Source: Escherichia phage EJP2 | Direction: 5' to 3' (one strand) | Sequence record: OQ411014.1 | Length of the DNA stretch: 64,000 bases | Shown: piece by piece, positions 1 through 64,000 of the stretch | Layout: every line of letters begins with the position of its first letter | How positions within the stretch are numbered: the stretch's first letter is position 1 | Translations under genes and position numbers: made by a program | The notes under the pieces: generated by a model | What the model was told of the DNA's origin: nothing | Seen by the model: only the letters and a program-made list of their open reading frames with translations | Databases searched by the model: none

Positions 1-47
1 ATCGTCGAAATAAATATGAATCCTATATTTAAAACAGGAGTATAATA

Positions 48-605
48 ATGCTACAAGAAATCCAAACACTAATTACACAAATTGAAAACTTCCTACAAGA
101 AAAAGAAGGTTTCAGTGCAGAAGTCCACACTGCTGGTGCAGTACTGAAAGTTCATGAACCATCTGGTAATGAAGTACAGTACGATGGGTATGAACTACTC
201 CTTTACACTCTAGCTTCACGTAAACTCGGTCATGAGATCAAACTAAGCGTAGTGAAAGATGAAAAAGGTAATGATACGTTCCGTATCAATTCAGGTGCTA
301 ATTATGACCTTGATAAATATATTGCAGAAGTAAACAGTACAGTACTGTCTAAAGTGAAAGCTAAAGATGTACACGCAGTAGTAATGAGCCGTCAAACTGG
401 TTCAGTAGAATTCCCGTACTGTATCAATACATTCTTTGAAGGTGGTTCTTGGTTGCGTTATGACGTAACTATGCCTGAAATGCTATATGCAGCTATTCAT
501 GAACTACCAGTAGAAGAACAGTCTGACAAGTCATTCGCGTTTACTAAACTACGTAACATCACTGAAACTCTACGCGTAGAGATTGAAGAATTTCTCAAAA
601 AATAA
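48..605 (+). CDS. hypothetical protein (185 aa)
   Basis: ORF track; AGGAG RBS 5 nt upstream of ATG. Confidence 0.6.
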   Translation: MLQEIQTLITQIENFLQEKEGFSAEVHTAGAVLKVHEPSGNEVQYDGYELLLYTLASRKLGHEIKLSVVKDEKGNDTFRINSGANYDLDKYIAEVNSTVLSKVKAKDVHAVVMSRQTGSVEFPYCINTFFEGGSWLRYDVTMPEMLYAAIHELPVEEQSDKSFAFTKLRNITETLRVEIEEFLKK

Positions 606-614
606 ATAAATTTT

Positions 615-643
615 TGAACATTTCAGAAAAAATGTGATATAAT
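615..643 (+). promoter_or_regulatory. sigma70-type promoter with extended -10 (TTGAAC N17 TGTGATATAAT), upstream of tRNA
   Basis: Conserved TGTGATATAATATAA block, one of 5 near-identical copies in window; followed by hairpin and tRNA. Confidence 0.5.
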
Positions 644-681
644 ATAAGTACAGGAGATGAGAGTTCTCCTGTAACAAATTA

Positions 682-754
682 GCTTGAATAGCTCAGTAGG
701 TAGAGCAGCGTACTTGTAATACGAAGGTCGTGGGTTCAATTCCTGCTTCAAGCA
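682..754 (+). tRNA. tRNA-Thr (anticodon UGU)
   Basis: Acceptor GCTTGAA/TTCAAGC, D-arm GCTC-AGTAGGTA-GAGC, anticodon loop CTTGTAA, T-loop GGTTCAATTCC; CCA not encoded. Confidence 0.75.
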
Positions 755-803
755 TTTATTCATACGATGATAATAAAAAATAAATATAGTCCTTGACAAT
801 CTT

Positions 804-833
804 ACCCAGAATTTGTATTCTGGGTTTTCTTTT
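804..833 (+). terminator. rho-independent terminator
   Basis: Inverted repeat ACCCAGAAT/ATTCTGGGT followed by T-run, immediately after tRNA. Confidence 0.5.
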
Positions 834-855
834 AACTAATCAAAAGGTAAATCCT

Positions 856-1362
856 ATGCAAATGACTTACGAAGATACAATGACTCATCTCAGTACTATT
901 GATATTGAAAAGTTCACTCTAGAAGTCACTACTGGCGACCGCAACAAGAAGATGTGGTACAGTGAATATGAAAATCAAGATGACCTGTATGTTGTGGTTT
1001 CTGATAACAGTTCTTGGGGATTGGTATCAATCACAGTATTCACACCAAATGCTGACAGGACAGTTTTGCATCGCTTCAACCGTTCTATCCATCCTAAGCA
1101 CGAACTGGACGTGATGAAGATTGAATCAATTATGTTCGACTTTGGTGGAAATCGAGATGATAAAGCGGACATTCCAGCAGTGTGCATTCAAAACCTAAGT
1201 ACACTGAAGTCCGAGTCTGATTTCTTCAGTTATATCCTAATGAACAACATCAATGATATCACACATCAGAATATCGTTGACTTCATTGAATTCACTGATA
1301 AACTGTACAGTAAATGGGTAGAACAGTTCGGTGAACCATCTCTAGGAGACGAAGATGAGTGA
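856..1362 (+). CDS. hypothetical protein (168 aa)
   Basis: ORF track 793..1362 trimmed to first ATG with AAAAGG RBS; track start overlaps terminator hairpin; C-terminal ESDFFSYIL resembles FFQ-family motif. Confidence 0.5.
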   Translation: MQMTYEDTMTHLSTIDIEKFTLEVTTGDRNKKMWYSEYENQDDLYVVVSDNSSWGLVSITVFTPNADRTVLHRFNRSIHPKHELDVMKIESIMFDFGGNRDDKADIPAVCIQNLSTLKSESDFFSYILMNNINDITHQNIVDFIEFTDKLYSKWVEQFGEPSLGDEDE

Positions 1363-1753
1363 AATTCAATCCAGATGTTATATAGTACTGAACAAAGAAC
1401 TCCAGATGCCTGTCGGTAAAGCTGCTGTACAGGTTGGTCATGCGATGGATCAGGTTTGGGGAGCTTTCTGTAATATGACTTCACAACCTACCATGTCTTT
1501 GTTGGGTAACCTGAAGTACATGGAAGACTTTTCCAAATGGAAAGATGAAGGCCGTAAGAAAGTAACACTAGGTGCTAAGAACGACGCTGAAGTTCAGAAA
1601 TATAAAGACAAACTCCTTGATGCGGGTTATACTGTGTTTGATATCGTTGACTACGGAATCAATTTCTTTGATGGTGTAACCAGGACTGGTATTGTAGTCT
1701 TTCCAGTACTGAATGCTATCCCTGAACTAAAACGTTTACAGGTATTCAAATGA
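1355..1753 (+). CDS. PTH2-like peptidyl-tRNA hydrolase domain protein (132 aa)
   Basis: Motif YIVLNKELQMPVGKAAVQVGHA resembles PTH2 core (hydrophobic strand, GK, AAQ..HA); ATGA start/stop overlap with upstream gene. Confidence 0.45.
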   Translation: MSEIQSRCYIVLNKELQMPVGKAAVQVGHAMDQVWGAFCNMTSQPTMSLLGNLKYMEDFSKWKDEGRKKVTLGAKNDAEVQKYKDKLLDAGYTVFDIVDYGINFFDGVTRTGIVVFPVLNAIPELKRLQVFK

Positions 1754-2172
1754 AAGAATTCAACCGTGCAGAAGCTATAGCAGAGGCTTATGAGAAAATA
1801 AAAAACAATGAACTACGTCTAAAGGATGTATCTCAATCGAATAAGCATCGTGAAACTGACGAATACGTATTGTATTTCAACCCATATGCTGGTATGTTCA
1901 TCTTACGAATGAACTTGGAATGTATCCTAGATACAAACCAGAATCGGACGTTATTATTTTATTCGACCGATGAACCAGATGAAGCATTAGTACCAGTACA
2001 GAACGGTATTGGTAGTATAATTGTACACCCTTATAAATCTGAAGCTGAACAGTTCCAGCGTACTTTGGTCGAAGAAGATTATCCTGACGTTGAAACTATG
2101 AAACAGATTCAATATATTGTTGAGTATATCAAAAGTACACATTTCGGAGGCGTTGATGCAGTACAAGAATAG
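1750..2172 (+). CDS. hypothetical protein (140 aa)
   Basis: ORF track; ATGA overlap coupling; C-terminal SEAEQFQRTL motif. Confidence 0.55.
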   Translation: MKEFNRAEAIAEAYEKIKNNELRLKDVSQSNKHRETDEYVLYFNPYAGMFILRMNLECILDTNQNRTLLFYSTDEPDEALVPVQNGIGSIIVHPYKSEAEQFQRTLVEEDYPDVETMKQIQYIVEYIKSTHFGGVDAVQE

Positions 2173-2521
2173 TTATGCAGTCCAACTCGGTACTATGCTG
2201 GCTTTTACTTTCCTGAACGGTTTGTTTGCGTTCTTTTCTCCTAGTACTCCAGAAGTACCAGCACAGGGTCAAGAGAAAGTACTCAAGATTGAAACCATCC
2301 GTCAGGACGTAACTTCATACACTCAAGTACTGAAAAAAGCCGATACGTGTGAAAAGGTAACTGATAAAGAAGAAAATGATTTCTATAGTTGTCCTGACAG
2401 TACTACTATTTCTATGGTACACTGGACTCGTAGCCCAGACCGTAAAGGTGTGGTAACAAAATACTATGACAAGGATAAGAACCTGTTGATGATCTATGGT
2501 CATCCAGATGATGTTTACTAA
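2156..2521 (+). CDS. hypothetical protein (121 aa)
   Basis: ORF track 2117..2521 trimmed to ATG preceded by GGAGG RBS. Confidence 0.5.
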   Translation: MQYKNSYAVQLGTMLAFTFLNGLFAFFSPSTPEVPAQGQEKVLKIETIRQDVTSYTQVLKKADTCEKVTDKEENDFYSCPDSTTISMVHWTRSPDRKGVVTKYYDKDKNLLMIYGHPDDVY

Positions 2522-2530
2522 GGATATATA

Positions 2531-2968
2531 ATGCAATCGTACTTCTCCATAATTACCGATGTACTCGCAGAATATACCAAACCAGAACAGTGGACACCAA
2601 TCAAATCAGACGTAGGAGAACGCTACCGTTCAGTACTGGATGGTAGTGTCCTGTCCGTATCTAAAGCATTGATTGGTTTCATTTACAATGGAGACAAAGC
2701 ACCAGTCCAGGAATTGACTGTGAACATTTTTGCTAACTCGAAGTATTTTGTATTTGTAGACCGAAATACCAACAAGGTAAGAATAAAGACCAGTGTAGGC
2801 AGTACTGGTATTATGACGAGTAAGGTACTTTCTACTTTAGTTCCAGAAGATGAGTATTTTCATTTGATGTTATCATCTGATGAGTATCAGATATCCTATG
2901 AAGAGCAGAAAATATTGCTCAAGTTCATAGAACTCGCAAAGTGGGTACACAGGAAAAATAATCGTTGA
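2531..2968 (+). CDS. hypothetical protein (145 aa)
   Basis: ORF track; TAAGGA RBS. Confidence 0.55.
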   Translation: MQSYFSIITDVLAEYTKPEQWTPIKSDVGERYRSVLDGSVLSVSKALIGFIYNGDKAPVQELTVNIFANSKYFVFVDRNTNKVRIKTSVGSTGIMTSKVLSTLVPEDEYFHLMLSSDEYQISYEEQKILLKFIELAKWVHRKNNR

Positions 2969-2993
2969 CAGTACTGCTAGGTGTGCGTATAAT
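2965..2993 (+). promoter_or_regulatory. sigma70-type promoter TTGACA N17 TATAAT
   Basis: Canonical hexamers; CAGTACTG abuts the -35 box. Confidence 0.55.
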
Positions 2994-3033
2994 CACTTCA
3001 TAACGAAATGACTTAAACACTAAGGATAACAAA

Positions 3034-3291
3034 ATGGCTAACGTAATTCGCTCTCGAAAAATGATTTCTGGTAATGACCTTCGCTATCTGAACAACTATC
3101 GTCATCTTTTCCAACAGTTGGGTAAAGGTGTAAAAATGACAGTTATTACTGATACCATTCAGGAACCAGAAGACATTTTTGGTGTATACCATAGCGTTTT
3201 CAATCTATACATCAAACGTGGTCTGTTGGACGTAAAAACCATTACTGAAATTGATGACGATGAAGAGATGGAGAATTTCCTGTTCCTATGA
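3034..3291 (+). CDS. hypothetical protein (85 aa)
   Basis: ORF track; AAGGA RBS. Confidence 0.55.
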   Translation: MANVIRSRKMISGNDLRYLNNYRHLFQQLGKGVKMTVITDTIQEPEDIFGVYHSVFNLYIKRGLLDVKTITEIDDDEEMENFLFL

Positions 3292-3434
3292 ATAATGAAT
3301 ACTACAATGCTTGGTCGTACGCGATTGAGTTTTGTCGAAAGTACGACATATGCACGAGTACTAAAAAATGGAAACCGTGGGAGAAGAAATTCTTCTTCTA
3401 CATTTATAACCTAAAATTAGGACGTGAGGTGTAA
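3288..3434 (+). CDS. small hypothetical protein (48 aa)
   Basis: Uninterrupted frame ATG..TAA found by hand; ATGA overlap with upstream stop; below ORF-track size cutoff. Confidence 0.35.
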   Translation: MNNEYYNAWSYAIEFCRKYDICTSTKKWKPWEKKFFFYIYNLKLGREV

Positions 3435-3457
3435 CATGCCAGAACCATTAGATCGTG

Positions 3458-3973
3458 ATGATGATTTCATGGATGAACGCTATGGTGATAAGGATGAGTA
3501 GATTCCTTACACTAGCTGATGTAATCAAGGAGGCTAATGATTATCTTGACAGTAAACCAGTGTTCAATGATAATGCAAAGGATACAAGAACATCTTTCGT
3601 CCCGAATTTGATTAACACTGCGTACGCTAATATTATTGACGTATTCGTGTGTCCACGCTATGCTATTTTCAAATTCCGTGATGTTGAGAATCTCGTGGAG
3701 TATCAACTATCAGTTCTTCCGTGGCGTAGTGGATTTTCGTTTATGTCATGGGATGATAGTTATATTGATGACGGTGAAGACATGCGGCATCTTTCAATGG
3801 GGTTTATTACATCAGAAGAACAGTTCTTCCAAGAATCGTTGAAACGTGATTTGTCATGGGTAGAATTGGTTGACGTTATCAATGCCAAGAAACTTCATGA
3901 CCGCATCTTTGAGTACTATGGTATTACACCATGTGATGATGAGCAGGACCAACTAGGTGACGTATACAAATGA
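3458..3973 (+). CDS. FFQ-motif family protein (start uncertain)
   Basis: ORF track 3455..3973; first ATG used; C-terminal TSEEQFFQESL motif. Confidence 0.5.
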   Translation: MMISWMNAMVIRMSRFLTLADVIKEANDYLDSKPVFNDNAKDTRTSFVPNLINTAYANIIDVFVCPRYAIFKFRDVENLVEYQLSVLPWRSGFSFMSWDDSYIDDGEDMRHLSMGFITSEEQFFQESLKRDLSWVELVDVINAKKLHDRIFEYYGITPCDDEQDQLGDVYK

Positions 3974-4488
3974 AAGTAGAACCGTTCAGTACTGAATTTA
4001 TGCTGGTGGACGTATCACTCTCCAATTTCAAGCGTACTATGCGAAATTCTGGAGTGCACTATTATCGTTTTAAGAATAAACGATTAGTGCATGATACGAT
4101 TCATAACACTGTAAAACTTGTATGTGAATATCAGATTGATGAAGATACTCACACAAACCAAGTTCTGCACTTCAATTACAAAACTAACGAGTTGACTGCA
4201 CTCTTTACTGTAGTTCACAATAAAGTCAAGGAAAAATTCGTAGGTAAATATAAGTTCACGCTAGACGAATGTGAGTACTTCTTACTAAGTTTATCTGCGG
4301 AGAAATATTTTCCTAGTCTACAAGATTTAGTTCAAATCAATTCAGTAGTTCAAGAATTGAAAGAAGATGTGAAGTCTTGGGATGAAGAGATGACCGCTGC
4401 CGCATATAAGCGTCGTGTTGAGAGTTTTCATAAATGGGAAATGAAAACAGGTCGGAAGTTATTTCATTATAATAGTAAGGCAAAATAA
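3970..4488 (+). CDS. hypothetical protein (172 aa)
   Basis: ORF track; ATGA overlap coupling. Confidence 0.55.
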   Translation: MKVEPFSTEFMLVDVSLSNFKRTMRNSGVHYYRFKNKRLVHDTIHNTVKLVCEYQIDEDTHTNQVLHFNYKTNELTALFTVVHNKVKEKFVGKYKFTLDECEYFLLSLSAEKYFPSLQDLVQINSVVQELKEDVKSWDEEMTAAAYKRRVESFHKWEMKTGRKLFHYNSKAK

Positions 4489-4742
4489 TGAGTGAATATT
4501 CAAACGTATTGAAAGCAATCATTGCTGATTTGGGCGAAGATTGTGCTAATGTTTCCGAAGAAGAATACCAGTTGTGGAAGATGAACTATGAAAGTCTCCC
4601 AGAGCATGATAAAGTATTCAATCTTCTAGGTGCAATGTCACAGTACTTGACTTGTGCATCTAAAGCTAGTGCAAGTATCTTAGCTACTGCGGTAGTTTGC
4701 ACAGAACGTTGGTGTAACGAAAAAGATTTGGAGAATTTCTAA
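4488..4742 (+). CDS. hypothetical protein (84 aa)
   Basis: ORF track; start overlaps upstream stop. Confidence 0.5.
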   Translation: MSEYSNVLKAIIADLGEDCANVSEEEYQLWKMNYESLPEHDKVFNLLGAMSQYLTCASKASASILATAVVCTERWCNEKDLENF

Positions 4743-4760
4743 TATATAAAAGGATTTTAT

Positions 4761-5618
4761 ATGCAACCAATAACAGTACTTAGTCTGTTCAATGGAATGT
4801 CAGGCGGGATGCTTGCTTTAAACGAAGCACAAATACCCGTACATAAGTACTATTCATCTGAGATAGATAAGTTCGCAAACGCTGAGTCCCAAGCGAATTT
4901 CCCTGATATAGTCCAGTTGGGTGATGTTACCAAGTGGAAGGAATGGGATATTGAATGGGACAAAATAGATCTACTCATGGGTGGATTTCCATGCCAGGCA
5001 TGGTCTGTGGCTGGTAAACAGGGTGGAACGAACGATCCACGTGGAATGCTATTCCATACTATGGTTGATATCTATCATCATATTAAGGCGTTGAATCCGA
5101 ACTTGAAAGTACTGTTCGAGAACGTCAAGATGAAAGAAGACTTCAAGCAATACATTGATGGTATCTTAGGAATGACACCTAAGATGATCAACTCTCAAAA
5201 CTACACTGCTCACTATCGCCAGCGATATTACTGGTACTCATCTGATAAGTACTTTATCCCGCCTCCTATCATGTCTTCCCCTTCACTGCAATCAATTCTT
5301 GATAGTGATTACACTGATAGAGAGAAATCGTACTGTATAGATGCGAACTATTGGAAGGGTGGAGATCCTAACCAGTACTTCAACAAGTCCAGGCGGCAGA
5401 TGGTGTTCATGGACCCTGATATTGATAGAGAGTACCTTATTGAAAAGGGTATAAACAAGATTGACTATCGTAAGCTAAGTGTAGTAGAATGTTGTCGTTG
5501 TCAGGGAGTGCCGGATGATTACTTTAAAGTGTCCAGCAATACCCAAGCGTACAAGATGTTAGGTAACGGGTGGACTATCCCAGTCATCGCTCACTTATTA
5601 CGTGATATATTCTTTTGA
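4761..5618 (+). CDS. DNA (cytosine-5)-methyltransferase
   Basis: C5-MTase motifs in order: I LFNGMSGG, IV GFPCQAWS, VI ENV, C-terminal GNGWTIPV; RBS AAAGGA. Confidence 0.8.
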   Translation: MQPITVLSLFNGMSGGMLALNEAQIPVHKYYSSEIDKFANAESQANFPDIVQLGDVTKWKEWDIEWDKIDLLMGGFPCQAWSVAGKQGGTNDPRGMLFHTMVDIYHHIKALNPNLKVLFENVKMKEDFKQYIDGILGMTPKMINSQNYTAHYRQRYYWYSSDKYFIPPPIMSSPSLQSILDSDYTDREKSYCIDANYWKGGDPNQYFNKSRRQMVFMDPDIDREYLIEKGINKIDYRKLSVVECCRCQGVPDDYFKVSSNTQAYKMLGNGWTIPVIAHLLRDIFF

Positions 5619-5648
5619 TATAATACTATGACTTACAAAGGAGAGCAT

Positions 5649-6218
5649 ATGAACTTTATCAAGTTCAATACATCTGAGTCAGAAGCATACTTTGATACAA
5701 ATAATAAATTCAATATTATTCTAAAAGACGGAACAGTTATTATCGGAGTATCATTACTATCATTTGATGGTGAAAACCGCAAAACTGTTTATAAATTCAC
5801 CAATCTTGATGGTGATTACTGGGATACATCAGATGTATCTAAAATTTGCACACATTATGTATTTGAATCAATTGAAGTTGGTGATGGATGGGCGTTGACT
5901 TGTAATGGTAATAAAGTATTTTCTGGTAACATATTTGGGGTAATCACCGAAAAGGAAATAGTAGACCATCATCTTCATGTCCTCAATGATACTGCTAACA
6001 CTTATACACCTGATAATATCAACCTTCGCGATATTGTAACATATACTGATTGTAATGGTTTCAGTCATAAAGCAATCGTAACTGAAGTCAAAAAACCAAG
6101 AAATTATTTCGACCACGGTGTAATTGAAGTATATATGGTAGATGTTGATAAACAATACTTTGAACATTTCACTTATACTGGTTGGGATAAATTCCTAACC
6201 GTTATTGAAGAATATTAG
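5649..6218 (+). CDS. hypothetical protein (189 aa)
   Basis: ORF track 5628..6218 trimmed to ATG with AAGGAG RBS. Confidence 0.55.
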   Translation: MNFIKFNTSESEAYFDTNNKFNIILKDGTVIIGVSLLSFDGENRKTVYKFTNLDGDYWDTSDVSKICTHYVFESIEVGDGWALTCNGNKVFSGNIFGVITEKEIVDHHLHVLNDTANTYTPDNINLRDIVTYTDCNGFSHKAIVTEVKKPRNYFDHGVIEVYMVDVDKQYFEHFTYTGWDKFLTVIEEY

Positions 6219-6272
6219 GATTACTCGTGTTCTTGATACATTTTTTACTAATTCAATGAGGTTTTTTATAGT

Positions 6273-6791
6273 ATGCCAAATACAAACAATTACAATATTC
6301 CGTCACTTGCTACTGCCAAATCAGACCGCATTAGTGAACAAAAAGAATATGTGAAACGCCGTACGGATGGTGGTTTTTGTCCAGAAAAGGGTGACCGCGT
6401 ATTCTTCCAAACAACCGACCGTGATGGTAATATTGGTCGCAGTGGTTATGGTAAAGTTAGTGGTAAACATCAGTACAGTTCAAAACACTACATGTACTTT
6501 ATAGACTGTGATGATGCTACAATAGAGAATGTTGTTGTTGGACATCCTAGTGGTTTCTATCCAAAGGACTTTATCCAGTTGGAATCAATGTATAATAAAG
6601 ATAAAGAACTCAAACCTGAAGTTGTACCAAAAGAATACTTTGGTCTATATGACTTCAGAACTCAACGAGTTGAACTTGGAAGTCTATTCACATACCGTTC
6701 TGATACGTTTGAGTATGCAACATCGAAGTACGGAAACCCATTACCACATAATTTAACGATTCGTGCATTCATCATACACGAAAAGTTATAA
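6273..6791 (+). CDS. hypothetical protein (172 aa)
   Basis: ORF track; followed by terminator. Confidence 0.55.
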   Translation: MPNTNNYNIPSLATAKSDRISEQKEYVKRRTDGGFCPEKGDRVFFQTTDRDGNIGRSGYGKVSGKHQYSSKHYMYFIDCDDATIENVVVGHPSGFYPKDFIQLESMYNKDKELKPEVVPKEYFGLYDFRTQRVELGSLFTYRSDTFEYATSKYGNPLPHNLTIRAFIIHEKL

Positions 6792-6798
6792 ATCATAC

Positions 6799-6823
6799 GG
6801 AGTCTTTTTTTAGACTCCTTTTA
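6799..6823 (+). terminator. rho-independent terminator
   Basis: GGAGTCT/AGACTCC hairpin with T-rich loop and tail. Confidence 0.55.
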
Positions 6824-6850
6824 AATTGAATATCCACACTAGGAGTTGTA

Positions 6851-7231
6851 ATGAATCAATTAGATTGGCTAGACAAAGCTCTTGAAAAGATGCGAGCCGA
6901 AGATCCTGAAGTCCTGCACAGAAAGTTATTCGGATTTAGTGCCGCCGAATTTGAACAGTACTGCAACGATTTGACATTCTTTGATGAAGCCAAAACTGTT
7001 CTTGACTTTATGAAGAGCAAAGACTACACGATCATTAACATCTATGATACTGATGATTTTGAGTTACCTTCTCGGATGTTCTTACATTATTTCGAATCTT
7101 ACTGTACTGAAGGATACGATGAATCCTTTTGGAGTGGGTATGGTGCACATACATTGACACATGATGAATTGCAGTTACAATATCTTTTCGTTAATGGTCA
7201 GGGGACTGAACATTTCTTTCGGATTATCTAA
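6851..7231 (+). CDS. hypothetical protein (126 aa)
   Basis: ORF track; TAGGAG RBS. Confidence 0.55.
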   Translation: MNQLDWLDKALEKMRAEDPEVLHRKLFGFSAAEFEQYCNDLTFFDEAKTVLDFMKSKDYTIINIYDTDDFELPSRMFLHYFESYCTEGYDESFWSGYGAHTLTHDELQLQYLFVNGQGTEHFFRII

Positions 7232-7233
7232 CT

Positions 7234-7602
7234 ATGTATGAAGATTACAAAGTAGTACTGGAACCTAAACATCTTGTAAAAATAAAACAAATTTATAAAA
7301 GAGCACATGAGTCCAATGAACCACATTCTTACATTGTAAATAACACAATGTTTTATCTGTGTAAGGGTTTTGCAACAATGACTCGTTCTGGTGGTAATTT
7401 TTATGTAATTTCACAAATGCATAATGACCACATAGAAATCTTCAAAATGAGTTCAATGGGAAAAATTACACATAGCCATACACTCAAATATTGTAATGAT
7501 GAAGACTATTTGTTTCAACTTTCCCTTGTGTGTGATTTTGATTTGACATTAGACGATATGAATCTTATGATTGGTATCCGAGACAATATAGTAAAGGAAT
7601 AA
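7234..7602 (+). CDS. hypothetical protein (122 aa)
   Basis: ORF track. Confidence 0.5.
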   Translation: MYEDYKVVLEPKHLVKIKQIYKRAHESNEPHSYIVNNTMFYLCKGFATMTRSGGNFYVISQMHNDHIEIFKMSSMGKITHSHTLKYCNDEDYLFQLSLVCDFDLTLDDMNLMIGIRDNIVKE

Positions 7603-7603
7603 A

Positions 7604-7816
7604 ATGAAATACCTAATAAAAGAAGTGTTTGCATTTCTGTATGTGTTGCTGTTGAGTATAGGCTCAATTACGTTAGCTCTTACTCCTTCAATTGTGTACC
7701 AATTCATTTGTGTATCAAATGATTATAACTTCGATGAAACGATCCATTTCACATTACGTGTTTTTGGCTTCATTGTGTGGTTATGTGCATTTAGTTATTT
7801 TATGAACAGGAAATAA
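7604..7816 (+). CDS. small membrane protein (70 aa)
   Basis: ORF track; hydrophobic segments. Confidence 0.5.
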   Translation: MKYLIKEVFAFLYVLLLSIGSITLALTPSIVYQFICVSNDYNFDETIHFTLRVFGFIVWLCAFSYFMNRK

Positions 7817-7817
7817 T

Positions 7818-8117
7818 ATGAACAAGCACGAAGTAATTATCTTTGACCGGAAAGTATTCGTACCAACCGAGAACAGTACTGAATCGTACTATCTCATCAA
7901 TGAGATCATGTCCGCAACTAGTACTAGCTGTGAGCAGAAACCAGGTGAGTACATCTTCAGTCAGACCATTGGGTATTATCGTTACAAAGAAAAAGAACAT
8001 TTTGACATTGATTCTGAAAAAATCATTGCAGTACTGAAAGAATGTGGCTATAATGAATGTATTGAAAACGACACTACCTTACCAGTTGTCGTGTTTACAC
8101 TAAACCCAACCATCTAG
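7818..8117 (+). CDS. hypothetical protein (99 aa)
   Basis: ORF track. Confidence 0.5.
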   Translation: MNKHEVIIFDRKVFVPTENSTESYYLINEIMSATSTSCEQKPGEYIFSQTIGYYRYKEKEHFDIDSEKIIAVLKECGYNECIENDTTLPVVVFTLNPTI

Positions 8118-8126
8118 GATAACATT

Positions 8127-8405
8127 ATGCATTTCGAAAAATTCAACGCAAACCGTAACACACGTATTGAAATGTTGTTTGAAACTCAAGATACTATCAG
8201 TATTTGTACTAAGAGTGGTGATGTTTACCATGAATGTACTATTGAGTGGGAACAAGGCCGAACACGTTCTGTTGAGTTTGACAACTACCATTTCAAACAA
8301 GGCGACCGCAAGATCTGGCCTGAACTGGTAGAAAGCATTGCATATGAAGATGAAGATAAAGAATCTTTTATCAAAGAAAATCCAGAAAATGATGAAGATT
8401 TTTGA
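8127..8405 (+). CDS. hypothetical protein (92 aa)
   Basis: ORF track; TAGGA RBS. Confidence 0.5.
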   Translation: MHFEKFNANRNTRIEMLFETQDTISICTKSGDVYHECTIEWEQGRTRSVEFDNYHFKQGDRKIWPELVESIAYEDEDKESFIKENPENDEDF

Positions 8406-8431
8406 GCATTTTGAAGAAAATGTGATATAAT
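8402..8431 (+). promoter_or_regulatory. extended -10 promoter (TTGAGC N18 TGTGATATAAT) upstream of tRNA pair
   Basis: Second copy of TGTGATATAATATAA block. Confidence 0.5.
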
Positions 8432-8485
8432 ATAATTAAGAAAGGGACAACATGATGTTCTTTTCTTGTTAATAAATAGAATACA

Positions 8486-8576
<91 letters not shown>

Positions 8577-8689
8577 GTTTTCAAAAGGTAGCCGAAAGGC
8601 AAGTTTATAGGATTTACGGATAGTTATAAATCTGAATTGACAGCAACTCCTAACAGAGTTACTATCCGCTCCTATCTTTTCTTAATCCA

Positions 8690-8764
8690 CGGGGTATAGC
8701 TTAATGGATAAAGCAGTAACCTTCTAAGTTATTGATCTAAGTTCGATTCTTAGTATCCCGACCA
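8690..8764 (+). tRNA. tRNA-Arg (anticodon UCU)
   Basis: Acceptor CGGGGTA/TATCCCG, anticodon stem GTAAC/GTTAT loop CTTCTAA, T-loop GTTCGATTC, encoded CCA. Confidence 0.75.
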
Positions 8765-8779
8765 AATAAGAGACACAAC

Positions 8780-9286
8780 ATGAACTCCAGAATCTATAAA
8801 GAACTAACTAATATAATGTATGAATTTATGGATTTTGAAGTCCAGCTTGGTGTCATATGGGGTCACACCCAACCCCGTGCCACAGATTTGTTTGAAAACT
8901 GTGGCTATTTTGTTTCTGATTGGTCATGGTATGATGGTCACATTGTATCATTACTTTCTAAACAGTACCCAAATATTGAAATTGACTACGCTGCTTGTGC
9001 TGATTCTTATACATTTAGCAGTACTGAATTTCCTGGTTTGGCAATATGTATAGAAGAAGTTCCTAAGATAAGGACAGAGCCATCAGATCATATCTTTAAT
9101 AGAGTTCCAATTTATAAGGTACTTGAAAATAGGTCAGAAGAAGTACGTATTACTAATCCAACTCCAGAGTTCAGTGAGTTCGTACAAGAATTATGTCAGT
9201 GGGTGATGACATTTGACAAGTCAGAAGAACTTGATTATACTGTCAGTATATATGTACAAGAAAACATTGAGGTCACTGAACTATGA
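8780..9286 (+). CDS. hypothetical protein (168 aa)
   Basis: ORF track. Confidence 0.5.
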   Translation: MNSRIYKELTNIMYEFMDFEVQLGVIWGHTQPRATDLFENCGYFVSDWSWYDGHIVSLLSKQYPNIEIDYAACADSYTFSSTEFPGLAICIEEVPKIRTEPSDHIFNRVPIYKVLENRSEEVRITNPTPEFSEFVQELCQWVMTFDKSEELDYTVSIYVQENIEVTEL

Positions 9287-9720
9287 TCAATTATGAAGCA
9301 GTACTGAAATCATTTATACACTGGTTGAACGACGATATCGTATACAAAACCATTGTGCGTACTAGAAATGATGAATACATTCCTATTCAGTATTTGGATA
9401 AGAATGAAGATATCTTCTTAGATAATGAAAACCTACATTACAGTTATCAACACTGGGAATTGAACACAACTACCCAAGCTGAAAGCCTGACTTCGTACTT
9501 TGGTATTGATATAAATCGTGATGGTTCTATTGTTATATTATATAATCCATCAGGAAGTGTACGTGATAAAACTCCACCTGCACGATTTAATATTAGTACT
9601 ACAGAAGAGGAATTATTCCAACTTAGTACTATCCAAGAGGATTATGACGTAACGATGGAAGTACTGAAAGAGTTTGCTAAACTGCACGAGAAATATTTTG
9701 GGAACCTAGACGATGTGTAA
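9283..9720 (+). CDS. FFQ-motif family protein
   Basis: ORF track; C-terminal TTEEELFQLST. Confidence 0.55.
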   Translation: MINYEAVLKSFIHWLNDDIVYKTIVRTRNDEYIPIQYLDKNEDIFLDNENLHYSYQHWELNTTTQAESLTSYFGIDINRDGSIVILYNPSGSVRDKTPPARFNISTTEEELFQLSTIQEDYDVTMEVLKEFAKLHEKYFGNLDDV

Positions 9721-10159
9721 TAGATATAACATAAAGATGATCCAACGTGGATTTGATGTGTTTAAAAATATCATTGCAGCTTATAGGTTCTTGATGGAAG
9801 TTGATAATCTTTCTGAACTTGACTTATGTAATGATTTCTGTATAATTGATGATGCTGGTAATCGCAATACTGCATCAGCCACTATAGACGATGATAGAAT
9901 AATTTTCTCATTTGACGCTGCTGGTGTTATAGTTGATAACAATGAACTGATTTACACGGAATGTCTATATGATGATTCTGGACATAAAATCAAGTTCATC
10001 GTGAAGAATCCGAAATTCATTGTAAATGAAGAAACATTCTTCCAAGCGAGTATGTTGTATGATTTGTCTGATGTGAAAAGTTACGAATGGTTTGTAACTA
10101 TTATGCAAACATATGATTTCGTTATGGATTTCATGAAAATGGATTTTGAACAATACTAG
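9713..10159 (+). CDS. FFQ-motif family protein (tandem paralog)
   Basis: ORF track; C-terminal VNEETFFQASMLYDLSDV nearly identical to next gene. Confidence 0.55.
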   Translation: MCNRYNIKMIQRGFDVFKNIIAAYRFLMEVDNLSELDLCNDFCIIDDAGNRNTASATIDDDRIIFSFDAAGVIVDNNELIYTECLYDDSGHKIKFIVKNPKFIVNEETFFQASMLYDLSDVKSYEWFVTIMQTYDFVMDFMKMDFEQY

Positions 10160-10167
10160 GACTTAAA

Positions 10168-10572
10168 ATGATTGATCTTCAGAAACTGCTAATGGTTCAG
10201 TATGGTTTTGATGTGTTGTCGAGTAGTGATTTATCGAACGTGAATTTGAAAGATTTTGAATTCATTATCAGAGATGCAAACAATAACAGTACTGATGCTT
10301 ATGCGTCAATTCATAACGAAAGCGTTGATTTCACATTCAATGATTGTTCTGTGTATGTTGATGCTACAGAAATCGAAATCGTTTACCGTGTATATAGTGA
10401 AAACTACGCGGACGATATCGAATATATCCTTTGTATTGAAAATCCAACTTATATAGTGAATGAAGAAACTTTCTTCCAGGCTAGTACACTTCAAGATTTA
10501 TCAGAAGTTCCTGGGTATGAGTGGATTGTTTCTATTATGCAAATGTACAAAAATATTATTACTAAGGTATAA
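10168..10572 (+). CDS. FFQ-motif family protein (tandem paralog)
   Basis: ORF track; C-terminal VNEETFFQASTLQDLSEV; TAGGA RBS. Confidence 0.55.
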   Translation: MIDLQKLLMVQYGFDVLSSSDLSNVNLKDFEFIIRDANNNSTDAYASIHNESVDFTFNDCSVYVDATEIEIVYRVYSENYADDIEYILCIENPTYIVNEETFFQASTLQDLSEVPGYEWIVSIMQMYKNIITKV

Positions 10573-10573
10573 T

Positions 10574-11092
10574 ATGAAAGAGCTTATTGAACGTGTAGAT
10601 TTCTTTGAACTGATTGCATTGGAATTTGATCCAGAATGTACTGATATTCTTTCAGATGTACCAATCTTCCCTATTGAAAACGATGATGGTACTTCATCGT
10701 ACTTAGAAGATTACGAAGATTATTTGCGTAGCTTCTGTCCAACATCAAACGATAAAGTGCATCTCTTTACTGAAATTATTCATGTACAATACAATACAAA
10801 TAATAAAGAAATTGTATTATGTGCAATGGATACATTCAACAGTACTGAAGCTGGTATTGCACGTGAGTATGCTAAACTATATCTCATTGATACAGGTGAG
10901 TATTGTAAACTTACCATCAAGGAAAATTCATTTATATTCAATAACAAAGAATATAAGCTAGGTACTACTGAAGAAGAGAACTTCCAGATTTCATGTACTG
11001 ACATGGGTTACTTCAATAATGTAGTAAATGAAGTAAAGAAATTTATTCTTCAAGATATTGACAAGAATGGATTACCTGAGTATAATAAATAA
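10574..11092 (+). CDS. FFQ-motif family protein
   Basis: ORF track 10460..11092 trimmed to ATG after TAAGGT RBS (track start overlaps upstream gene by >100 nt); motif TTEEENFQISC. Confidence 0.5.
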   Translation: MKELIERVDFFELIALEFDPECTDILSDVPIFPIENDDGTSSYLEDYEDYLRSFCPTSNDKVHLFTEIIHVQYNTNNKEIVLCAMDTFNSTEAGIAREYAKLYLIDTGEYCKLTIKENSFIFNNKEYKLGTTEEENFQISCTDMGYFNNVVNEVKKFILQDIDKNGLPEYNK

Positions 11093-11101
11093 CAGAATTA
11101 C

Positions 11102-11191
11102 AGAAGGTTGGCAGAGCGGCTAAATGCACTCGCCTACTAAGCGAGCACTCGCTCCGGCGAGTCGAGGGTTCGAATCCCCCACCTTCTGCCA
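11102..11191 (+). tRNA. type II tRNA with unusual anticodon loop (apparent anticodon ACU; identity uncertain)
   Basis: Acceptor AGAAGGT/ACCTTCT, T-loop GGTTCGAATCC, long variable arm, encoded CCA; anticodon stem CTCGC/GCGAG with loop CTACTAA. Confidence 0.6.
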
Positions 11192-11204
11192 TATTAGGAT
11201 TTCA

Positions 11205-11594
11205 ATGATGACAATGCATGTGTACGATGAGTATGAAGAACGTATAAAACATGAAATCCAAAGTTATTTGGATGGTGTCAATAAAAAATTGAAATACAGT
11301 TCGGGTAAACGTTTTCAATCATTCACCCTAGAATACATGGATTGTGATGATTATAAACAACGCAGAATAACTATAAAAATTGCAGTTGATCCGAAGTTTA
11401 GTTGTGTGCATTCATCTTTACAGATAGATTCCACTTTTGGTGAAGATGAAGATCAATACTGGAGTGGTTTTTCCTATATACCAGAAAGTGAAGAAAAGCA
11501 CTTTCAAGAAACGTTACTCAATAAACAGATTTTAAGCTGGGATTTATTGCAGTACTTGATTGTTTTCTTCACTAAAATGCAAAATAAAGATTGA
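11205..11594 (+). CDS. FFQ-motif family protein
   Basis: ORF track 11124..11594 trimmed because track start lies inside the tRNA; ATG after AGGAT RBS; motif SEEKHFQETL. Confidence 0.5.
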   Translation: MMTMHVYDEYEERIKHEIQSYLDGVNKKLKYSSGKRFQSFTLEYMDCDDYKQRRITIKIAVDPKFSCVHSSLQIDSTFGEDEDQYWSGFSYIPESEEKHFQETLLNKQILSWDLLQYLIVFFTKMQNKD

Positions 11595-11641
11595 CTGTAC
11601 TGTAATGAACTAGTATTATATTACTTAGAGGATATAAAAAC

Positions 11642-12001
11642 ATGGCAGTTCAGGATTTTTCAAAATATGAAAAGTTTCTTAGAACATTTTTGAATTCCAA
11701 ATTAACATCTTACGATGCAGCACATAGTGAAGATAAACCAGCACGTCGCATTGTAAATGAAAATCAAGATTCATTTATTATTACTAATGATGAAATTATT
11801 TTTGAATCATTTGAAGATATAAAAAGACCTGCAAAACCAACTTTACAAGATATCGTAAATAGCTTAAATGCTAGATACATTACCTTTCAGTTGTGTAATG
11901 ATGAAGAAGATGAATTTCAGAAAAGTACAGTATATGAGAATATCTTTCCACATGAATTAAATTCTGTTATACTTGATATACTGAATAGTACTGAACAGTA
12001 G
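11642..12001 (+). CDS. FFQ-motif family protein
   Basis: ORF track; RBS AGAGGA; promoter TTGACT N17 TATTAT upstream; motif EEDEFQKST. Confidence 0.55.
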   Translation: MAVQDFSKYEKFLRTFLNSKLTSYDAAHSEDKPARRIVNENQDSFIITNDEIIFESFEDIKRPAKPTLQDIVNSLNARYITFQLCNDEEDEFQKSTVYENIFPHELNSVILDILNSTEQ

Positions 12002-12028
12002 ATATCAGTACTGATAAAAGGGTAACAC

Positions 12029-12238
12029 ATGAAAGCACGAGAACTTGCTAAAATTCTGATGGATAATCCCGAAGCTGAAGTTGTTTTGAATGATAATGAA
12101 TCAAATTATCAATTTTCACATATTGCCTGTACTGAAACTTTTTATAAAGATTCGTATGCTGAATCTTGGCAAAACGATGATAACAAAACTATTTCAGAAA
12201 ATGAAAAATTCAAAGTTGATGTAATAGTTTTGTACTGA
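12029..12238 (+). CDS. small protein, MKxxELxxIL N-terminal family
   Basis: ORF track; N-terminus MKARELAKILMDNPEAEVV shared with 13494, 14536 and 16293 genes. Confidence 0.5.
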   Translation: MKARELAKILMDNPEAEVVLNDNESNYQFSHIACTETFYKDSYAESWQNDDNKTISENEKFKVDVIVLY

Positions 12239-12445
12239 TATAATGAATTCCACAATCAGACGTATATGGTGTAAGTTACGTCGATGTAATCCAGAACAAG
12301 ATCTCTGGTACTCTAGGAAGTGGTGAATGTTAACCTAGACGGGTTTGATAATTGGACGATAGGCAATTATTACTTGACTAGCAGGTTTAAACTAGAGGTG
12401 ACAGTCCTTCACCAAACTGGAAAACCGGATGGACTTTTTAATTTA

Positions 12446-12540
<95 letters not shown>

Positions 12541-12607
12541 TATTGTTCCGAAAAGAATCGAGTTCTAAGATTTGTGATAACTTGTCTTAGTATAAGATTT
12601 TGTGTAA

Positions 12608-12686
<79 letters not shown>

Positions 12687-12695
12687 TCCAAATTC

Positions 12696-12769
12696 GGCCC
12701 TTTAGCTCAGTTGGTTAGAGCAGAGAACTCATAATTCTTTGGTCACTGGTTCGAGTCCAGTAGGGGCCA
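12696..12769 (+). tRNA. tRNA-Met (anticodon CAU; could equally be a lysidine-modified tRNA-Ile)
   Basis: Acceptor GGCCCTT/AGGGGCC, D-arm AGCTCAGTTGGTTAGAGC, anticodon loop CTCATAA, T-loop GGTTCGAGTCC; CCA not encoded. Confidence 0.8.
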
Positions 12770-12785
12770 TTAACAAGGAAACAAA

Positions 12786-12971
12786 ATGCAACTTTTCATT
12801 CTTTCTGTATTGTATATTATGATAATGATTCCATTATCAATACGTCTAATTGCAGTAGAGGGATTTTTATCGAAACATGGACATAGATCTATGATCTTAG
12901 TTCCTATTGGTTTGATACTGTTTGGTATTGTTGCATTTATCATGGGAATTAAAGCTGCATTCTTTTCATAG
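12786..12971 (+). CDS. small membrane protein (61 aa)
   Basis: ORF track; AAGGAA RBS; two hydrophobic helices. Confidence 0.5.
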   Translation: MQLFILSVLYIMIMIPLSIRLIAVEGFLSKHGHRSMILVPIGLILFGIVAFIMGIKAAFFS

Positions 12972-12980
12972 GAAACAACA

Positions 12981-13238
12981 ATGACATATTTCTTGATTCA
13001 AAGCGATGCGGATGATGAAGTAATCGCAAAAACTAAAATCGATATTGATAACTACCGTACAGTACTGGAAGCTATTCACTACTATGATGTGCGTTTACCA
13101 AGCAATGTCAACGAAATCAAAAACTGGATTGAACTGGGTGAATACAAAATTGAATCTTTATCCATTTCAGGTGATGAGTTAGAAGAAGATGGTTTCCTTA
13201 CAGAAACTATGTACTTGACTATTGAAAACGAGTTCTAA
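12981..13238 (+). CDS. hypothetical protein (85 aa)
   Basis: ORF track. Confidence 0.5.
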   Translation: MTYFLIQSDADDEVIAKTKIDIDNYRTVLEAIHYYDVRLPSNVNEIKNWIELGEYKIESLSISGDELEEDGFLTETMYLTIENEF

Positions 13239-13255
13239 CTCACGGGGAATAACGA

Positions 13256-13507
13256 ATGTTATCAGTATATGTTGTAATATCAATGTCGATTGTCATTTCA
13301 CTTATTCTCATGGTTATCATTTACGATACACTGGTAACACTTAACATCGTTGATGGTACACGTATCAGTACTGGACTATTCGGTTGGCATGTGTTAGCAT
13401 TCATGCTTTCATTTCTACCATTTATCAATCTAGTATGGTTGATGGTTATTATCGTCCATATCCGAAACATGCGTAAAGACACTGGGAAATCAAATGAAAA
13501 AGAATGA
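13256..13507 (+). CDS. small membrane protein (83 aa)
   Basis: ORF track; hydrophobic. Confidence 0.5.
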   Translation: MLSVYVVISMSIVISLILMVIIYDTLVTLNIVDGTRISTGLFGWHVLAFMLSFLPFINLVWLMVIIVHIRNMRKDTGKSNEKE

Positions 13508-13895
13508 CTTGATCAAAATGCTCCAAGAGATTGACGGCAATCCAGAGATTGTTATTTGGAATGGCTATGTCGATGATTATATGAACATCGAAAAAGGCTT
13601 GACTAAAATCACTCTAGTCAAAGAAACTGAACAGTTCCTTCTGAACGCATTAGAACACGAATGGTGCGAACGTAACAAGACATTCGACATACCAGAAGAC
13701 CAACGAACTAAGATTGCTGAACGGGCAAAAGAACTTCATAAGAAACGTGAATACGATTTCCAGAACCCATATGTTACTGAAGAAGAATTCAATCACTGGT
13801 ACGGAAAGAAAAAGTTGACAAAGTATGTCCTTTCACCTAAACTACGTGGTAAGACTTCACTTGGTGTATTCAACGCTTCTGACTTGGACTACTAA
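13494..13895 (+). CDS. MKxxDLxxML N-terminal family protein (133 aa)
   Basis: ORF track; N-terminus MKKNDLIKMLQEIDGNPEIVIW. Confidence 0.5.
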   Translation: MKKNDLIKMLQEIDGNPEIVIWNGYVDDYMNIEKGLTKITLVKETEQFLLNALEHEWCERNKTFDIPEDQRTKIAERAKELHKKREYDFQNPYVTEEEFNHWYGKKKLTKYVLSPKLRGKTSLGVFNASDLDY

Positions 13896-13906
13896 GGAAA
13901 AATAAA

Positions 13907-14227
13907 ATGATGTGGTATTCTAACGTACCGTGTGAACCTAAATATATTCAGATTTCACATAATGCACTGAAAGCGTTCTGTGATAATTGCAGTACTAAAG
14001 ATTATCACTTCGAAGACTTCAGAACGTTGATTTATGACCATCACTGTCAGCCAGCAACCAAAGATGGTATGTTTGTAATTGAACAATTCTTTCATGGTAA
14101 AGTATTGCAAATTGTTGCTGATTATCTGAAAGCAATGGGATATATTATCAAAGATGATTATCTTGATTTGGAAGGTGAATGCATTGTTGATGGTTATGAT
14201 GGTGTACTGATGAATTGGACATGGTGA
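13907..14227 (+). CDS. hypothetical protein (106 aa)
   Basis: ORF track; TAAGGAA RBS. Confidence 0.5.
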   Translation: MMWYSNVPCEPKYIQISHNALKAFCDNCSTKDYHFEDFRTLIYDHHCQPATKDGMFVIEQFFHGKVLQIVADYLKAMGYIIKDDYLDLEGECIVDGYDGVLMNWTW

Positions 14228-14231
14228 TGAA

Positions 14232-14534
14232 ATGATTGCAACAATGATGATTGTACTTATCCCAATAGTACTAGTAATTCTAGTTACTTCATATGGTGCA
14301 ACCACAACTATTGAAGATCTAAAAACACATTACGCTATCGTCTTTAGTGAAGCACATGAAGACTTTGGTACAGTACTGACCGATAAGACTTATATTGCAA
14401 CTAAATGTAAGTACTACCGATTCTGGGAACGTTCTGACAAATACCACTACAGAGATGAGAAAGGCGTGAATCAGTACTTAGACGTACTGGATGCATTCTT
14501 GAAACCTTACTATACAGTAACCGAGGTAAAATAA
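14232..14534 (+). CDS. hypothetical protein with N-terminal hydrophobic segment (100 aa)
   Basis: ORF track. Confidence 0.5.
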   Translation: MIATMMIVLIPIVLVILVTSYGATTTIEDLKTHYAIVFSEAHEDFGTVLTDKTYIATKCKYYRFWERSDKYHYRDEKGVNQYLDVLDAFLKPYYTVTEVK

Positions 14535-14535
14535 C

Positions 14536-14751
14536 GTGAAAGCTAAAGATTTGATTTCAATTTTACAGAAAAACCCAGAAGCAGATATTCTTATTCATGC
14601 TTCGCCTTATGATGACTATGCGATTGGTAGTTGCGAAACTGCTCATTCATATCAAGCAGGGGACACCGCTGTTGAAGAGTCTGGTGAAGATTTTTCGGAT
14701 TCATTTGATGAAGATGGAAAACTCTTAGTACCAGTCATCATCCTCTCATAA
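14536..14751 (+). CDS. MKxxDLxxIL N-terminal family protein (71 aa)
   Basis: ORF track (GTG start, GAGGT RBS); N-terminus MKAKDLISILQKNPEADIL. Confidence 0.5.
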   Translation: MKAKDLISILQKNPEADILIHASPYDDYAIGSCETAHSYQAGDTAVEESGEDFSDSFDEDGKLLVPVIILS

Positions 14752-14840
14752 AAGAACGAAATGTAGACGGTCGTATTCAGTACTGAGTCACCAGGGGAGG
14801 TTGTGATTCCCGATTCAGTAGCTTATAAAGCAGTTCCGTG

Positions 14841-14941
<101 letters not shown>

Positions 14942-14960
14942 AGAGGTACTTCGAGTATGC

Positions 14961-15087
<127 letters not shown>

Positions 15088-15088
15088 A

Positions 15089-15135
<47 letters not shown>

Positions 15136-15232
15136 GTTAGATAAAGGTAAGAGTAAAAAATAATACAGTAAGATAACCTCCCCTCAATGCGAAAGAGTAT
15201 GGAGACTTGTTGGTTATCTTACTTCCTAAATA

Positions 15233-15294
15233 GCCGTTTAGCTCAGTTGGTAGAGCAAACACCTAGGTCGTCTGTTCGAGTCAGATAAACTGCA
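15233..15294 (+). pseudogene. tRNA-like element lacking an anticodon arm (degenerate tRNA or tRNA-derived RNA)
   Basis: Canonical D-arm TAGCTCAGTTGGTAGAGC and T-arm GTCTG-TTCGAGT-CAGAT with a 6/7 paired acceptor, but only 13 nt (containing palindrome ACCTAGGT) where the anticodon arm should be. Confidence 0.45.
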
Positions 15295-15311
15295 CAAAAT
15301 AAAGGTACAAT

Positions 15312-15728
15312 ATGGAATACAACATTGTTAAAATGGTGAACTACGTATTAAAAAACAACACATGGTCACTCTATGATGTACAAATAGAAGATATTGGTGA
15401 AGTTAGAGTATTTTGTTATGATCCAGATTTGTATGAAACCACAGATTTGAGTAAATGTTTTAATATTTTTCTTGGTTATGAAATCAATAATCATTTTTAT
15501 TCATTTGATGTGTATTTTGAACGAGTTATAATCAGAATTACTAATGTAGATAATGATTATTTTGACACTGAAATTATATTGAATTTTAACGATATTGATA
15601 CAGAAGAAAAATTCTTCCAGTACTCTTTAGTTAACGACACAATGGGATTGTCATTTGAGGACATTGAAGCTATACTTAAAGTTCAAAGTTCAATTTCAGA
15701 AGAGGTTCTAAATCCGTTAAATGTCTAG
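15312..15728 (+). CDS. FFQ-motif family protein
   Basis: ORF track; motif DTEEKFFQYSL. Confidence 0.55.
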   Translation: MEYNIVKMVNYVLKNNTWSLYDVQIEDIGEVRVFCYDPDLYETTDLSKCFNIFLGYEINNHFYSFDVYFERVIIRITNVDNDYFDTEIILNFNDIDTEEKFFQYSLVNDTMGLSFEDIEAILKVQSSISEEVLNPLNV

Positions 15729-15933
15729 AACAGTTTACAAGCACAATGGTGTAGTTTACATTACTGACAATGCTGGAACGTGGATTGTTAATAAAGGTAA
15801 TGCACCAAACCCGTACTCAATTGGTAGTGAGTTTTTATTGAAAAGGACATGGATTGCCACAGACAATATGTGCAAGTGCGGTGAGTACAGTACATATGAA
15901 GAAGCAATGAACCGTGTTCGTTCTATTATGTAA
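15721..15933 (+). CDS. hypothetical protein (70 aa)
   Basis: ORF track. Confidence 0.5.
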   Translation: MSRTVYKHNGVVYITDNAGTWIVNKGNAPNPYSIGSEFLLKRTWIATDNMCKCGEYSTYEEAMNRVRSIM

Positions 15934-15944
15934 TAGGAGATTTT

Positions 15945-16136
15945 ATGATTTGGAATTTAGCATGTTTATTTGGTCGTACATTCGTACTGGCAATTATCCA
16001 CACTCCTGGTATTCGTAATTTCGTTTCGTATGAATTCAAAGAAGCATACCATAACAACACTGAGCCTCGTCTTATTCGTATGAGTAAAGACTTTAACGTT
16101 CCTGTACAAAAATTCAAAAAGTACAGCGACGAATAA
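15945..16136 (+). CDS. hypothetical protein (63 aa)
   Basis: ORF track; TAGGAG RBS. Confidence 0.5.
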   Translation: MIWNLACLFGRTFVLAIIHTPGIRNFVSYEFKEAYHNNTEPRLIRMSKDFNVPVQKFKKYSDE

Positions 16137-16292
16137 TATAACAAATTTGAACAATTCAATCCGAACTAGTACTGATAGAACAAGCACTTACGGCTGTAAA
16201 CTGGGGTTCAGTACAAACCCCTTCAGGTACAGAGTGCAACAGATTGATGACAAAAGGTATCCTTCGTCACGTTCAACCCATAAGGACAACCC

Positions 16293-16658
16293 ATGAATGT
16301 AAAAGACCTCATGGCGATTTTAACTCGCCTTGACCCTGAAACTGAAGTAGTTATTGACGTTCAGGTTCCATATGACTCAATCGGTCCTACACCTAGTGTA
16401 GCTATCAAACACGCAGTAAAAGGATTTGATTGGGATAATGGTACAGTACGTTTATGTACTGAGCAGAAGTTAGTACTGTTCAATGAAGAGCAATATAAAC
16501 ATTTCTGTGTAATGAAGACTGAAGCTCGTAAAGAACGTTCAGATGCATGGAATAAACTAAACATCAGGAGTATGTCCTATGAAGAGTCCATTGAAGTTTC
16601 TAAGGACATTGATAAAAATGTACACCCTCTATTCAAAGGTTCTTACAATGAAAGATAA
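16293..16658 (+). CDS. MxxKDLxxIL N-terminal family protein (121 aa)
   Basis: ORF track; TAAGGA RBS; N-terminus MNVKDLMAILTRLDPETEVVI. Confidence 0.55.
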   Translation: MNVKDLMAILTRLDPETEVVIDVQVPYDSIGPTPSVAIKHAVKGFDWDNGTVRLCTEQKLVLFNEEQYKHFCVMKTEARKERSDAWNKLNIRSMSYEESIEVSKDIDKNVHPLFKGSYNER

Positions 16659-16877
16659 GAAATTCAATACAAAACGGTTTATCAGTCCAGAAGTAAAAGC
16701 TCGTCTAATCGAGATGTTGAAAAAGAAATAATCAATAATACCTATCATCTAATATCAGTACTACCAGGCGAGGTTCTACGTTTGCAGTACTGACAGGATA
16801 CCTCGTTCGCCAGTGGTGGGTTCGGGGGATGTACGTAAAGTCGTACTGGGTATGCCAAATGTGATATGGAGAGAAAC

Positions 16878-17357
16878 ATGGAATTAAGTTTAAAGCACCA
16901 GAATGCTCTGAAACGAGTAATGGACCATATCAAAACGAACAAGTCACTTTCTATGAGTACGTATGATTCCTTCCACAAAACAACACAAGTGTGGGCGAGT
17001 GATTCATTCGATAACTCGAAAGATAAAAGTAATTCTTGTATAGAAGATACTGATGGTGTAATATATGTAAATCTAAAGTACTCAAATTTTGAAGAAATGT
17101 ATATGTATATCGACATCAGAGATATGGTGGTTAACATTTCATATGCATATGATGAAGACATTGCTGCATTGAAACATGAATCGGAGATAACAAATGATTA
17201 TTGGTATGCTGATTTCACTGTTCCGATATTTGAAAAAGAAGAAGAATATTTCCAGTACTTAACTACTGAAGAGAATCCTTTGTCTATAGAAGAAAACAAA
17301 ATGTTTATTGATTTTGTTGTTGAATTTTATAAAAGAAAAGAAAAACATATTCGTTGA
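16878..17357 (+). CDS. FFQ-motif family protein
   Basis: ORF track 16866..17357, second in-frame ATG preferred (GGAGAG RBS); motif KEEEYFQYL. Confidence 0.55.
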   Translation: MELSLKHQNALKRVMDHIKTNKSLSMSTYDSFHKTTQVWASDSFDNSKDKSNSCIEDTDGVIYVNLKYSNFEEMYMYIDIRDMVVNISYAYDEDIAALKHESEITNDYWYADFTVPIFEKEEEYFQYLTTEENPLSIEENKMFIDFVVEFYKRKEKHIR

Positions 17358-17382
17358 CACATGACCTGTACTTGAGTATAAT
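17354..17382 (+). promoter_or_regulatory. sigma70-type promoter TTGACA N17 TATAAT with hairpin spanning the -10
   Basis: Inverted repeat ACCTGTACT/AGTACAGGT encloses the -10 and is followed by a T-run. Confidence 0.5.
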
Positions 17383-17417
17383 CAGTACAGGTTTTTTTAT
17401 TGTCAAAAGGTGAAGAC

Positions 17418-17885
17418 ATGACAGCCCAAACTATAGCAAAGCACTTTCAACAGGAATGTGAAACGTTCAGGACATTTAAAATTGACAACTGGTTAGGTCC
17501 AGATGGTAAGCCAACTGTAGATTTCAATGCTAGTGGTGAAGGAATTACTAATTACTACGCCCCGAACTATAAACCATCTGTAGGTTTAGCACAGACTATA
17601 TACATCGGCAATTATGCAACATCTATTGGTGTAGTTGGTGGTGATGGAACAGGTGATATTGAACTGGATTTGAGTTATTATTACGAAACCAGTACTCTGA
17701 AGATTCACTACAGTTATACTAACGCCAATGACTACGGTCAGATTGAAACGAAAATTAGCGGTACTGAAGAAGATTACTTTCAACAAAGTACAATTCATGA
17801 GAAGCTATTCTCGCTGGAGTTCGAAAAAGAAATGTACGAATTCTTTCAAGAAGTCAAGAAACATTTCGCATATAAATCTAGGTGA
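17418..17885 (+). CDS. FFQ-motif family protein
   Basis: ORF track 17400..17885 (TTG) trimmed to ATG with GGTGA RBS; motif GTEEDYFQQST. Confidence 0.55.
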   Translation: MTAQTIAKHFQQECETFRTFKIDNWLGPDGKPTVDFNASGEGITNYYAPNYKPSVGLAQTIYIGNYATSIGVVGGDGTGDIELDLSYYYETSTLKIHYSYTNANDYGQIETKISGTEEDYFQQSTIHEKLFSLEFEKEMYEFFQEVKKHFAYKSR

Positions 17886-17888
17886 CAT

Positions 17889-18302
17889 ATGAGTAAGTTA
17901 TTTGAAGAGTTATTAGACATGCTCGTTCAAGGGGCATATGATTTGGGTACGTTCTCTGCTGAAGAACATGCACGGAAATTCCGCTACGGCCTGACTAGTT
18001 CTTCTATGATCGTCGGGACGTACGCAGTGTTTGCACCTGATTCGTCCTTTAGTCTCAAAAGTGAAGCATATACTATTGACAAAGACGTATTGAAACTACC
18101 TAACGGTACTAAGATTCCACACAAAGAGTGCCAAACAGAAGAACAGTACTTCCAATTTAGTTTATTAGAGAATACTCTGGACCTGGAGTACCATGAATAC
18201 GCGTACGTTGTGAAGAAATATAAAACTCTACAATTCACTGCGAATCGCAAGATTTATCATTACAACAATTTATCACATAACAGTTTAGTTGCGAGGTACT
18301 AA
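17889..18302 (+). CDS. FFQ-motif family protein
   Basis: ORF track; motif QTEEQYFQFSL. Confidence 0.55.
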   Translation: MSKLFEELLDMLVQGAYDLGTFSAEEHARKFRYGLTSSSMIVGTYAVFAPDSSFSLKSEAYTIDKDVLKLPNGTKIPHKECQTEEQYFQFSLLENTLDLEYHEYAYVVKKYKTLQFTANRKIYHYNNLSHNSLVARY

Positions 18303-18700
18303 TGATGTGGACTATCAATGTAAAATATCAAACTGGGGATAGCTTTGGTTCTTCTGAATCTGAAGATACTATCCCTGTTGTGTGGGAAAACTTGGCATTA
18401 GCTAAAGAAGCACTACAGGCGATCCGTAATCACAACACAGCGGCGAATGAAATCGATAACGCAAGAAACCGTGAAGCAAAAATTGCATCCATGATGAAAT
18501 ACAATGCTGAGTACTGGTTCCTTCCATCAGAGAACCTGACAGGCCAGCACTGGGACTACAACTTAGCAGTACTGAACGATGATCGAATCCCTACTATTAT
18601 TCATGCTTTCTGGCGTGGATACTTTGAGCGTATTATTTGTGCTAAGATTGTGAAGTACACTGAAGATGATGAAGATGATGGTATGGAAATTTATTTCTAG
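18302..18700 (+). CDS. hypothetical protein (132 aa)
   Basis: ORF track; overlapping start/stop. Confidence 0.55.
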   Translation: MMWTINVKYQTGDSFGSSESEDTIPVVWENLALAKEALQAIRNHNTAANEIDNARNREAKIASMMKYNAEYWFLPSENLTGQHWDYNLAVLNDDRIPTIIHAFWRGYFERIICAKIVKYTEDDEDDGMEIYF

Positions 18701-18728
18701 TTGACAACGCATTCAGTACTGATATAAT
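18701..18728 (+). promoter_or_regulatory. sigma70-type promoter TTGACA N16 TATAAT with TCAGTACTGA in spacer
   Basis: Spacer and -10 context TTCAGTACTGATATAAT is identical to the promoter at 38714. Confidence 0.55.
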
Positions 18729-18759
18729 GTCAGTACTTTAACCAACTAAGGGTAATGAA

Positions 18760-18939
18760 ATGCAAAAGCAACGTATAGTGAACGTTCCAAAGGCGAATGA
18801 ACCTAATAACCGTGTGTTAGGGTTCGTGGTCGATTCTTCTAAAATTCCAGTAATGGGTTTATTCGAAGAAGAGTTCGAAGAAGAGTGCATTAACTATCTT
18901 CGTTCTAAGGGTTATGTTATTCAGTCCATAGGGGAATGA
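18760..18939 (+). CDS. small hypothetical protein (59 aa)
   Basis: Uninterrupted frame found by hand downstream of promoter; AAGGG RBS; below ORF-track cutoff. Confidence 0.45.
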   Translation: MQKQRIVNVPKANEPNNRVLGFVVDSSKIPVMGLFEEEFEEECINYLRSKGYVIQSIGE

Positions 18940-18940
18940 T

Positions 18941-19456
18941 ATGTTTTCAATTATGTACAAAGATGAGAATAATCAGCCACAGTACTTAGAGAGTTCCAGA
19001 TTTTACTCTTGGACTGATGATCTCGACGATGCTGCAAAGTTCGCACAAGAGAAGACAGCAGAAAAAGAAGTCAAGAAGATGTACAAAAATGGCTTCGATG
19101 AACAACTCTACGTAGTCTCTGTGAAGTGTGTTGCTATGTCTTTGAATACTGTAAAAATGCCCCCTATGAAGAATGGGTATACTTTCTGGTTGTCTGTTAC
19201 TGAAGAGTTCTATCGTGGTCCTAAGAAAAACTTCGGATTCAGTTCTTTCAGTACTGCGGTAAGTGCATGTACTATATTCAAAACAGAAGAAGAAGCTGAA
19301 AAAACAATGCAAGAATATATTCAGTTCTTGCAGGATTGTTATAATATGTATAAAACAACTTCACCTTCGTATAAAGTATATAAAGATACATATGATAAAG
19401 AATCAGTACAGCTTCGTGTTGTGAAAATTGTTGATGGGAAAATGCACAATGCGTAA
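18941..19456 (+). CDS. hypothetical protein (171 aa)
   Basis: ORF track; start overlaps upstream stop. Confidence 0.55.
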   Translation: MFSIMYKDENNQPQYLESSRFYSWTDDLDDAAKFAQEKTAEKEVKKMYKNGFDEQLYVVSVKCVAMSLNTVKMPPMKNGYTFWLSVTEEFYRGPKKNFGFSSFSTAVSACTIFKTEEEAEKTMQEYIQFLQDCYNMYKTTSPSYKVYKDTYDKESVQLRVVKIVDGKMHNA

Positions 19457-19937
19457 AATTCATCACAAGATGAAACCCTTCTGGAAAGAAGTTGATGGGC
19501 TGGTGGAGTACTTAGTGTACTACCATGCATTTGGTTCCGTCTATGAACGACAAGGCTTGAAGGACCGTTCCATCTGTATCAATAAATCCAAATCGTACTT
19601 CATTTCATTTCAGTACGATAACTTATTGTACATGATTCTTTACAGCCTGAAGAACCCGAATGTGTTTTCTATTGAGATTGCAGATACATGGGACAAAACA
19701 TCATATTCTACACTATATGATTTCACTGTACCAGTACTGCTAACTGAAGAAGAACTGTTCAGTAAAGCATTGACGCAAGACATTGCGGAGTATAGTATTG
19801 AATTGCATAAGGAAGTATATAATTACTTCATGTACGTTCACACTATGCTTGGGGTTGGTCAGTTGAAAGATATGGACCCAATCACACCGCACATCCAGTC
19901 AGTACTGGATTCTGTAAAAGATTTGAAGAAGTGTTGA
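19434..19937 (+). CDS. FFQ-like family protein (start uncertain)
   Basis: ORF track 19428..19937 (TTG); first ATG used; motif LTEEELFSKAL. Confidence 0.5.
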   Translation: MGKCTMRKIHHKMKPFWKEVDGLVEYLVYYHAFGSVYERQGLKDRSICINKSKSYFISFQYDNLLYMILYSLKNPNVFSIEIADTWDKTSYSTLYDFTVPVLLTEEELFSKALTQDIAEYSIELHKEVYNYFMYVHTMLGVGQLKDMDPITPHIQSVLDSVKDLKKC

Positions 19938-19962
19938 CATAGGGGGAATCTTCCCCTATAAT
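19934..19962 (+). promoter_or_regulatory. sigma70-type promoter TTGACA N17 TATAAT with hairpin in spacer
   Basis: GGGGGAATCTTCCCC inverted repeat sits in the spacer. Confidence 0.5.
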
Positions 19963-19989
19963 TAATTCATACAAAACGCAGAGGTTAAC

Positions 19990-20691
19990 ATGGACATTAC
20001 TGATTCTTTAATTGTGGTATTACGTAATCACATACAAAAGCACTTCAATAGGACTGAAATTAGAAATTTCAATTATGAACTATCTGAATGCACCAAGCTG
20101 CAATTTGTACACGAAGAACCATTTAAGGTTATTAGTGTAGCATTTGTTTCCGAAGGTGGGTGTACACAGCATCCGTTCTTTGAGTTCGAGGACAAATACT
20201 TAAAGAGTGCATTTAGCTATGAAGATACTATTTCAATTGAAACATCAAGGATTGCACCAATTCATATAGAAACGATTCCGTGGAGTCGATTACTTGATGC
20301 ACCTGCAATTCAATGCGAACCTGACTGGGTGGGACTTAGTATTGAAGTAATATCGTACATTCAATATCCTACGTCAGACGATTATGGATTTGCTCTTGAT
20401 GCGTACCTATTACAATGTACTGATTTGAAGATGAAAACAGTACTGAAGACTTCCAGAAAGCGAACTGACCTGATATACTATAAGGATGAGATTATAGCTA
20501 TCATGTCCGGTACTGGATCATATGGGATGCGTTATACAGTACTCAGTACTGATAGAGATAAGTTCACTGAAATGATACATACAATCATTACAGAATCCAA
20601 AGCTGAAGATTACAAAATTCCAATTGAACATACGAAAGTGATTGACTTCACCCAAGACCCTGATGTATACTTTCATGTACCAGGTTTATAA
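19990..20691 (+). CDS. hypothetical protein (233 aa)
   Basis: ORF track; GAGG RBS. Confidence 0.55.
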   Translation: MDITDSLIVVLRNHIQKHFNRTEIRNFNYELSECTKLQFVHEEPFKVISVAFVSEGGCTQHPFFEFEDKYLKSAFSYEDTISIETSRIAPIHIETIPWSRLLDAPAIQCEPDWVGLSIEVISYIQYPTSDDYGFALDAYLLQCTDLKMKTVLKTSRKRTDLIYYKDEIIAIMSGTGSYGMRYTVLSTDRDKFTEMIHTIITESKAEDYKIPIEHTKVIDFTQDPDVYFHVPGL

Positions 20692-20710
20692 ACAAACATA
20701 GGAACAGAAA

Positions 20711-20905
20711 ATGAAATTTTTTGAACGTATCGTCGCATCAATCAAAGCATATCTTGGTAACAACAACACAGGCCCAGGTGAGCTAGAGTGCTGGCGTGAT
20801 TGGGATAAACGTATGGATAGTATTGTTCCAGCGGCACATCCTAAGACGTATGACCGTTACGACCCGAAGTACAATCTTCATGAAAAAATTGAAAAAGATT
20901 CATAA
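20711..20905 (+). CDS. hypothetical protein (64 aa)
   Basis: ORF track; TAGGAA RBS. Confidence 0.5.
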   Translation: MKFFERIVASIKAYLGNNNTGPGELECWRDWDKRMDSIVPAAHPKTYDRYDPKYNLHEKIEKDS

Positions 20906-20910
20906 AAAAA

Positions 20911-20939
20911 TGAGACAAACTGGAAAATTGTGATATAAT
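20911..20939 (+). promoter_or_regulatory. extended -10 promoter (TGAGAC N~17 TGTGATATAAT)
   Basis: Third copy of TGTGATATAATATAA block; followed by ~95 nt leader with hairpin. Confidence 0.45.
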
Positions 20940-21036
20940 ATAATTATCCAAACATCGTCGGATGTAAAACGAAAAACTCACAGCGTTCAATCATTTGAAC
21001 GCAATTCTATAGAAAAGTAATAAAAGGATTTATAAA

Positions 21037-21258
21037 ATGGCTAACGAACTAAACCAAACCGCAGTAATCGCTGACATTTCCGATGTAGAACGTACCATGA
21101 ACTACATTCAATTCCAACTAAGTCAAGCAGATGCTGAATTGGCTACCTTTGCTGGTACAGATGCTAAGAAAATCTGTTATGTTCACCTACTTGCTTGGAA
21201 GCAAGAGCTACAAACTGAACTACATGAACTACGCAAAGCTCTAAAGCGTAAAGCATAA
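21037..21258 (+). CDS. hypothetical protein (73 aa)
   Basis: ORF track; AAAGGA RBS; host-like codon usage. Confidence 0.5.
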   Translation: MANELNQTAVIADISDVERTMNYIQFQLSQADAELATFAGTDAKKICYVHLLAWKQELQTELHELRKALKRKA

Positions 21259-21261
21259 GTT

Positions 21262-21296
21262 CATAATGAATGCCATCCACATGGGTGGCATTTTTA
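21262..21296 (+). terminator. rho-independent terminator
   Basis: ATGCCATCC/GGGTGGCAT hairpin followed by TTTTT. Confidence 0.5.
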
Positions 21297-21319
21297 AACT
21301 TACCTATTTGGAGATTATA

Positions 21320-21568
21320 ATGAAACAAGGCGATTTGGAGCAACAAGTCAAACATCTACACAAACGTATTGAGCAGATGAAAGCCCAACGTACAGAAGCG
21401 TGGAGTAAATGGCAAGAACTACAAAACGTACAAGCAACTCGTGAAATTCAAAAAGAAATTTCTTCTCTTTCTGGATTGATTTGTTCTCTGAACTATAGTA
21501 TTATGGGTACTCAGAAGACGTACAAAGAAGCGTGTTCCGAATTGATTTCATTCATCACTAAAGGGTAA
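21320..21568 (+). CDS. coiled-coil protein (82 aa)
   Basis: ORF track 21266..21568 trimmed to ATG after GGAG RBS (track start lies in terminator). Confidence 0.5.
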   Translation: MKQGDLEQQVKHLHKRIEQMKAQRTEAWSKWQELQNVQATREIQKEISSLSGLICSLNYSIMGTQKTYKEACSELISFITKG

Positions 21569-21573
21569 TAACA

Positions 21574-22101
21574 ATGTCAATTGAAATGATTTTTCTGTTC
21601 TCATGTTTAGCTTTCCTGGGTGCGTTCATTGTACTGCTAACTATCAGTACTGCGGTAATTGGTTCTAACAAAGCACTTCGTTTGCAATACATGATGAGTG
21701 CTCTGAAGAAAGATAAGAACGTTACTGATATCGTTGAGCATATCTTAGCTAAAGAAGAAGTAGGTCTTCTTGAAGTTTCACTATCTGGTAATCGCTTACG
21801 TTTTTATGAAGTAGGTGAAGTTCCAAATGATGGTCTTTCCTGGAGCAACCGTAACTCACATAGTGTTTCTATTTGGATTGGTAATCGTTATTCTAACTAT
21901 GGTTATATCGAGAAGTACTATTCCGAAGATGATTCACAGTTCGACGGTAAGTGTCCAGCATATAAGACTTGGTTGAAACTGATTGCACTTGAACAAAGGA
22001 TTGCAAACAAAGAAACTGGTATCAATACCGACAAGACCAAAGCTAAGAAAGAAACTACTTACAAAGCTGAAAAGAACAAAGTAACAGAAATCGAATTATA
22101 A
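21574..22101 (+). CDS. membrane-anchored protein (175 aa)
   Basis: ORF track; N-terminal transmembrane segment. Confidence 0.55.
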   Translation: MSIEMIFLFSCLAFLGAFIVLLTISTAVIGSNKALRLQYMMSALKKDKNVTDIVEHILAKEEVGLLEVSLSGNRLRFYEVGEVPNDGLSWSNRNSHSVSIWIGNRYSNYGYIEKYYSEDDSQFDGKCPAYKTWLKLIALEQRIANKETGINTDKTKAKKETTYKAEKNKVTEIEL

Positions 22102-22104
22102 TCA

Positions 22105-22127
22105 AAAGGGGTCTTGTGCCCCTTTTT
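22105..22127 (+). terminator. rho-independent terminator
   Basis: AAAAGGGGTC/GTGCCCCTTTTT hairpin. Confidence 0.55.
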
Positions 22128-22144
22128 CGTGTAAGGAAATGAAT

Positions 22145-22444
22145 ATGAGTATTCACCAAACTATTGTTGATAAACTCCAAGAAGTTCTCGATGAAGTTCA
22201 AGAACTTCCTGCTGGATATCAGTACAAGATTCGTGAGTTATGTTCTTGTATTGAAACTGTTGTTAGCATGTATGAAGATGTTCAGAAGGGTATCATCCCT
22301 GAAGTTTTCAAAAAGAATACGGCACAGCATGTAGATGCAGCAGAACATGAAGTTCAGGATGAACCACAGCCTGTTCAAGAAGTAAAAGAAGAAGTAAAGC
22401 CCATAAAGAATGATGTGTTGAATATCCCTAACATCGAGCTATAA
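22145..22444 (+). CDS. hypothetical protein (99 aa)
   Basis: ORF track 22139..22444, ATG with better spacing to AAGGA RBS preferred. Confidence 0.5.
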   Translation: MSIHQTIVDKLQEVLDEVQELPAGYQYKIRELCSCIETVVSMYEDVQKGIIPEVFKKNTAQHVDAAEHEVQDEPQPVQEVKEEVKPIKNDVLNIPNIEL

Positions 22445-22446
22445 TT

Positions 22447-22947
22447 ATGATAAACCCAAAGGTACTCAAAACTATAAAAGACGAATTGACAGTACTGCAA
22501 AGTACTATCCCAATGACTCGTAATAGTGGTGTACACAATTCAACAAAGAAGACTACCGTATTCATACCCATTGATGGTGTTAGTGGTGAAGATATAAATC
22601 TCACAGTGAACACGTATCATAATGGAGAGACATTCTTTGATGGTAAGTGTAGTAACATTCATATACTCGTTGTGGGTAGAAATGATGATGTTGATGCAGC
22701 GGGGAATCGATATTCTTCATTTTTCGAGATTGACATATATCGAGATAGATTGTTCATGCCTGGAATGAATGGTGAAGGATCTATCGATTTCAGTATGTTC
22801 TCTGACGATTATGAAATTAGTGAAAAAGAATTGTTTGAATTTTTCCTAGTTACTGATACAATGGGTTTACCAGATGACCTCATGTTGACTATCATCGAAG
22901 TTACACGAGTATTACAAGATACTGATACGTTTTCACCCATATTCTAA
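22447..22947 (+). CDS. FFQ-like family protein
   Basis: ORF track; C-terminal ISEKELFEFFLVTDTMGLPDD parallels 15312 protein FFQYSLVNDTMGLSFED. Confidence 0.55.
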   Translation: MINPKVLKTIKDELTVLQSTIPMTRNSGVHNSTKKTTVFIPIDGVSGEDINLTVNTYHNGETFFDGKCSNIHILVVGRNDDVDAAGNRYSSFFEIDIYRDRLFMPGMNGEGSIDFSMFSDDYEISEKELFEFFLVTDTMGLPDDLMLTIIEVTRVLQDTDTFSPIF

Positions 22948-22956
22948 GGAACAACA

Positions 22957-23229
22957 ATGCAAAATTTAGATGGCTTCAAACCTTTCTTCACTTTCTATGA
23001 CTTTGGTATTCGCAAAGAAGATGCTAAAGGTTTCTTACAATTTGGTGCTACTGTAGCAGGTTCCCCAAACAGTGGATATCATGTGTTCATTGCAGCACTA
23101 GGGAAACGTTCTAAAGTACTGGCAGACTTGGAACTCTTCCATAAGCTACATGTTGCGTTAGAAGATAATCAAGAGTTTTATGATTTGTGTGTTCAAATTG
23201 TAACAGAAAATCCAGAACGTAATAAATAA
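22957..23229 (+). CDS. hypothetical protein (90 aa)
   Basis: ORF track; TAAGGAA RBS. Confidence 0.5.
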   Translation: MQNLDGFKPFFTFYDFGIRKEDAKGFLQFGATVAGSPNSGYHVFIAALGKRSKVLADLELFHKLHVALEDNQEFYDLCVQIVTENPERNK

Positions 23230-23366
23230 TAATACCAAAAGAAGAATAACATAATTATATCCCTCCCCTACCTATGGGATTTGGTGTACTAGTACTGCAA
23301 TAGTACTGTACATCCCGTTGGTAGACAACTTGTGTATCTCCTGCACATATAAACATCCGCAAACTG

Positions 23367-23396
23367 TCCAGCTTTATGCTGGACTTTTTGTTTTTA
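23367..23396 (+). terminator. rho-independent terminator
   Basis: GTCCAGC-TTTAT-GCTGGAC hairpin followed by T-run. Confidence 0.5.
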
Positions 23397-23438
23397 TGCT
23401 GTTATAATTTAAGTATTAACAACCATAAAGAGATAATC

Positions 23439-23828
23439 ATGAAAGCTGAACTATATGATTTATTGTTACAATCATTGAAGACTGAATTTGTATTTGACTT
23501 CAAGAACCCAACTGGCTCAATTGTATTCACGAACAAGATCGTTTATGCCAAAGCTGAAGGCGGGGCATCTGTAATCTACGTACCGTATGAAGGTCAATCA
23601 TTTTATGTGTGTATCTATCCTGACACAACAGATTACGTTACAGTAATGTACATGTCAGGTGATGATTTTGAAGAAAAAGAGGGCAGTACTGAATCTTTTG
23701 GTACATTCAAAATGATCAGTACTGAAGAAGAGTTCTTCATGAAGAGTACTATCAACGATATGAATCATTCTTTTGAATTGATCAGTACTCTTCATGAACT
23801 CCAGAAAGAACTTGACCAGTATTTGTAA
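23439..23828 (+). CDS. FFQ-like family protein
   Basis: ORF track 23376..23828 trimmed (track start inside terminator); motif STEEEFFMKST. Confidence 0.55.
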   Translation: MKAELYDLLLQSLKTEFVFDFKNPTGSIVFTNKIVYAKAEGGASVIYVPYEGQSFYVCIYPDTTDYVTVMYMSGDDFEEKEGSTESFGTFKMISTEEEFFMKSTINDMNHSFELISTLHELQKELDQYL

Positions 23829-23834
23829 GGACAG

Positions 23835-24170
23835 ATGATGTTAGAACTACTAGAAACAATCCTGTACGCAGCTAGAGCAGAACGATATGATAAACTCGAT
23901 GCACTAGCACCTAAAGTGTTTTATGGTCGAGAAGGTGATGCGATATTGTCCTTTACTATCATGACAGAAGAAAACTTTTCTATCATGATTAGGGCAACAC
24001 ACGTCATTGACTGTCGTTGTAAAAACTGGTCTGACGCAACATTGAAGTACGGTTACAAGGAAGATGAATTCTTCTTAGAATCACTCAAGCGTGAAATACA
24101 TTTTTCCTATGAAGAATATCTACTTGCACAAAAAATTTCAGAAGTTCTAAAAAGACTCGCATATAAATGA
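23835..24170 (+). CDS. FFQ-like family protein
   Basis: ORF track; motif YKEDEFFLESL. Confidence 0.55.
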   Translation: MMLELLETILYAARAERYDKLDALAPKVFYGREGDAILSFTIMTEENFSIMIRATHVIDCRCKNWSDATLKYGYKEDEFFLESLKREIHFSYEEYLLAQKISEVLKRLAYK

Positions 24171-24196
24171 GAAATTTAGGATAAATGTGATATAAT
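24168..24196 (+). promoter_or_regulatory. extended -10 promoter (TGAGAA N17 TGTGATATAAT)
   Basis: Fourth copy of TGTGATATAATATAA block; followed by ~140 nt leader with two hairpins. Confidence 0.45.
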
Positions 24197-24338
24197 ATAA
24201 TTATTAGGGACATTCGTCCCAACCGCCCTCACTGAAGCATGGTCAGACTCAGTGAGCACACTACGGGTGCTCTGACTGGTAAATGGAGGCTACCATAGAT
24301 GTAGCCTCCAATTTATCCTTAAACAAAAGGAGAGCAAA

Positions 24339-24785
24339 ATGAAATTCAACAAAATTCAGTTAGTGTTTGAAAACTGTGAAACTTTAGTTATTAATGCATC
24401 TGATATTGTTACATTGAAGACTTCACCAGCCCAAACTTCTTATCACAAGAACTACGGTAACAGTATCATTGAAGAACATGAAATCAAACACATCTTCCTG
24501 GCAGTGAAGAATGGCACTAAGGCTGATCCTGATTCTGTGTCATGGGACGATGACAGTACTGTGCGATTCCGTAATGACGTTACGAACATTACCTTCATTA
24601 GTGATAATGAAAGTAAAAACTACGTAGTTCGTTGGGAAGAGAGTAATACTAATAATTACTCATCTGCGTATCAGCGTTGCACAACCACTCTAGATGGTCA
24701 TCAAGTCTGGATCAACTCATCTGATGTTATTATGGATTTGCAAATTTCTGACGTTGATGAGTTAGCATCGTTTATGAATATCTAA
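24339..24785 (+). CDS. hypothetical protein (148 aa)
   Basis: ORF track; AAGGAG RBS. Confidence 0.55.
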   Translation: MKFNKIQLVFENCETLVINASDIVTLKTSPAQTSYHKNYGNSIIEEHEIKHIFLAVKNGTKADPDSVSWDDDSTVRFRNDVTNITFISDNESKNYVVRWEESNTNNYSSAYQRCTTTLDGHQVWINSSDVIMDLQISDVDELASFMNI

Positions 24786-24794
24786 GGAAATCAA

Positions 24795-25157
24795 ATGACA
24801 AAGCACCGTACATTACATAATGCAATAAAACATGTTCATACTAATATCAGTACTATCATGTCTAACCAGCCATATATATGCGGTGCTTTGGAATTCACAT
24901 CTCTAGGACACCAAACTGTCCACGCATACGAACTCTTCTGGAACACCCACAGAGCCATTACTATTGATATGTATGAGAATCACATGGCCTTCAAATCATG
25001 GAACGTTGATACGTACCGATGGATGGATGTGTGCAAGATAAGTTATGACATCACCAGGGAAGAGTTCGATCAGTTGTTGTTCGTTCATGACTTACGTACT
25101 TTGGAGTTCAAATCATTCAAGTACCTAAAGCTCATCAAAGAACACATTTTCAGTTGA
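24795..25157 (+). CDS. hypothetical protein (120 aa)
   Basis: ORF track. Confidence 0.5.
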   Translation: MTKHRTLHNAIKHVHTNISTIMSNQPYICGALEFTSLGHQTVHAYELFWNTHRAITIDMYENHMAFKSWNVDTYRWMDVCKISYDITREEFDQLLFVHDLRTLEFKSFKYLKLIKEHIFS

Positions 25158-25210
25158 CAATGATTTGTTATGATGTATAATACTAACAAATAACACAGAG
25201 GATTGAAAAC

Positions 25211-25639
25211 ATGTCATTAGAAGCTAAAGTACATTTCAAAGATACGTGGATTGACTTAACCACCAATACAGTACTGAACAATGAATTCAGTACACAAACT
25301 CTTTCTGCTGATACAGTAGAAGAACTAACCAAAGATGTTAAGCAACTCATCTCATCACGTGTTGGCTCTGACGTATACAACGCTCAACGCCATATTACTG
25401 AATTGTTAGGTGTAGATGGTATTGAATACCAGATGCAGTACAAAATGAGCAAAGAAGAGATGTTTGACTTCATTTTGACTAACAATGTAGAAATCACACG
25501 AGATGGTGCTGTTTGGACTAAAACTGACGGTCGTAAAGTTCGTGTGAAATATTCTGTCAAGATCAATGATTTGAACTTAGCTGGATATGATTTAGAAGAA
25601 GCTATTCAGTACTATCACGATACGAGAGGTTCACGATGA
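25211..25639 (+). CDS. hypothetical protein (142 aa)
   Basis: ORF track; promoter TTGACA N16 TATAAT at ~25154. Confidence 0.55.
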   Translation: MSLEAKVHFKDTWIDLTTNTVLNNEFSTQTLSADTVEELTKDVKQLISSRVGSDVYNAQRHITELLGVDGIEYQMQYKMSKEEMFDFILTNNVEITRDGAVWTKTDGRKVRVKYSVKINDLNLAGYDLEEAIQYYHDTRGSR

Positions 25640-26028
25640 TTGTAGTTGCAGTATTACTTGGATTTGCTATAATGGCTATAACGTTACGTCTTAACGGTTA
25701 CTACAGAGACGAACGATTTCGCATTGAGCGAGAGAAAGAACGTGACTTGCACAAAGAAATATATAAAGCACATGAGCCAGTAAAATCACCATATGAAGTT
25801 CGATTGTCTTTGAGTAAGGACAAGAAGTTGGGTTATGCAGTGTATGACCACAGTGTGGGGCATTTTGCGAACTCAAATGGTGTTTTTATGTGGTTTCCTG
25901 ATTCGAAAAGTGCTATGATATTTCAAACAACACTGGAAGTGATTGGTTCATATCCACTAACGTACAAAGAATATCTAGATGTAATTCTTCCTGAAGTACT
26001 AAACCAAGAGAAAACTGAGGAAAAATAA
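25636..26028 (+). CDS. membrane-anchored protein (130 aa)
   Basis: ORF track; N-terminal TM; related to next gene (shared RWGYAIWD / KLGYAVYD segment). Confidence 0.5.
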   Translation: MIVVAVLLGFAIMAITLRLNGYYRDERFRIEREKERDLHKEIYKAHEPVKSPYEVRLSLSKDKKLGYAVYDHSVGHFANSNGVFMWFPDSKSAMIFQTTLEVIGSYPLTYKEYLDVILPEVLNQEKTEEK

Positions 26029-26379
26029 ATGTTAGCTGCAATCATCTGTACTGTTATCTTTTCTGCAACGTATTATATTTGCCAGAAGAAACGTACTGAA
26101 GCGTTTGAAACAGCACAAGCTAATCAACTAGAACTTGAGCGTTCTATGTTGATACAGGAGTCCAATGAGGGTAAAGAAGATTCCCCATTCCTCATTAAAC
26201 GTGTAGAATGTAATGGTCGCTGGGGTTATGCAATTTGGGATAAACGTATTTCTGATTATGCTAACATCTCTGACCAAAAGATTGAATTCTTCAGGACATT
26301 GGCTGCGGTTTATTGTATTATGAACGAAATAGAAACTTTTGAGAACTTTAAAGTTACTAAACCTATGCATACATTATAA
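26029..26379 (+). CDS. membrane-anchored protein (116 aa), paralog of previous
   Basis: ORF track; N-terminal TM. Confidence 0.5.
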   Translation: MLAAIICTVIFSATYYICQKKRTEAFETAQANQLELERSMLIQESNEGKEDSPFLIKRVECNGRWGYAIWDKRISDYANISDQKIEFFRTLAAVYCIMNEIETFENFKVTKPMHTL

Positions 26380-26390
26380 GGAGATATAAG

Positions 26391-26537
26391 ATGATTACTG
26401 TACAACTAAATGGTGTAGAACTAGAACTATCTGTCAAGGATGCAGAGAAACTAGTAGAAGAACTGAACTTCAAAATCAACGAGTACTATTACAGTACTAC
26501 TAACGTTCCTGACTCGGAAATCCTATACCGCGAGTAA
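26391..26537 (+). CDS. small hypothetical protein (48 aa)
   Basis: Uninterrupted frame found by hand; strong AAGGAG RBS; below ORF-track cutoff. Confidence 0.45.
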   Translation: MITVQLNGVELELSVKDAEKLVEELNFKINEYYYSTTNVPDSEILYRE

Positions 26538-26540
26538 ATC

Positions 26541-26942
26541 ATGCAAGAAGAAGATATTGTCGATATACTGAAGGGTGTAGTCAAAGAAATCAGAGATAAT
26601 GGTGAATGCAAACAATGTAGGTTCACCATCAATGATGGTAATGGTTCTGATGGCTCATTTCTTATGCAGTTTGAGAATATGACACTTACCATTTACCCGA
26701 CTTCAGTTATAACAAATCAGTTCGAAACAAATTCAGTGAATTACTTTCGGCGGCATCCAAACGATACAGAAGAACAGTACTTCGCTAGAATGCTAACAGG
26801 CACTGAGAGTATAATTTCTCCCAGTACTGAATTAGTACTACAAAGATTCTTTTTCGTTGTCATTACATTCATTCGTGATGGTCTATCCATGTTTCACGAT
26901 ACAGTCTGGACTGGCAATGCATACTACGATGACCAATTATAA
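26541..26942 (+). CDS. FFQ-like family protein
   Basis: ORF track; motif DTEEQYFARML. Confidence 0.55.
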   Translation: MQEEDIVDILKGVVKEIRDNGECKQCRFTINDGNGSDGSFLMQFENMTLTIYPTSVITNQFETNSVNYFRRHPNDTEEQYFARMLTGTESIISPSTELVLQRFFFVVITFIRDGLSMFHDTVWTGNAYYDDQL

Positions 26943-26956
26943 GTTAGGAGATATAT

Positions 26957-27754
26957 ATGATTTTTGATAAAGTTAGTTTTCCTGCACATGCCTTCACTCA
27001 TGCGATTGTAGAAGACACAACTCTGTACGTGTACCTTAGTACTGGTAAGTGTATTGATATTGAATACGATAGCAATGACGCAGCAGAATACGCACTACTA
27101 CGCATTGATGCAGCCGTTTCACAATCCAATCCAGCACAAGAAGTTGTGTACGATGTGAAAGGTAAGATCACTGACATTGTGGGTTCTCTGAAAGAAAAAG
27201 TACTAGACGTTGCTAAAGATAAGGTCAAGAAAACTGCTCAAGAGAAAATCCAAGACACCATTGAAGAACGTGCACAGAAAATGTACGATGACCTACAGAA
27301 TGCACTAACTAACACCAAAGGTGTAGTTCAGAAGGTAGATGATATTTTCAGTACTATCTTTAGTGTTGGTGCACCCACTGAAGAAGAAAAACCTAAAGCA
27401 AAACCAGAAGTGAAACCTTCCCAACCTAAGAAGAAAACATACAAGCATTTTGGTGAAGATTTTTACAGTACTGTAAAAGTAACTGACCAACCGCGTGATC
27501 TAGACGGTCATCAACTACTCAATACTAAAGTATCTGATTTGACCCTGGATGAACTACGTACTGCTGTTGGTTTTGGTATTGATGATGCAATTTCTAACAA
27601 TCCAAATGTTAGTGAAAGTATCAAGATGATTGTGAAAACATTTGGTGCACAAGAAACTGAAGAAGCAATGACTTATCTAAAAGACCTGATTGTGGATTAT
27701 GCACAATCACAACCGAACGCAACCGTTCGACAAGCAATCGCTAAATTCTTGTAA
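26957..27754 (+). CDS. hypothetical protein with K/P/E-rich linker (265 aa)
   Basis: ORF track; TAGGAG RBS. Confidence 0.6.
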   Translation: MIFDKVSFPAHAFTHAIVEDTTLYVYLSTGKCIDIEYDSNDAAEYALLRIDAAVSQSNPAQEVVYDVKGKITDIVGSLKEKVLDVAKDKVKKTAQEKIQDTIEERAQKMYDDLQNALTNTKGVVQKVDDIFSTIFSVGAPTEEEKPKAKPEVKPSQPKKKTYKHFGEDFYSTVKVTDQPRDLDGHQLLNTKVSDLTLDELRTAVGFGIDDAISNNPNVSESIKMIVKTFGAQETEEAMTYLKDLIVDYAQSQPNATVRQAIAKFL

Positions 27755-27759
27755 TAAAA

Positions 27760-27785
27760 AAGGCTCCTATAAAGGAGCCTTTTGT
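27760..27785. terminator. bidirectional rho-independent terminator
   Basis: AAAAAGGCTCC/GGAGCCTTTT hairpin between convergent genes. Confidence 0.6.
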
Positions 27786-27786
27786 T

Positions 27787-28929
27787 TTAATCTTTTCCAG
27801 CAATTACGATAGAACCAGCAAACCCATCGAGGGCTGTTAGTACTATATCATCTGCGTCATTAACCTGAACCTGAACAGTACAAACTGATGTACCATCATA
27901 TACAGTATATGACATATTGGATTTACCATGTTGTGCTTTGGTAATAGAAGCACTTGAGGAACCATCACCATTTGGTGTCCATGATAGAGCAGAACGGAAT
28001 GGAACACTTTGAGATGTTTTACCAATAATAACAACAACAGCGGCAGACGCAGCACTTTGTGTAACAGTAATGTTACCACTTGCATCTACGTCTACAGTAC
28101 TGAATTGTACTGCGTCATCTTGAGGTTCATGTAACTGAACAACCAGGTCCGCACCACGTCCGTGAATGATAGCAGGAACAGTAGCTTTGTACTGACCATC
28201 TGATTGTATTGCAAAATCAGCAGGAGCAATGTTGATTGAAGTTACATAGTCAGAATCAGCACCATCTGCATATACAGGGAATTGTACTTGAATTTCATTG
28301 TAATTCGGTGAAGTAATTGTTATAGTAGCTGTACCAGTTTGGGAGATAACCACTGGAGAAATACTGAATGTTCCATCTGGATTAACAGTACCTTCATATT
28401 CAGAACCATCTGGTAGAACAATTTTAACAACCATATCAGTAACGTCTAGAGCACCCGAACTAGAGGTGATAGCACCACTAATTTCAGTATCATTAACGTG
28501 AACTGGATTGATTACGATGTTGTCAATATCTGGTAGAGGGATAGTACATGTAGGTGTGTACATATCATAAAGCGTTTTACCAGTACTGAGAATTATTTTG
28601 TTCAATAGGAAACGAATGACGAAACCTTCCTTGGTCTTTTGATCATTGTAACCCCTTACAAAGAAGGTATTGCGTGGAATCTTAGCCAAGATTTGATCGT
28701 TATTTTCTAGATAATCCAGAACTCTACCCTCGGTGTCATAACCAGTGAGTAGTACTTTTTGATAAATTGTGTTTGTCGCAGGATCAATAAGGTCGAACAT
28801 TACATCAGAACGTTGTTTGTATATACGTAACATCTTTTTCTTTGTAAAGTCTCGCAGATATGCCCCATCAACTACAAATCCACAAACCCCATAAGGATAA
28901 TCCCCAACCCCAGCTATCGGTTTAGCCAT
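27787..28929 (-). CDS. Ig-like domain protein (possible virion decoration or adhesin)
   Basis: ORF track 27787..29025 trimmed to ATG (MAKPIAG) preceded by AAGGAG RBS; S/T/V/G-rich beta-sandwich-like repeats. Confidence 0.55.
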   Translation of the reverse strand: MAKPIAGVGDYPYGVCGFVVDGAYLRDFTKKKMLRIYKQRSDVMFDLIDPATNTIYQKVLLTGYDTEGRVLDYLENNDQILAKIPRNTFFVRGYNDQKTKEGFVIRFLLNKIILSTGKTLYDMYTPTCTIPLPDIDNIVINPVHVNDTEISGAITSSSGALDVTDMVVKIVLPDGSEYEGTVNPDGTFSISPVVISQTGTATITITSPNYNEIQVQFPVYADGADSDYVTSINIAPADFAIQSDGQYKATVPAIIHGRGADLVVQLHEPQDDAVQFSTVDVDASGNITVTQSAASAAVVVIIGKTSQSVPFRSALSWTPNGDGSSSASITKAQHGKSNMSYTVYDGTSVCTVQVQVNDADDIVLTALDGFAGSIVIAGKD

Positions 28930-29049
28930 AGATAAACTCCTTTTTTTGTTTTTCATTATGAACGTATTTACCCCTTGACATGTGATTATGCTTGTATTAT
29001 GATACATGCATTGATTGACGCACATGTAATAAAGAACATTAAATGTGTG

Positions 29050-29078
29050 TTGACAGTACTGAATGACTGCTCTATAAT
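29050..29078 (+). promoter_or_regulatory. sigma70-type promoter TTGACA N17 TATAAT
   Basis: Canonical hexamers; CAGTACTG abuts -35. Confidence 0.55.
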
Positions 29079-29123
29079 ACTTACATCAACTACGAACTTA
29101 AAGAAACCATAAGGAATACTAAA

Positions 29124-29702
29124 ATGACTACTCGCTTAAAAATCGTTGACAACAAAATGTCCATCAGCCTGTTCAAAGACGAAGCTGATTCTTACATGGC
29201 TAAAGCAATGGCTAAATCACAGCGTTATAACAACATGCTGAATGGTCGTAAAGCTCCTTACGGTCAGAACCACCCACACAGCCACTACGTTGGTATGGTT
29301 GCTGAACACGCTACTTTAGTACTGATGGAAGAAATCGAACAGCTTCTGAACATTGATATGAAAATCGATGCAGTGTTCCTGGACGACAAGCGTGACAAAG
29401 AATGTGATATCGTTGTGAATGGTCTGCGTATTGAAGTAAAATGCATCAAGTACGGTTCATGGGTAAAATTCGGCCCTTGCATTACTGCCGCTCAACGTAA
29501 GAACATTGAACGCAAAGCTGATGTAGTACTGTGGGCTGTATACAACGAACGTAAACAATCCTTTACGTTTGAAGGTTTCAACCGTGTAGAAGACATTGCT
29601 AACATCCCAACTGAAATGACTGGTGTCCAAGGTCGTGAGAAGATCGAAAACCATCCAGTAATGAGTATCATCAAACCTTTACAGGAGATGCAATTTTGCT
29701 AA
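29124..29702 (+). CDS. hypothetical protein (192 aa), host-optimal codon usage
   Basis: ORF track; TAAGGAA RBS; CTG/CGT/GGT/AAC-rich codon usage unlike neighbours. Confidence 0.6.
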   Translation: MTTRLKIVDNKMSISLFKDEADSYMAKAMAKSQRYNNMLNGRKAPYGQNHPHSHYVGMVAEHATLVLMEEIEQLLNIDMKIDAVFLDDKRDKECDIVVNGLRIEVKCIKYGSWVKFGPCITAAQRKNIERKADVVLWAVYNERKQSFTFEGFNRVEDIANIPTEMTGVQGREKIENHPVMSIIKPLQEMQFC

Positions 29703-29905
29703 AATATTTCTTACACTTCGAAGATGATGATGAGTTTATTGTGGTACGTGAATTTACATTACCACATAAACCACAGAAAGGTGATTTCATTACAATTGGA
29801 ACTGAATACCATTCAGTACAATATGTAGTTCAAGAAGTCGATACGTTCCTTGATATTGAAAGTGCAGCGTATAGTGTGAATGTTCATTTGGAAAAACGAA
29901 AATAA
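29696..29905 (+). CDS. hypothetical protein (69 aa)
   Basis: ORF track. Confidence 0.45.
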   Translation: MLKYFLHFEDDDEFIVVREFTLPHKPQKGDFITIGTEYHSVQYVVQEVDTFLDIESAAYSVNVHLEKRK

Positions 29906-30252
29906 TGAAAATTGTATCAGTACTGGCTGGGTTGATTTTATGTAGTACTCAAGTATTGGCTAGTACAGTCGATACTGATGTGAATTATAAGAAAGAGTAC
30001 AAGACTGGTATTGCATCTGACCCATCATATTGTATTGGTTATGCGGATGCAAAGATGTTCCAGACAGGGAATCAGCAGTACTACGAATGGATGAAACAAT
30101 GGTACGAGGATCAAACTAGTAATACTGATTTGGTCATGAAGCCATTCAATCATCGTTCGTACGTTAACGGTACTGAAATGAATAATAACGATTTGACCGT
30201 TGAATGTGTAATGGAATTTGATTTCATTATCACTGACGAGGTACAACAGTGA
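29905..30252 (+). CDS. secreted protein (signal peptide)
   Basis: ORF track; N-terminus MKIVSVLAGLILCSTQVLAS. Confidence 0.5.
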   Translation: MKIVSVLAGLILCSTQVLASTVDTDVNYKKEYKTGIASDPSYCIGYADAKMFQTGNQQYYEWMKQWYEDQTSNTDLVMKPFNHRSYVNGTEMNNNDLTVECVMEFDFIITDEVQQ

Positions 30253-30258
30253 GGCTCT

Positions 30259-30723
30259 ATGAGTGTATTTGATTTGGTATCTAGTATTTCGTGGATTGAA
30301 GTAATAATCTTTATTGTACTTAGTGCAGTACTGTTCATGTTCATGTTCAACGATGATTACACGTACTGTAAAAAGATTCATAAAGCATGTGCAGAACCAG
30401 TATGGAAATCATTTTGGTATATGCAGTTCATCCCGAATAAGTTCATACGACCGTTTGAAAGCTGGTGTGATGTTTCAACCAGAACAGTCCCCACGATTGA
30501 AACGATTTTATCTCTCTATGAAGATAATCGAGATTCGTTGATTATCAAACTTATACCTACATTAGATGATGATACAATCGAATTCATATGCAAGAGATTA
30601 CCATCCGTATCAATTAGGGTTAGTAACAAAATGGTTGTGAACTACAGGACTGAGCATGTGATTCCACCACGAGTTCTTGTGGGTTTGTTGAATATGTACG
30701 AAATAGAACGAAAGAAAATCTAG
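30259..30723 (+). CDS. membrane protein (154 aa)
   Basis: ORF track; N-terminal TM. Confidence 0.5.
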   Translation: MSVFDLVSSISWIEVIIFIVLSAVLFMFMFNDDYTYCKKIHKACAEPVWKSFWYMQFIPNKFIRPFESWCDVSTRTVPTIETILSLYEDNRDSLIIKLIPTLDDDTIEFICKRLPSVSIRVSNKMVVNYRTEHVIPPRVLVGLLNMYEIERKKI

Positions 30724-30780
30724 ACATATACTTTGAGTGTGTTATAATACAGTCATCAAATAACAAGAAGAGAGGTTTAT

Positions 30781-31230
30781 ATGAACGTACTAGGAACGAA
30801 GTTCAGTACTGCAATGGGTGCACGTAATGGTTGGTTTACTATCAATGAAGTACTGGACGATACTTTCAAACATTACACGTTCAATCAGTGCCTAAAACTC
30901 AAAGTAACTCCAGAAACTAAAGATGACATGAACTTCATCGAGTGGGTTATGTATTGGGAAGGTTCACCCGTTGCAGTGCATTTACACGTTCTAACTACAG
31001 TATTGAGTACTGGTTATGTGAAAGCAACTGTCATCTCTAAGCGTCATGTATTCACTGATGAAATTGGTGAATTCCCAGGTAAACAAGCAATCATTGATGG
31101 TTACATGATTGATGGGAAATTCATGGATAAGAAGGGTGCAGAGGCATATCATACTCGTAAGCTAATGAACGGGAACTTCCGTCCAGCAGCTAAGATCCCT
31201 GATGCAGTCATTCAACCTAAACGTAAGTAA
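30781..31230 (+). CDS. hypothetical protein (149 aa)
   Basis: ORF track. Confidence 0.55.
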   Translation: MNVLGTKFSTAMGARNGWFTINEVLDDTFKHYTFNQCLKLKVTPETKDDMNFIEWVMYWEGSPVAVHLHVLTTVLSTGYVKATVISKRHVFTDEIGEFPGKQAIIDGYMIDGKFMDKKGAEAYHTRKLMNGNFRPAAKIPDAVIQPKRK

Positions 31231-31279
31231 TGTAGTCCCTCCTTAACTGGGGGGATTTAAACACATAAGGACAAAATAA

Positions 31280-31705
31280 ATGTTCAAATATTGTTTCCGT
31301 ACGTATGTAGTACTGTTCTTAGTACCAGCACTGTACTTGATTACTGCACAACTTAGTAAAATCTTCGAAAGTCTTAGCTTTTTGAATTTTACTGCACCAG
31401 AACAGTACAAAATTCTATTGACAATAATGTACGTTTTTTCTTTCATATTGTCAGTACTGATCATTTTCAATTCAGGATGTGACTACCGAGAGTTTCATAT
31501 TTTCAGAAACTTCAAGAACGTAACGTACTCAAAGTTCTGGAGTTATATACTCGCAGTCCCTGTTGTATTGAATTTCCATATTGAGGGCTTCTCGTTCACA
31601 ACTTTTATGCTCTTCATTGAACCAATTGCAATCTATATGTACATCCATCAACATAACCGATTCGTATTGAGTCATAATCTAGTCCACGTAGAGGAACAAC
31701 CATGA
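31280..31705 (+). CDS. multi-pass membrane protein (141 aa)
   Basis: ORF track; several hydrophobic helices. Confidence 0.5.
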   Translation: MFKYCFRTYVVLFLVPALYLITAQLSKIFESLSFLNFTAPEQYKILLTIMYVFSFILSVLIIFNSGCDYREFHIFRNFKNVTYSKFWSYILAVPVVLNFHIEGFSFTTFMLFIEPIAIYMYIHQHNRFVLSHNLVHVEEQP

Positions 31706-32199
31706 ATACGTATATCAGTGGGTTTTACAAGTACTACCTATCGTTCATAACTATATTTGCTATTCTGTTATTGAATGAAACAGAACAATTTGGATCAAAA
31801 TTCCTATCAGAAGGACTAGGAATCTTCCTTCAGGTTATCTTTGCACTGATGGCTGCTATATCAATGCCAGTACTGATCTATGGTATTCATCTTGTTGCGA
31901 GCGATGACCAGGATAGTAAGGACTCGTGTATCCGTGAGTACTGCCAAGCAGCAAAATACAGTACTATAAGTTCTATGATACCGTTTAGTCTAATTATTGT
32001 GTCCATCGCTATGTTCCAATGGAATCTGTGGTTCTTGGGTACGTTTGGATTTATTATGGGTTGTAGTATGTACGTGTATACTAAAGTACTATACAGAGGT
32101 GAGAAACTATTCACTGAAATGGAAGCCCGTAAAGGAACCAAAGCACCAGTTCAACGAGAAGAGCGAGATTATTTCGCACCAGACGATGAGTTACCTTGA
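31702..32199 (+). CDS. multi-pass membrane protein (165 aa)
   Basis: ORF track. Confidence 0.5.
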   Translation: MNTYISGFYKYYLSFITIFAILLLNETEQFGSKFLSEGLGIFLQVIFALMAAISMPVLIYGIHLVASDDQDSKDSCIREYCQAAKYSTISSMIPFSLIIVSIAMFQWNLWFLGTFGFIMGCSMYVYTKVLYRGEKLFTEMEARKGTKAPVQREERDYFAPDDELP

Positions 32200-32224
32200 C
32201 ACGTACCTGAAGAGTAGCTATAAT
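32196..32224 (+). promoter_or_regulatory. sigma70-type promoter TTGACA N17 TATAAT
   Basis: Canonical hexamers upstream of 32260 gene. Confidence 0.55.
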
Positions 32225-32259
32225 ACTTTCATTGAAGCGAAACTAACAAAGGAAACATA

Positions 32260-32514
32260 ATGGATACCGTACAGATTGAATCTTTGACTTCACTTGTTCT
32301 TGATAATGTAAAAGCTGAAGAAGAAATTTCAGTACAAATCAAAGCAGAGTATCAGTGCATTACTGAAAAGCTCCAAGATGCGAAGTACACTGTAACGAAA
32401 GAAATTGAAGAGCATTATAAGAACATTGAACGTCTGTTCCGTGTCAAGCAAGAACACATTGTTCGTCAGAATAACGCTAAGACTGCAATCAATAAACTTC
32501 TGGGAATCGCATAA
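32260..32514 (+). CDS. hypothetical protein (84 aa)
   Basis: ORF track. Confidence 0.5.
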   Translation: MDTVQIESLTSLVLDNVKAEEEISVQIKAEYQCITEKLQDAKYTVTKEIEEHYKNIERLFRVKQEHIVRQNNAKTAINKLLGIA

Positions 32515-32993
32515 TGAAAAACGTACAACAATACATTCAGAACTTCACCGCATATCCAGTATCAGTAATGTTCGGACATATCGATACACCTACTCCTAAG
32601 CAGAAGAAAGCGGAGAAACGTGTAGCAGAAATCTGTGAAGAACTGTATCGTTTTGATTGTACAGTACTATCAGATGTGCGAGCAGCATTCCGCGAGTTAG
32701 ATGTTCTTATCTCCTTGAGTGATGATAAGTTCCGCATCAAGCAAGTGCGTCTAACTCGTATGACTGGTCGTTTGGCATATTTTGTTGACAAAGCGGTTGT
32801 AATGCTCGATAATATGCACAAGAAAGACCAGCAACTTCAGCAGTACTGGCAACCGCTGTCAATGAAAGCTAAAGTACTGAAGGATGAAATCAAATCATTC
32901 CTTATCCAGTACGATACTTCAGTTGATAAGATTGTATTACTGTCTGAATTTGACAATGCATACAAAGAAGCCCAAGAGGAAGATAAGAAATGA
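32514..32993 (+). CDS. hypothetical protein (159 aa)
   Basis: ORF track. Confidence 0.55.
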   Translation: MKNVQQYIQNFTAYPVSVMFGHIDTPTPKQKKAEKRVAEICEELYRFDCTVLSDVRAAFRELDVLISLSDDKFRIKQVRLTRMTGRLAYFVDKAVVMLDNMHKKDQQLQQYWQPLSMKAKVLKDEIKSFLIQYDTSVDKIVLLSEFDNAYKEAQEEDKK

Positions 32994-33490
32994 CAACTGT
33001 TTTCGTGAGTAAAGAATTAGGAATTGCTATTACTGACTCACGAGCCACGTTTCAAGAGTCCAGGAAGTTTCTTGGGCTTTTTAACTTGACTCCATTACCA
33101 TCGTATAAAGTTGTGAATCAAAAGGCTTTGTATGTTCATGACCGTTTATTCTTAGCATGTGGAAGTGTAGATACTATTGATAAAGTATTGCAATATTTCA
33201 TCGACGGTACTAAGTTCAAGATAAACAAGAAAACTCCAAGCTGTGAGTGTCTTCTTCTTGGTAAAGAATACGGTGTACACTTGTACGTGTGGAATGGTAA
33301 GATTCATAAGAAGACTATCTTCTTGGCGTATAATTTTGTACACTTCATGGGGTCTGGTAGTTCTGCCCTACTCAGAAAGTACTACAAGACTTTAGAACGT
33401 AATACACCAGATGAAGTTATTGATATTTTCAAGACTGTACATTTGGATGATAGCTTCACTGACGATAACGTAAATTTATACAGAATCTAG
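32990..33490 (+). CDS. hypothetical protein (166 aa)
   Basis: ORF track. Confidence 0.55.
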   Translation: MTTVFVSKELGIAITDSRATFQESRKFLGLFNLTPLPSYKVVNQKALYVHDRLFLACGSVDTIDKVLQYFIDGTKFKINKKTPSCECLLLGKEYGVHLYVWNGKIHKKTIFLAYNFVHFMGSGSSALLRKYYKTLERNTPDEVIDIFKTVHLDDSFTDDNVNLYRI

Positions 33491-33519
33491 TTGACAGTCT
33501 AAAAGAGATATCATATAAT
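33491..33519 (+). promoter_or_regulatory. sigma70-type promoter TTGACA N17 TATAAT
   Basis: Canonical hexamers upstream of small ORF and sigma gene. Confidence 0.55.
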
Positions 33520-33549
33520 CATTGCATACCACAACGAGAGAGAAACAAA

Positions 33550-33696
33550 ATGAGTACATTCATCGTAGAATATGTTCTGACTGGTCAAAGCATCTGGCAG
33601 GTACAAATGGTAAAAGCATGTAATAAAGAGCAAGCCCAGAGCACGCTCAAGAAAATGATTTCTGGTGTAGTAACCACCAAAGCATACCCAGCATAA
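33550..33696 (+). CDS. small hypothetical protein (48 aa) upstream of sigma factor
   Basis: Uninterrupted frame found by hand; followed by terminator hairpin AATCCGC-TCTGT-GCGGATT plus T-run. Confidence 0.4.
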   Translation: MSTFIVEYVLTGQSIWQVQMVKACNKEQAQSTLKKMISGVVTTKAYPA

Positions 33697-33758
33697 TTTA
33701 GAGCTATAATGAATCCGCTCTGTGCGGATTCTTTTTTTTAATATCAAAGGAGAAAGTA

Positions 33759-34751
33759 ATGACTGTAAAACAACTCAATCTAGAATCTATTCAAGACGAT
33801 ATCATGGATGAATGTTTTGTAAATGAAAACAATACGTTCGAGCGTATTAGTGAACAGTCACATGACAGTACTGAAGAAGTAGAAGAAAGTACTGATGACG
33901 TAGGTTCTTTCAAGACTTACAACACATCTAGCGTTTTACCAGAAGGTGAGACGAATGAATCTATTATTCGTTTAATCCGTGACGGTATCAATGTGAAGCG
34001 TAACATTGACCTTATCGTACGTAACAACGTAGGCTTAGTATATAGCCAAGCACGTCAGTGTACTTGTAATATCCCATTCCAAGATAAAGCACAGTACGCT
34101 TTTGAAGGTCTAATGCGTGCAATCCATCGTTATGATGTGAATCAGAATATTCTTTTCAGTACTTACGCTACTGTGTCTATTCGCCAAACACTCTATAACT
34201 TTGGTAATGATGAAGTTCGTCTAATCAGTATTCCACGTCACTTGTCAGTGGATAACATCAAGATTCAGAACTACATTGAGAAGCATCGTTCTAAGTTCGG
34301 TCGTACCCCAAGTGAAGATGAAATCAGTACTGCTACTGGCATCAAGTTATCCGCAGTGAAACGTGTAGTGCAGTACATGAACAGTAAGCCAATGAGTTTC
34401 GATACTCCAATGGGTTCTGACAGTACTGAAAACGATATGAGCTTAGTGGATGTAATCCCAGGAACTTCCAATGATTACACACTAAGTGCAGATACAGTTC
34501 AGAAAGCACCACTAGATGTAATTGCATTGGTCATGTCTGAACTACCAGAAGAAGAGCAGTTGCTGATCAATAAGATTCACGGCTTGAATGGACATGAAGA
34601 AAGTACTTTTATTGCTCTAGAGACTGCTGGATTGGTAGATGCGAAGGGTAAGAAGCTAACTAACCGTTGCACTATTCATCGTCGTTACAATGCAATACTG
34701 GATAAGATTCGTAATATTCTAAAAGCACGTGACATTTCATTCGATGACTGA
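33759..34751 (+). CDS. RNA polymerase sigma factor, sigma70 family
   Basis: Region 2 match VGLVYSQARQ..FEGLMRAIHRYD..FSTYATVSIRQT and C-terminal region-4-like helix-turn-helix; AAGGAG RBS. Confidence 0.7.
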   Translation: MTVKQLNLESIQDDIMDECFVNENNTFERISEQSHDSTEEVEESTDDVGSFKTYNTSSVLPEGETNESIIRLIRDGINVKRNIDLIVRNNVGLVYSQARQCTCNIPFQDKAQYAFEGLMRAIHRYDVNQNILFSTYATVSIRQTLYNFGNDEVRLISIPRHLSVDNIKIQNYIEKHRSKFGRTPSEDEISTATGIKLSAVKRVVQYMNSKPMSFDTPMGSDSTENDMSLVDVIPGTSNDYTLSADTVQKAPLDVIALVMSELPEEEQLLINKIHGLNGHEESTFIALETAGLVDAKGKKLTNRCTIHRRYNAILDKIRNILKARDISFDD

Positions 34752-34911
34752 TATGATTCGTTACAAGGCAAACAAAGTACAAGGAACTGCTGTTGTAGTT
34801 TTCTTGTACTGGACTGAGAATCCGGTCTATGTTCTGGCAGAGAACAGTACTGTATCGCTGTCGGAGTTCATTGATATAGCAATTGAAGAATTCAAATCAT
34901 TAGAGGAATAA
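34744..34911 (+). CDS. small hypothetical protein (start uncertain)
   Basis: ORF track 34729..34911 (GTG); internal ATG chosen; weak RBS. Confidence 0.35.
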   Translation: MTDMIRYKANKVQGTAVVVFLYWTENPVYVLAENSTVSLSEFIDIAIEEFKSLEE

Positions 34912-34915
34912 TACT

Positions 34916-35287
34916 ATGTTGCACAAAGTTGAAGGTTCAAAGCACAATTGGATTGACGAATACGATATCTATGTTGGGTATGATACTTCCCCGTGTTGTT
35001 GTGAATATGCGGATTACTTCTTGAGTTATGAGATTGAGAGGAATGGAGTACCAGACGAAGAACTAATTGATAAAAGTACTTTCAAATGGGAAGAATACGA
35101 CTTCTATCCATTCGCATCTGCACTGATCGAAAACGTCCCAGGACTTGATGAAGGTGCTATTGCGATGTTCCCAATGATCCACAAAACGACTTCCCGTATG
35201 GTGTACTTGCACTTGTTTAACGCTCACAATGGTTATTACAGCCACGGGTTCGAAAGCAATACATTCATTGGTAACGGTTCTTTATAA
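34916..35287 (+). CDS. hypothetical protein (123 aa)
   Basis: ORF track; AGAGGA RBS. Confidence 0.55.
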   Translation: MLHKVEGSKHNWIDEYDIYVGYDTSPCCCEYADYFLSYEIERNGVPDEELIDKSTFKWEEYDFYPFASALIENVPGLDEGAIAMFPMIHKTTSRMVYLHLFNAHNGYYSHGFESNTFIGNGSL

Positions 35288-35296
35288 GGAATTTTT

Positions 35297-35470
35297 GTGA
35301 AAACTAAAAACTCAAAATCTTTAGGTACATATGTGAATGGTAATCGCTATGCGAAAATCAGTACATGTATTGATTGCAGTACTGGAAATACTTTATACTA
35401 TTACTGTATTCCTGGTGAGCGGGTGTATATCAGTTCAGAAGAATTCAAGAATGAATGGGTAAAAAACTAA
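35297..35470 (+). CDS. small Cys-containing protein (57 aa, GTG start)
   Basis: Uninterrupted frame found by hand; TAAGGAA RBS. Confidence 0.35.
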   Translation: MKTKNSKSLGTYVNGNRYAKISTCIDCSTGNTLYYYCIPGERVYISSEEFKNEWVKN

Positions 35471-35476
35471 AACAAA

Positions 35477-35512
35477 ATGCTTGACTTCGGTCGAGCATTC
35501 TTTTAATATAAT
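35477..35512 (+). promoter_or_regulatory. terminator-promoter module (hairpin containing -35 TTGACT, T-run, -10)
   Basis: ATGCTTGAC-TTCG-GTCGAGCAT hairpin then TTTT then TAATAT. Confidence 0.5.
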
Positions 35513-35549
35513 TGCATCAACTACACTACTACACTTGAGGATAACAATC

Positions 35550-35990
35550 ATGGCTTGGATTCACAGCAATCATTCTGAACTGAACAATTTCGATATCTTT
35601 GCATTCGTGAACATGCAAGAGAAGATCTTCATCAAAGGACGTCTCTGCACGCTCTCTGACGGCTCACGGGCCATCTGTAACATGAACAACAAGGGTGAAG
35701 TACTGGATATCGTTGCTCTTCCTGCGTGGGCTACTGTGCAGCCTGAAGAGGCACTTATGCGTCTACTCTTTGAAGAGATTGGTAAACTTCCAGGTACTGA
35801 TGTGGAGAACAAACTCTTCAACATCAAACACTCCAAGTACAGTGCTGACCAATTATCTGGTTTAACTGATACAGTACTGAAAGAAGTTGTAAGTAATCAA
35901 TGTAACGTAATTCTTAAGTACGTTCCTGAACTGGAACTGACTGAAGAAATGCTAGTGGAATTTGACATCAACGCTAAGGGTTCTCTATGA
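35550..35990 (+). CDS. hypothetical protein (146 aa)
   Basis: ORF track 35481..35990 trimmed (track start is the TTG of the promoter -35); ATG after GAGGA RBS. Confidence 0.55.
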   Translation: MAWIHSNHSELNNFDIFAFVNMQEKIFIKGRLCTLSDGSRAICNMNNKGEVLDIVALPAWATVQPEEALMRLLFEEIGKLPGTDVENKLFNIKHSKYSADQLSGLTDTVLKEVVSNQCNVILKYVPELELTEEMLVEFDINAKGSL

Positions 35991-36349
35991 GACTAATCCT
36001 GTTACTGATTTTGTTAGTAACTGCACAGACGATACCATCTGATTCATATATCGATATAAATCCAGCACGTGAGTTCATTATTTGTACAGACAGAGTAGAC
36101 AGTACTAAAAAGATTGAAGTCCTCTTCGATTCAAGTACTCCAGAATATGTAGTGACGAACAAAGTACAGTACAAATTCATTTCTCACGAAGTTATTGGGG
36201 ATGTAGATGTACTTCAATATAAGTTCGGTTCAAAGACTATGAATTTTGAATTTATTATGCAAGGTGATAAAGTATCTTCTATTCGATTGGAAGTACTTGG
36301 TGCTATCCCTGGTATGGAATTCATGGATGGGGAGTGTAAACTGCTATGA
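35987..36349 (+). CDS. secreted protein (signal peptide)
   Basis: ORF track; N-terminus MRLILLLILLVTAQT. Confidence 0.5.
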   Translation: MRLILLLILLVTAQTIPSDSYIDINPAREFIICTDRVDSTKKIEVLFDSSTPEYVVTNKVQYKFISHEVIGDVDVLQYKFGSKTMNFEFIMQGDKVSSIRLEVLGAIPGMEFMDGECKLL

Positions 36350-36690
36350 TTTCAGTACTGAATAGTATTAGTATTGTTGTTATGATTTTAGCCTGTACCT
36401 ACGCTATCCTAGCTGGGGTGCTCATCTTCTACAAGAAGACTAAGTTCTTGGGGTGGTTACAGATAAGTAAAACTGGCTATTGTTTTGTGTACGGAATAAG
36501 TGCCTTTTGTATATACAGGGATTTATTTTTAGGAGTACTTCCTCCTGATTTCAATGGGTACAACTTTAGTGCAGTGTTCTTATTGTTTTATATTGTACTT
36601 ATTGTGCTTGGTCTTTGTATACCGTATGTACTTATAGTTGGTGTTTCAAAGGTACTTGAGTACCGTAAACGTATTCCTGATGAGGATTGA
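36346..36690 (+). CDS. multi-pass membrane protein (114 aa)
   Basis: ORF track. Confidence 0.5.
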   Translation: MISVLNSISIVVMILACTYAILAGVLIFYKKTKFLGWLQISKTGYCFVYGISAFCIYRDLFLGVLPPDFNGYNFSAVFLLFYIVLIVLGLCIPYVLIVGVSKVLEYRKRIPDED

Positions 36691-36693
36691 TAA

Positions 36694-37023
36694 ATGAAGA
36701 TGGAAGACTTAGTAGAACTATTACAGCCGTACGCTACAGTACTATTTTTGATTGCTTCAATGTATACTGTTGTAACTCTAGTACTTGGATTCTTCAAGTA
36801 TCGAACACTAGCTAAACGCTTAGACGAGAACTTATGGCTCTCTGTTCCTAGTATCTTTAGTGTAGCTATTAGTATTGCAAACTATTTTATTGAAGATCGT
36901 ATGTTCGCTGCTATTATGTTATTATTTGTTTTGGTTGGGGTAACATTTGTAGGTACTATCTATGCAATGTGTAAAGGATTTGTGTACGTTCGTTCCAAGA
37001 TACCAGATCCAGAACAAGAATAA
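36694..37023 (+). CDS. multi-pass membrane protein (109 aa)
   Basis: ORF track; ends KIPDPEQE like previous gene (RIPDED). Confidence 0.5.
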   Translation: MKMEDLVELLQPYATVLFLIASMYTVVTLVLGFFKYRTLAKRLDENLWLSVPSIFSVAISIANYFIEDRMFAAIMLLFVLVGVTFVGTIYAMCKGFVYVRSKIPDPEQE

Positions 37024-37029
37024 TTCTAA

Positions 37030-37058
37030 TTAATGCTCACTTCGGTGAGCATTTTTTT
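37030..37058 (+). terminator. rho-independent terminator
   Basis: GCTCAC-TTCG-GTGAGC hairpin followed by TTTTTTTT. Confidence 0.6.
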
Positions 37059-37074
37059 TATTTTGTGATATAAT
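37045..37074 (+). promoter_or_regulatory. extended -10 promoter (GTGAGC N~16 TGTGATATAAT)
   Basis: Fifth copy of the TGTGATATAAT block; drives a ~580 nt ORF-free region. Confidence 0.45.
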
Positions 37075-37654
37075 TAAGCTATAATCTCGATTAACCATTA
37101 TGGTATAAAGAAACCTAATCCACTCGAAAATGTAGAGGGTAGATGAGTTGAGTAATCGCAACGAAGTGCAAATGAAACCCGTTAGGTGAAGGCATAGTTA
37201 GTACCTCCCACGGCGACGCGGCACTATAAATGAGCATGGTAAGATGATATTGCTCACTCGATAGACGTATAGGATGAACACCTACCAAATATCTAAGGGA
37301 GTTCATCAAAAAGGCTGGCTATAGATCCGTCCAGAATTTGATGAACACAGTACTGAATTGACTGTATAGTTCAGTACTGAAGTGTAGTAAGACTACGACC
37401 GTTGCAGAACAGAGATAGGGAGAAACAGGGCAACCCGCTTCCGTATCGTAAGATAATTCTCTATACAGTACTCCGATGCTATCAGCGTCAGATTGTCGTC
37501 CCTCCCTTGTGGGGGGATGAAATTTCCTCAACAAATCTCGTCAGGATTGATTCAGTACTATTGATATTAAATGAATATTCAGTTATGATACGAAGTATCT
37601 AACGAATACCAGACTTCTCATAAGAGAAGGATGTGATGACCCAAAGGAGATATA
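37075..37654 (+). ncRNA. putative structured non-coding RNA region (identity unknown)
   Basis: No + strand ORF of 60 aa or more across ~580 nt downstream of a promoter; multiple strong inverted repeats. Confidence 0.3.
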
Positions 37655-37903
37655 ATGAAGATTTTCAAATTTATTGCTGCTTCAGTACTAGCACTTTCCC
37701 TAAGTGCGTGTGATCGCGTAACAGAAGAACGTTCGCATGAGTTCGCACTTCCTTCTGAGTTAGTTCAAGCAGGATGTAAGATTTATCGTATGCGAGCTGA
37801 AAGTGGTGTAACTCTATATGCTTTGTATTGTCCTAATTCCACAACCACAACAAGCTACACCAGTGGTAAACAAACTCATCATGTCACTACGTACAGTAAC
37901 TAA
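37655..37903 (+). CDS. lipoprotein (82 aa)
   Basis: ORF track; AAGGAG RBS; signal MKIFKFIAASVLALSLSAC with lipobox LSAC. Confidence 0.55.
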   Translation: MKIFKFIAASVLALSLSACDRVTEERSHEFALPSELVQAGCKIYRMRAESGVTLYALYCPNSTTTTSYTSGKQTHHVTTYSN

Positions 37904-37905
37904 CT

Positions 37906-38676
37906 ATGTTCAAAATATCATACTACTCACCTAAGTGTATAACTGAGCTTACACAGTCAGAGATTGATGGTATTGACTGGACTGAAATAGATCCACCAAC
38001 AATGGATTCTATCCCAGAGGATTATCTACATCACGTCAAGAATCTTCCGATTCTCTTTGAAAAGAGAACACCTGGTACGGTCAGTGATGCGTGTCTTCGT
38101 AAGTTACTTCTCAAAAGCATGAAAGGACGTAGTACGTACTATCGTGATAGTATTTGTGAAAGTCTCTGTGACTGGGCTGGGCCAGAATTTAGTGCTAGAA
38201 ATGTGACAATGTTTGCACGTTTCATGCGAACTGGACCAATGTGGAGAACTAAACTCTACCTTATGAAACATAACATCATTAGCCTAAATGTTTACAGAAG
38301 TACCAAATCATTGAGTTCTGCAAACATGGAAGAAGTGCTGAGTTCTGTACATGTCCCAGTGCAGGAAAAGTTTGAGTACTTACTGCATTCGAATTACATT
38401 TTCGACAAGTACAATATCATTGACGAATCGTGCTTATTCGTTCATAATAAGTATCTCATAGATTTGGGCCTACCACCAATAGTGGTTAACCCTAACTCCA
38501 TGAACGAATATGAAGTACAAGAATGGAGTAATCTCGGATGTCTACAATGGGATGTTCTCCTTGATGCGTACCTTCGTGGAGAAATCGCTCCAGAATATCT
38601 GTATGACATTCATATGATGTTCTTTGATGAAAATAGCATGAAAGATAGAACCTTCTATTTTCGTGATAATGAATAG
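37906..38676 (+). CDS. hypothetical protein (256 aa)
   Basis: ORF track. Confidence 0.6.
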   Translation: MFKISYYSPKCITELTQSEIDGIDWTEIDPPTMDSIPEDYLHHVKNLPILFEKRTPGTVSDACLRKLLLKSMKGRSTYYRDSICESLCDWAGPEFSARNVTMFARFMRTGPMWRTKLYLMKHNIISLNVYRSTKSLSSANMEEVLSSVHVPVQEKFEYLLHSNYIFDKYNIIDESCLFVHNKYLIDLGLPPIVVNPNSMNEYEVQEWSNLGCLQWDVLLDAYLRGEIAPEYLYDIHMMFFDENSMKDRTFYFRDNE

Positions 38677-38682
38677 AATAAT

Positions 38683-38712
38683 ACAGTACAGAAACTTTTC
38701 TGTACTTTTTAA
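38683..38712 (+). terminator. rho-independent terminator
   Basis: CAGTACAGAAA/TTTCTGTACT hairpin followed by TTTTT. Confidence 0.55.
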
Positions 38713-38713
38713 G

Positions 38714-38740
38714 AAAAAAGAGTTGACACAGATTTCAGTA
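38714..38740 (+). promoter_or_regulatory. sigma70-type promoter TTGACA N15 TATAAT with TCAGTACTGA in spacer
   Basis: Spacer and -10 identical to promoter at 18701. Confidence 0.5.
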
Positions 38741-38801
38741 CTGATATAATTACTACATCAAGAACGAACTAACTAAAACACTCAAACATAGGATTAAAAA
38801 T

Positions 38802-38960
38802 ATGCCATATCTTCTGATTATTATCATTTCTTTCGGTGCAGGTATCTACAGTGGTAAAGTGATGTTTGAAAAAGAAATCACTGCTGGTGCTTGTTTGGAC
38901 AACAGTACTAAGTCCATCGGAGAGAAGTATGATGATATTATGAAAATCATCAAAGAATAA
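38802..38960 (+). CDS. small membrane protein (52 aa)
   Basis: Uninterrupted frame found by hand; AGGA RBS; preferred over antisense track ORF 38769..38975. Confidence 0.4.
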   Translation: MPYLLIIIISFGAGIYSGKVMFEKEITAGACLDNSTKSIGEKYDDIMKIIKE

Positions 38961-38987
38961 TTCTACACTATACAAAAGGAAACAACT

Positions 38988-39311
38988 ATGAAAGCTCTAC
39001 GTAACATTATCGCTTATGCAGTAATCTCTATGGGTATGACCTTTGCAGCACATGCAAACAGTTCTATCCTATGTGAATCGGAAAATGGCAAACAGCACGT
39101 TATGAAACATAACAGTACTGTTATGACTGTTCACGGTGAAAACTTCAACTTTGAACAAACTGGCACTCTCAAGAGCGGTGCGGATGTATTTGTTTACTGG
39201 AACCAAGAGCGTACTAAACTATTGGCGGTAACTTCTGCTGATAAGCAAACTATTGTTTATCAAATCATGGATAAGCGTCAACGTGTACTTGACATGGGTA
39301 CTTGTAACTAA
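38988..39311 (+). CDS. secreted protein (signal peptide)
   Basis: ORF track; AAGGAA RBS; N-terminus ends AAHA. Confidence 0.55.
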   Translation: MKALRNIIAYAVISMGMTFAAHANSSILCESENGKQHVMKHNSTVMTVHGENFNFEQTGTLKSGADVFVYWNQERTKLLAVTSADKQTIVYQIMDKRQRVLDMGTCN

Positions 39312-39371
39312 TATACTTTATGGGTGCATTAATATTGATGCACCTAAAACAACTAGCTCTGGAGTTTAGAT

Positions 39372-39677
39372 ATGATTGGTGTAAATTGGAATATCATTGT
39401 ATTATGTGTACCGTTGTTATTCATGACTATTGCAATGCTTGTCCGAATGTGGAAGCCCAGCATCACTGAAAAGGATATCGGATTCAATCCGCTGATTCAG
39501 CTACTCGACAATGTTTTATGTATGTGGGTAGTACTGGCATTCGTTTGGCTCTATGTATTCAATGAAGATTATCTAAACGCCAGAGCAGCACTGTATTCAA
39601 TGATTGCACTTGGGTGGTTGTGGTTGACGTGCTTCACTATTCAAACTACAGTAAAGTTCTTTCAAAATAAGGGTTGA
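39372..39677 (+). CDS. membrane protein (101 aa)
   Basis: ORF track. Confidence 0.5.
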   Translation: MIGVNWNIIVLCVPLLFMTIAMLVRMWKPSITEKDIGFNPLIQLLDNVLCMWVVLAFVWLYVFNEDYLNARAALYSMIALGWLWLTCFTIQTTVKFFQNKG

Positions 39678-39700
39678 CTTCGGTCAACCTTTTTTGAGCC
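39671..39700 (+). terminator. rho-independent terminator (hairpin-with-TTGACT family)
   Basis: GGTTGAC-TTCG-GTCAACC then TTTTTT. Confidence 0.55.
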
Positions 39701-39742
39701 TAATTTTGGGAACTTGATCTAGATCAATGTACAGGAGTAGTA

Positions 39743-40069
39743 ATGAAAAAGATATTTTTCAGCACTTTAGTAGTACTGAGTTTGTTGTCTTTCAATGTTA
39801 GTGCTTTAGAGTGCATAGATGATGCCGATAATCATTACATCATTGAGCCAGGAGAAGAAGATTCAGTACTGATCAATAACACAGAGTTTTATAAACTCAA
39901 TACGGAGGAATTCAAAGATACAGAGACAACCATTCATGATACTTGGTTACAGGATGAATCTGGAACCATTGCATTACTATCAGTAATAACAACAAAGAAA
40001 TCAAAAGAAGTTCAAACTAAACTGCACTTCGTCCAGGGAGATGAAATGTATAAGGGGATTTGTAAGTGA
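39743..40069 (+). CDS. secreted protein (signal peptide)
   Basis: ORF track; AGGAG RBS; N-terminus MKKIFFSTLVVLSLLSFNVSA. Confidence 0.55.
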   Translation: MKKIFFSTLVVLSLLSFNVSALECIDDADNHYIIEPGEEDSVLINNTEFYKLNTEEFKDTETTIHDTWLQDESGTIALLSVITTKKSKEVQTKLHFVQGDEMYKGICK

Positions 40070-40371
40070 ATACAACACGCGTCATAAACTATGTCATGGC
40101 AGACATGAAACAAGCGTACGAAGATGCATACGTACGTTACTTAGGGAAAGAGGAAGTTATTGCGACGCGAGTATACCTTGCATATGAGATGAGTTGTTCT
40201 ACACACCCTTCACTGAATAGCAAAGAAAACGCTAAGTTATTTCGTAAAGTAATTATTGACCACTACCGTAAAAACGGGTATCATATCCCTAGTGTTATGA
40301 AACTCTTCATGAATGTGATTCCTTCTAAGTATTCAGTTCATGGGGACTACGAGCCATTAACCTTAGAGTGA
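40066..40371 (+). CDS. hypothetical protein (101 aa)
   Basis: ORF track. Confidence 0.5.
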   Translation: MNTTRVINYVMADMKQAYEDAYVRYLGKEEVIATRVYLAYEMSCSTHPSLNSKENAKLFRKVIIDHYRKNGYHIPSVMKLFMNVIPSKYSVHGDYEPLTLE

Positions 40372-40377
40372 TAAACC

Positions 40378-40710
40378 ATGCAACTAAGAGAAGTACCATT
40401 AGTCCTGCCAGTACTGGCAAATTGTGTAGTACTGTTGATATTTGTATACGCATTCTTTGAATGTTTGTGTCACTTATATGTAACAGGAAGATACAGAAAC
40501 AAGTTCTTTGAGTACTCAAGAGTAGACGTAATTGCTTCAACATATTGTACGTTACTGTCGAGTACTTTGGTATGTGCTTTCTGTGTTTATATATTACCGG
40601 ACACATATTTCGCATTGACTATGTGGGCTATGATATCTAATGGTGCTGCTTTGATGTACCTGATATACATCGTGGACTACTGGAATCTAAAAAGAACTAA
40701 ACGTATATGA
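40378..40710 (+). CDS. membrane protein (110 aa)
   Basis: ORF track. Confidence 0.5.
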   Translation: MQLREVPLVLPVLANCVVLLIFVYAFFECLCHLYVTGRYRNKFFEYSRVDVIASTYCTLLSSTLVCAFCVYILPDTYFALTMWAMISNGAALMYLIYIVDYWNLKRTKRI

Positions 40711-40832
40711 TTTTATTCTTTATTTTATGTAGTACTGTAGTGTATACTCTCTTCGCTCCAAAGAAATCTACTATACAGATCTTGAGCGAAGAGATTAATA
40801 AATCCAAATCTAAATCCAATAAGGAGAAGTAA

Positions 40833-41084
40833 ATGTCACTACTTGCTTTTGTAGTACAAATGCTCATTGCAGTTTTAGTCGTACTTCCAGTACTGATCGC
40901 GTTATTCCGTGCTAAACAGGGTGTGTTCTTCGCAACAATGGGCTTGACATTTGTTATCCCAGTTGGACACCAAATCATCTTTGGTTCTTACGCAAACATG
41001 AGCAATACTGTACTAATTGTATATGGTGTATGTTATGTTACAGCACTAGCCCTCGCAATCTTCACTGAAGCAGATAAAGGATAA
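40833..41084 (+). CDS. membrane protein (83 aa)
   Basis: ORF track; AAGGAG RBS. Confidence 0.5.
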   Translation: MSLLAFVVQMLIAVLVVLPVLIALFRAKQGVFFATMGLTFVIPVGHQIIFGSYANMSNTVLIVYGVCYVTALALAIFTEADKG

Positions 41085-41088
41085 GAAC

Positions 41089-41592
41089 ATGCAACTAGAA
41101 AATTGGTTAGGATGGACTATCGTAGTAATATGTGTAGTACTGATGTATGCCCCACTAGTGCTGGTATTCGTCAAAACTAAAACAATCTCAATGCTGCTTC
41201 TGTCAATGGCAATCATTGCTGGTGCAGTAGGTGCACTCTTCGGTCAAGCATCTCCTAAAATCAGTGCAGTATTGATGGTAATGATTTGGGTAGTGATGTT
41301 GTTCGTTTCTCTCAAACTCATTTGGGCTGAGAAGGCTCCAATGTTTGAAGCTGATGAAAAGGGTAAGCGATGGTTCCTGTACTGCTTGAGTCATGATTTA
41401 CGTGTACGCATTACTGACGGAAAGATTGAGTACTATCTAGGTGAAGTAGTAACGCTTGACGAAATTCTAAAAGTGTATAAACTATCAGAACAGAATCATA
41501 ATGCATTACTTGACCAGATTGAAGCTGAAGAGTTCGCAGAACATCGTGAACAAATCAAGAAGGACTTAGCTGATTTGCGTTGTGCAAACTAA
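41089..41592 (+). CDS. membrane-anchored protein (167 aa)
   Basis: ORF track; terminator GGGAACC/GGTTCCC follows. Confidence 0.55.
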   Translation: MQLENWLGWTIVVICVVLMYAPLVLVFVKTKTISMLLLSMAIIAGAVGALFGQASPKISAVLMVMIWVVMLFVSLKLIWAEKAPMFEADEKGKRWFLYCLSHDLRVRITDGKIEYYLGEVVTLDEILKVYKLSEQNHNALLDQIEAEEFAEHREQIKKDLADLRCAN

Positions 41593-41646
41593 ACACTAGG
41601 GAACCGATGGGTTCCCTTTATTAATCCAACACACATAGAGAACAAA

Positions 41647-41946
41647 ATGAATTACATCTTATCTGTCATCTTCTTCAGTACTCTAATTGCGTATTCAGTC
41701 AATTCTTATAAAGAGAACATTGCACCAGATATGTATGAGTGTACAATAAATGTACAGTACGATACAGTACTGAAGACTAAGAAAGATACGTTCACATCCA
41801 CACGTCTGAACGAGATTGTAGACCACGGTGGTGCAATGCTGGGTGTTCATGTAGAAGATATGAAAGAAGATTCAGATTCATATAAAGGTGTAGTACTGAA
41901 ATATGAAGACGTAGTTGGTGGTAGTGTAGTGTGTAACAGAATATAA
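41647..41946 (+). CDS. hypothetical protein with N-terminal hydrophobic segment (99 aa)
   Basis: ORF track. Confidence 0.5.
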   Translation: MNYILSVIFFSTLIAYSVNSYKENIAPDMYECTINVQYDTVLKTKKDTFTSTRLNEIVDHGGAMLGVHVEDMKEDSDSYKGVVLKYEDVVGGSVVCNRI

Positions 41947-41961
41947 AAAGAGGTACGAGTG

Positions 41962-42135
41962 ATGAAAAAATGTACACTTTATGTATTGGCTTTTAGTATC
42001 TTTGCTGTACTGACATATTTTTCATTTTCTATCAAAGAAAGTTCTTCCCTTTGGGTATTCGTTGTGTTAGAATTCTTTTCGTTGGCAGTGACAATGTTGT
42101 TCATCGAACTATATTGTCGTTACATTAAAACTTAA
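41962..42135 (+). CDS. small membrane protein (57 aa)
   Basis: Uninterrupted frame found by hand; AGAGG RBS; below ORF-track cutoff. Confidence 0.4.
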   Translation: MKKCTLYVLAFSIFAVLTYFSFSIKESSSLWVFVVLEFFSLAVTMLFIELYCRYIKT

Positions 42136-42149
42136 ATGAGATACTAACC

Positions 42150-42785
42150 ATGACTAAACAAGATATTTTCAAAACTGTAATCAATGCTCTTCGGTCTGAA
42201 GAAGTTCGTTGTATGATGGAATACAACATCAATAAAGCCACTGACGCTATCGTTCCTGTTATTGAAGCTGCTGGCCTGGTGTTCGTTGGTATTGGTATGT
42301 ATTCTGTCGTTGTGGAGCATCCTAAGTACCCTGGACGTGTGTTTAAGGTTAGTACTTCACGTTGGGATGGTTTCCGTGAGTACGCTAAGTACTGCAAAGA
42401 TAACAGCAACAAACCATTTGTACCTGCTATCTATAGTGCTGAAGTTAAAGGTAACTTCGCATGGTATGAGATGGACAAATACTTCTCAATCATGAAGGCT
42501 GATGAATCTGATTTCGTAAGCAACAAAGCAGATGAAATGTATTCCTTTGCTAATGCTGGTCAGTACGGTTCATCTCTTCGTGAAGAGATGGATGTACAAC
42601 AGGATCGTATGGATATCTACAACTTCGCTAAGGAGTTAGAAAGTGCATACGGTTCGCGTTTCACGCTGGACATTCACACTGGCAATATCATGATGGATGT
42701 ATTCGGTAACTTCTTTATCACTGACCCACTTGCTGGTGATTTACGCCGCGAGATTCCAGTACTGGAAGAAGATCCAGTATTCTAA
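42150..42785 (+). CDS. protein kinase-like fold protein (211 aa)
   Basis: ORF track; glycine-rich GIGMYSVV, lysine in VFKV, catalytic-loop-like DIHTGNIMMD, DFG-like ITDP. Confidence 0.5.
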   Translation: MTKQDIFKTVINALRSEEVRCMMEYNINKATDAIVPVIEAAGLVFVGIGMYSVVVEHPKYPGRVFKVSTSRWDGFREYAKYCKDNSNKPFVPAIYSAEVKGNFAWYEMDKYFSIMKADESDFVSNKADEMYSFANAGQYGSSLREEMDVQQDRMDIYNFAKELESAYGSRFTLDIHTGNIMMDVFGNFFITDPLAGDLRREIPVLEEDPVF

Positions 42786-42794
42786 GGAGATATA

Positions 42795-43088
42795 ATGAAA
42801 GGTGCATTATTAGTAATTTTTGGAATGATTTTGATTTATTTTAGTGTTGACAAGTACACACAAAAGTCTGTACAATCAGTACCAGAAGCCCAAGAGACTT
42901 CACCAGTTCAGGAGCCACCAGCACCGGAACCTAAGTCCCAAGAGCAAGTACAAAACGAATACTACGCACATCACGTGTATCGTTTTAAAGATGACAAGTA
43001 CAAAGTTATTTGCTGGCGTATCATGAATATGAACCATGCAGGTTTATCTTGTCTCCCTGAACATTTGGTAAACGAAAGGACCGAATAA
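42795..43088 (+). CDS. membrane-anchored Pro/Gln-rich protein (97 aa)
   Basis: ORF track; AAGGAG RBS. Confidence 0.5.
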   Translation: MKGALLVIFGMILIYFSVDKYTQKSVQSVPEAQETSPVQEPPAPEPKSQEQVQNEYYAHHVYRFKDDKYKVICWRIMNMNHAGLSCLPEHLVNERTE

Positions 43089-43420
43089 TGAATATCATTT
43101 ATCCTAACACAAGCACCAATTTTGATGACGTTGTAAGTGTTCTGAACAATAACAGTACTGTAACAATTCAGTTTCAGTTATCACCAAGTACTGGTCTTCT
43201 TGTGAAGAAAGAAGTATCCAAATACGTTGGCTATGAAAACCAAACTGTAATTGAAGTTTCGTTCTATGAAGATGATGCATCTGTGTTCGGTCGCATGTCA
43301 TCTGGTACTGAAATTCATGCAGCAGATGAAGCACTATTAGTAGTGCGTGCACTAAAGGAACGCTTGGCTTCAACGTCACCAAGCGATGTCAGTTCTATCT
43401 CTCTAGCTCGCGTGTGGTAA
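43088..43420 (+). CDS. hypothetical protein (110 aa)
   Basis: ORF track. Confidence 0.5.
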   Translation: MNIIYPNTSTNFDDVVSVLNNNSTVTIQFQLSPSTGLLVKKEVSKYVGYENQTVIEVSFYEDDASVFGRMSSGTEIHAADEALLVVRALKERLASTSPSDVSSISLARVW

Positions 43421-43425
43421 ACGAA

Positions 43426-43728
43426 ATGAAACAGGTTATTATTGCAACGTTTGTATTTTTACTATTCACTCCAGTAACTTATGCTGGTATCAATCTGGAT
43501 TGTGTACTCACTAATTCATCTGGTGCAAAGATGCAGATCAATACCAGACAGACCTTTGGTGAATCTTATATTGAGTCAGATGCTTATATCAACTTCAAAG
43601 CAGTGGACTTTGTTGAAGGCTCGTTCATCAACTCCAACATGGTACTGGATAAGATTACTCTCAAGGGAGTGTTCAGTACTCAAAAGGATAACGGTAAAAC
43701 CCATCACGCAATGGTAGATTGTAACTAA
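43426..43728 (+). CDS. secreted protein (signal peptide)
   Basis: ORF track 43414..43728 (GTG) trimmed to ATG; N-terminus MKQVIIATFVFLLFTPVTYAG. Confidence 0.5.
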   Translation: MKQVIIATFVFLLFTPVTYAGINLDCVLTNSSGAKMQINTRQTFGESYIESDAYINFKAVDFVEGSFINSNMVLDKITLKGVFSTQKDNGKTHHAMVDCN

Positions 43729-43743
43729 GAGGAAAGCTAAGTT

Positions 43744-43827
43744 ATGACGTACTTATCTATTGCAGTTGTTGTATTTTTAGTTTTAGTCGTTTGTGCATTT
43801 GGGTATCTCATGACTAAAGGTGATTGA
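43744..43827 (+). CDS. membrane micro-protein (27 aa)
   Basis: GAGGAAAG RBS then ATG; single hydrophobic helix; speculative. Confidence 0.3.
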   Translation: MTYLSIAVVVFLVLVVCAFGYLMTKGD

Positions 43828-44018
43828 ATGTGAAATACATATTAGTCCTACTAGTATTATTCACTACATGCACAAATGCTAGTGCATTGAAGGAGCAGAA
43901 ATTCTTTGTATCCTTCTTTGCACCAGTACAAACGAAGCACATTAAATGGACGTATAATTCAAATCTACTAGAGTTGAATGAGCACAGGATTGGATTCGTT
44001 ATCAATTACGTGTGGTGA
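43824..44018 (+). CDS. secreted small protein (64 aa)
   Basis: ORF track (TTG start overlapping upstream stop); signal-peptide-like N-terminus. Confidence 0.4.
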   Translation: MNVKYILVLLVLFTTCTNASALKEQKFFVSFFAPVQTKHIKWTYNSNLLELNEHRIGFVINYVW

Positions 44019-44040
44019 ATAACAATTCAGTACTGAAGAA

Positions 44041-44073
44041 TGGGTTGACTTAGGTCAGCCCTTTTGTTATAAA
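44041..44073 (+). promoter_or_regulatory. terminator-promoter module (GGGTTGACTTAGGTCAGCCC hairpin, T-run, TATAAA)
   Basis: -35 TTGACT inside hairpin stem, 17 nt spacer, -10 TATAAA. Confidence 0.55.
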
Positions 44074-44120
44074 TAACGGTATAGAAAAACACTATATGAA
44101 ATCTATGGAGAGAAATCAAA

Positions 44121-45641
44121 ATGCCAAATGATATGAAACACAAGAATGGTGCATTAGTACAACACTCTGACAAATGGAGTGAAGCTAATCGTCGTAAGAA
44201 TTCACACAACGCAGGCCAAGGATCTCGTGGCTCTCGCAATCAGGGGACTGGTGAAGCTGGTAAAGCTAATACAGTTGCTTCTGGTGGTATGGACACTTCC
44301 AATATGTCTCAACATGAGAAACTAAAGTACTTCAACAGTTTAGGACTCCTAAACCCTACACAGAAGAAGCAATTACAAGACATGGACGCTGCTGCATCTG
44401 CACCAAAAGAACAGCCACAGCAAGCTCCTAAAGCTGCTCCTGCTGGTAATCCTGTCAAAGAGCTATCTGATAACTTAGGTCGTATCTTTGCACAGAAGCC
44501 TAATCTAATTCAAGGTATTGTAAAAGAACTACAAGCAGTACCGAAGGAAGAGCTAAAGAGTAAAGCACAAGCTGTACTTGATGCTATGAAAGGCAATCGC
44601 AGTACTGAACCAACCGAAGTATTCAGTACTATCATGCGTGCACTTCAAGCTAAACCACAAGCTGCTCCAGCACAGAAAGCACCTAAGATGGACAGTGCAC
44701 AGGACATGTCAGATTTGTTTGGTAAAGTTGGTGCTGAAGGTAAGAACAACGCACAACAAGTCAAGAACGTCCAAGCTAAGATTATTGATCGTTTAGGTGA
44801 TAATCAAGACAAGACTAAGCGGGCATTTGACGCATTGAACAAAGCACTTGAATCTTATGTTCCTGGTGAGAAAGACAAGTTCCAGACCATCATGAACGCA
44901 GTCTTTGGTGAAATGAAGAAGTACGAAGCAGAGCACGGTGAGAAGGTATCATCTGATGGCTATATGATTCGTAAAGACGAAGAAGGTGCAGTAGACCAGA
45001 AAGATGCTCCTAAAGAGCAAGAAGACCTACCTGATACAGTTGATATGGATGGTTACATTTCTCGTCCAGATGAATATGACTTCGGTTCAGACAAAGAAGG
45101 TTATGAGTATGCTATGGACATTTATCGTTTCCTAGCTAAGAACTATGATTATGCTAACAAGTACGTAGATCAGTTTGTCAGTGCTTGGGATAATTACAAA
45201 GATAAAGGTTATGACTTCCCTGCGGAAGCTGCATTCTTTGAGTTAGGTAAACTACTCCAGAAAGATGGTGTAGAGATTGGCTCGAAAGAAGATACTTCTA
45301 GTCTAGATGCAGAATTGGCAAAAGACCGTCAAATGACACCAGGTTCTAAAGCTGAATTGAATAAGCTCCTATCATGGATTGTTGACATTGGTAAAAATGC
45401 TGGTAAAGATAACAAGAGTATCAACCGCAGTATTTCTTGGATCAATAATAAAATTGATAACAACGGGCGTAAGCTACAGAAAGCATGGAGTGATTTAGTC
45501 AATGGTGCAGATGAGATCGATATTGATTCTCCTGAAGCATATGAGTATGCGATGACGACTCTAGACAATTCCTTCCAGGACTATGAAAATGGTAATCTAA
45601 CTGCTAGTGAACAAGACATCATGCGTTCACACGGAAAATAA
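44121..45641 (+). CDS. large A/K/Q/P-rich protein (506 aa)
   Basis: ORF track; GGAGAG RBS; low-complexity N-terminal half; host-like codon usage. Confidence 0.65.
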   Translation: MPNDMKHKNGALVQHSDKWSEANRRKNSHNAGQGSRGSRNQGTGEAGKANTVASGGMDTSNMSQHEKLKYFNSLGLLNPTQKKQLQDMDAAASAPKEQPQQAPKAAPAGNPVKELSDNLGRIFAQKPNLIQGIVKELQAVPKEELKSKAQAVLDAMKGNRSTEPTEVFSTIMRALQAKPQAAPAQKAPKMDSAQDMSDLFGKVGAEGKNNAQQVKNVQAKIIDRLGDNQDKTKRAFDALNKALESYVPGEKDKFQTIMNAVFGEMKKYEAEHGEKVSSDGYMIRKDEEGAVDQKDAPKEQEDLPDTVDMDGYISRPDEYDFGSDKEGYEYAMDIYRFLAKNYDYANKYVDQFVSAWDNYKDKGYDFPAEAAFFELGKLLQKDGVEIGSKEDTSSLDAELAKDRQMTPGSKAELNKLLSWIVDIGKNAGKDNKSINRSISWINNKIDNNGRKLQKAWSDLVNGADEIDIDSPEAYEYAMTTLDNSFQDYENGNLTASEQDIMRSHGK

Positions 45642-45654
45642 GTAAAAATAAGGG

Positions 45655-45683
45655 TTGACATATGTCATCCCTTTTTGTATCCT
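45655..45683 (+). promoter_or_regulatory. terminator-promoter module variant (GGGTTGACATATGTCATCCC)
   Basis: Hairpin with TTGACA in stem followed by TTTTT and weak -10. Confidence 0.45.
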
Positions 45684-45720
45684 ATCAGTACTGAATTAAT
45701 CCCAACTAAGGTGACAAAAC

Positions 45721-46041
45721 ATGGAACTCAAACAATACGACGCAGCAATCGAATTTATGGGTTATACTGAAGAGTACCCAAATGACTTCATCTATAAGCA
45801 CGATGTAGGGCGTGATCATTCAATTTATTTCATTCAGCATAAACAAACTGGTGTACGCATTGGTGTGAATGATACATATTCTGTAGCGAAGAACTTTTCT
45901 TCCTTCAATCATGTAAATTCAACTGTAGCAAAGAATGTTGTTGACACAGTACGCAAATTCATAGAGAATGAACGTCATCAGGAATCAGTTTCCTCCGACA
46001 ACGCAAGCCTTATGAAAGTGTTTGCTCACTATAAACTCTAA
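45721..46041 (+). CDS. hypothetical protein (106 aa)
   Basis: ORF track; AAGGTGA RBS. Confidence 0.55.
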   Translation: MELKQYDAAIEFMGYTEEYPNDFIYKHDVGRDHSIYFIQHKQTGVRIGVNDTYSVAKNFSSFNHVNSTVAKNVVDTVRKFIENERHQESVSSDNASLMKVFAHYKL

Positions 46042-46355
46042 TGCTGAGACTAATCATGACTAATCCACAATCTGATTTTGATATTGAAGTGTATGTAGGT
46101 TCTAATGTGTACCCTGAAATCTTGTCAGATGTACAGGAACTGAAAGGTACAAGTTCAGTACTGCACTTTGAAGAACTTTGCGTGAAGTACGGTTCTATGG
46201 GTGATAAAGAGTTTATTGCATTCTACATGGAAGCGAGAAACTTGAAGTTTTTAGATGGTTCATATTTCAAAGTACAAGAAACAGTCGCAGCAGACTATTC
46301 AAAGAAATATGAAAGTTCAATCATTGACTTGTATAAAAAGTACGGAATCTTATAA
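46041..46355 (+). CDS. hypothetical protein (104 aa)
   Basis: ORF track. Confidence 0.55.
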   Translation: MLRLIMTNPQSDFDIEVYVGSNVYPEILSDVQELKGTSSVLHFEELCVKYGSMGDKEFIAFYMEARNLKFLDGSYFKVQETVAADYSKKYESSIIDLYKKYGIL

Positions 46356-46364
46356 GGAACTCCA

Positions 46365-46742
46365 ATGCGTGTATCATATAAAGTAACTGAATTCAACAAA
46401 GATTTGTTAGTACGTTCTATGTTTGAAGATGCGAAATCATTCAAGTACTTCAAAATTGGATTAGATGCGTGTATTGAGATTCAGAAGTTGATAGATGCTG
46501 GATATATCATCATGGATAATGGTGAACCTATTCCACGGCATTATGAGTTCAAGATTGCATTTGACTCATTCGATTCAGTGCTTAGTATGCCGCGACTGGG
46601 ACCAGATGGGGTTATGTGGTTAGGTTCAACTATGGGTAACATTGAAGATACTGTGTTTGTGTATAAGAAAGAACTCAACGAAGCATTTGGTAAACTTTCT
46701 TACATCAAGCCAGAAGACCAATGTAAACTGAAATTTATTTGA
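46365..46742 (+). CDS. hypothetical protein (125 aa)
   Basis: ORF track; TAAGGAA RBS. Confidence 0.55.
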   Translation: MRVSYKVTEFNKDLLVRSMFEDAKSFKYFKIGLDACIEIQKLIDAGYIIMDNGEPIPRHYEFKIAFDSFDSVLSMPRLGPDGVMWLGSTMGNIEDTVFVYKKELNEAFGKLSYIKPEDQCKLKFI

Positions 46743-46749
46743 GGTATGT

Positions 46750-47082
46750 ATGTTAGTATATAATTACTTCAGTTTTATAATCTTCATGATGTTTTCGCTT
46801 TATATCATCATGGGTAACGTTGCGTGTTTCTTGAAGCATTATAAACTCGCAAACAGATGGTTTATGATGACAAATCCTTGCTTCCCGAATTTCTGTGCAT
46901 TTATATCTGGGATTTTAGTACTGGTAGATTTGTTCTTGGGTATCTCATCGGAACAACCATGCTTCTCTGCGGTAGCGATGACATTTTTGCTCGTTGCAAC
47001 AGTCCTGGGTATTGTGTTTATCATCTGTACAGTACTGATAGAGTTGATTAGTGATTGGCGACGAAAGTGGCCTGAACAATAA
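46750..47082 (+). CDS. multi-pass membrane protein (110 aa)
   Basis: ORF track. Confidence 0.5.
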   Translation: MLVYNYFSFIIFMMFSLYIIMGNVACFLKHYKLANRWFMMTNPCFPNFCAFISGILVLVDLFLGISSEQPCFSAVAMTFLLVATVLGIVFIICTVLIELISDWRRKWPEQ

Positions 47083-47095
47083 CATCATAAAAGGG

Positions 47096-47124
47096 TTGAC
47101 TTCGGTCAGCCCTTTCTGTATTAT
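47096..47124 (+). promoter_or_regulatory. terminator-promoter module (GGGTTGACTTCGGTCAGCCC, TATTAT)
   Basis: -35 TTGACT in hairpin stem, 17 nt spacer, -10 TATTAT. Confidence 0.55.
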
Positions 47125-47151
47125 ACATACATCAACTGAGAGGATAATTAA

Positions 47152-47580
47152 ATGCGTGTATTTCGTTTTGAATTAAAATATTCTATTCTTGAAGGTAAGT
47201 ACAACTCTATCATTACTGGTATGGGACCATTCACATGGTACTACAAAGATTACAGTACTGAAGCTGGCTACCGTGCACTTGAAATGAAAACGCTTGAAGA
47301 GTGTCAACCAGAGCCAGAGGATGATGGTATTCATGCTATTAAGAACGGATGGGCTTTTGGGTGTGACTCACTGGAATCGCTGTATGAGTTCTTTAATGCT
47401 GATATCCAGGCTTTGAGTGCTGCTGGGTTTGCAGTGTCTGAATATGAAGTTCCTTATCAGCACGTAGACATTGGTCTACATCAAGTACAGTACTACAAAA
47501 AGAGTGCACAATTGCTAGCTATCCATGATGTGAATGAAATATTCAAATCAGTACTTGACAATTGTACTGTTCAGTACTAA
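47152..47580 (+). CDS. hypothetical protein (142 aa)
   Basis: ORF track; GAGAGGA RBS. Confidence 0.55.
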   Translation: MRVFRFELKYSILEGKYNSIITGMGPFTWYYKDYSTEAGYRALEMKTLEECQPEPEDDGIHAIKNGWAFGCDSLESLYEFFNADIQALSAAGFAVSEYEVPYQHVDIGLHQVQYYKKSAQLLAIHDVNEIFKSVLDNCTVQY

Positions 47581-47612
47581 ACTATATCTAACTTAACAGA
47601 GGAATCAAACAA

Positions 47613-48224
47613 ATGACTAAATGTGCTTACGGTCTGGACTATTCCATCAATGGTAAATTCACATCTCTCGGCACTTCTAACGATTGGCGTGCCATTTTTG
47701 AGACATTCATTAATGATGTTATTAGCACATCAGTTGAAAGTGTTGAATATGCAATCCTCACGTTCAACGATGAACCGATTGTAAATTCAGTACTGGACGT
47801 TATTCTTTTTGGGATGGTAGAACACAAATATCGTGTAGTTCTTTTGAATAAAGAACGTGACACTATTATTTCATGTGCTTCTTACAACGAAACATATAAC
47901 ATGCGTGAATGTAATTTATGCTCTGGTATTATTGAAGTAAAAGCAGTAAATCAAAACAACTTATGTTTTTCATTGGGTAAGGACTTTTCATTTAGTAGTG
48001 CTGATTTTGAAGTGTTCATGAATGATTGGAATACTATGCATCTCAAGACTAAAACTAAAATTTCTAGCTTACAACGCCCTACTGAAGTTGCAAAAAACGA
48101 GAATACTATTCAGTACCATGTCAGTACTGAATTAGAGAAAGCAATCAAAGTAATTGATTCTAATCCAGAAGAAGCAAAGCGTATTCTTAACGTAATGCAA
48201 TATATGTTCACTAACAAAGGATAA
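47613..48224 (+). CDS. hypothetical protein (203 aa)
   Basis: ORF track; AGAGGAA RBS. Confidence 0.6.
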   Translation: MTKCAYGLDYSINGKFTSLGTSNDWRAIFETFINDVISTSVESVEYAILTFNDEPIVNSVLDVILFGMVEHKYRVVLLNKERDTIISCASYNETYNMRECNLCSGIIEVKAVNQNNLCFSLGKDFSFSSADFEVFMNDWNTMHLKTKTKISSLQRPTEVAKNENTIQYHVSTELEKAIKVIDSNPEEAKRILNVMQYMFTNKG

Positions 48225-48229
48225 TTGAA

Positions 48230-48826
48230 ATGCTATTCAATAAAAGTAATTATTTTTCAGTACCGAAGGTTTCTGGCAAACCGCTCCAAATGACTTTTGA
48301 TATGAATATCAGTACTATATTCTATAATTTGCTTCGCATTCAAAATAATGATAAAGAGTTCGTCTTGGGTAAAGCAGCAATTTACAATTCAGATGATATT
48401 CCTTTGATTTGTGATTTTGATAAAATTCTTGAAGCAGCACGTTCAGCCACCAGTAGAGTATATAAATTCACTGTTTGTGATTTGTCACAGAAGGTACTTG
48501 ATTATAGTTTCTATATGGATGAAGAAAGTTTGAAGGTAAGTATCACAAATATCATCAATGCAGACATTACCCTTGATAAGAAACCGCACCTTTCGATCAC
48601 AGATAATGAGACTGGGGAAACTCGAAGTGGTACTGTGAATGAAATTTATGATCATTACTTCCATGCACAGATTGCACCTAAAAATGATTCTACTATGTCT
48701 GTAGTACTGGACATGGAAGAAGTACTGAATGAAATGCGTCCTATTATTCAGAATGGTACTGACGTAGAAAAGTCCAACGCAAAAGCAATCCTGGCGTATG
48801 TTGCAGCTAAATTGGCTAAACAATAA
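48230..48826 (+). CDS. hypothetical protein (198 aa), paralog of 53302 gene
   Basis: ORF track; C-terminus LNEMRPIIQNGTDVEKSNAKAILAYVAAKLAKQ matches VNDMREQIKSGTDKEKIEAKAVLSYIATKIALKQ. Confidence 0.6.
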   Translation: MLFNKSNYFSVPKVSGKPLQMTFDMNISTIFYNLLRIQNNDKEFVLGKAAIYNSDDIPLICDFDKILEAARSATSRVYKFTVCDLSQKVLDYSFYMDEESLKVSITNIINADITLDKKPHLSITDNETGETRSGTVNEIYDHYFHAQIAPKNDSTMSVVLDMEEVLNEMRPIIQNGTDVEKSNAKAILAYVAAKLAKQ

Positions 48827-48832
48827 AAGAAA

Positions 48833-48856
48833 AAAGGAGACTTTGTAGTCTCCTTT
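48833..48856. terminator. bidirectional rho-independent terminator
   Basis: AAAGGAGAC-TTTGT-AGTCTCCTTT between convergent genes. Confidence 0.6.
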
Positions 48857-48860
48857 CTTT

Positions 48861-50039
48861 TTATGGTAAATCAAATTCCGTATATGAATATTTGTATACA
48901 CCATCTGGTCCACGACCTGAGTATCGTAATTTACCAGAAGTAGTTATATATGCTGAAGTAATATTACTAGTACTGAATATGTTAAACACTGACTTCATAT
49001 CATTCACTGTACCGTTACCGAATGGTATCAGGTTAAGTTCATTGCCGTTGACACCAGTACTCAATCTTCCTGAAGAATTTGCTCCACAACCATATGCATT
49101 TGATGGGCTAAGAGCAACGTAACCAGTATTACTAGTATAATAACTTAGTAAACCAATAAAATTCTCTGTAGTGGCTATTTCAGTAAAGACTCTAATATTG
49201 ACAGAACTATTCACTCCATTACCTAAGTTTCCAGCATTCTGGCTTCCCGCAGCATATAGATGTGTTTTACCAGTACCGTCACTGTACAATATTGTGAATG
49301 CTGATTCAGTTAGACCAATATCAAAAACACTAAGACCTGGGTCTGGTAGTGGTACTTGTGTTAGCACATTTATTCTTGTATCTGGATGACCAATACCGAG
49401 TTGACCAAATGAGTTTGAACCTGAAACCCAAACACTTAAATCATTTTTTAATATCAGTACTGATGAATTAACAAATTCAACTTTTTGAACATCTGATGTA
49501 AGTTTTGAGAAAGTAGTTAGTGCAAGATAATTACCAGTTGCTAGTTGGCCTTGGTTATTAAAACCGCTTCTATAAAGATCACCATTGTTCATTAATATAT
49601 ATAATGCATATACACCAGCATGAACAGATGTTATTTGATTAAGATTCCCTGTACCTATACCAGCTTCAATAAATGGGGTACAATCAGTATATGATGTCAC
49701 AACTTCAGTAGATGATGTATTGCCAGTTTGAAAGCTACGGCGACCAGTATATAATAATTTTCCATCCATAGTTTTAATGATAACAAAACTTGTGTTTGTA
49801 CACCAAACATCTTGAACATCATCTCTGATTAAAGTCCACTCTAGCTTTTGTTCTGTTGGCTTTCCATCCCCATAGATATAATTATCAACTGTTCCTCCAC
49901 CGATACCATACAATCTGTTATCATCATATAATACCATAAATGCCGGACGAGACGATGCATAAGGTACTAATATTTTTGTAATTTCAGGTAATGAAGGTGC
50001 TTTATTACCATAATTAAGCATTCGTACAAAAGGTAACAT
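48861..50039 (-). CDS. RCC1-like repeat (beta-propeller) protein (392 aa)
   Basis: ORF track; GGAGA RBS on minus strand; repeated G-x-N-x-x-G-Q/N-L-G motifs (GFNNQGQLATG, GSNSFGQLGIG, GSQNAGNLGNG). Confidence 0.65.
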   Translation of the reverse strand: MLPFVRMLNYGNKAPSLPEITKILVPYASSRPAFMVLYDDNRLYGIGGGTVDNYIYGDGKPTEQKLEWTLIRDDVQDVWCTNTSFVIIKTMDGKLLYTGRRSFQTGNTSSTEVVTSYTDCTPFIEAGIGTGNLNQITSVHAGVYALYILMNNGDLYRSGFNNQGQLATGNYLALTTFSKLTSDVQKVEFVNSSVLILKNDLSVWVSGSNSFGQLGIGHPDTRINVLTQVPLPDPGLSVFDIGLTESAFTILYSDGTGKTHLYAAGSQNAGNLGNGVNSSVNIRVFTEIATTENFIGLLSYYTSNTGYVALSPSNAYGCGANSSGRLSTGVNGNELNLIPFGNGTVNDMKSVFNIFSTSNITSAYITTSGKLRYSGRGPDGVYKYSYTEFDLP

Positions 50040-50148
50040 AATTAAATCTCCGTCTAATAATTATAATGTATTTACCAAAAAGGACTTGACAGTACTGAAC
50101 AGTACTAGTAGAATTGTATCCAAGATAACTCACTAAGGAATATCCAAA

Positions 50149-50439
50149 ATGACAACTGTTACTTATTATCAAACACGCCGCCTTTTTGACATGACTGAAG
50201 GGCGTGGCCCAATGATCAATGATTTGGCATTCACTGAGTACCGCCATGCTGAAGCATACATCAACTCCCAACCTGGTGTTATGGGTCGTCGCTGTAACTG
50301 GACACAAGAGCGTCATGCGTCTGACTGGGACATTCAAACAGTACACGCCAGGACTGAAGCCTATGATCCACAAGAAGAAGCACGTCAGCGTGCATTAGCT
50401 AAACTAACCAAAGAAGAACGTAAACTACTAGGACTCTAA
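50149..50439 (+). CDS. hypothetical protein (96 aa)
   Basis: ORF track; TAAGGAA RBS; promoter TTGACA at ~50082 with two CAGTACT copies in spacer. Confidence 0.55.
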   Translation: MTTVTYYQTRRLFDMTEGRGPMINDLAFTEYRHAEAYINSQPGVMGRRCNWTQERHASDWDIQTVHARTEAYDPQEEARQRALAKLTKEERKLLGL

Positions 50440-50440
50440 T

Positions 50441-50653
50441 ATGACAGTACAACTAAAAACTTATAAAGAAGATGATAAAACATATGTAGCTACTGGTTTT
50501 ATCAAAGACAATGGCTTCCATCGTGCACACGATCAACGTCAATACACAGCAGAACGTGCTGGCGGTGAAGTACTCAACACTGACAGCTATGATGATGCAT
50601 TAGCTTTCATTGCTGCCGGACTAGGTAAACCAGAGCGGTTATATACGTTATGA
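50441..50653 (+). CDS. hypothetical protein (70 aa)
   Basis: ORF track. Confidence 0.5.
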   Translation: MTVQLKTYKEDDKTYVATGFIKDNGFHRAHDQRQYTAERAGGEVLNTDSYDDALAFIAAGLGKPERLYTL

Positions 50654-50916
50654 AATACATTCTAGTACTTCTAAGTATCTTCTTTCTTACGGCATGTGAA
50701 CCGGAAGAAGAACGTGAAGAACGTATTGATGCGAAGTATCTGGTGGCGAATGATTGTAAGTACACTGGCGAATCCTTTATAAACGAAGAAACCATTATGG
50801 TGGGTCCAGCCCGTTTCTCTAGGCCAGAGGTCGTTGAGAAGCGTTATTACGTGTATAAATGCAGTCAAGAGCGGAAGGTTCTCGCTACAGTTCGATTTGA
50901 AATTGAAAAAGAATAG
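50650..50916 (+). CDS. lipoprotein (88 aa)
   Basis: ORF track; signal MKYILVLLSIFFLTAC with lipobox LTAC. Confidence 0.55.
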   Translation: MKYILVLLSIFFLTACEPEEEREERIDAKYLVANDCKYTGESFINEETIMVGPARFSRPEVVEKRYYVYKCSQERKVLATVRFEIEKE

Positions 50917-50944
50917 TTGACACACAATGGGAGTACTGTATAAT
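50917..50944 (+). promoter_or_regulatory. sigma70-type promoter TTGACA N16 TATAAT with hairpin across -10
   Basis: GGGAGTACTGTATAATACTCCC inverted repeat encloses -10. Confidence 0.5.
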
Positions 50945-50976
50945 ACTCCCATCTTAACGACAAAAGAGGAATTGAA

Positions 50977-51126
50977 ATGGAACGTGTATACTTGAACGTA
51001 ATCACTGGTGCTAAACGTAAGTTCATCGGCAAAGAAGGATATTTCTGGATGAACAATAAGCAGTGGGTTCCTAATGGTACATCAGAAGAACTCATCAAAG
51101 CATTACCATATTACAAAGTACTCTAA
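50977..51126 (+). CDS. small hypothetical protein (49 aa)
   Basis: Uninterrupted frame found by hand; AAGAGGA RBS. Confidence 0.4.
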   Translation: MERVYLNVITGAKRKFIGKEGYFWMNNKQWVPNGTSEELIKALPYYKVL

Positions 51127-51143
51127 CTATAGGAATCAATCCC

Positions 51144-51791
51144 ATGCTCAAAGATATATCAATTGATGTAGATGCACTGAATGAAGAGTACAAAGATAAA
51201 GGGATTGATTTTTTTGAAACCGTAAGGGAAAACCCAATTAATGGTTCAAAACTACAAGTTACAATGGGAGTTGTTAATCCATTACATCCAGCAATACAGG
51301 CAAAGAAACTACCTATTAGTACTAAACCAATACGCCTTATGCTCGCGGCACATTGTAGTACTGGTATCTATATGGGATTCCCATTACATGAAACTATTCG
51401 CAAGTACAGCAAAAGCGAAGTTGTTTCTCGTATGGTTGAGTTTGATTTGAGTACTGGAATGTGGTATGATTCTCATGAAGTGGCACAGTCCTTCAATGAG
51501 AAGGAATTACCTTCTGGAAAGGCTCCTGCCGATATTACTCGCTTGAGTAGTTCTTATGGTTTAGCTGATAACATCAAGCAAATCATCAAGCACTACAGAA
51601 AAGTAATTAACAGGAGTGACTTCAATGTAGTGCTGCATATTACGTACAACAATGAAAAGCAACTGGCTGGATTGCGTTGGCATAAATGCGGGAAGTACTT
51701 GGGTAAGCATAAACAGAAGCACGAATACTTAGAAGAAGATAATATAAAGAGTATTCTACAATTCCACCTTTATGTACTGAAGGAGGACTAA
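51144..51791 (+). CDS. hypothetical protein (215 aa)
   Basis: ORF track; TAGGAA RBS. Confidence 0.6.
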   Translation: MLKDISIDVDALNEEYKDKGIDFFETVRENPINGSKLQVTMGVVNPLHPAIQAKKLPISTKPIRLMLAAHCSTGIYMGFPLHETIRKYSKSEVVSRMVEFDLSTGMWYDSHEVAQSFNEKELPSGKAPADITRLSSSYGLADNIKQIIKHYRKVINRSDFNVVLHITYNNEKQLAGLRWHKCGKYLGKHKQKHEYLEEDNIKSILQFHLYVLKED

Positions 51792-51950
51792 ATGAATCAT
51801 GATAAGATTCAAGAAATTGAAGAGAAGCGTAATCACTTAAACGCACTCACGTATGAAATGACACAGACTGCTGATGTGGTGATGGGAGTATTATCAACAT
51901 CCGCAGTTCTTTCAGTACTGATAGCGATTTATATATTTTTCTTGTCATGA
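51792..51950 (+). CDS. small tail-anchored membrane protein (52 aa)
   Basis: Uninterrupted frame found by hand; strong AGGAGG RBS; C-terminal hydrophobic helix. Confidence 0.45.
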   Translation: MNHDKIQEIEEKRNHLNALTYEMTQTADVVMGVLSTSAVLSVLIAIYIFFLS

Positions 51951-52016
51951 AGTGTTTGACAATCTTAGTATCATCTAGTATGATGTTTGTACTATAATGA
52001 TATAAGGAAATACAAA

Positions 52017-52262
52017 ATGAAATTTATTAGTGCAATTATTCTTTCGATGACTTTATTGGTTGGATGTTCAACTGATTTCATGAAAGAAGCATACGTTGGT
52101 GAAGTGAATGGACGTACAATCGTCTTCTTCAAAGATATCCAACGTAACGGTATGCAGTACTACACTCCGCAGTTTGCATCTGTATGCCGTGATATGTTCG
52201 GGGTAAGTTCACCATGTAGGATAAAAGAAACTGCAATCAAAAACATTCGTCCATACAAATAA
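52017..52262 (+). CDS. lipoprotein (81 aa)
   Basis: ORF track 51987..52262 (TTG) trimmed to ATG after TAAGGAAA RBS; signal MKFISAIILSMTLLVGCS with lipobox LVGC. Confidence 0.55.
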   Translation: MKFISAIILSMTLLVGCSTDFMKEAYVGEVNGRTIVFFKDIQRNGMQYYTPQFASVCRDMFGVSSPCRIKETAIKNIRPYK

Positions 52263-52273
52263 GGAAACACAAT

Positions 52274-52597
52274 ATGTTTATTCTTTCTTTCCCACTGTTC
52301 GTTCTGCTTATCTGTTATATTGCAGTAGTAGCAGTAGGTTCTAAGTACAAAGATCTCCCTGAATATCTGAACATTGGTGACGGTCAAACAAATTCGCTAC
52401 GCTTTGTTCTGGGTGCAACGTTTGTATCATTAGGGTTCCAAATTCTTGGTCTGTTCTTTGCGTTTGCAATTAGTCTAGGACTGTTGTTTTCAACTATTGC
52501 TTCAGTCCTTGCGTGGTGGTGGTTGTTTGAAACATTCCAGTCTGGTAAGATCAAGATCTGGTACAAAGATGCTAAAGCATATTTCGATCAGGACTAA
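52274..52597 (+). CDS. multi-pass membrane protein (107 aa)
   Basis: ORF track; TAAGGAAA RBS. Confidence 0.5.
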   Translation: MFILSFPLFVLLICYIAVVAVGSKYKDLPEYLNIGDGQTNSLRFVLGATFVSLGFQILGLFFAFAISLGLLFSTIASVLAWWWLFETFQSGKIKIWYKDAKAYFDQD

Positions 52598-52615
52598 TTG
52601 ATTCATTGTTTCATC

Positions 52616-52645
52616 GGGGTTAACATGTGTTAGCCCTTTTTTGTA
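52616..52645 (+). terminator. rho-independent terminator (variant of hairpin family)
   Basis: GGGGTTAACA-TGTG-TTAGCCC hairpin followed by TTTTTT. Confidence 0.5.
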
Positions 52646-52652
52646 GGTAATA

Positions 52653-53036
52653 ATGCGAGCGATGATTAGTATAGATAAGAAAGGTGCAACTCGGATTGTA
52701 TTCTTGACGAAGAGATACGCAATCAAGATACCATCTTTCTATTCGTGGAAAATGTTCTTACATGGATTGATTGCTAATCTAAATGAAAGAGCATTCAAAG
52801 AGTACTCATGTTCTCCTGGTTCTGGATTATGCCCTACTGTATATGCGTCAGGAACGGGTCTAATAAGCATTCAGAAGAGATGTTTACCAGTACAGCACAG
52901 AGGTATGTTCTGGGTGGAATTGGCTCACCTAGCGTGCAGTACTGTACTACATGAGGACTTCTTTTATTCGGATGCGAAGCCTGAGAACTTCGGGTATATA
53001 GATGGGAAGTTAGTAAAATTGGATTACGGAGATTGA
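52653..53036 (+). CDS. protein kinase-like protein, N-lobe plus catalytic loop only (127 aa; possibly truncated or split)
   Basis: ORF track; YAIKIP (VAIK-like lysine), HEDFFYSDAKPENFGY (HRD-LKPEN-like catalytic loop), KLDYG (DFG-like); frame ends right after DYG. Confidence 0.5.
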   Translation: MRAMISIDKKGATRIVFLTKRYAIKIPSFYSWKMFLHGLIANLNERAFKEYSCSPGSGLCPTVYASGTGLISIQKRCLPVQHRGMFWVELAHLACSTVLHEDFFYSDAKPENFGYIDGKLVKLDYGD

Positions 53037-53037
53037 T

Positions 53038-53226
53038 ATGCTAATTTACAATAACAATGGTATTAGAGTACTTCAGCATGAATACTTACAAGTGTTTCAT
53101 GTACAGAAGTTCATGGAGGGTGATAATCCTCGGAGCTATGGTCGTACGATGGATTACTTCACTGTAAAGGAATGCTATAGTATTCAAGAAGTTCGTGAAG
53201 TTGTATCTGAATTACTTGAAGAATAA
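53038..53226 (+). CDS. hypothetical protein (62 aa), possibly C-terminal part of split kinase-like gene
   Basis: ORF track; begins 2 nt after previous stop in another frame. Confidence 0.4.
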   Translation: MLIYNNNGIRVLQHEYLQVFHVQKFMEGDNPRSYGRTMDYFTVKECYSIQEVREVVSELLEE

Positions 53227-53239
53227 TATTAGAAAGGGG

Positions 53240-53269
53240 TTGACTTCGGTCGGCCCTTTTTGTTATAAT
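53240..53269 (+). promoter_or_regulatory. terminator-promoter module (GGGGTTGACTTCGGTCGGCCC, TATAAT)
   Basis: -35 TTGACT in hairpin, T-run, -10 TATAAT. Confidence 0.55.
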
Positions 53270-53301
53270 CATTACATCGACAACCAATAGGAAATCTAAA
53301 A

Positions 53302-53964
53302 ATGCCAATTCCATTGTTTCATGAAAGTAATACATTCACTATCTACAAAAATAATGGCGAACTGAAGACTATTCACTTCACTGGTCACAAAGTAGGTTTG
53401 TATTACAAGTTGTATTCAATCCTACGTAAGAGTCACAACTTCAATATGCCTTCAGTAACTGTACGTGATATTACAGGGCGGGTATTATCCAATGGAAACT
53501 TCTTGGATATCTATTTTGAGTTGATTGATGTATTGAAAGCAGAACACAAGTACTCAATCATGACGACCAATAGTGTTGGTGAAGATCTATATCACTTCCG
53601 TGATGAACCTGAAGGTGTACTGCAACAACTGAAGCATCTGAGAGATACATATACTAAAAATGGTGATCCGCGTCGTTTTGAATATCACACAGTAGTACGA
53701 AGAGATGACTCATCGTTTATTCGTAACAAGTTGGATTATTTGATTATAGAATACCAGAAAATTGCTGATGCAGAGAACTCAGAGAAAGCTGGCGAAACCG
53801 ACTGCATTGGTGAAACTGGCGAAATGGGGTTAGGTGTGTACCTGGAGTTCGATGAAGTAGTGAACGATATGCGTGAGCAAATCAAATCAGGTACTGACAA
53901 AGAGAAGATTGAAGCTAAAGCAGTACTGTCATATATCGCTACTAAAATAGCACTGAAACAGTAA
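53302..53964 (+). CDS. hypothetical protein (220 aa), paralog of 48230 gene
   Basis: ORF track; TAGGAAA RBS; shared C-terminal block. Confidence 0.6.
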   Translation: MPIPLFHESNTFTIYKNNGELKTIHFTGHKVGLYYKLYSILRKSHNFNMPSVTVRDITGRVLSNGNFLDIYFELIDVLKAEHKYSIMTTNSVGEDLYHFRDEPEGVLQQLKHLRDTYTKNGDPRRFEYHTVVRRDDSSFIRNKLDYLIIEYQKIADAENSEKAGETDCIGETGEMGLGVYLEFDEVVNDMREQIKSGTDKEKIEAKAVLSYIATKIALKQ

Positions 53965-53974
53965 AATAAAAGGG

Positions 53975-54004
53975 TTGACTTCGGTCGGCCCTTTTTGCTA
54001 TAAT
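53975..54004 (+). promoter_or_regulatory. terminator-promoter module (GGGTTGACTTCGGTCGGCCC, TATAAT)
   Basis: Same architecture as 53240 copy. Confidence 0.55.
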
Positions 54005-54034
54005 CATTTCAACTTCTGATGAAAGGAAAATTAT

Positions 54035-54283
54035 ATGTTCGCACTACGCCACAAAGAAACAAAGAACTTCATGTGTATTGATACACAGTGGGATTGCTTT
54101 GGTAGTACTGAAGTATTGGAAGAACACGCTGAGAACGTCTTTGTTGTTAGTGAACGTTCATTGTTGGAAGCACTAATTGAGGACTTCAATGCTGGTACTA
54201 ATGCATTCTCTCTGAACTTTCCGGTTGTTGCAGATCCAGAAGCATTTGTTATGTACGAAATTGTAGAACTTACTGTGAAATAG
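54035..54283 (+). CDS. hypothetical protein (82 aa)
   Basis: ORF track; AAAGGAAA RBS. Confidence 0.5.
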   Translation: MFALRHKETKNFMCIDTQWDCFGSTEVLEEHAENVFVVSERSLLEALIEDFNAGTNAFSLNFPVVADPEAFVMYEIVELTVK

Positions 54284-54300
54284 TATCATTGGAGATAACC

Positions 54301-54597
54301 ATGAAAGCACTGACCGCCGTAGAAATCAAAGAGCAATACAAAGATTTATTCGAGTTTAAACACAACGGTGAAGAATTCAAACGTAGTAGTACTGTACGTG
54401 ACTTCTTGAACAAACTCTTCTGTACTAAGTTCAAAGCTGCGTACATTACTATGCCTGAGCGTACTTCAAGTGCAGAAGATATCAAGAAGTTCGGTTTAGG
54501 TTGGGATGCACAATCAATCATCCTGGTGAATGCAGATGAAGAGCTAGTGTACTTGACTAACTCCGAGTGGGCTTCTTTCATGTATCTTCGTAAATAA
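54301..54597 (+). CDS. hypothetical protein (98 aa)
   Basis: ORF track 54289..54597 (TTG) trimmed to ATG after GGAGA RBS. Confidence 0.5.
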   Translation: MKALTAVEIKEQYKDLFEFKHNGEEFKRSSTVRDFLNKLFCTKFKAAYITMPERTSSAEDIKKFGLGWDAQSIILVNADEELVYLTNSEWASFMYLRK

Positions 54598-54606
54598 GGA
54601 ACTATA

Positions 54607-54789
54607 ATGAAACTGAAACGTTATGACCGCAATCGTATTATGGATGCTTTGTATCGTGAAGAAATTTCACTCAATAAGGTGAAAGTGTACTTTATGTTAG
54701 AAGGACGGCTTCCAGCACGTAAAGCTAAACAGTTAGCTATTGAACTGTTGAACGAAGGTATTGAGTACTGGCATTATGACGGATATTGA
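54607..54789 (+). CDS. hypothetical protein (60 aa)
   Basis: ORF track; TAAGGAA RBS. Confidence 0.45.
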   Translation: MKLKRYDRNRIMDALYREEISLNKVKVYFMLEGRLPARKAKQLAIELLNEGIEYWHYDGY

Positions 54790-54800
54790 TTTGTGAAATA

Positions 54801-54856
54801 AAAGGTTGACTTCGGTCAGCCTTTTTCGTATTATGTACTCATCGAAACGAAGGAGA
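54801..54856 (+). repeat. repeated ~55 bp promoter-leader cassette, copy 1 (hairpin with TTGACT, TATTAT, leader, AAGGAG)
   Basis: Near-identical to copies at 56641 and 56937. Confidence 0.6.
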
Positions 54857-54865
54857 TATAAAAAA

Positions 54866-55102
54866 ATGAAACTATCTTTTATACGATTGGGTCAATTCTT
54901 CGGTACTAATGTTATAACTTTACAACAAATTGCAGATAATACATCTCTAACGATTCAAGAAGTACTTGACTTGGATGACATAAATTACGATACTACATGT
55001 ATCGAGTACAAAGAAGGTCTTATCGAAAAGGATAAGATTCAGGCTAAAATTAATGGTGCTGGAAAAGTTCAGTACTGGAAGGGAGTGTTAAGTAATGTGT
55101 AA
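54866..55102 (+). CDS. hypothetical protein (78 aa)
   Basis: ORF track 54806..55102 trimmed: track start is TTG of the promoter -35 and the first 20 codons translate the cassette; ATG after AAGGAG RBS. Confidence 0.5.
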   Translation: MKLSFIRLGQFFGTNVITLQQIADNTSLTIQEVLDLDDINYDTTCIEYKEGLIEKDKIQAKINGAGKVQYWKGVLSNV

Positions 55103-56192
55103 CTTTGATGTTTTAGATTGTTTTTCTGTAGATGAAATTATTTATGAACCCAAATCACATAATTCAGTATCCCCAGGGCAATATGAAAAGAAAATAACAG
55201 AGTTATTTTCATTAAATGATCATAATGTTGTTTTTATCGGATTCAATATGAAAACCGCCAATGAATGGCAAGCGGGTGATACTAAAGTACATTTTAAACT
55301 CGTCAACAAATATTACGAGGATATTTTTTCTGATGTGACAATAGAAAAGATTATCAAAAAATTTAAGAAAAAAACCTACAAACCTAAACATAAAAAATTA
55401 ACAATGGAAATTATTGAATATCAGGCCAAGGCTGTATCTTACTTAAAAGGCCATCGGATTATATCATTTGGTCCATTTGATGGTGCACTCACTAAAATTG
55501 AGATGGAATGTCTAATGGATTCACATACGTGGTCTACCAGTTACAATTCATATGTGACAAATGACAAAGGTTGTGTTAAATGTGGAATTGTAGTGACCTC
55601 TGAGTTTCACCGGACAAATCACGATGATGTGAACTTGTTCTTAAAAGAAAATGGAGATATTAACAATTATGATTTATATGAAGAATTCATATATTCTAAT
55701 AATTTAACAATAATAAAAAGAATTTGCAAAATATGTAATCATGGTAAATGTGGAGAATGGAAAACGTCTTATGAATGCATTAAGAATCGTGATCATCAGT
55801 GTCCAGTATGTAAGACAACTGAAGCTCGGTGCATCAAACGTGATCTAGATCCGATTTTTAGTGGGTTCGGTGTGGTAGAATGTGAAAAAAAATATGATGA
55901 TTGTAGGATGATTAATCATTTACGCTACGACCGCTTCATCCCGAAACTCAACATGTTATTTGAATATGATGGAGAGCAACATTTCAATAAGAGGAACATT
56001 CGTTGGCATGGTGAAAGTGGTGAAAAACGTGATCAAATAAAAACAGAGTTCGCAATCAACAACGGTTACAACTTCATTAGGATTGCATACTATGAAGACC
56101 ACGTTGCAGTACTGGAATCTTTCCTTAAACTCATAGAAGAGAACCCAGGAAAGCAAATCGTACAGATCTATGGTGATGTGAAAATTATCTAA
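55095..56192 (+). CDS. PD-(D/E)xK nuclease-like protein (Vsr/DUF559-like), possible homing endonuclease
   Basis: ORF track; C-terminal FEYDGEQHF..RDQIKTEFAINNGYNFIRI resembles E-x-DG-x-x-H..RD..GW-x-x-R nuclease core; Cys-rich middle; markedly AT-rich. Confidence 0.5.
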   Translation: MCNFDVLDCFSVDEIIYEPKSHNSVSPGQYEKKITELFSLNDHNVVFIGFNMKTANEWQAGDTKVHFKLVNKYYEDIFSDVTIEKIIKKFKKKTYKPKHKKLTMEIIEYQAKAVSYLKGHRIISFGPFDGALTKIEMECLMDSHTWSTSYNSYVTNDKGCVKCGIVVTSEFHRTNHDDVNLFLKENGDINNYDLYEEFIYSNNLTIIKRICKICNHGKCGEWKTSYECIKNRDHQCPVCKTTEARCIKRDLDPIFSGFGVVECEKKYDDCRMINHLRYDRFIPKLNMLFEYDGEQHFNKRNIRWHGESGEKRDQIKTEFAINNGYNFIRIAYYEDHVAVLESFLKLIEENPGKQIVQIYGDVKII

Positions 56193-56201
56193 AATAAAAG
56201 G

Positions 56202-56230
56202 TTGACTTCGGTCAGCCTTTTTGCTATTAT
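56202..56230 (+). promoter_or_regulatory. terminator-promoter module (GGTTGACTTCGGTCAGCC, TATTAT)
   Basis: -35 in hairpin, 17 nt spacer. Confidence 0.55.
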
Positions 56231-56366
56231 ATCAGTACTATCAATGTGAAAGAGTTCGATAAACATCTGAAGAAGAATGGCTTCGATACGAACAACTTTG
56301 CTATCAGTAGTATTACTGAAATCATGATTCAATACAACATTATTGTAGATACATTACGAGGGTAAA

Positions 56367-56633
56367 ATGAAACCAATCACAACAACACAGAGTACTAACC
56401 TAACGGTTTTACATGATGGTTTAAAAGGTACAGTACGTGATCTTCTGAACTTCATTGATAGTATTCAAGGTGATACCGGATACTGCATTTATACTACTAT
56501 CATTCCTGGTGGTACAGAACTGTACTTCACCAATATGGAAGTATCGGAATCGGGTGAAACTGATGATTCATTCCAAGAAGCCATCCAACAATTTCAGGAA
56601 TCCTTAGAGGATTTAGGTTTTACGGTACAATGA
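56367..56633 (+). CDS. hypothetical protein (88 aa)
   Basis: ORF track; GAGGG RBS. Confidence 0.5.
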   Translation: MKPITTTQSTNLTVLHDGLKGTVRDLLNFIDSIQGDTGYCIYTTIIPGGTELYFTNMEVSESGETDDSFQEAIQQFQESLEDLGFTVQ

Positions 56634-56640
56634 CGAAAAA

Positions 56641-56698
56641 AAGGTTGACTTCGGTCAGCCTTTTTCGTATTATGTACTCATCGAAACGAAGGAGATTA
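56641..56698 (+). repeat. repeated promoter-leader cassette, copy 2
   Basis: AAGGTTGACTTCGGTCAGCCTTTTTCGTATTATGTACTCATCGAAACGAAGGAGAT. Confidence 0.6.
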
Positions 56699-56700
56699 TT

Positions 56701-56832
56701 ATGTATATTTTAATAGTGGAGTACTGCTTCTATACTCTATGGATTTACTTAGGTTGTCGATATGGCTTACCTTTATTTGGTAAGTACTTCTTAGATTCTG
56801 GTTCAGACAAATATGGCGAGAGAAATGACTAA
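56701..56832 (+). CDS. small hydrophobic protein (43 aa)
   Basis: ATG directly downstream of cassette RBS; uninterrupted frame found by hand. Confidence 0.35.
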   Translation: MYILIVEYCFYTLWIYLGCRYGLPLFGKYFLDSGSDKYGERND

Positions 56833-56936
56833 AGGAATGCAGAAGTTAAACTGTTCGTGAAAACTCAAGACTGGCCTGAAGTTGTACAGCAAGTAATATG
56901 TTCATTCACTAAGACTGAACTAATATAAGAAAAAAT

Positions 56937-56990
56937 GGTTGACTTCGGTCAGCCTTTTTCGTATTATGTACTCATCGAAACGAAACGTAC
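56937..56990 (+). repeat. repeated promoter-leader cassette, copy 3
   Basis: Same cassette; explains identical spurious N-terminus MTSVSLFRIMYSSKR of track ORFs 54806 and 56939. Confidence 0.6.
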
Positions 56991-57004
56991 TAAGGATTAA
57001 GAAA

Positions 57005-57775
57005 ATGAACCGCACAGAAAAAGCAATGCAAATCGAAAAGAACTTCAACTCCATGATGGCTGCTCTTGAATGTCTTCTGGATACCCAAGCTAACTCAATC
57101 AACTCTCTGATTGTTTCTGGTAAAGGTGGTGTTGGTAAAACTTATAACGTAGACAAACGTCTGCAACAAGCAGATAACAACTACGAAATCGACTACAAAA
57201 AGATTTCTGGTAAAGTAACTACTATGGGTCTGTACGAAGCACTGTATCACTCTCGCCACGCTGCTTCAGTACTGTTACTCGATGACGTTGATATCTTCGG
57301 TGACGAAACTAATATCGACCTCCTTAAAGCAGTACTGGATACTTCCGATAAGCGTGTTGTTTCTTATGCAACTTCCGGTAAGCACTTGGACGCGATGGGT
57401 ATTCCTAAGCAGTTCGAGTTCCGTGGTAAAGTGATCTTCCTGACGAACAAAAACCTGTCACAGATTGCTAAAGGTAAAAGCAGTTTAGCACCACACATCG
57501 ATGCTCTGATTACTCGTAGTATCTTCGTGGACCTGCAACTGTTCAGCAACGAAGAAGTAATGATTCACATCGAAAACGTTATGTCCAAAACTAACATTCT
57601 GGAAAACCAGTTCGTTAGTCCAGAAGGTGCAGGTCACATTCTGAACTTCATGCTCAAGAATGAAGATCGTCTGCGTAGTCCTTCTCTGCGTATGCCAGTA
57701 CTGATCGCTGGCTTGTATAATAAGTTCCCGTTTGATTGGGAATCAATGGCTGAAAACATGTTCCTGGAGAAATAA
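57005..57775 (+). CDS. P-loop ATPase with deviant Walker A (ParA/MinD-like)
   Basis: ORF track 56939..57775 trimmed to ATG after TAAGGA RBS; Walker A SGKGGVGKT, Walker B-like VLLLDDVD; host-optimal codon usage. Confidence 0.6.
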   Translation: MNRTEKAMQIEKNFNSMMAALECLLDTQANSINSLIVSGKGGVGKTYNVDKRLQQADNNYEIDYKKISGKVTTMGLYEALYHSRHAASVLLLDDVDIFGDETNIDLLKAVLDTSDKRVVSYATSGKHLDAMGIPKQFEFRGKVIFLTNKNLSQIAKGKSSLAPHIDALITRSIFVDLQLFSNEEVMIHIENVMSKTNILENQFVSPEGAGHILNFMLKNEDRLRSPSLRMPVLIAGLYNKFPFDWESMAENMFLEK

Positions 57776-57776
57776 T

Positions 57777-58154
57777 ATGCAAATGTTCTTGACACCTTTT
57801 GGTTCAATCTGTTTAGTACTGGAAACTTTCCTATCTGTTGCAGTACTATGTATGCTGATTGGGAAGTTCTTTAATGCTCGCCCATTCAATAAGTACTATG
57901 ATGCAATTTATGATCAAAGTGAAAGTGAAGGCGTAGCTATCTTTCAATTGCTGGTGGCTATCGTAATCGCTACTATCCTTGCATGGATTGGTATCATCGG
58001 GGAATTCGAACTCCTAACAGAATTTTCAGTTGTAGCAGCTTCTGTGTGTACTGCCTTTACAATTCTGTACTTTACAATCTGTGCAGTGGATGCTATTATT
58101 CCTTATATCAAAAACGTGCACCACAAAATCGTAAAGAAAACCAACGGGGAATAA
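57777..58154 (+). CDS. multi-pass membrane protein, tandem family member 1
   Basis: ORF track 57732..58154 trimmed to ATG after GGAGA RBS; C-terminus HHKIVKK. Confidence 0.5.
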   Translation: MQMFLTPFGSICLVLETFLSVAVLCMLIGKFFNARPFNKYYDAIYDQSESEGVAIFQLLVAIVIATILAWIGIIGEFELLTEFSVVAASVCTAFTILYFTICAVDAIIPYIKNVHHKIVKKTNGE

Positions 58155-58155
58155 A

Positions 58156-58284
58156 ATGAAACCTGAGCAGTGGATTATTGATGACATGCGTTCTATGCGA
58201 GCAATTAAAGAACGCACATACGTACAAGAACAATATCTCGAACTCTTGATGTGGTACGTAAAAGTACTGAACTCTAAGGAATAA
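58156..58284 (+). CDS. small hypothetical protein (42 aa)
   Basis: Uninterrupted frame found by hand; GGGGA RBS. Confidence 0.35.
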   Translation: MKPEQWIIDDMRSMRAIKERTYVQEQYLELLMWYVKVLNSKE

Positions 58285-58286
58285 TT

Positions 58287-58634
58287 ATGTCTGCATATAC
58301 TATGATTACATGTTCTAATCTTGTTAGTATTGCGTACTTTATGTACGTCGCACTTATGGTTGTATGTTGGTACTTTCGCTTGTCAAAGGTTTATTGTGCA
58401 ATTGTCCCAAGTTCTGAATTTGGGATGTTCTTTATAAAATTCATGTTCATTGTTACATCAGTAACGAACTTCCTACAACTTATGGACTCCTTCTTCCCAG
58501 GTACTGGTGAGCCAGTAGCGTTTGCATTCTATATGAACGTTGCAATTGCCGGAGCTTTATTAGGTTGGTTCTTACTGTGTAAAGTAGTGAATTACCTTTT
58601 GTACATCCGAGCAGAACATATTCCACGGAGATAA
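58287..58634 (+). CDS. multi-pass membrane protein, tandem family member 2
   Basis: ORF track; TAAGGAA RBS. Confidence 0.5.
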   Translation: MSAYTMITCSNLVSIAYFMYVALMVVCWYFRLSKVYCAIVPSSEFGMFFIKFMFIVTSVTNFLQLMDSFFPGTGEPVAFAFYMNVAIAGALLGWFLLCKVVNYLLYIRAEHIPRR

Positions 58635-58637
58635 TAA

Positions 58638-58985
58638 ATGAATTCGTTCTTTTCTTCATTAGCAGCATTAGCAACAGAAAACACACTATACACCATCTTC
58701 ATTTGTACTCTATCATTATGTTATGGTGCAATGTGGTTCACTAATCATCGCTGGTTCCATGTTATTGATAAGAAGTTCGGTATAGTAGTATTTGCAATAC
58801 ATTTAGCAACACTAGTAGCAGTACTGACGTGGGTGATTGATACTCTAGCTCCAGGAAAGCCCGTTGGGATGGTTATCAACTTCATGTATTGGGTTGTGAT
58901 GGGTGTATTTGTTGGTGGTGTATTCATCTTTGAATATATGTCAAAGATTCGTAAAAAATATTTTATTGATAAAGGAAACTACTAA
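58638..58985 (+). CDS. multi-pass membrane protein, tandem family member 3
   Basis: ORF track. Confidence 0.5.
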   Translation: MNSFFSSLAALATENTLYTIFICTLSLCYGAMWFTNHRWFHVIDKKFGIVVFAIHLATLVAVLTWVIDTLAPGKPVGMVINFMYWVVMGVFVGGVFIFEYMSKIRKKYFIDKGNY

Positions 58986-59323
58986 TGTTTTATTTCTGTT
59001 CAGCAGTAATGCTATTGTGGATCTTCACATGGGTTAGTTGGATCTTCTGTCTAGATATCGCCAAATGGTTCGACAAACAACTCAAATACACTACATATGA
59101 CTTTGATGGTAAGATCTTTATCATAATCGTTTCGGTTTTTGCTGTCATCGCTGAAGTTCTTGCGTGTCTTGGTATCTTTGTGATGCACGGTAAGGACTCA
59201 ACGGTACTATTGGTAATTGCTACACTAATTACTAGTACTACCTTGATATCTTATGTAGTTTCGTTTATAATCTTTTGTGTCGTCCCCTGGAGGGATAAAC
59301 TAGCACGTAAGAAAGGATATTAG
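58985..59323 (+). CDS. multi-pass membrane protein, tandem family member 4
   Basis: ORF track. Confidence 0.5.
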   Translation: MFYFCSAVMLLWIFTWVSWIFCLDIAKWFDKQLKYTTYDFDGKIFIIIVSVFAVIAEVLACLGIFVMHGKDSTVLLVIATLITSTTLISYVVSFIIFCVVPWRDKLARKKGY

Positions 59324-59324
59324 T

Positions 59325-59681
59325 ATGGAATCATTATCACCGTTCGGGTTAGGTATTTGGTACATGAACGTAGTCATTTCAGTACTGATAGTGTTGTTGT
59401 TCGTACTGAAGTTCTTCCATGTATCACCGTTTTATAAGTTCTATGACTCAATGATAGAAACTGCTGTTATTGTTCCTATTCTGTCTGTGGTATATGTAAT
59501 ATGCACATTGATTCTAGTGCCATCAAATATCAATACGTTCTGGACTATTTTTGGGATGATGATCCCAACGTTGTATGATATTTGTTTAGTAGTTTTCTTA
59601 TTCATTTTAGGACTACTCGGTGCATATCAAGGCTTAGAGAATCTTCACAAGAAAATCGTTGATAAAAAGGTAAATCGATAA
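59325..59681 (+). CDS. multi-pass membrane protein, tandem family member 5
   Basis: ORF track; C-terminus LHKKIVDKK parallels member 1. Confidence 0.5.
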   Translation: MESLSPFGLGIWYMNVVISVLIVLLFVLKFFHVSPFYKFYDSMIETAVIVPILSVVYVICTLILVPSNINTFWTIFGMMIPTLYDICLVVFLFILGLLGAYQGLENLHKKIVDKKVNR

Positions 59682-60019
59682 TGAATATTTCACCTGACTT
59701 CATCGTACTAGTGAACTGCATGAGTATCTTTGTATGTGCATGTTCACTGTTCCTTGCTGTTATCTGGTTCTTTGACACTCCATTATGGAACCATTTTACC
59801 AGTACTGATGGATGTACCTTCATTGTTATTCCAGTGCAATTGTTCCTTACTGTTCTAGTACTTACAGGTCAGTACGCAACAACTGGTGGTAATATGAAGC
59901 CATACGAAATATTATTCCTAGGTATTCTTCTCGGAATGGCAGTAAACATCGGTTCAGTACTAGTAGCTTTAGTAATGTACTGGAGAACAAAGATGCTAGA
60001 ACGTCGTGATAGACGATAA
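59681..60019 (+). CDS. multi-pass membrane protein, tandem family member 6
   Basis: ORF track. Confidence 0.5.
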   Translation: MNISPDFIVLVNCMSIFVCACSLFLAVIWFFDTPLWNHFTSTDGCTFIVIPVQLFLTVLVLTGQYATTGGNMKPYEILFLGILLGMAVNIGSVLVALVMYWRTKMLERRDRR

Positions 60020-60174
60020 AAAATAGTTTCAAATAACCCAGTCCTAATGGCTGGGTTTTGCTCTTGAATGTATTAAATACATTTTTAGACAATATCTTTC
60101 TTGTCTAATGCTTAAAAAAACAAGAGGAAATAAATGATAAATTTTGACTTCTATTTGATTGTTGAGGACTGTAT

Positions 60175-60477
60175 ATGCTAATTTATATATTGACCTCGAT
60201 TGTTGTGTATTATCACGTATGTATACTATTAGGTACTTCGCTGTTGTTGCTAGACTATGCTTTGGATGTAAACTATCTCGAAGGTTATAGATGGATTGCG
60301 GACGAGCCTCTCTTTATAATGTTGTGGTTCGTTGAGATCCCAATGATTATAGGATATGCATTGTCTTTCTACATGAACAGTACTTTAATATTAAGCATCT
60401 TATGGGTTAGTACTTTCATAGTACTAATAACTATCTTATTAACGTTAATTGGATATTATATACATAAAAATGTATAA
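60175..60477 (+). CDS. multi-pass membrane protein (100 aa)
   Basis: ORF track; GAGGA RBS. Confidence 0.5.
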   Translation: MLIYILTSIVVYYHVCILLGTSLLLLDYALDVNYLEGYRWIADEPLFIMLWFVEIPMIIGYALSFYMNSTLILSILWVSTFIVLITILLTLIGYYIHKNV

Positions 60478-60481
60478 CATA

Positions 60482-60508
60482 AAGCCCCTCAATCGAGGGG
60501 CTTTTTTT
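60482..60508 (+). terminator. rho-independent terminator
   Basis: AAAGCCCCTC-AATC-GAGGGGCTTTTTTT hairpin; TTGACA promoter immediately downstream. Confidence 0.6.
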
Positions 60509-60565
60509 ATTGACACAATCCCTTAGACTATGCTATGATGTATCAAATTCATTGGAGACGCAACG

Positions 60566-61243
60566 ATGCATAAGAAGACACAAAAGAAGAAATCCCGTAC
60601 ATTCAAACATTACTTACACAGTTTTAAGTTCTGGCGGTACAGGTCTAAGTTATATGAGAAGATGTATGATGTTGGGCGTGAACCTTGGCAGTACTATTCG
60701 ACTTACTCATTGGCAGTTCGAGAAAACGATTATGGCATTTCTAAGAAAGTACATAAGCTATTAGAAGCCTGTAATGTACGTTTGGACTATGCAGAAGTAC
60801 TACATGACTTTGTGTACATGTACATGGCAAAACCAAATGACCAAATGCACTACACAAGTGGTGAATTTATACACAGCAATACACAGTACGAATTCAATAT
60901 CATGGGGGATAAATCCTTTATGATCCGTGAGTACAATCGTGCTGATCCACAGGTGTATATTTCGTACAAGAAAGGTTCAGTAAAGGTAGAACTAAAGTAC
61001 GCATACAGTGCTAGACCTAAAAATAATGATGAGCTACAAGAAGCTCTCACTAAGCACGTACAATCTGAACTAACCGAAGCGGAGTTATTTCAGTACACAA
61101 TTATGTACGAACAGTTCGAGAGACTCATTTTCATGTTGAATCTGCTTAAACCTTTATGTATATTCAAAGATACTAAAGTAAATGCCTATTCGTTGTACAC
61201 ACTATTCAGTACTCACGAGACTTACAAAGGACAATTACAATGA
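60566..61243 (+). CDS. large FFQ-family paralog (225 aa)
   Basis: ORF track; GGAGA RBS; motif LTEAELFQYTIMYEQ. Confidence 0.6.
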   Translation: MHKKTQKKKSRTFKHYLHSFKFWRYRSKLYEKMYDVGREPWQYYSTYSLAVRENDYGISKKVHKLLEACNVRLDYAEVLHDFVYMYMAKPNDQMHYTSGEFIHSNTQYEFNIMGDKSFMIREYNRADPQVYISYKKGSVKVELKYAYSARPKNNDELQEALTKHVQSELTEAELFQYTIMYEQFERLIFMLNLLKPLCIFKDTKVNAYSLYTLFSTHETYKGQLQ

Positions 61244-61860
61244 AGCTAACAGCCTTACAGAAGCACTATCAACAAACGTTCAATTTCTACCGAACTCGAT
61301 ATCATCGCACACACGGAGCAACAATCTATCGCCCTCGTAGATTGGGACGTGTACGTAAAGGAGGTAAGTTCTTCAAAAAGATCTGTAACGAACTGAACAT
61401 CAAATGTCATGGACTGTACGGTTCTAATTCTAATGGCAAAGTAAACGTAAATGAAAACCTTCGCAGTGGTACACGTATTGATACGGTTGCTGGGAATATC
61501 TACACATCCGAAAGCCGGATGTATTTCCCTAAAGGTAAGTCCGAAGATTCTCGCTATGTATTGTGTTATGATTCTTGTGAGTCACCGCTTAGTATCGAAG
61601 ATATCATGGTACTTGATTATAAGTTCGAATACCAGGATGATTCGGTCACTAGTGAAGAACTAACCGACATCGTTCAGAAGCACCTAAAAGGTACTCTAAC
61701 GGAGGCAGAACTATTTGTAGCCCTACTATACCATGAAGAGGTAATGCAGCTTCTGGCTGGTGCTGAGATGCTTTATAAGCTATTTGGATACGTACACAAA
61801 GAGCAAGTATCACTCATTGACATTTATGTTTCAGTACTGAAGAGTGAGCAATCTAAATGA
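61240..61860 (+). CDS. large FFQ-family paralog (206 aa)
   Basis: ORF track; motif LTEAELFVALLYHEE. Confidence 0.6.
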   Translation: MKLTALQKHYQQTFNFYRTRYHRTHGATIYRPRRLGRVRKGGKFFKKICNELNIKCHGLYGSNSNGKVNVNENLRSGTRIDTVAGNIYTSESRMYFPKGKSEDSRYVLCYDSCESPLSIEDIMVLDYKFEYQDDSVTSEELTDIVQKHLKGTLTEAELFVALLYHEEVMQLLAGAEMLYKLFGYVHKEQVSLIDIYVSVLKSEQSK

Positions 61861-62531
61861 AGATGAACCGTTTTGGGAATCACTACAACAAGTACTTCAA
61901 ACATATGCACTACGTACAAGCAGAATCTACTACTTCTGCGTATGTATATAACCGTAATGCAACCAGACGGACTCATATGCGTAGGTCGTTTTCTGCTGTA
62001 CTGAAGAAGTTCATGCGAGCTAAAGGATTTATGTTCAAAAAAGATACACGGTCTGGATGGTCTTGGGAGAACCATAACACATCACCATCATCTGTGTATA
62101 ATATAGGTCTAACATATTTCAGTTTTATGATTGATGATATTCCTTGTTTGGTTTCGTATTATACATATCCATATACCTACAATGTCACTGTATATGTGAA
62201 TTATATATCAGTCGATGATGATGAAAAATTACTGAAACAAAACGTTATTCAAGTTGGTATATCAAATGAAGTATACGCCGCCCAGGATAAAGAGTTGGAG
62301 GATATTCTTAGGAAAAAGTTACCAAAGTACCATGAAGTACTGACGGATGAAAAGATGTTTCAGTACAGTACAATGATACCGAATGCAGATGTATATTGGA
62401 AAGCTAACAATATATATCATAATATTACACAAATGATAATGAGTAGTTATCATGAGAACATACATCACCCATACAATAAAAAGAATAAAACAATCATTCA
62501 TTTATTGAATTGTATCTTGAAGGAATTATAA
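61857..62531 (+). CDS. large FFQ-family paralog (224 aa)
   Basis: ORF track; motif LTDEKMFQYSTM. Confidence 0.6.
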   Translation: MKMNRFGNHYNKYFKHMHYVQAESTTSAYVYNRNATRRTHMRRSFSAVLKKFMRAKGFMFKKDTRSGWSWENHNTSPSSVYNIGLTYFSFMIDDIPCLVSYYTYPYTYNVTVYVNYISVDDDEKLLKQNVIQVGISNEVYAAQDKELEDILRKKLPKYHEVLTDEKMFQYSTMIPNADVYWKANNIYHNITQMIMSSYHENIHHPYNKKNKTIIHLLNCILKEL

Positions 62532-62537
62532 AAGAAA

Positions 62538-62566
62538 AATGCCAGTACATATTTTAGTACTGGCAT
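62538..62566. terminator. bidirectional rho-independent terminator
   Basis: AATGCCAGTAC-ATATTTTA-GTACTGGCATT hairpin between convergent genes. Confidence 0.55.
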
Positions 62567-62570
62567 TTTG

Positions 62571-63701
62571 TTAAAATGGTAAATCTATTTGTTTGGTAAT
62601 CGTCATACCTAAAGGTATTGAACACATTGACATATTTTTCCCATTTAGATTGGAAGGCGGCTGTCCGTTCATCCATATATTGGTATCGTCATAGAATGTA
62701 CTCCACCACGTAGAACCACCTTCTATGTGAATATTTTGATTAAAATCAGCGAATTGGCATTCTTGAAAAACTTCAAAAAACGGAATAGATGATAAACTAC
62801 TACTAGTAAATGGTGTATATCCTGTTGCCATTAACTTATTCGTATCTGAATTTACTAAAAAGATAACATTACCTGCATTGTATGGTACATATTTGGGATA
62901 TAAATTACTCATATCACCAATAGGGAAGTTAATATTAAATATTTTACTATGCGTACCCGTTCCTGAAAGTGTAGTACCAGTTACGTATATTTTATTATCA
63001 GTTGTACCCATAATAAACCCAATACCAAACCCAGAACAAAATGTAATGTCGTATGAAACATTATCAAATAGTTGAACAAACGTAGTTACATCACCTGCTG
63101 GACTTTGTATTTGTAAACTATTGTTTGCACCTGCTCCCCAAACAGTTCCGTTACTTTTCACTTTGAATAAAGTATCTCCTATATAGTGACCATATATGCT
63201 ATCAACTTCAGTATCAAGTTCTGTCCATTGTGACACAAAGTTTTTATGCCCTAAACCTAAACACCCATTACGATTAAGCCCTCTACCGTACAATGTACCA
63301 TCATTCATCAATACAAATACTGTATATCCACATAACATTTTTTTAATTTGTGTAACGTCGATACCATTAAAATACCCACTCCAATCTGCATAACCTTGTT
63401 GCATTGTCGAAGAATTTGTAAATGCTTGTGTTGGCCCTGAACCATATATTTTACCACCTTTAATAATGACTGAAAACGATCCCAACCACACATCTTGAAC
63501 ATCCTGAGCAATTGTTTTCAATTCACCATATGCAGTTAAGGGAGTACTTTGCCCTGAACTATATGTTGAATCTTCTCCGTGTGCATATAATGTTCCATCT
63601 TGTGTTAGAATCATTTCTAAGTAAACAGCACTTACACTTTTCTTTATTTTATTAACTTCTATTTTATTTCCGTACTTCAACATCCTTGCAAAAGGTAACA
63701 T
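62571..63701 (-). CDS. RCC1-like repeat (beta-propeller) protein (376 aa), paralog of 48861..50039
   Basis: ORF track; shared N-terminus MLPFARMLKYGNK vs MLPFVRMLNYGNK; motif GLNRNGCLGLG; GGAGA RBS on minus strand. Confidence 0.65.
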   Translation of the reverse strand: MLPFARMLKYGNKIEVNKIKKSVSAVYLEMILTQDGTLYAHGEDSTYSSGQSTPLTAYGELKTIAQDVQDVWLGSFSVIIKGGKIYGSGPTQAFTNSSTMQQGYADWSGYFNGIDVTQIKKMLCGYTVFVLMNDGTLYGRGLNRNGCLGLGHKNFVSQWTELDTEVDSIYGHYIGDTLFKVKSNGTVWGAGANNSLQIQSPAGDVTTFVQLFDNVSYDITFCSGFGIGFIMGTTDNKIYVTGTTLSGTGTHSKIFNINFPIGDMSNLYPKYVPYNAGNVIFLVNSDTNKLMATGYTPFTSSSLSSIPFFEVFQECQFADFNQNIHIEGGSTWWSTFYDDTNIWMNGQPPSNLNGKNMSMCSIPLGMTITKQIDLPF

Positions 63702-64000
63702 GATAATCTCCTATCGATCAAATTTAAAATCTGTTATGTGTGTCCAAACATGTGGTAATGGTGTACTCAATGGTGTAAATCCAGCAGGGTCTGACAAAGT
63801 ACTACCACATGCGTACATAAATTGATTACCAGTACAATCCATTATAGCATAAGAACGTGTAGCTGTACCACATTTGAATCCAACTGCACTGCTTGGTGTT
63901 GGTAATACTTCAAATGTTAGTGCATTTGATGAACCACCACCATCCTTTGTACCTGCGATGTATAGTACTCCATTATTATCAATGATTAAGTTGGTCCAAT
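63677..64000 (-). CDS. hypothetical protein, partial (5' end beyond window)
   Basis: Uninterrupted minus-strand frame from window edge to a stop ~25 nt inside the start of the 62571..63701 gene; G/T/S-rich like neighbours. Confidence 0.4.

Follow-up and report, generated by a model that had tools for sequence, protein, structure and literature searches.

The minus-strand gene at positions 27,787-28,929 of the 64,000-nucleotide stretch of Escherichia phage EJP2 that we analysed (OQ411014.1; hereafter the window) is, by sequence comparison, the orthologue of a proteomically confirmed virion-protein family in RaK2-like jumbo phages. We consider it likely that its 380-aa product is made late and sits on the virion surface of this RaK2-like jumbo myophage as a Hoc-like decoration protein or adhesin, encoded in an insulated late island.

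The coding sequence (27787..28929, minus strand) was delimited from its open reading frame, start, PHROG match and orthologues. The mechanically called ORF, which begins upstream of the chosen ATG, covers 27787..29025 on the minus strand (412 aa). The correct start is 28929 (MAKPIAG...), as chosen in the sequence-only reading, because a Shine-Dalgarno AGGAG (28937-28941, minus strand) lies 7 nt 5′ of this ATG, residues M1, A2, P4, I5, A6 and G7 are invariant or nearly so in a 65-sequence alignment, and the N-terminal motif is kept across the wider family. No hydrophobic signal peptide was seen on inspection of the N-terminal sequence (MAKPIAGVGDYPYG...). The protein consists of 10.5% valine, 9.2% aspartate, 8.9% threonine, 8.7% isoleucine, 7.9% serine and 7.6% glycine; an earlier label of Ser/Thr/Val/Gly-rich was only roughly right, the actual order being V/D/T/I/S, with glycine behind.

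A survey of minus-strand ORFs with an ATG start and at least 90 aa in the region 1..48,800 identified the target as the only long, overlap-free one, in agreement with the earlier description of it as the sole sizeable minus-strand gene in about 48 kb. The remaining minus-strand ORFs lie within plus-strand ORFs for 71-100% of their length, except for a 93-aa ORF at 40697-40978. No significant PHROG match was obtained for the minus-strand ORFs at 40697-40978, 50671-50952, 16745-17161 and 50014-50373. The first minus-strand genes past the target are 48861-50039 and 62571-63701, both encoding RCC1-like beta-propellers. These two were ruled out as paralogues of the target; they are unrelated to it and akin to each other (31% identity). 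A tblastn search with the target protein found no paralogue elsewhere in the 64-kb window. RCC1-like proteins are present in phAPEC6 virions (PMC7247149).

The target matches phrog_10468, annotated as "virion structural protein", with an E value of 3.4e-127, residues 1-379 aligning to profile positions 1-383 of 384. Orthologues were found in 65 RaK2-like phage records from several genera at 42-59% identity, with 60 phage records covering at least 80% of the query, and a further 65 full-length homologues are mostly metagenomic. In protein-level searches, the target and a second protein of the window matched RaK2-like jumbo myophages only (310-386 kb), including Hallingskeid, fENko-Kae01, 7t3, BF, GAP32, CBB, fHe-Yen9-04, PBECO4/121Q and phAPEC6, and the closest relative of the target was found in Erwinia phage Hallingskeid (59% identity). 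A megablast search of positions 27000-30000 against the phage collection returned no nucleotide-level match. Named full-length orthologues of 374-384 aa are CBB_496 of Pectobacterium phage CBB, gp077 of phAPEC6 and BF_0488 of a Serratia phage; GAP32_475, g482c of Yersinia phage fHe-Yen9-04 and 121Q gp155 are further full-length orthologues. The CBB_496/gp077 orthologues resemble the target in having an N-terminal module followed by three Ig-like domains, a lone opposite-strand site and an upstream TAAATAC. Presence in the particle is documented by non-quantitative mass spectrometry of two of these orthologues: in purified CBB virions, 4 peptides of CBB_496 covered 17.5% of the protein (PMC5259590), and in phAPEC6 virions 10 unique peptides of gp077 covered 37.8% (PMC7247149).

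The genomic position is conserved as well. The orthologue is a lone opposite-strand gene in all five annotated relatives examined (Hallingskeid, CBB, fHe-Yen9-04, phAPEC6 and BF). Orthology of the flanking genes was compared with CBB and phAPEC6: the right-hand plus-strand gene, 29124-29702, is 59% identical to CBB_497, and the left-hand plus-strand gene, 26957-27754, aligns over nearly its full length with phAPEC6 gp078c and CBB_494. The left-hand gene (phrog_14991), convergent with the target and on the early strand, encodes a lysine/glutamate-rich protein whose orthologues gp078c (PMC7247149) and CBB_494 were detected by virion mass spectrometry; no TAAATA motif was found within 110 nt upstream of it. 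The right-hand gene encodes a conserved 192-aa protein (phrog_16175) behind two near-consensus sigma-70 promoters, with a D...EVK motif that is reminiscent of PD-(D/E)xK nucleases.

An AlphaFold2 model of the target built on the 65-sequence alignment reached a mean pLDDT of 87. It begins with a low-confidence peptide (residues 1-16), followed by an all-beta domain that ends near residue 123; a short linker then leads to three beta-sandwich domains at about 135-220, 229-302 and 311-377. The Ig domains that had been proposed from the sequence were borne out, all three of these beta-sandwiches being Ig-like, and the protein has the Ig-like fold of phage surface proteins in the sense of Fraser et al. 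2006. Ig-like domain 1 (residues 135-222; 28264..28527, minus strand) is a beta-sandwich of the Bap C-repeat/CarboxypepD_reg type. Ig-like domains 2 (residues 223-304; 28018..28263, minus strand) and 3 (residues 305-380; 27790..28017, minus strand) are duplicates of each other, with H256, R258 and G259 nearly invariant in the former and H334 and K336 in the latter. The repeat-like beta-sandwich segments noted earlier are thus real for this pair, which was aligned by hhalign with a probability of 97% and an E value of 4.6e-11. Individual database matches were sub-threshold: CarboxypepD_reg in Pfam reached 18.7 of the 32.3 bits required, and the NCBIfam model Ca_tandemer, a "Ca2+-stabilized repeat", 17 of 50 bits (E 0.0055). 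A Foldseek search of BFVD returned uncharacterised paralogues and generic Ig-repeat proteins, and nothing else. In both sequence profile and fold, domain 1 resembles the C-repeats of Staphylococcus aureus Bap and region II of M. primoryensis MpAFP. Such BIg-type adhesin repeats form long extender regions in secreted bacterial adhesins, whereas the target is a phage virion protein with one domain of this kind. The fold class, together with the domain shuffling described below, suggests that the target is exposed on the surface and may bind carbohydrates or cell surfaces.

Conservation is concentrated at the opposite end of the protein. Mean identity to the target is 82% over residues 1-17, 62% over the N-domain, and 46%, 42% and 41% over Ig-like domains 1, 2 and 3. 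The best-conserved segment, residues 1-17 (MAKPIAGVGDYPYGVCG; 28879..28929, minus strand), is predicted to be disordered in the monomer, with pLDDT below 50 for residues 1-16, and we propose that it may serve as the contact peptide for a partner in the virion. The all-beta N-domain that follows (residues 18-123; 28561..28878, minus strand) is the proposed virion anchor. It has neither a Pfam entry nor a solved structural relative, the latter result being weakened by the modest quality of the N-domain-only model (pLDDT 65).

To define the wider family, a profile of the first 132 residues was compared with 1.84 billion cluster representatives, which identified 93 proteins of 102-1859 aa. The weakest matches excepted, the N-domain in these clusters starts at most a few residues from the N-terminus and stops at about position 121, and the motif M-(G/A)-K-P-I-A-G..P-(F/Y)-G..G is conserved across the 93 representatives. 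What follows the N-domain varies. A Pfam scan of ten longer members placed Ig-type domains after it in eight, and the other two had no Pfam match; the types found in the eight were Big_2 (two to seven copies), Invasin_D3/Big_1, HYDIN/VesB-like Ig and fn3-like. Some members consist of the N-domain alone. One member (P0067) is 44% identical to the target over residues 1-121, with five Big_2 domains after that, and RaK2_00496 (212 aa) has the N-domain and one Ig-type domain, as judged from its sequence and database annotation. RaK2_00496 and the related N-domain plus Big_2 paralogues (phrog_33171) share with the target the N-domain, at 30-44% identity, and the arrangement as lone opposite-strand genes, and most of the paralogues checked have a TAAATA-type motif upstream with comparable spacing. 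They differ from it in their payloads (Ig-type arrays of one to seven domains, for instance Big_2, or Invasin_D3 arrays), in their locus, which adjoins a dCMP deaminase, and in lacking the Cys16/Cys128 pair of the target.

Those two cysteines (Cys16, 28882-28884; Cys128, 28546-28548; both minus strand) flank the N-domain, and all 65 full-length homologues have both. Across the wider N-domain family, Cys16 has mostly given way to other residues, and alignments there usually stop before position 128. The pattern suggests a subfamily-specific disulfide or another paired function. Tandem N-domain genes were also observed on two metagenomic RaK2-like contigs, L010 (476-5197; 240, 644 and 640 aa) and L011 (1-9162; 572, 875 and 1551 aa). 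The L010 array lies beside the dCMP deaminase gene, where RaK2 carries the single gene RaK2_00496. These arrays are a local diversification hotspot.

Taken together, a conserved module that is always N-terminal, combined with freely exchanged domains of an exposed type, points to an anchor-plus-display protein, and the N-domain family looks like a virion anchor with swappable display domains. The N-terminal module, that is, peptide 1-17 and the all-beta domain to about residue 123, would dock on the particle and fix the protein there. The three Ig-like domains would point away from the particle and probably bind carbohydrate-rich surfaces (host envelope, capsule or mucus) weakly and reversibly, in the manner of T4 Hoc and T5 pb10.

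The comparison with these two proteins is instructive with respect to domain order. In T4 Hoc, the capsid-binding domain is located at the C-terminus. Hoc and the target are similar in length (376 and 380 aa), each combines three Ig-like domains with one attachment domain, and the two appear alike as surface displays of the dispensable type that are made late, with a weak-adhesion role proposed for both. However, no homology to Hoc was found (hhalign probability 0.2%; best BLASTP E value 0.077 over 16 residues), and no Hoc PHROG was among the PHROG matches of the target. The domain order is also reversed, with Ig domains preceding the C-terminal anchor in Hoc and the non-Ig domain (residues 1-123) coming first in the target. 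Membership of the target in the Hoc family was rejected on both grounds, and the resemblance, as we read it, is one of analogy, not homology. T5 pb10 has an N-terminal capsid-binding domain followed by a solvent-exposed Ig-like domain, and the target resembles it in carrying its proposed N-terminal anchor before the Ig-like part.

With respect to the site on the particle, the earlier proposal of a capsid-decoration or adhesin module holds in part. Decoration or adhesion on the virion is favoured by the orthologues found in virions and by the Ig domains, but the capsid is not favoured over the tail, because tail and fibre proteins can have Ig-like arrays too. Our search of the work on phiKp24, phAPEC6 and CBB and of some further literature found no published placement of the family on a RaK2-like virion. 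We regard the centre of the capsid hexamer and the tail as about equally likely sites. The former is suggested by 10 Å maps of phAPEC6/121Q, in which a fibrous protein, unassigned, stands in the middle of each capsid hexamer (PMC7247149). We would advance only tentatively, as an idea that may well prove wrong, that the target family is this fibrous protein and that its N-module is an undescribed portable docking domain. With similar reserve, arbitrary Ig-like arrays (from 0 to more than 10 domains, up to 1859 aa) may be plugged through it onto one conserved site of the particle.

Alternatively, the target might be a tail-associated accessory, either decorating the sheath, collar or baseplate or anchoring or assisting the unusual tail hairs and fibres; we consider this possible, if somewhat unlikely. 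In phAPEC6, two levels of the tail bear decoration densities that have no protein assigned to them, and fibres occur at three annular positions (PMC7247149). For phiKp24, a relative of RaK2, the capsid at 4.1 Å was modelled from just the major capsid protein and needed no decoration protein in the model (PMC9700779). In addition, the Big_2 parts of N-domain paralogues match PHROGs labelled major tail, tail and tail fibre, and some record names read likewise. However, the "major tail protein" labels stem from the common Big_2 domain and not from a tail-tube fold, and the fibrous protein at the hexamer centres of phAPEC6/121Q provides an equally good fit on the capsid. The tail hairs of CBB are about 119 nm long (PMC5259590). 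As a candidate for the hair itself, the target was rejected, since a 380-aa, four-domain chain would span roughly 15 nm by our estimate.

A different role on the capsid, that of a cement or stabiliser essential for reinforcing the very large T=27/28 shell and not an adhesin, appears doubtful. Such a role would accord with the conservation of the gene throughout the clade and with an unassigned, elongated second-layer protein in phAPEC6 whose copy number equals that of the major capsid protein (PMC7247149). In this family, however, the C-terminal part is freely swapped for other Ig arrays, which have one to seven domains, and it is missing from some members that are N-domain only; the RaK2-type paralogue is just 212 aa long. 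Such swapping typifies dispensable display modules and not a cement that forms a lattice. We consider it very unlikely that the target is an internal head protein, packaged with the DNA and acting in the host after injection. Its gene does lie within the early, host-takeover region, the convergent neighbour 26957-27754 is likewise virion-associated (phAPEC6 gp078c) on the early strand, and these phages possess an inner body. Against this, tandem Ig-like sandwiches with Bap/BIg-type similarity characterise extracellular, exposed proteins, and varying numbers and types of Ig domain would be expected of surface display modules.

The favoured reading, a surface protein made late, would also account for the orientation of the gene in an early region. 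The description of the surroundings as an early-gene array fits the near-consensus sigma-70 promoters on the plus strand and the orthology to the early region of CBB: the window corresponds to CBB_390-546, the region taken as early in the CBB paper (PMC5259590). It contains dense short plus-strand ORFs, consensus sigma-70 promoters, a sigma-70-family factor and six tRNAs. The sigma factor gene lies within the array at 33759-34751 on the plus strand (Sigma70_r2 and r3 domains; phrog_351), and the six tRNA genes are located on the plus strand between 682 and 12769. Among the tRNA genes, tRNA-Ser (anticodon ACT; 11102-11191) is unusual; it overlaps an ORF at 11124-11594 and may have been called in error or be an odd tRNA. 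A 365-aa ORF similar to HNH/homing endonucleases (55095-56192, plus strand; phrog_559, E 8e-26) is probably a mobile element in the array.

Three kinds of signal flank the target. On its downstream side, an intrinsic terminator hairpin at 27758..27783 is bidirectional and lies between the target and the convergent plus-strand gene 26957-27754, as the sequence-only reading had it. Its GC-rich stem of 11 bp is predicted to fold with -16.8 and -17.0 kcal/mol on the two strands (folding z about -4.9; 0 of 200 shuffles folded equally well), and the tract behind it is U6 on the minus strand and UUUUGUUUU on the plus strand. Upstream of the target, the T4-type late-promoter-like motif TAAATAC occurs on the minus strand at 28964..28970 (-41 to -35). 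In an alignment of upstream regions that includes that of the target, TAAATAC is invariant 31-41 nt 5′ of the ATG in six orthologues. It lies at -31 to -37 in L001-L005 and also precedes most of the paralogues checked, and the motif reads ATAAATAC in CBB, fHe-Yen9-04, BF and phAPEC6. The target version, GGTAAATAC at -41, matches TATAAATA at 6 of 8 positions. The late promoter of the target is a putative one, defined by motif match, the motif of the window being GGTAAATA, which is short of the full TATAAATA. The form in CBB, fHe-Yen9-04, BF and phAPEC6 corresponds to an ATAAATA late motif reported for CBB and GAP32, which the CBB authors noted before structural genes and likened to the T4 late promoter TATAAATA; they also reported a gp55-like late sigma factor, CBB_244, the gene of which belongs to a relative and lies beyond this window (PMC5259590). 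Finally, two sigma-70-type promoters point away from the target on the plus strand. The first, at 28975..29003 (TTGACA-17-TATGAT, 11 of 12 matches), has its -35 hexamer 4 nt from the late motif on the opposite strand, and the second, at 29050..29078, agrees with the consensus at all 12 positions (TTGACA-17-TATAAT) and leads into 29124-29702.

Within the 64 kb, TAAATAC is present on the minus strand in only two copies, and the other is located at -35 of the RCC1-like virion gene starting at 50039 on the minus strand. The layout of the island is repeated there, over 48830-50114: besides TAAATAC it comprises a bidirectional terminator (48830-48859) and a plus-strand sigma-70 promoter (50086-50114). 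A further "virion structural protein" gene of 506 aa (phrog_20398) begins at 44121 on the plus, early strand, within 44042-45641. There, a terminator hairpin at 44042-44061 is followed by the only perfect TATAAATA of the window, 51 nt before the ATG.

These elements suggest how the island could operate. Early sigma-70 transcription arriving from the left would be halted at the two-way hairpin (27758-27783), the target would be read backwards from its own T4-type late promoter (TAAATAC, 28964-28970), and early transcription would be restarted by the two near-consensus promoters at 28975-29078. The target would then be expressed late, and its opposite orientation reads as a reflection of late versus early transcription, not of foreign origin.

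The sequence-only reading had instead suggested a moron-like insertion; the gene would then be foreign, newly acquired, equipped with a promoter and a terminator of its own and perhaps expressed on the surface of the infected cell. Its opposite orientation, its own terminator, a promoter-like upstream region and the frequency of Ig-like domains in bacterial surface adhesins speak for this idea, which is nonetheless contradicted by the orthologue in 65 RaK2-like records and its lone opposite-strand position in every annotated relative examined, the orthology of the compared flanking genes, orthologues detected in virions, an N-terminus that by inspection bears no signal peptide, a promoter motif of the phage's own late type that is conserved and common to other virion genes, and a native composition, and which we regard as most improbable. 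The GC and codon comparison behind this last point gave the target a GC content of 0.391 (z +0.7), and its codon usage agrees with that of the pooled plus-strand genes to a slightly above-average degree (z +1.2). Its GC3 is low (0.239; z -2.0), and the other virion genes of the window are similarly low (0.176, 0.223 and 0.278). Native composition, clade-wide synteny and a phage-type late promoter together rule out a recent foreign insertion.

None of these findings overturns current understanding, but they correct the annotation of the target, which is a core structural gene of RaK2-like jumbo phages, probably late, and not cargo. They also indicate a layout rule, whereby virion genes inside the early region are reversed, placed under a T4-type late promoter and enclosed between a two-way terminator and strong promoters that restart early transcription. 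The family, with its proposed N-terminal anchor and Ig array, is a candidate for the unassigned surface densities on these giant particles. If the docking reading is true, it would be an analogue of T4 Hoc that arose independently with the domain order reversed, and jumbo phages would have in it a ready-made display scaffold. If the anchor site is mapped, the family might also find use in phage display, or in therapeutic jumbo phages whose adhesion, for instance to mucus, is to be adjusted.

Follow-up and report, generated by a model that had tools for sequence, protein, structure and literature searches.

Islands of host-optimal codons in Escherichia phage EJP2 and a leucine-codon split suggest stage-specific translational selection

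Introduction

Codon heterogeneity inside phage genomes is well known, and the bare observation of it is ordinary. Sharp and Li reportedly set out in 1987 how the codons of highly expressed E. coli genes are biased, together with the codon adaptation index (CAI), while the codon usage of early versus late T4 genes is said to have been treated by Cowe and Sharp in 1991 and by Kunisawa in 1992. T4-type phages reportedly also carry promoter-early stem-loop (PeSL) cassettes, described by Arbiol et al. in 2010, and the T-even phage T2 has been reported to cleave a host tRNA-Leu.

A comparative study has dealt with temporal classes of codon usage among phages (Mioduser, Goz & Tuller 2017; PMC5683454), and phage-encoded tRNAs are described as serving late genes, for example in Shigella phage Sf14 (PMC12482277). 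NrdC.10 of T4 and T2 is a conserved hypothetical early protein with a weak AAA ATPase motif (PMC1524935). Our literature search did not find a description of NrdC.10 function.

Here, we analyse a 64,000-nt stretch of Escherichia phage EJP2 (OQ411014.1), hereafter the window, in which a sequence-only reading had singled out four genes, at 29124, 44121, 57005 and 21037, as one class of host-optimal islands, either selected for very high or very early expression or acquired from a different source. The four genes fall instead into two classes with opposite leucine codons.

Methods

The window gene set consisted of 146 mechanically called ORFs. The CAI reference comprised 30 ribosomal-protein, EF and rpoA genes of E. 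coli K-12 (5,185 codons), and deviation was expressed as z, obtained by amino-acid-preserving simulation and in an analytical version, each conditional on the protein sequence. The related jumbo phage Turkey5 (346 kb) was ranked genome-wide among 362 genes, its gene sets likewise being mechanical ORF calls. For late genes of this lineage plain CAI misleads, as most of the penalty comes from CTA (w = 0.01), and a Leu-excluded CAI is needed for them. In T2, which served as a control with the same CAI, gp23 came first (0.682) and gp32 second, followed by vs.6, gp22, rIIB, IPIV and gp45; low-expression E. coli genes gave a CAI of 0.34, with G/C-ending non-optimal codons at 0.30.

Results

Two genes share the codon profile of E. 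coli ribosomal-protein genes

Mean CAI across the 146 ORFs was 0.381 +/- 0.093 and mean GC3 0.342 +/- 0.064, in agreement with the earlier description of the neighbouring genes as AT-rich at third positions. CGT (0.49), GGT (0.60) and GAA (0.76), all listed in that description as marks of the islands, are majority codons across the whole window and therefore have no discriminating value. Three genes make up the CTG class:

29124..29702, + strand: second host-optimal island, a 192-aa protein (EJP02_420, phrog_16175), CAI 0.664
42150..42785, + strand: third, weaker island, a predicted T7 gp0.7-like protein kinase (phrog_15752, E 4e-50), CAI 0.577, z 4.5-5.4
57005..57775, + strand: strongest island, a predicted NrdC.10-type AAA+ ATPase of 256 aa (phrog_1250 and fold match), CAI 0.634

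Per-gene CAI against the host, the check proposed with the original claim, bears it out for 29124 (rank 1 of 146; z 8.2 by simulation, 6.4 analytical) and 57005 (rank 2; z 11.8 and 8.6), both above the window mean, but not by plain CAI for 44121 and 21037. CAI z is over-dispersed in the window (sd about 2); the corresponding MAD-based robust z values are 3.3 and 4.4. GC3 is 0.435 in 29124 and 0.451 in 57005; CTG serves 7 of 11 and 18 of 28 leucines, AAC serves 10 of 12 and 16 of 19 asparagines, and neither gene contains CTA.

In these two genes, host-optimal codons are raised in both the A/T-ending (0.32-0.35 vs 0.24 in the window) and the G/C-ending class (0.30-0.31 vs 0.17), and non-optimal G/C-ending codons are reduced (0.10-0.11 vs 0.136), a combination that argues for translational selection and against foreign composition. 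Their optimal-codon profile matches that of E. coli ribosomal-protein genes, and the preferred codons coincide, family by family, with the translationally optimal set of E. coli. CTG-class genes favour CTG, CGT, GGT, AAC, ATC, TTC and TAC and lack AGA, AGG, CGA, ATA and CTA altogether, and both islands stay at the top when leucine is excluded (z 5.4 for 29124, 6.3 for 57005). The synonymous-codon bias of the islands is thus real and driven by selection.

The sequence-only reading had passed over several islands or adapted genes of the window, namely those at 42150-42785, 21574-22101, 38988-39311 and 33759-34751.

The strongest island encodes a predicted AAA+ ATPase of the NrdC.10 family

The product of 57005, an exact match to the EJP2 protein, matches phrog_1250 (E 2e-95) and T2 nrdC.10 (39% identity, E 1e-53, tblastn). 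Its AF2 model (pLDDT 91.8) superposes on NrdC.10 of Aeromonas phage 25 with TM 0.95, and Foldseek returned AAA+ folds (NorQ, RuvB, DnaA, RFC and dynein AAA modules) at TM 0.5-0.55, whereas scores against Pfam AAA models lay below the cut-offs. Residues G39, G42, G44 and K45 are invariant, as are D93 and D94, and the protein has the AAA+ module layout of an alpha/beta P-loop core and a helical lid, with Walker A and B motifs. Sequence, predicted fold and motifs together identify the protein as a member of the NrdC.10 family and a predicted AAA+ ATPase.

The codon bias of this gene is conserved. Analytical z is 8.6 in EJP2, 9.5 in Turkey5, 7.2 in Hallingskeid and 7.7 in 121Q, where the orthologue is only 55% identical and Ks is saturated (1.59). 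In Turkey5 the ATPase ranks 2 of 362 genome-wide, ahead of the capsid protein at rank 25, and uses CTG 19 times and CTA once. Among 66 related loci from IMG/VR, each set against its 20-kb neighbourhood, which include near-duplicates and in which the neighbours are mostly small, fast-evolving ORFs, the ATPase is the most codon-deviant gene in 68% (6% expected) and has the lowest Nc in 34% (11% expected); NNC codons are raised in 57 of 61 loci, and other codon classes shift in a host-dependent direction. The earlier notion of a selected subset is therefore supported at the level of synonymous codons, given the rise of optimal codons of both endings and the recurrence of the ATPase bias at saturated Ks and in 60+ distant loci.

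In T2, nrdC.10 has a CAI of 0.445 (z 4.0-4.5, rank 10 of 151 by z). T4 NrdC.10 belongs to the early class at both RNA and protein level, being detected at 1-3 min and reaching a plateau by 5 min. Its abundance in the T4 proteome, the one direct proxy for the very high expression put forward by the sequence-only reading, is modest (LFQ about 3e7), whereas NrdC.6 is more abundant (about 7e8) at a CAI of only 0.27, so that CAI is a poor predictor of abundance among early genes.

The bias of the other two islands is confined to parts of the lineage

The 29124 family is conserved in 71 RaK2-like phage records. Its invariant residues E61, D95 and E104-V-K106 form an E61...D95...E104-x-K106 motif, which makes a PD-(D/E)xK nuclease possible. 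Profile searches of PDB, Pfam and PADLOC returned nothing reliable beyond one weak NOV_C match, and the single-sequence AF2 model (pLDDT 35) was unusable for a fold check. The family is locally top-ranked for codon bias in four of five close relatives (the 67-77% identity clade), and the bias is absent in 121Q, Turkey5 and RaK2. The bias of 42150 is likewise absent in its Hallingskeid, 121Q and Turkey5 homologues. Promoter strength was rejected as the reason why members of the 29124 family differ between lineages, since every orthologue has a 12/12 sigma70 promoter 27-95 nt upstream; the unbiased 42150 orthologues of 121Q and Turkey5 also retain 12/12 promoters. Demand for these two products would thus have to be lineage-specific, admittedly an ad hoc assumption.

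Islands lie behind strong promoters in a predicted early region

Three promoter elements lie upstream of genes named in the earlier description:

28975..29078, + strand: tandem sigma70-type promoters with 11/12 and 12/12 matches, upstream of 29124 in a divergent intergenic region
44043-44065: hairpin-promoter cassette upstream of 44121
56937..56967, + strand: hairpin-embedded promoter cassette (GGTTGAC-TTCG-GTCAGCC, T-run, TATTAT), ending 37 nt before the ATPase ATG

Such hairpin-promoter cassettes occur in nine copies in the window. The copy at 56937 is predicted to give the ATPase an insulated transcription unit of its own; it is conserved upstream of the ATPase orthologues of Turkey5, 121Q and Hallingskeid, the Hallingskeid copy having a compensatory stem.

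Very early expression had been offered as one reason for the islands. In its favour, the share of CTG among leucine codons follows the number of sigma70 promoters per 10 kb across the Turkey5 genome (rho 0.70, p 3e-6), and T4 NrdC.10 appears within the first minutes. However, with 29 strong promoters the whole window is a predicted early region, and earliness alone does not single genes out. Genes that come first after a strong promoter have a mean z of 1.07 vs -0.03 (p 0.01), a small shift.

A second class of adapted genes uses CTA for leucine

Genes of the window with a preference for CTA include the following:

44121..45641, + strand: predicted virion structural protein, orthologue of 121Q gp201 (phrog_20398, E 2e-155); CTA 14 and CTG 0 of 31 Leu
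21037..21258, + strand: small ORF of 73 aa (phrog_15704), the most CTA-enriched gene of the window; CTA 7 of 9 Leu, CTG 0
26957..27754, + strand: further CTA-class gene; CTA 9 of 17 Leu, p 0.0017

The first two had been described as rich in CTG, a description that fails for both. By plain CAI, 44121 stands at 0.448 (rank 33), its GC3 is not raised, and AAC, another of the codons ascribed to it, serves 15 of 35 asparagines; 21037 stands at 0.383 (rank 76, z 0.0). With leucine excluded, 44121 reaches z 4.0 (rank 5 of 92), significantly above the distribution, and 21037 a CAI of 0.646 (z 2.2, on 72 codons only), which falls short of that level. Adapted elsewhere yet CTA-using, the two genes belong to a separate class, apart from the CTG islands. 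Hallingskeid and RaK2 have a counterpart of 26957 in the matching position, with virion structural protein as its annotation and an identity of only 22-26%.

CTA is the rarest leucine codon of E. coli, used here by a class that is otherwise host-adapted. The capsid and sheath genes of Turkey5 follow the same pattern (CTA 24 and 42, CTG 0 in both), with CTG at 4 of 521 leucines, and across Turkey5 non-leucine adaptation correlates with CTA (rho 0.48, p 2e-20) and hardly with CTG (rho 0.12). The avoidance of CTG in late genes is specific to the codon frame: 4 CTG trinucleotides are in frame, vs 571 in frame 2 (null 461 +/- 11). Avoidance of CTG as a DNA motif was rejected on the over-representation of the out-of-frame trinucleotide. 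Exceptions exist, as some well-adapted Turkey5 genes in structural or replication regions (134671, 265523) are CTG-majority. A description of CUA preference was not found in our literature search.

Phage tRNA genes and leucine decoding

682..12769, + strand: six tRNA genes (Thr-UGU, Ser-UGA, Arg-UCU, Ser-ACU, Ser-GCU, Met-CAU), none of which reads CUA

The EJP2 paper gives six tRNAs in total. Codons ACA, TCA, AGA and AGT make up 0.12 and 0.23 in the islands vs 0.39 window-wide. A mechanism for changed leucine decoding was sought in the form of a tRNA-Leu(UAG), and none was found in the window or in the 346 kb of Turkey5. Three candidates were rejected: the 119-nt GenBank "tRNA-Leu" of Turkey5 is not tRNA-like, an extra Rfam match in the same phage proved to be an Arg(UCU)-like element devoid of a D arm, and an extra match in the window, at 15233-15294, has no anticodon arm. 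ACU is indeed the anticodon of the unusual window tRNA at 11102-11188. Turkey5 encodes Leu-UAA, yet its capsid gene has no TTA. Cleavage of tRNA-Leu as in T-even phages was also rejected as the reason for CTG avoidance and serves as an analogy only, since T2 gp23 (CTG 17, CTA 0) and other high-CAI T2 genes prefer CTG.

Discussion

We consider stage-specific translational selection the probable explanation of what was observed, namely the bias, its specificity for optimal codons, its conservation, the codon-frame specificity of CTG avoidance and the link to promoter class. The whole window would be transcribed early by host RNA polymerase, and a few products needed fast (the ATPase and the 29124 protein, and to a lesser degree the gp0.7-like kinase) would be strongly selected to fit the unmodified host tRNA pool, their genes avoiding codons that phage-encoded tRNAs read. 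Genes for virion proteins and other late genes are host-adapted at 17 amino acids, with CTA in and CTG out for leucine, a choice which suggests that later stages of infection disfavour the decoding of CUG or favour that of CUA. The selective agent may be the rate or efficiency of translation as the tRNA pool shifts in the course of infection, and CTG-class proteins may be made in a rapid early burst.

Expression level alone, which in the sense of classical CAI theory would make the islands the genes of the most abundant proteins, with no role for timing or a changing tRNA pool, seems unlikely to account for the pattern. CAI does follow known abundance in the T2 control, 29124 and 57005 reach the CAI range of the T2 capsid gene gp23 (0.682), and each island has its own strong promoter. 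However, the Turkey5 capsid and sheath proteins, the most abundant by function, are encoded with CTA to the exclusion of CTG, so abundance alone cannot explain the opposite leucine choice; T4 NrdC.10 is of modest abundance, and CTG use follows promoter class.

A constraint on synonymous sites unrelated to decoding, such as mRNA stability, RNase protection by dense ribosomes, mRNA structure or motif avoidance, is improbable. In its favour, T4-type infections degrade early mRNAs, codon optimality can stabilise mRNA, and the ATPase transcript is predicted to be hairpin-insulated. It sits poorly with the depletion of CTG from late genes in the codon frame only, with a preferred set that equals the translationally optimal set of E. 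coli in each family, and with the host-dependent change of direction in distant phages.

Still less probable is horizontal acquisition, in which the islands would keep the codon usage of a donor, host or phage. Between E. coli jumbo phages that are otherwise alike, the ATPase occurs as alleles of about 88% and about 55%. It adjoins a 97-100% identical mosaic patch, lies between repeated promoter-hairpin cassettes, and has Ks values of 0.34 (Turkey5) and 0.69 (Hallingskeid), below the saturated background, although strong codon selection itself predicts low Ks. The allele seems to have been exchanged among jumbo phages, likely by allelic replacement. As an origin of the bias, the different source proposed by the sequence-only reading is nevertheless not supported: optimal codons rise in both ending classes as non-optimal G/C-ending codons are depleted; GC3, at 0.44-0.45, does not reach the level of E. 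coli genes, and neither average nor low-expression E. coli genes have such a profile; in 121Q, a divergent allele with saturated Ks has just as strong a bias; 29124 and 57005 are syntenic in 121Q, Turkey5, Hallingskeid and RaK2; and homologues, those of 57005 included, come from phages or metagenomes throughout, with none cellular.

That the pattern arose by chance, or artificially from gene calling, amino-acid composition or the choice of reference set, is scarcely credible despite the over-dispersed z, the robust z of only 3.3 for 29124 and the mechanical ORF calls, as z is conditional on protein sequence, the result is replicated in independent genomes and with a reference-free measure, and the T2 positive control behaved as expected.

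A bolder extension of stage-specific translational selection, doubtful but somewhat more plausible than any of these alternatives, is that RaK2/121Q-like jumbo phages remodel leucine decoding, for example with tRNA-Leu(CAG), the main CUG reader of the host, inactivated or out-competed, or CUA decoding boosted, such that CTG serves early genes only and CTA late ones. This would amount to a codon-encoded translational timer, and the ATPase would have a part in takeover or anti-defence for which its dosage or timing is critical. CTG-rich immediate-early genes, the ATPase foremost, would then burst fast and shut off automatically, and CUG-rich host mRNAs would be silenced as well.

The best-adapted late genes are nearly free of the optimal leucine codon of E. 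coli and take the rarest one in its place, which implies that the decoding machinery changes in the course of infection. This suggests that codon choice may encode timing and not yield alone, a point that bears on phage engineering and heterologous expression. Within these 350-kb genomes, and in T4-like neighbourhoods too, synonymous selection is strongest on the NrdC.10-family early ATPase, which makes it a priority for functional work.

Compared with known systems, the islands resemble highly expressed E. coli genes in having the optimal-codon profile of ribosomal-protein and EF genes; they differ in being predicted phage early genes of only modestly raised GC3, with residual non-optimal codons that end in A/T and not in G/C. 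The window cassettes are like the PeSLs of T4-type phages in combining a repeated intergenic stem-loop with an early promoter beside small variable genes, a likeness in layout, but the -35 hexamer lies inside the stem. The predicted ATPase resembles T4/T2 NrdC.10 in sequence, in fold and in its Walker A and B motifs; both come from early genes that have a promoter of their own behind a terminator, and codon adaptation is in the upper tier in T2 too. The jumbo-phage proteins, matching profile positions 78-326, lack the N-terminal extension of about 70 aa found in T4/T2 NrdC.10, and their genes are far more codon-adapted than the T2 gene (0.62-0.63 vs 0.445) and outrank the capsid gene.

As in the Sf14-type case, EJP2's own tRNAs read codons (ACA, TCA, AGA, AGT) that the phage uses often and the host seldom, and that occur at reduced frequency in the early islands; unlike that case, the key late codon of EJP2 and Turkey5, CUA, has no phage tRNA. 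Set against the temporal codon classes of other phages, both classes are here host-adapted at 17 amino acids and split at leucine (CTG vs CTA), the late class preferring the host's rarest leucine codon without a phage tRNA for it, whereas T2 has no such split.

Results

Codon adaptation of individual genes

Codon adaptation was scored for 146 mechanically called ORFs in the window, using CAI weights from 30 E. coli K-12 genes (ribosomal-protein genes, EF-Tu, EF-G, and rpoA) and z-scores against a null in which the protein sequence is fixed and codons are drawn from window-wide usage. The background CAI was 0.381 ± 0.093, with a GC3 of 0.342.

Table. Genes of interest in the window, with CAI, rank, and z
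29124-29702, phrog_16175 protein: CAI 0.664, rank 1/146, z 6.4-8.2
57005-57775, NrdC.10-type AAA+ ATPase: CAI 0.634, rank 2/146, z 8.6-11.8
42150-42785, T7 gp0.7-like protein kinase: CAI 0.577, third
44121-45641, virion protein, 121Q gp201 orthologue: CAI 0.448, rank 33, no CTG
21037-21258: CAI 0.383, rank 76, no CTG

A sequence-only reading had grouped the genes at 29124, 44121, 57005, and 21037 as one host-optimal, CTG-rich subset. Scored gene by gene against the host, 29124 and 57005 stand out by plain CAI; the description fails for 44121 and 21037, and the group dissolves into two early CTG-using genes and two that use a CTA dialect. The kinase was absent from that list. As a method control, the complete T2 genome was scored with these weights, which placed gp23 at the top (0.682), followed by gp32, vs.6, gp22, rIIB, IPIV, and gp45; both EJP2 islands (29124 and 57005) thus match the T2 capsid gene in host adaptation.

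Lowest adaptation in the window was seen in two minus-strand genes, at 48861-50039 (z -4.0) and 62571-63701 (z -6.4), with counterparts annotated as RCC1-like or "HERC1" in the related jumbo phages Turkey5, Hallingskeid, and 121Q. In Turkey5 these form a long minus-strand paralogous array (330-346 kb) with TTA at 0.46-0.50 of Leu codons.

Genomic setting

The window is part of Escherichia phage EJP2: the proteins encoded at 57005-57772 and 29124-29699 are identical to EJP2 proteins from a 349,185-bp contig. EJP2 has a genome of 37% GC with 540 ORFs and six tRNAs, described in a paper without codon-usage analysis (PMC10213699). The tRNAs (Thr-UGU, Ser-UGA, Arg-UCU, Ser-ACU, Ser-GCU, and Met-CAU) all lie within 682-12769. 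In the phage collection searched, the records closest to the window are RaK2/121Q-like jumbo phages (Turkey5, Hallingskeid, 121Q, and PBECO4), which share its gene order at a median protein identity of just 42-53%. On its plus strand the window has 29 sigma70-type sites that match the consensus at 11 or more of 12 positions (1.8 expected); 13 are perfect. Their density (~1 per 2 kb) and placement, the majority 27-55 nt upstream of a gene start, identify the entire window as a host-RNA-polymerase early region. In Turkey5, 116 such sites (at least 11/12) cluster at 0-20 kb and 270-320 kb.

Against a genomic median orthologue identity of ~45-53%, two patches reach 97-100% amino-acid identity with Ks of 0.02-0.2, which indicates recent recombination with E. 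coli Asteriusvirus-type phages:
13494-14751, mosaic patch, to 121Q
54035-56633, mosaic patch, to Turkey5

The class-II tRNA at 11102-11191 (+), also annotated in 121Q, has a genuine ACU anticodon (loop CU-ACU-AA), with an A34 unusual for a bacterial-type tRNA-Ser, and overlaps the start of ORF 11124-11594. The Turkey5 tRNA cluster contains a group I intron (95 bits; 288,996-289,309, or 41397-41710 of the stretch L094) with tRNA-Ser(GCU) on one side and the gene for an HNH homing endonuclease on the other.

The ATPase is persistently biased across phages

The 57005 product is a T4/T2 NrdC.10 homologue from the phrog_1250 family, which counts over 1,300 phage records. An alignment-based model (pLDDT 91.8) predicts a complete AAA+ module, with a TM-score of 0.95 to one annotated NrdC.10 and ~0.5 to NorQ, RuvB, DnaA, and RFC. 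A weak AAA motif has been recorded for NrdC.10 (PMC1524935), and our literature search on this protein returned nothing beyond that remark.

Orthologues are strongly adapted in Turkey5 (z 9.5), Hallingskeid (7.2), and 121Q (7.7), the last at 55% protein identity and a saturated Ks of 1.59. With 98.5% of the Turkey5 genome covered, its ATPase ranks second of 362 genes (CAI 0.619), ahead of the tail tube (13), major capsid protein (25), SSB (26), and sheath (50). Other CTG-majority, very host-adapted Turkey5 genes lie at 272,728-273,156, 134,671-137,503, and 265,523-266,656, the first encoding a 141-aa product with the top CAI of the genome (0.655).

In a reference-free test, KL divergence from locus-average codon usage was compared with a length-matched null at 66 loci, 61 of them IMG/VR contigs at 32-68% identity. 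The ATPase homologue deviated more than any other gene in 68% of loci (6% expected) and was among the top three in 91% (19% expected), with neighbours that are largely small, fast-evolving ORFs and some loci that are near-duplicates. When only genes of 180 codons or more were compared, its Nc was the lowest in 34% of loci (11% expected), with a median of 43.1 versus 47.2 (p = 5e-7). NNC was raised within NNY families at 57 of 61 loci, and NNR and four-fold classes shifted towards G/C solely outside enterobacterial phages, so the gene tracks host-specific optima. T2 nrdC.10 falls in the upper tier without being extreme (10/151 by z, 22/151 by CAI).

Ks of the ATPase lies below the saturated background in Turkey5 (0.34) and Hallingskeid (0.69), and two alleles, at 88% and 55%, occur among related E. 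coli jumbo phages, each of which has one or the other. The gene has thus likely been exchanged between phages.

Upstream of the gene, all four jumbo phages have a hairpin that encloses the -35 hexamer and is followed by a T-run and the -10 hexamer, with compensatory stem changes in Hallingskeid; in T2 a promoter lies after a terminator. The ATPase therefore forms its own insulated transcription unit. The same cassette (GGTTGACTTCGGTCAGCC, T-run, TATTAT, with the -35 hexamer within the stem) occurs nine times in the window, with none expected, and resembles the PeSL cassettes of T4-type phages:
39672, 44043, 47094, 53238, 53973, 54804, 56200, 56643, and 56937 (+), hairpin-embedded early promoter cassettes, ~23-35 nt each

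At 56643-56990, two identical copies flank a 294-bp insert with a 43-aa ORF (56702-56833), missing between the orthologous genes of Turkey5. This looks like a cassette-mediated insertion directly upstream of the ATPase.

Adaptation of the 29124 family follows a clade gradient

The 29124 family is kept in 71 RaK2-like phage records. Its invariant residues (E61, D95, and E104-V-K106) suggest a putative PD-(D/E)xK nuclease, an assignment that profile and structure searches did not confirm. Codon adaptation varies by clade. Promoter strength was rejected as its cause, since a perfect promoter precedes every orthologue.

Table. Codon adaptation (z) in the 29124 family
EJP2: 6.4
Metagenomic relatives at 71% and 67% identity: 4.5 and 4.1, both first in their own locus
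Hallingskeid: 3.8, rank 2/72
Relative at 74% identity: 1.5
Relative at 55%: 2.3
RaK2: 2.0
Turkey5: 1.1
121Q: 0.2

Virion and late genes use CTA for leucine

In 44121, CTA supplies 14 of 31 Leu codons, and in 21037 seven of nine. Both are among the most CTA-enriched genes of the window; the others are:
48-605
26957-27754
27787-29025, Ig-like virion gene

Table. Leucine codons in Turkey5 genes
Capsid gene: CTA 24, CTG 0, of 31 Leu
Sheath: CTA 42, CTG 0, of 60 Leu
SSB: CTA 15, CTG 4
ATPase: CTA 1, CTG 19

Once leucine is left out, the Turkey5 capsid gene reaches a CAI of 0.70 (rank 3/364) and the sheath a z of 9.5, while 44121 climbs to rank 5/92 (z 4.0) and 21037 has a CAI of 0.65 (z 2.2). In a set of 331 Turkey5 genes, adaptation at codons other than Leu rises with CTA fraction (rho 0.48, p = 2e-20), falls with TTA (-0.56), and is hardly related to CTG (0.12). 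CTG/(CTG+CTA) is below 0.4 in 34 of 41 well-adapted Turkey5 genes, the ATPase being the extreme CTG user; its CTG:CTA ratio is 18:0 in EJP2, 20:1 in Hallingskeid, and 10:0 in 121Q. In these three phages CTA exceeds CTG in virion genes without exception (CTA 6-14, CTG 0-5). Nine late genes have CTG at only 4 of 521 in-frame Leu codons and 571 CTGs in frame 2 (null 461 ± 11); it is the codon that is avoided, rather than the motif. Per 10 kb of Turkey5, sigma70-promoter density correlates with CTG/Leu (rho 0.70, p = 3e-6) and inversely with CTA/Leu (-0.42).

Neither the window nor 346 kb of Turkey5 sequence contains a tRNA-Leu(UAG). Additional tRNA-like matches were rejected as remnants or non-Leu tRNAs, including two above the Rfam gathering score that ARAGORN missed, one without an anticodon arm and the other without a D-arm, with a UCU anticodon and a long variable region:
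Window 15233-15294 (+), tRNA-like remnant
Turkey5 L094 40191-40269, tRNA-like remnant

The 119-nt "tRNA-Leu" annotated in GenBank for Turkey5 (L094 38429-38547) is not tRNA-like.

Turkey5 late genes also favour CAA over CAG (180 to 42), the reverse of the E. coli optimum, which suggests a late regime that works against C34 tRNAs (Leu-CAG, Gln-CUG) more broadly. A phage sigma-factor gene in the early region (33759-34751, +; Sigma70_r2/r3 domains in orthologues) has raised adaptation (z 3.1, or 4.1 without Leu) and CTA-leaning leucine codons (9 CTA, 2 CTG); its product is a candidate for controlling the changeover to the late class.

Discussion

Three early genes (29124, 57005, and the kinase gene) are adapted to the host's native tRNA pool, CTG included; 44121 and 21037 carry a late/virion dialect, host-adapted except for leucine, where CTA is used. 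Stage-specific translational selection is the best-supported explanation and probably the correct one: early genes would be matched to the native host tRNA pool and virion/late genes to a later, CTA-using regime. The tRNA-Leu pool may shift in the course of infection.

That the islands simply reflect protein abundance seems unlikely. Direct expression data come from T4 alone (PMC9697503, Tables S2-S4), where NrdC.10 falls in the early class for both RNA and protein; one replicate shows it at 1 min and all three do at 3 min, with a plateau by 5 min, at a modest LFQ of ~3e7 (ModB ~4e7, NrdC.9 1.2e8, NrdC.6 7e8). Of the very high or very early expression previously proposed, "very early" is therefore supported by proxy for the ATPase, but "very abundant" is not. 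Synonymous constraints unrelated to decoding are a less probable source of the bias.

Horizontal origin, the other source proposed from sequence, is more doubtful again. In the two islands, 29124 and 57005, optimal codons are raised whether A/T-ending (0.35 and 0.32 versus 0.24 in the window) or G/C-ending (0.30 and 0.31 versus 0.17), and non-optimal G/C-ending codons are reduced (0.10 and 0.11 versus 0.136). This codon-class profile is that of the E. coli reference set, unlike low-expression E. coli genes; AGA, AGG, CGA, ATA, and CTA are missing from both genes, and codons for the phage's own tRNAs are scarce (0.12 and 0.23 versus 0.39). The pattern is the hallmark of translational selection rather than of a GC-rich donor. 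Each gene keeps its syntenic position across all relatives examined, with homologues exclusively in phage or metagenome sources. Since the ATPase bias is present in either allele, transfer is no explanation for it. An artefact is highly improbable.

Two features appear undescribed in the literature searched: a CTG/CTA switch for which the phage encodes no cognate tRNA, and top host adaptation in an uncharacterised AAA+ ATPase. Temporal codon classes in phages have already been documented (PMC5683454, PMC12482277). T2 is conventional, unlike Turkey5: its non-Leu adaptation correlates with CTG (+0.48) rather than CTA (-0.17), and gp23 has 17 CTG and no CTA.

What the first reader, a model, noticed from the sequence alone, without database searches (positions are those of the whole stretch)
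29905..44018. About 14 kb module dominated by small secreted, lipoprotein and membrane proteins
More than 20 consecutive small genes encode signal-peptide proteins (29905, 35987, 38988, 39743, 43426), a lipoprotein (37655) or one-to-four-helix membrane proteins. That is a concentrated envelope-targeted module, as expected for superinfection exclusion, receptor masking or lysis inhibition, but the individual families are not ones I can name.
Basis: partly seen in the sequence, partly recalled or inferred. Interest (0 to 1): 0.5.

Follow-up and report, generated by a model that had tools for sequence, protein, structure and literature searches.

The report
Phage early envelope-protein gene cluster
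This stretch of the early region of jumbo coliphage EJP2 really is crowded with small secreted, lipid-anchored and membrane proteins from unnamed families, which most likely guard or remodel the infected cell's envelope, and it also contains an undescribed 470-nt structured RNA gene.

Summary
The window is Escherichia phage EJP2, a RaK2-like jumbo phage. Between 29905 and 44018 I count 35 + strand genes. Twenty-one are envelope-directed: 7 signal-peptide proteins, 1 lipoprotein and 13 membrane proteins. That is 60%, against 19% in the rest of the window (Fisher p about 1e-6). All 25 genes I could test against close metagenomic relatives have dN/dS of 0.03-0.35, so they are real genes.

The "more than 20 consecutive" claim is wrong. 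A nine-gene soluble block with a sigma factor, a T7 gp0.7-like kinase, other soluble genes and a 630-nt non-coding gap interrupt the run. It is also not one module: it holds at least 6 consensus sigma-70 promoters and 5 terminators, inside a window with 29 such promoters on + and none on -.

No envelope protein matches Pfam, NCBIfam or any PDB sequence. Recurrent units are a secreted protein with cysteines near both mature ends plus a ~110-aa 3-TM partner, and these pairs are conserved in Erwinia phage Hallingskeid. The secreted genes are divergence hot spots. The lipoprotein has Asp at +2, an inner-membrane retention signal, and no Llp-like fold.

Early envelope defence is plausible but untested. 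The gap encodes a covariation-supported RNA, absent from Rfam, present at 4-5 copies in most RaK2-like genomes.

The parts
29905..30252 (+). 115-aa secreted protein with signal peptide (cleavage predicted after VLA, residue 19); phrog_36332, function unknown
   Evidence: 65% identical homologue in Hallingskeid. dN/dS 0.13.
30259..32199 (+). Four genes: membrane protein 30259-30723 (N-terminal anchor), soluble 30781-31230 (phrog_16473), and multi-pass membrane proteins 31280-31705 and 31702-32199. A promoter lies at 30721-30748.
32196..32224 (+). Perfect TTGACA-17-TATAAT promoter that opens the soluble block
32260..35990 (+). Nine soluble genes, not envelope proteins. They include the sigma-70-family sigma factor at 33759-34751. 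A perfect promoter lies at 33491-33519, and terminators at 33711-33731 and 35476-35499.
   Evidence: Pfam Sigma70_r2 and r3 above gathering score. phrog_351, 3576, 24804, 10011 and 37817.. g32260 and g35297 are absent from the close relative L073.
35987..36349 (+). 120-aa secreted protein with one Cys near the start and one near the end of the mature chain ('SP-Cys' type C). It is the first gene of a conserved unit.
   Evidence: Homologue at L001 16845-17177. 77.5% nucleotide identity to L073, against 92-98% for most other genes.
36346..37023 (+). Two paralogous ~110-aa 3-TM proteins (36346-36690 and 36694-37023) with an R-K-x-I-P-D/E-E tail. A third paralogue lies at 46750-47082.
   Evidence: blastp E 4e-5. 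Family HMM also finds L001 17498, 17842, 34995, 35326 and 36452, and L003 27571. No PHROG or Pfam hit.
37032..37053 (+). Intrinsic terminator (9-bp stem followed by T8) that ends the preceding unit
37079..37549 (+). Gene for a ~470-nt structured non-coding RNA with its own promoter (-35 TGAGCA at 37046-37051; TGaTATAAT at 37066-37074). It is embedded in the interval but is not an envelope gene.
   Evidence: It is the only DNA in the interval conserved with known phages. Found in 71 phage records at 275 places. 18-sequence alignment: 96.2% of cells paired, 33 of 64 pairs with compensatory changes, covariation 0.497 against 0.07-0.10 in slid controls, 0/500 shuffles. 47 unique copies: 81 pairs, 46 compensatory against 17-25 slid. 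No Rfam match at E<=10. Fold z-score -2.69.
37655..37903 (+). 82-aa lipoprotein: lipobox LSA|C, Asp at +2, and two further invariant Cys (C41, C59)
   Evidence: 84 phage records. 69 homologues, all on phage-sized or short contigs. Asp +2 in 52/66. AF2 pLDDT 76. No PDB fold match. BFVD returns only its own family.
37906..38676 (+). 256-aa soluble protein of unknown function
38723..38750 (+). Perfect TTGACA-16-TATAAT promoter with TG, 52 nt upstream of 38802
38802..39677 (+). Three genes: 52-aa single-TM protein (38802-38960), secreted SP-Cys protein type A (38988-39311) and 3-TM protein (39372-39677). An 11/12 promoter lies at 39289-39317.
   Evidence: The first two are adjacent in Hallingskeid too (L001 24370 and 24539). 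g38988 is 77.4% identical to L073 at nucleotide level.
39743..40710 (+). Three genes: secreted SP-Cys protein type B (39743-40069, EJP02_444), soluble 101-aa protein (40066-40371) and 3-TM protein (40378-40710)
   Evidence: Types B and the 3-TM gene are adjacent in Hallingskeid (L001 26937 and 27268). The family has only 6 representatives among 1.84 billion proteins. AF2 model is poor, pLDDT 54.
40707..41592 (+). Three membrane proteins: 41 aa (1 TM), 83 aa (3 TM), and 167 aa (3 TM plus a soluble C-terminal part). They are followed by the terminator at 41598-41617.
   Evidence: dN/dS 0.12-0.23.
41647..42135 (+). 99-aa secreted or anchored protein with Cys near both ends (41647-41946), and a 57-aa 2-TM protein (41962-42135)
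   Evidence: Munch homologue at L003 17941-18252.
42150..42785 (+). T7 gp0.7-like protein kinase (soluble). It serves as a synteny anchor.
   Evidence: phrog_15752, E 1.3e-49. Annotated as kinase in Hallingskeid and Munch.
42795..43420 (+). 97-aa protein with an N-terminal anchor, a Pro/Glu-rich linker and a 2-Cys C-terminal domain (42795-43088), followed by a soluble 110-aa protein (43088-43420)
43426..44018 (+). Secreted SP-Cys protein type E (43426-43728) and a 64-aa signal-peptide protein (43824-44018). The terminator at 44042-44061 closes the interval.

Best explanation
The interval is not one module. It is a stretch of the host-RNA-polymerase-transcribed early, accessory region of jumbo phage EJP2. 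In it several short transcription units deliver small proteins to the inner membrane and periplasm soon after infection.

The recurring unit is a ~80-100-residue secreted protein whose mature chain begins and ends near a cysteine, probably forming a terminus-to-terminus disulfide. It is encoded next to a ~110-residue three-helix inner-membrane protein. An inner-membrane-retained lipoprotein and further one- to three-helix proteins accompany these units.

I infer that these proteins act from the periplasmic side and the inner membrane to alter the infected cell's envelope. The most likely role is to stop DNA entry or wall penetration by later-arriving phages (superinfection exclusion in the manner of T4 Imm and Spackle). 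A related possibility is protection of the envelope against rival phages or host membrane effectors.

Shown here:
- The genes are real.
- Envelope-targeting signals are predicted and enriched.
- Early-type promoters are present.
- Gene pairs are conserved.
- The secreted components are allelic hot spots.

Inferred only:
- Timing of expression.
- Disulfide formation.
- Physical pairing of the secreted and membrane partners.
- The exclusion function.
For: Enrichment of signal-peptide, lipoprotein and TM genes: 23/36 against 21/110, p=1.3e-6.

Purifying selection on every tested gene, dN/dS 0.03-0.35. Shine-Dalgarno motifs or translational coupling for most genes.

The window has 29 promoters within one mismatch of TTGACA-N16-18-TATAAT on the + strand and none on the - strand, against about 2 expected. 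Most lie 18-55 nt upstream of a gene start, and six lie in or at the interval. The neighbouring genes are typical early functions: a sigma factor and a gp0.7-like kinase.

Gene pairs conserved between EJP2 and Hallingskeid despite only 25-47% protein identity:
- 35987 with two 3-TM paralogues.
- 38802 with 38988.
- 39743 with 40378.

The 3-TM family is multi-copy: 3 copies in the window and 5 in 40 kb of Hallingskeid.

The three SP-Cys genes covered by close relatives are the most divergent genes. Their nucleotide identity is 77-85%, against 92-98% for most other genes, with raised pS of 0.41-0.51. This is the pattern of allele exchange expected for proteins facing a variable partner.

The syntenic parts of Hallingskeid and Munch are also membrane-gene rich: 8/10 genes and 14/30 genes in the corresponding bins.

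Precedents. T4 Spackle is an early periplasmic protein that blocks the gp5 lysozyme (PMC7677548). T5 Llp is a small periplasmic lipoprotein with a disulfide constraining its termini (PMC9586334).
Against: No envelope protein matches any named family:
- Pfam, including Imm_superinfect.
- NCBIfam.
- PDB sequences.
- PHROGs returns only unknown-function families.

The lipoprotein model has no structural match in PDB.

Homology among the SP-Cys subfamilies is not demonstrable. hhalign P values are 0.06 or worse, except types B and C at 0.0035. The shared architecture could therefore be convergent, or simply what small periplasmic proteins look like.

The AF2 model of 39743 is unusable, pLDDT 54.

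Signal peptides and helices were called with home-made hydropathy rules, not with trained predictors.

Promoter matches are consensus hits, not mapped transcription start sites.

The interval is interleaved with soluble genes, so a common function for all 21 envelope proteins is unlikely.
Confidence: 0.45

Rival explanations
1. This is a plastic accessory region with no shared function. It would be an accumulation zone for small, fast-evolving, individually dispensable early genes acquired and lost by recombination. Membrane proteins would be over-represented only because small phage orphan genes often are hydrophobic. Their targets would be diverse: transporters, division, respiration or host defence effectors.
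For: The interval has many independent promoters and terminators.

Soluble regulators are interleaved with the envelope genes.

Gene order and spacing differ in Hallingskeid and Munch, and 121Q shares none of the proteins.

Presence/absence polymorphism occurs even in a 95%-identical relative: g32260 and g35297 are missing from L073.

The g39743 family has only 6 representatives in 1.84 billion proteins.

Membrane-gene runs also occur elsewhere in the window: 46750, 52274 and 58287-60477.
Against: Secreted-protein plus 3-TM gene pairs stay adjacent across about 50-75% protein divergence.

The 3-TM family is retained in several copies.

All genes are under purifying selection.

The divergence hot spots fall specifically on the secreted components. 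That points to a common kind of interaction rather than random content.
Confidence: 0.35
2. The cluster masks outer-membrane receptors in the manner of T5 Llp or the Cor proteins. The lipoprotein, and perhaps the secreted proteins, would bind an outer-membrane receptor from the periplasm and make it unusable for incoming phages.
For: The fEgEco12 homologue of 37655 was deposited as "lytic conversion lipoprotein".

The protein resembles Llp in being a small lipoprotein with two additional conserved cysteines (PMC9586334).
Against: Asp follows the lipidated Cys in 52 of 66 members. From established knowledge of E. coli lipoprotein sorting, this is the inner-membrane retention signal.

There is no sequence match to any PDB chain, a set that includes the FhuA-Llp entry.

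There is no fold match, best Foldseek E 0.8.

According to its description, EJP2 uses the LPS outer core rather than a TonB-dependent transporter (PMC10213699).
Confidence: 0.07
3. This is a lysis or lysis-inhibition cassette, with holins, antiholins and spanins that control the timing of lysis.
For: There are many small one- to three-helix proteins, one N-terminally anchored periplasmic protein of 97 aa (42795) and one lipoprotein.
Against: No endolysin or muramidase lies in or next to the interval.

No gene is embedded or overlapping in the Rz/Rz1 manner. The lipoprotein's Asp +2 does not fit an outer-membrane spanin.

The promoters are the host-type early kind.

There is no sequence match to any solved structure in the PDB.
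Confidence: 0.05
4. The hydrophobic ORFs are a gene-calling artefact of T-rich, 37% G+C DNA.
For: AT skew turns negative at 36-38 kb and 42-44 kb.

Many of the ORFs are short, and 8 of the 21 envelope proteins found no homologue in the Hallingskeid, 121Q or Munch loci.
Against: dN/dS is 0.03-0.35 in all 25 testable genes.

Most have ribosome-binding sites or translational coupling.

Protein-level homologues exist in Hallingskeid and Munch.

The one place where ORF callers do go wrong is the RNA gene. Small spurious CDS are annotated over it in other phages.
Confidence: 0.02

Closest known systems
T4 superinfection-exclusion pair Imm (inner-membrane protein) and Sp/Spackle (periplasmic inhibitor of the gp5 tail lysozyme)
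   Same: Both are small early gene products of a large virulent myovirus. One is secreted to the periplasm through a cleavable signal peptide, and the other is a short multi-helix inner-membrane protein. Both act at the envelope (PMC7677548). The predicted early promoters and the secreted-plus-membrane pairing here fit this way of working.
   Different: There is no Pfam Imm_superinfect hit and no sequence match to any solved structure in the PDB. Here the secreted and membrane genes are adjacent and present as several diverged units. The secreted proteins are predicted to be all-beta, on a low-confidence model. No function has been tested.
T5 Llp and the Cor small lipoproteins (receptor-inactivating superinfection exclusion)
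   Same: 37655 is likewise a small phage lipoprotein with additional conserved cysteines. Llp has a disulfide constraining its termini (PMC9586334), which resembles the Cys-near-both-ends layout of the secreted proteins here. One homologue carries the Llp product name in GenBank.
   Different: Asp at +2 predicts inner-membrane rather than outer-membrane anchoring. There is no sequence or fold similarity. The family occurs in RaK2-like, Certrevirus and Aeromonas T4-like phages, not in the T5/T1 group.
Plastic (hyperplastic) early regions of T4-like and other large virulent phages (my own knowledge of the T4 comparative-genomics literature; not checked in a paper here)
   Same: A conserved backbone of anchor genes (sigma factor, kinase) is separated by variable sets of small orphan genes. 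These are transcribed from many strong host-type promoters and vary by presence or absence among close relatives.
   Different: The degree of envelope bias (17 of 21 genes in 35987-44018) and the repeated secreted-plus-3-TM units are specific observations made here.
Large structured RNAs linked to phages, such as GOLLD and ROOL (comparison for the embedded RNA gene only)
   Same: The RNA is hundreds of nucleotides long, has many helices supported by covariation, is carried by phage genomes and has no known function (PMC12286853 listed).
   Different: There is no Rfam match to GOLLD, ROOL or any other family at E<=10. It is not linked to tRNA genes: 1 of 36 loci had any nearby. It occurs at 4-5 copies per genome in most records (2 detected in the RaK2/K64-1 group), each with its own promoter, and is confined to RaK2-like jumbo phages of Enterobacterales and relatives.

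Membership tests
T5 Llp / Cor superinfection-exclusion lipoproteins | Signal peptide ending in a lipobox with an invariant Cys | tested here: met
   37655 has LSA|C at residues 16-19. The Cys is invariant in 66 homologues.
T5 Llp / Cor superinfection-exclusion lipoproteins | Detectable sequence similarity to Llp or Cor | tested here: not met
   phmmer against all PDB chains at E<=1 gave 0 hits. Pfam gave no family at E<=5. NCBIfam gave only chance-level hits.
T5 Llp / Cor superinfection-exclusion lipoproteins | Llp-like fold | tested here: not met
   The AF2 model (pLDDT 76) searched against PDB by Foldseek gave a best E of 0.8 and TM <=0.32. BFVD returned only its own family. The model is of moderate confidence and included the signal peptide.
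T5 Llp / Cor superinfection-exclusion lipoproteins | Sorting to the outer membrane, where it can reach the receptor | tested here: not met
   Asp at +2 in 52/66 members and Glu in 4. Asp +2 is the E. coli Lol-avoidance signal (established knowledge). The +3 residue Arg in EJP2 may weaken it, so fractionation is needed.
T5 Llp / Cor superinfection-exclusion lipoproteins | Blocks infection through a defined receptor | not testable with these tools
   Needs plating and adsorption assays.
T4 Imm (Pfam Imm_superinfect) | Match to the family profile | tested here: not met
   No Pfam hit at E<=0.1 for any of the 35 proteins. The gene annotated as Imm in Hallingskeid (L001 28856-29131) has no significant match in the window, best E 0.2.
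T4 Sp (Spackle) | Sequence similarity to Spackle | tested here: not met
   No PDB sequence hit at E<=1.
T4 Sp (Spackle) | Small early periplasmic protein with a cleavable signal peptide | tested here: inconclusive
   Seven proteins have the architecture by rule-based prediction, and early-type promoters lie upstream. Neither export nor timing has been measured.
Holin / antiholin / spanin lysis cassette | Adjacent endolysin, and an i-spanin/o-spanin gene pair with an outer-membrane lipoprotein | tested here: not met
   No lysozyme or amidase family was found in the interval. The gene after the lipoprotein is a 256-aa soluble protein. Asp at +2.
Pfam PF16225 (DUF4884) | Profile match above the gathering score | tested here: inconclusive
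   The collection's precomputed tags list PF16225 for 37655 and all 69 homologues. My own hmmscan of 37655 against Pfam-A gave no family at E<=5.
Sigma-70 family sigma factor (33759-34751) | Regions 2 and 3 above the Pfam gathering scores | tested here: met
   Sigma70_r2 scored 34.9 bits against a cut-off of 24. Sigma70_r3 scored 32.7 bits against 25.3. phrog_351, E 3.6e-51.
T7 gp0.7-like protein kinase (42150-42785) | Full-length match to the phage kinase family | tested here: met
   phrog_15752, E 1.3e-49, over residues 1-211. There is no Pfam kinase hit, so this is membership at PHROG level only.
Any Rfam 15 RNA family (for 37079-37549) | Covariance-model match | tested here: not met
   No hit at gathering score in the window apart from the tRNAs. 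There were only chance-level hits at E<=10, mostly over the flanking terminator.

The most novel reading that the evidence does not exclude
The best-conserved element of this "envelope module" is not a protein gene. The segment 37079-37549 encodes a new family of large (~425-600 nt), multi-helix RNAs. They are transcribed from their own promoters and kept at 4-5 diverged copies in most RaK2-like jumbo phage genomes. They would act in trans as a ribozyme, a ribonucleoprotein scaffold or a self-assembling RNA during early infection. Alongside it, the secreted-Cys plus 3-TM gene pairs could be a new, duplicating two-part exclusion system.
Probability: 0.55. Interest if true: 0.75.

Novelty: new variant of a known kind. 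Interest (0 to 1): 0.5.

Why it matters
RaK2-like jumbo phages are being developed against resistant E. coli, Klebsiella and Salmonella, yet more than 80% of their genes are unnamed.

This analysis offers short testable lists:
- Three conserved secreted-plus-membrane gene pairs.
- One widespread lipoprotein predicted to be retained in the inner membrane.
- A multi-copy 3-TM family.

These are candidates for how such phages close the door behind themselves or resist competitors. That bears on phage cocktail design and on the evolution of superinfection exclusion.

Separately, a covariation-supported ~470-nt RNA is present in several copies in every RaK2-like genome examined, and ORF callers annotate over it. 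It would add a new large RNA to a very short list and would correct dozens of GenBank records.

Tried and rejected
1. Near-identical DNA search. The phage collection does not hold EJP2. Only the RNA gene matched. Identity came from an exact protein match.

2. Named families for the envelope proteins. Pfam, PHROGs, NCBIfam and PDB sequences gave nothing usable. I discarded two weak hits as signal-peptide or helix composition:
- 37655 against DcrB lipoprotein, E 0.03.
- The N-terminus of 40378 against Hok, E 8.5e-4 and 19 bits against a cut-off of 73.

3. Paralogy of the secreted Cys proteins. blastp all-against-all and hhalign of two-sequence profiles do not show it, apart from types B and C at P 0.0035. 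I therefore call it a shared architecture, not a family.

4. Structure of 39743 from a 5-row alignment. The pLDDT was 54, so I did not use it for a fold search.

5. The word-indexed protein search with single queries found only the protein itself or one relative. An alignment query was needed to reach the family.

6. A second RNA copy in the window or at Hallingskeid 23821-24388, where spurious minus-strand CDS looked similar. nhmmer found none.

7. Homology of the RNA to PA5oct ncRNA002, which has the same length and is highly expressed by RNA-seq. nhmmer --max gave no hit.

8. Linkage of the RNA to tRNA genes or to a constant neighbouring gene. Neither was found.

9. A full covariance model of the RNA was not built, because the alignment exceeds the 400-column limit. 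I used an nhmmer profile and RNAalifold instead.

10. Homology among the six 3-TM genes at 58287-60477. phmmer gave no hit.

Full report
**Source and setting**

The 108-aa product of 39743-40069 is identical to EJP02_444 of Escherichia phage EJP2, on a 349,185-bp contig. EJP2 is a jumbo myovirus with 540 ORFs, 471 of them hypothetical, 6 tRNAs and the LPS outer core as receptor (PMC10213699). All six tRNAs lie in this window.

At protein level the closest annotated relatives are Erwinia phage Hallingskeid (25-82% identity) and Salmonella phage Munch. 121Q-type phages share none of the interval's proteins.

The window is almost entirely + strand. It carries 29 promoters within one mismatch of TTGACA-N16-18-TATAAT on the + strand and none on the - strand, against about 2 expected. 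Thirteen are perfect, and most lie 18-55 nt upstream of a start codon. From established knowledge of large virulent phages that lack their own RNA polymerase, I read this as an early region transcribed by the host polymerase. This is inference; no transcription data exist.

**Checking the observation**

I curate 35 + strand genes between 29905 and 44018. Hydropathy and rule-based calls give 7 cleavable signal peptides, 1 lipoprotein and 13 membrane proteins, that is 21 of 35.

The automatic count is 23/36 inside against 21/110 outside (Fisher p=1.3e-6). For 35987-44018 it is 18/22 against 26/124 (p=6.7e-8). Two of the inside positives are false: the hydrophobic core of the kinase, and g34729.

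Two metagenomic contigs are collinear with window 29313-40619 and 39552-41971, at 89-96% nucleotide identity. Against these, all 25 comparable genes have dN/dS of 0.03-0.35. The small hydrophobic ORFs are therefore real genes.

What fails is "more than 20 consecutive":
- The longest unbroken run of envelope genes is six.
- The block 32260-35990 is nine soluble genes, including a sigma factor (Pfam regions 2 and 3 above threshold).
- 42150-42785 is a gp0.7-like kinase.
- 37024-37654 has no gene on the coding strand.

**Is it one module?**

It is not. The interval contains promoters at 30721, 32196, 33491, 38723 and 39289, and intergenic terminators at 33711, 35476, 37032, 41598 and 44042.

In Hallingskeid the sigma factor and the conserved RNA gene lie 13.4 kb apart, against 2.3 kb here. 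Homologues of several interval genes sit in a different order. Even the 95%-identical relative L073 lacks g32260 and g35297.

Membrane-gene runs also occur beyond the stated end, at 46750 and at 58287-60477. The syntenic parts of Hallingskeid and Munch are membrane-rich too. The envelope bias is therefore a property of this part of the genome in the whole clade.

**Anatomy of the envelope genes**

Four secreted proteins share a layout: 35987, 38988, 39743 and 43426. A fifth, 41647, shares it loosely. The layout is a signal peptide, a Cys within a few residues of the predicted cleavage site, 75-95 residues, then G-x-C one to three residues from the C-terminus.

Homology among them is not demonstrable. 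I treat this as a shared architecture.

Each lies beside membrane genes, and three arrangements are conserved in Hallingskeid:
- 35987 followed by two 3-TM genes (L001 16845, 17498, 17842).
- 38802 followed by 38988 (L001 24370, 24539).
- 39743 with 40378 (L001 26937, 27268).

The 3-TM proteins 36346, 36694 and 46750 form a true family with a conserved acidic tail. The family has five members in the Hallingskeid locus and one in Munch. It is absent from PHROGs and Pfam.

The three secreted genes covered by the close relatives are the most divergent genes of the region. Their nucleotide identity is 77-85%, against 92-98% for most other genes. Synonymous and non-synonymous differences are both raised. 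This looks like allele replacement by recombination rather than relaxed constraint.

The 39743 family has only six 50%-identity representatives among 1.84 billion proteins.

**The lipoprotein**

37655 belongs to a phage-only family with 84 phage records and 69 cluster representatives. It is found in RaK2-like phages, Certrevirus and Aeromonas T4-like phages. The lipid-modified Cys and two further Cys are invariant.

Asp follows the lipidated Cys in 52 of 66 members. In E. coli that signals retention in the inner membrane (established knowledge).

A GenBank homologue is labelled "lytic conversion lipoprotein". I found no sequence match to any solved chain. A pLDDT-76 model has no fold match in PDB and matches only its own family in BFVD. 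It therefore fails the Llp membership tests, although it may still act as an exclusion factor, from the inner membrane.

**Mechanism**

The best-supported reading is that several early units export small proteins to the periplasm and inner membrane, in secreted-plus-3-TM pairs. There they change the envelope of the infected cell. The most likely role is to exclude later-arriving phages at the wall-penetration or DNA-entry step, as T4 Spackle and Imm do (PMC7677548). The divergence hot spots on the secreted components fit proteins that face variable phage partners.

Every functional step is inferred. I rate the envelope-directed early accessory part at about 0.85 and the exclusion function at about 0.4.

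The rivals are:
- A functionally mixed plastic region is the main rival.
- Receptor masking is disfavoured by the sorting signal.
- A lysis cassette is disfavoured by gene content and promoter type.
- A gene-calling artefact is excluded by dN/dS.

**The embedded RNA gene**

A megablast of the whole interval against 50,697 phage records matched only window 37104-37554. This is the gap after the terminator at 37032.

A sensitive search found the element in 71 records at 275 places. Most records hold 4-5 copies; the RaK2/K64-1 group shows 2 detected places. The records span RaK2, K64-1, 121Q, PBECO4, GAP32, CBB, XbC2, Serratia BF, fHe-Yen9-04, Munch and Hallingskeid. The element always lies in a 550-650-nt gap, or under tiny spurious CDS. 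In RaK2 it directly follows the sigma factor gene. Only one copy lies in this window.

Nearly all copies have a TATAAT box, here with a TGn extension at 37066-37074.

An 18-sequence alignment gives the following:
- 64 consensus pairs in 15 helices, including a closing helix between GAUG (near 37140) and CGUC (37539-37542).
- 96.2% of cells paired.
- 33 pairs with compensatory changes.
- A covariation score of 0.497, against 0.07-0.10 when partners are slid.
- 0 of 500 shuffles reach the observed values.

With 47 unique copies from phage, viral and metagenome collections (median pairwise identity 62%), 81 pairs are predicted. Of these, 46 are compensatory, against 17-25 in slid controls.

Further properties of the RNA:
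- The EJP2 copy is 98.5% identical to its close relative, making it the best-conserved segment of the interval.
- There is no Rfam 15 match at E<=10.
- It is not linked to tRNAs or to a fixed neighbouring gene.
- Outside phage-sized contigs it is essentially absent: 2 hits on ~200-kb contigs in 185,579 genomes.
- I found no description of it in papers on these phages.
- PA5oct, a distant relative, expresses an unannotated 451-nt RNA at about 5% of phage reads. It is not detectably homologous.

A long cis-acting leader for the downstream gene is the main alternative to a trans-acting RNA. The variable downstream genes argue against it, as does a separate promoter-like site at 37561-37589 upstream of the downstream gene 37655.

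**Verdict**

The envelope genes are new families of a familiar kind. The RNA is the most unexpected item in the interval.

Noticed in passing
window 37079-37549 (+); promoter at 37046-37074: An undescribed ~470-nt structured RNA gene. It has strong covariation support, is present at 4-5 copies in most RaK2-like jumbo phage genomes (2 detected in the RaK2/K64-1 group), has no Rfam match and is often overlaid by spurious small CDS in GenBank records.
   Followed up: yes
window 58287-60477 (+): Six consecutive genes of 100-118 aa. Each has about three predicted helices and a basic C-terminal tail. They share an architecture but show no phmmer similarity to each other or to the 36346 family.
   Followed up: partly
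whole window, + strand: There are 29 promoters within one mismatch of TTGACA-N16-18-TATAAT, 13 of them perfect, all on the + strand and none on the - strand. Most lie 18-55 nt upstream of a gene. This is an unusually dense array of consensus host-type promoters.
   Followed up: partly
window 682-12769: All six tRNA genes of the phage lie here. They include three tRNA-Ser, one of them with anticodon ACT (11102-11191), which is an unusual A34 anticodon.
   Followed up: no
window 48861-50039 (-) and 62571-63701 (-): Two of the few minus-strand genes are paralogues (31% identity, E 2e-18). 48861-50039 matches the tandem genes annotated as "DNA condensation protein" in Munch; Hallingskeid carries a similarly placed minus-strand gene annotated "regulator of chromosome condensation".
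   Followed up: no
window 32260-32514 and 35297-35470, compared with L073: These two small soluble genes are precisely absent from a 95%-identical metagenomic relative. The first deletion starts just after the perfect promoter at 32196.
   Followed up: partly
window 54806-55102 and 56939-57775: Two genes share an 83%-identical N-terminal stretch of about 23 residues and nothing else. This may be a shared leader or a recombination scar.
   Followed up: no
L004, L005, L006, L007, L008, L010, L012, L014 (RNA copies in other phages): Many copies of the RNA carry an extra hairpin followed by a run of six or more U, resembling an intrinsic terminator. It lies inside the RNA, just before the last conserved CCCC/GGGG hairpin. 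The EJP2, Hallingskeid and Munch_a copies lack it.
   Followed up: no
L027 (an Enterobacteriaceae MAG) and L028 (Serratia sp. 2723): The RNA's 27-nt core occurs on ~200-kb contigs filed under bacterial genomes. These are probably jumbo-phage contigs binned or assembled with the host.
   Followed up: no
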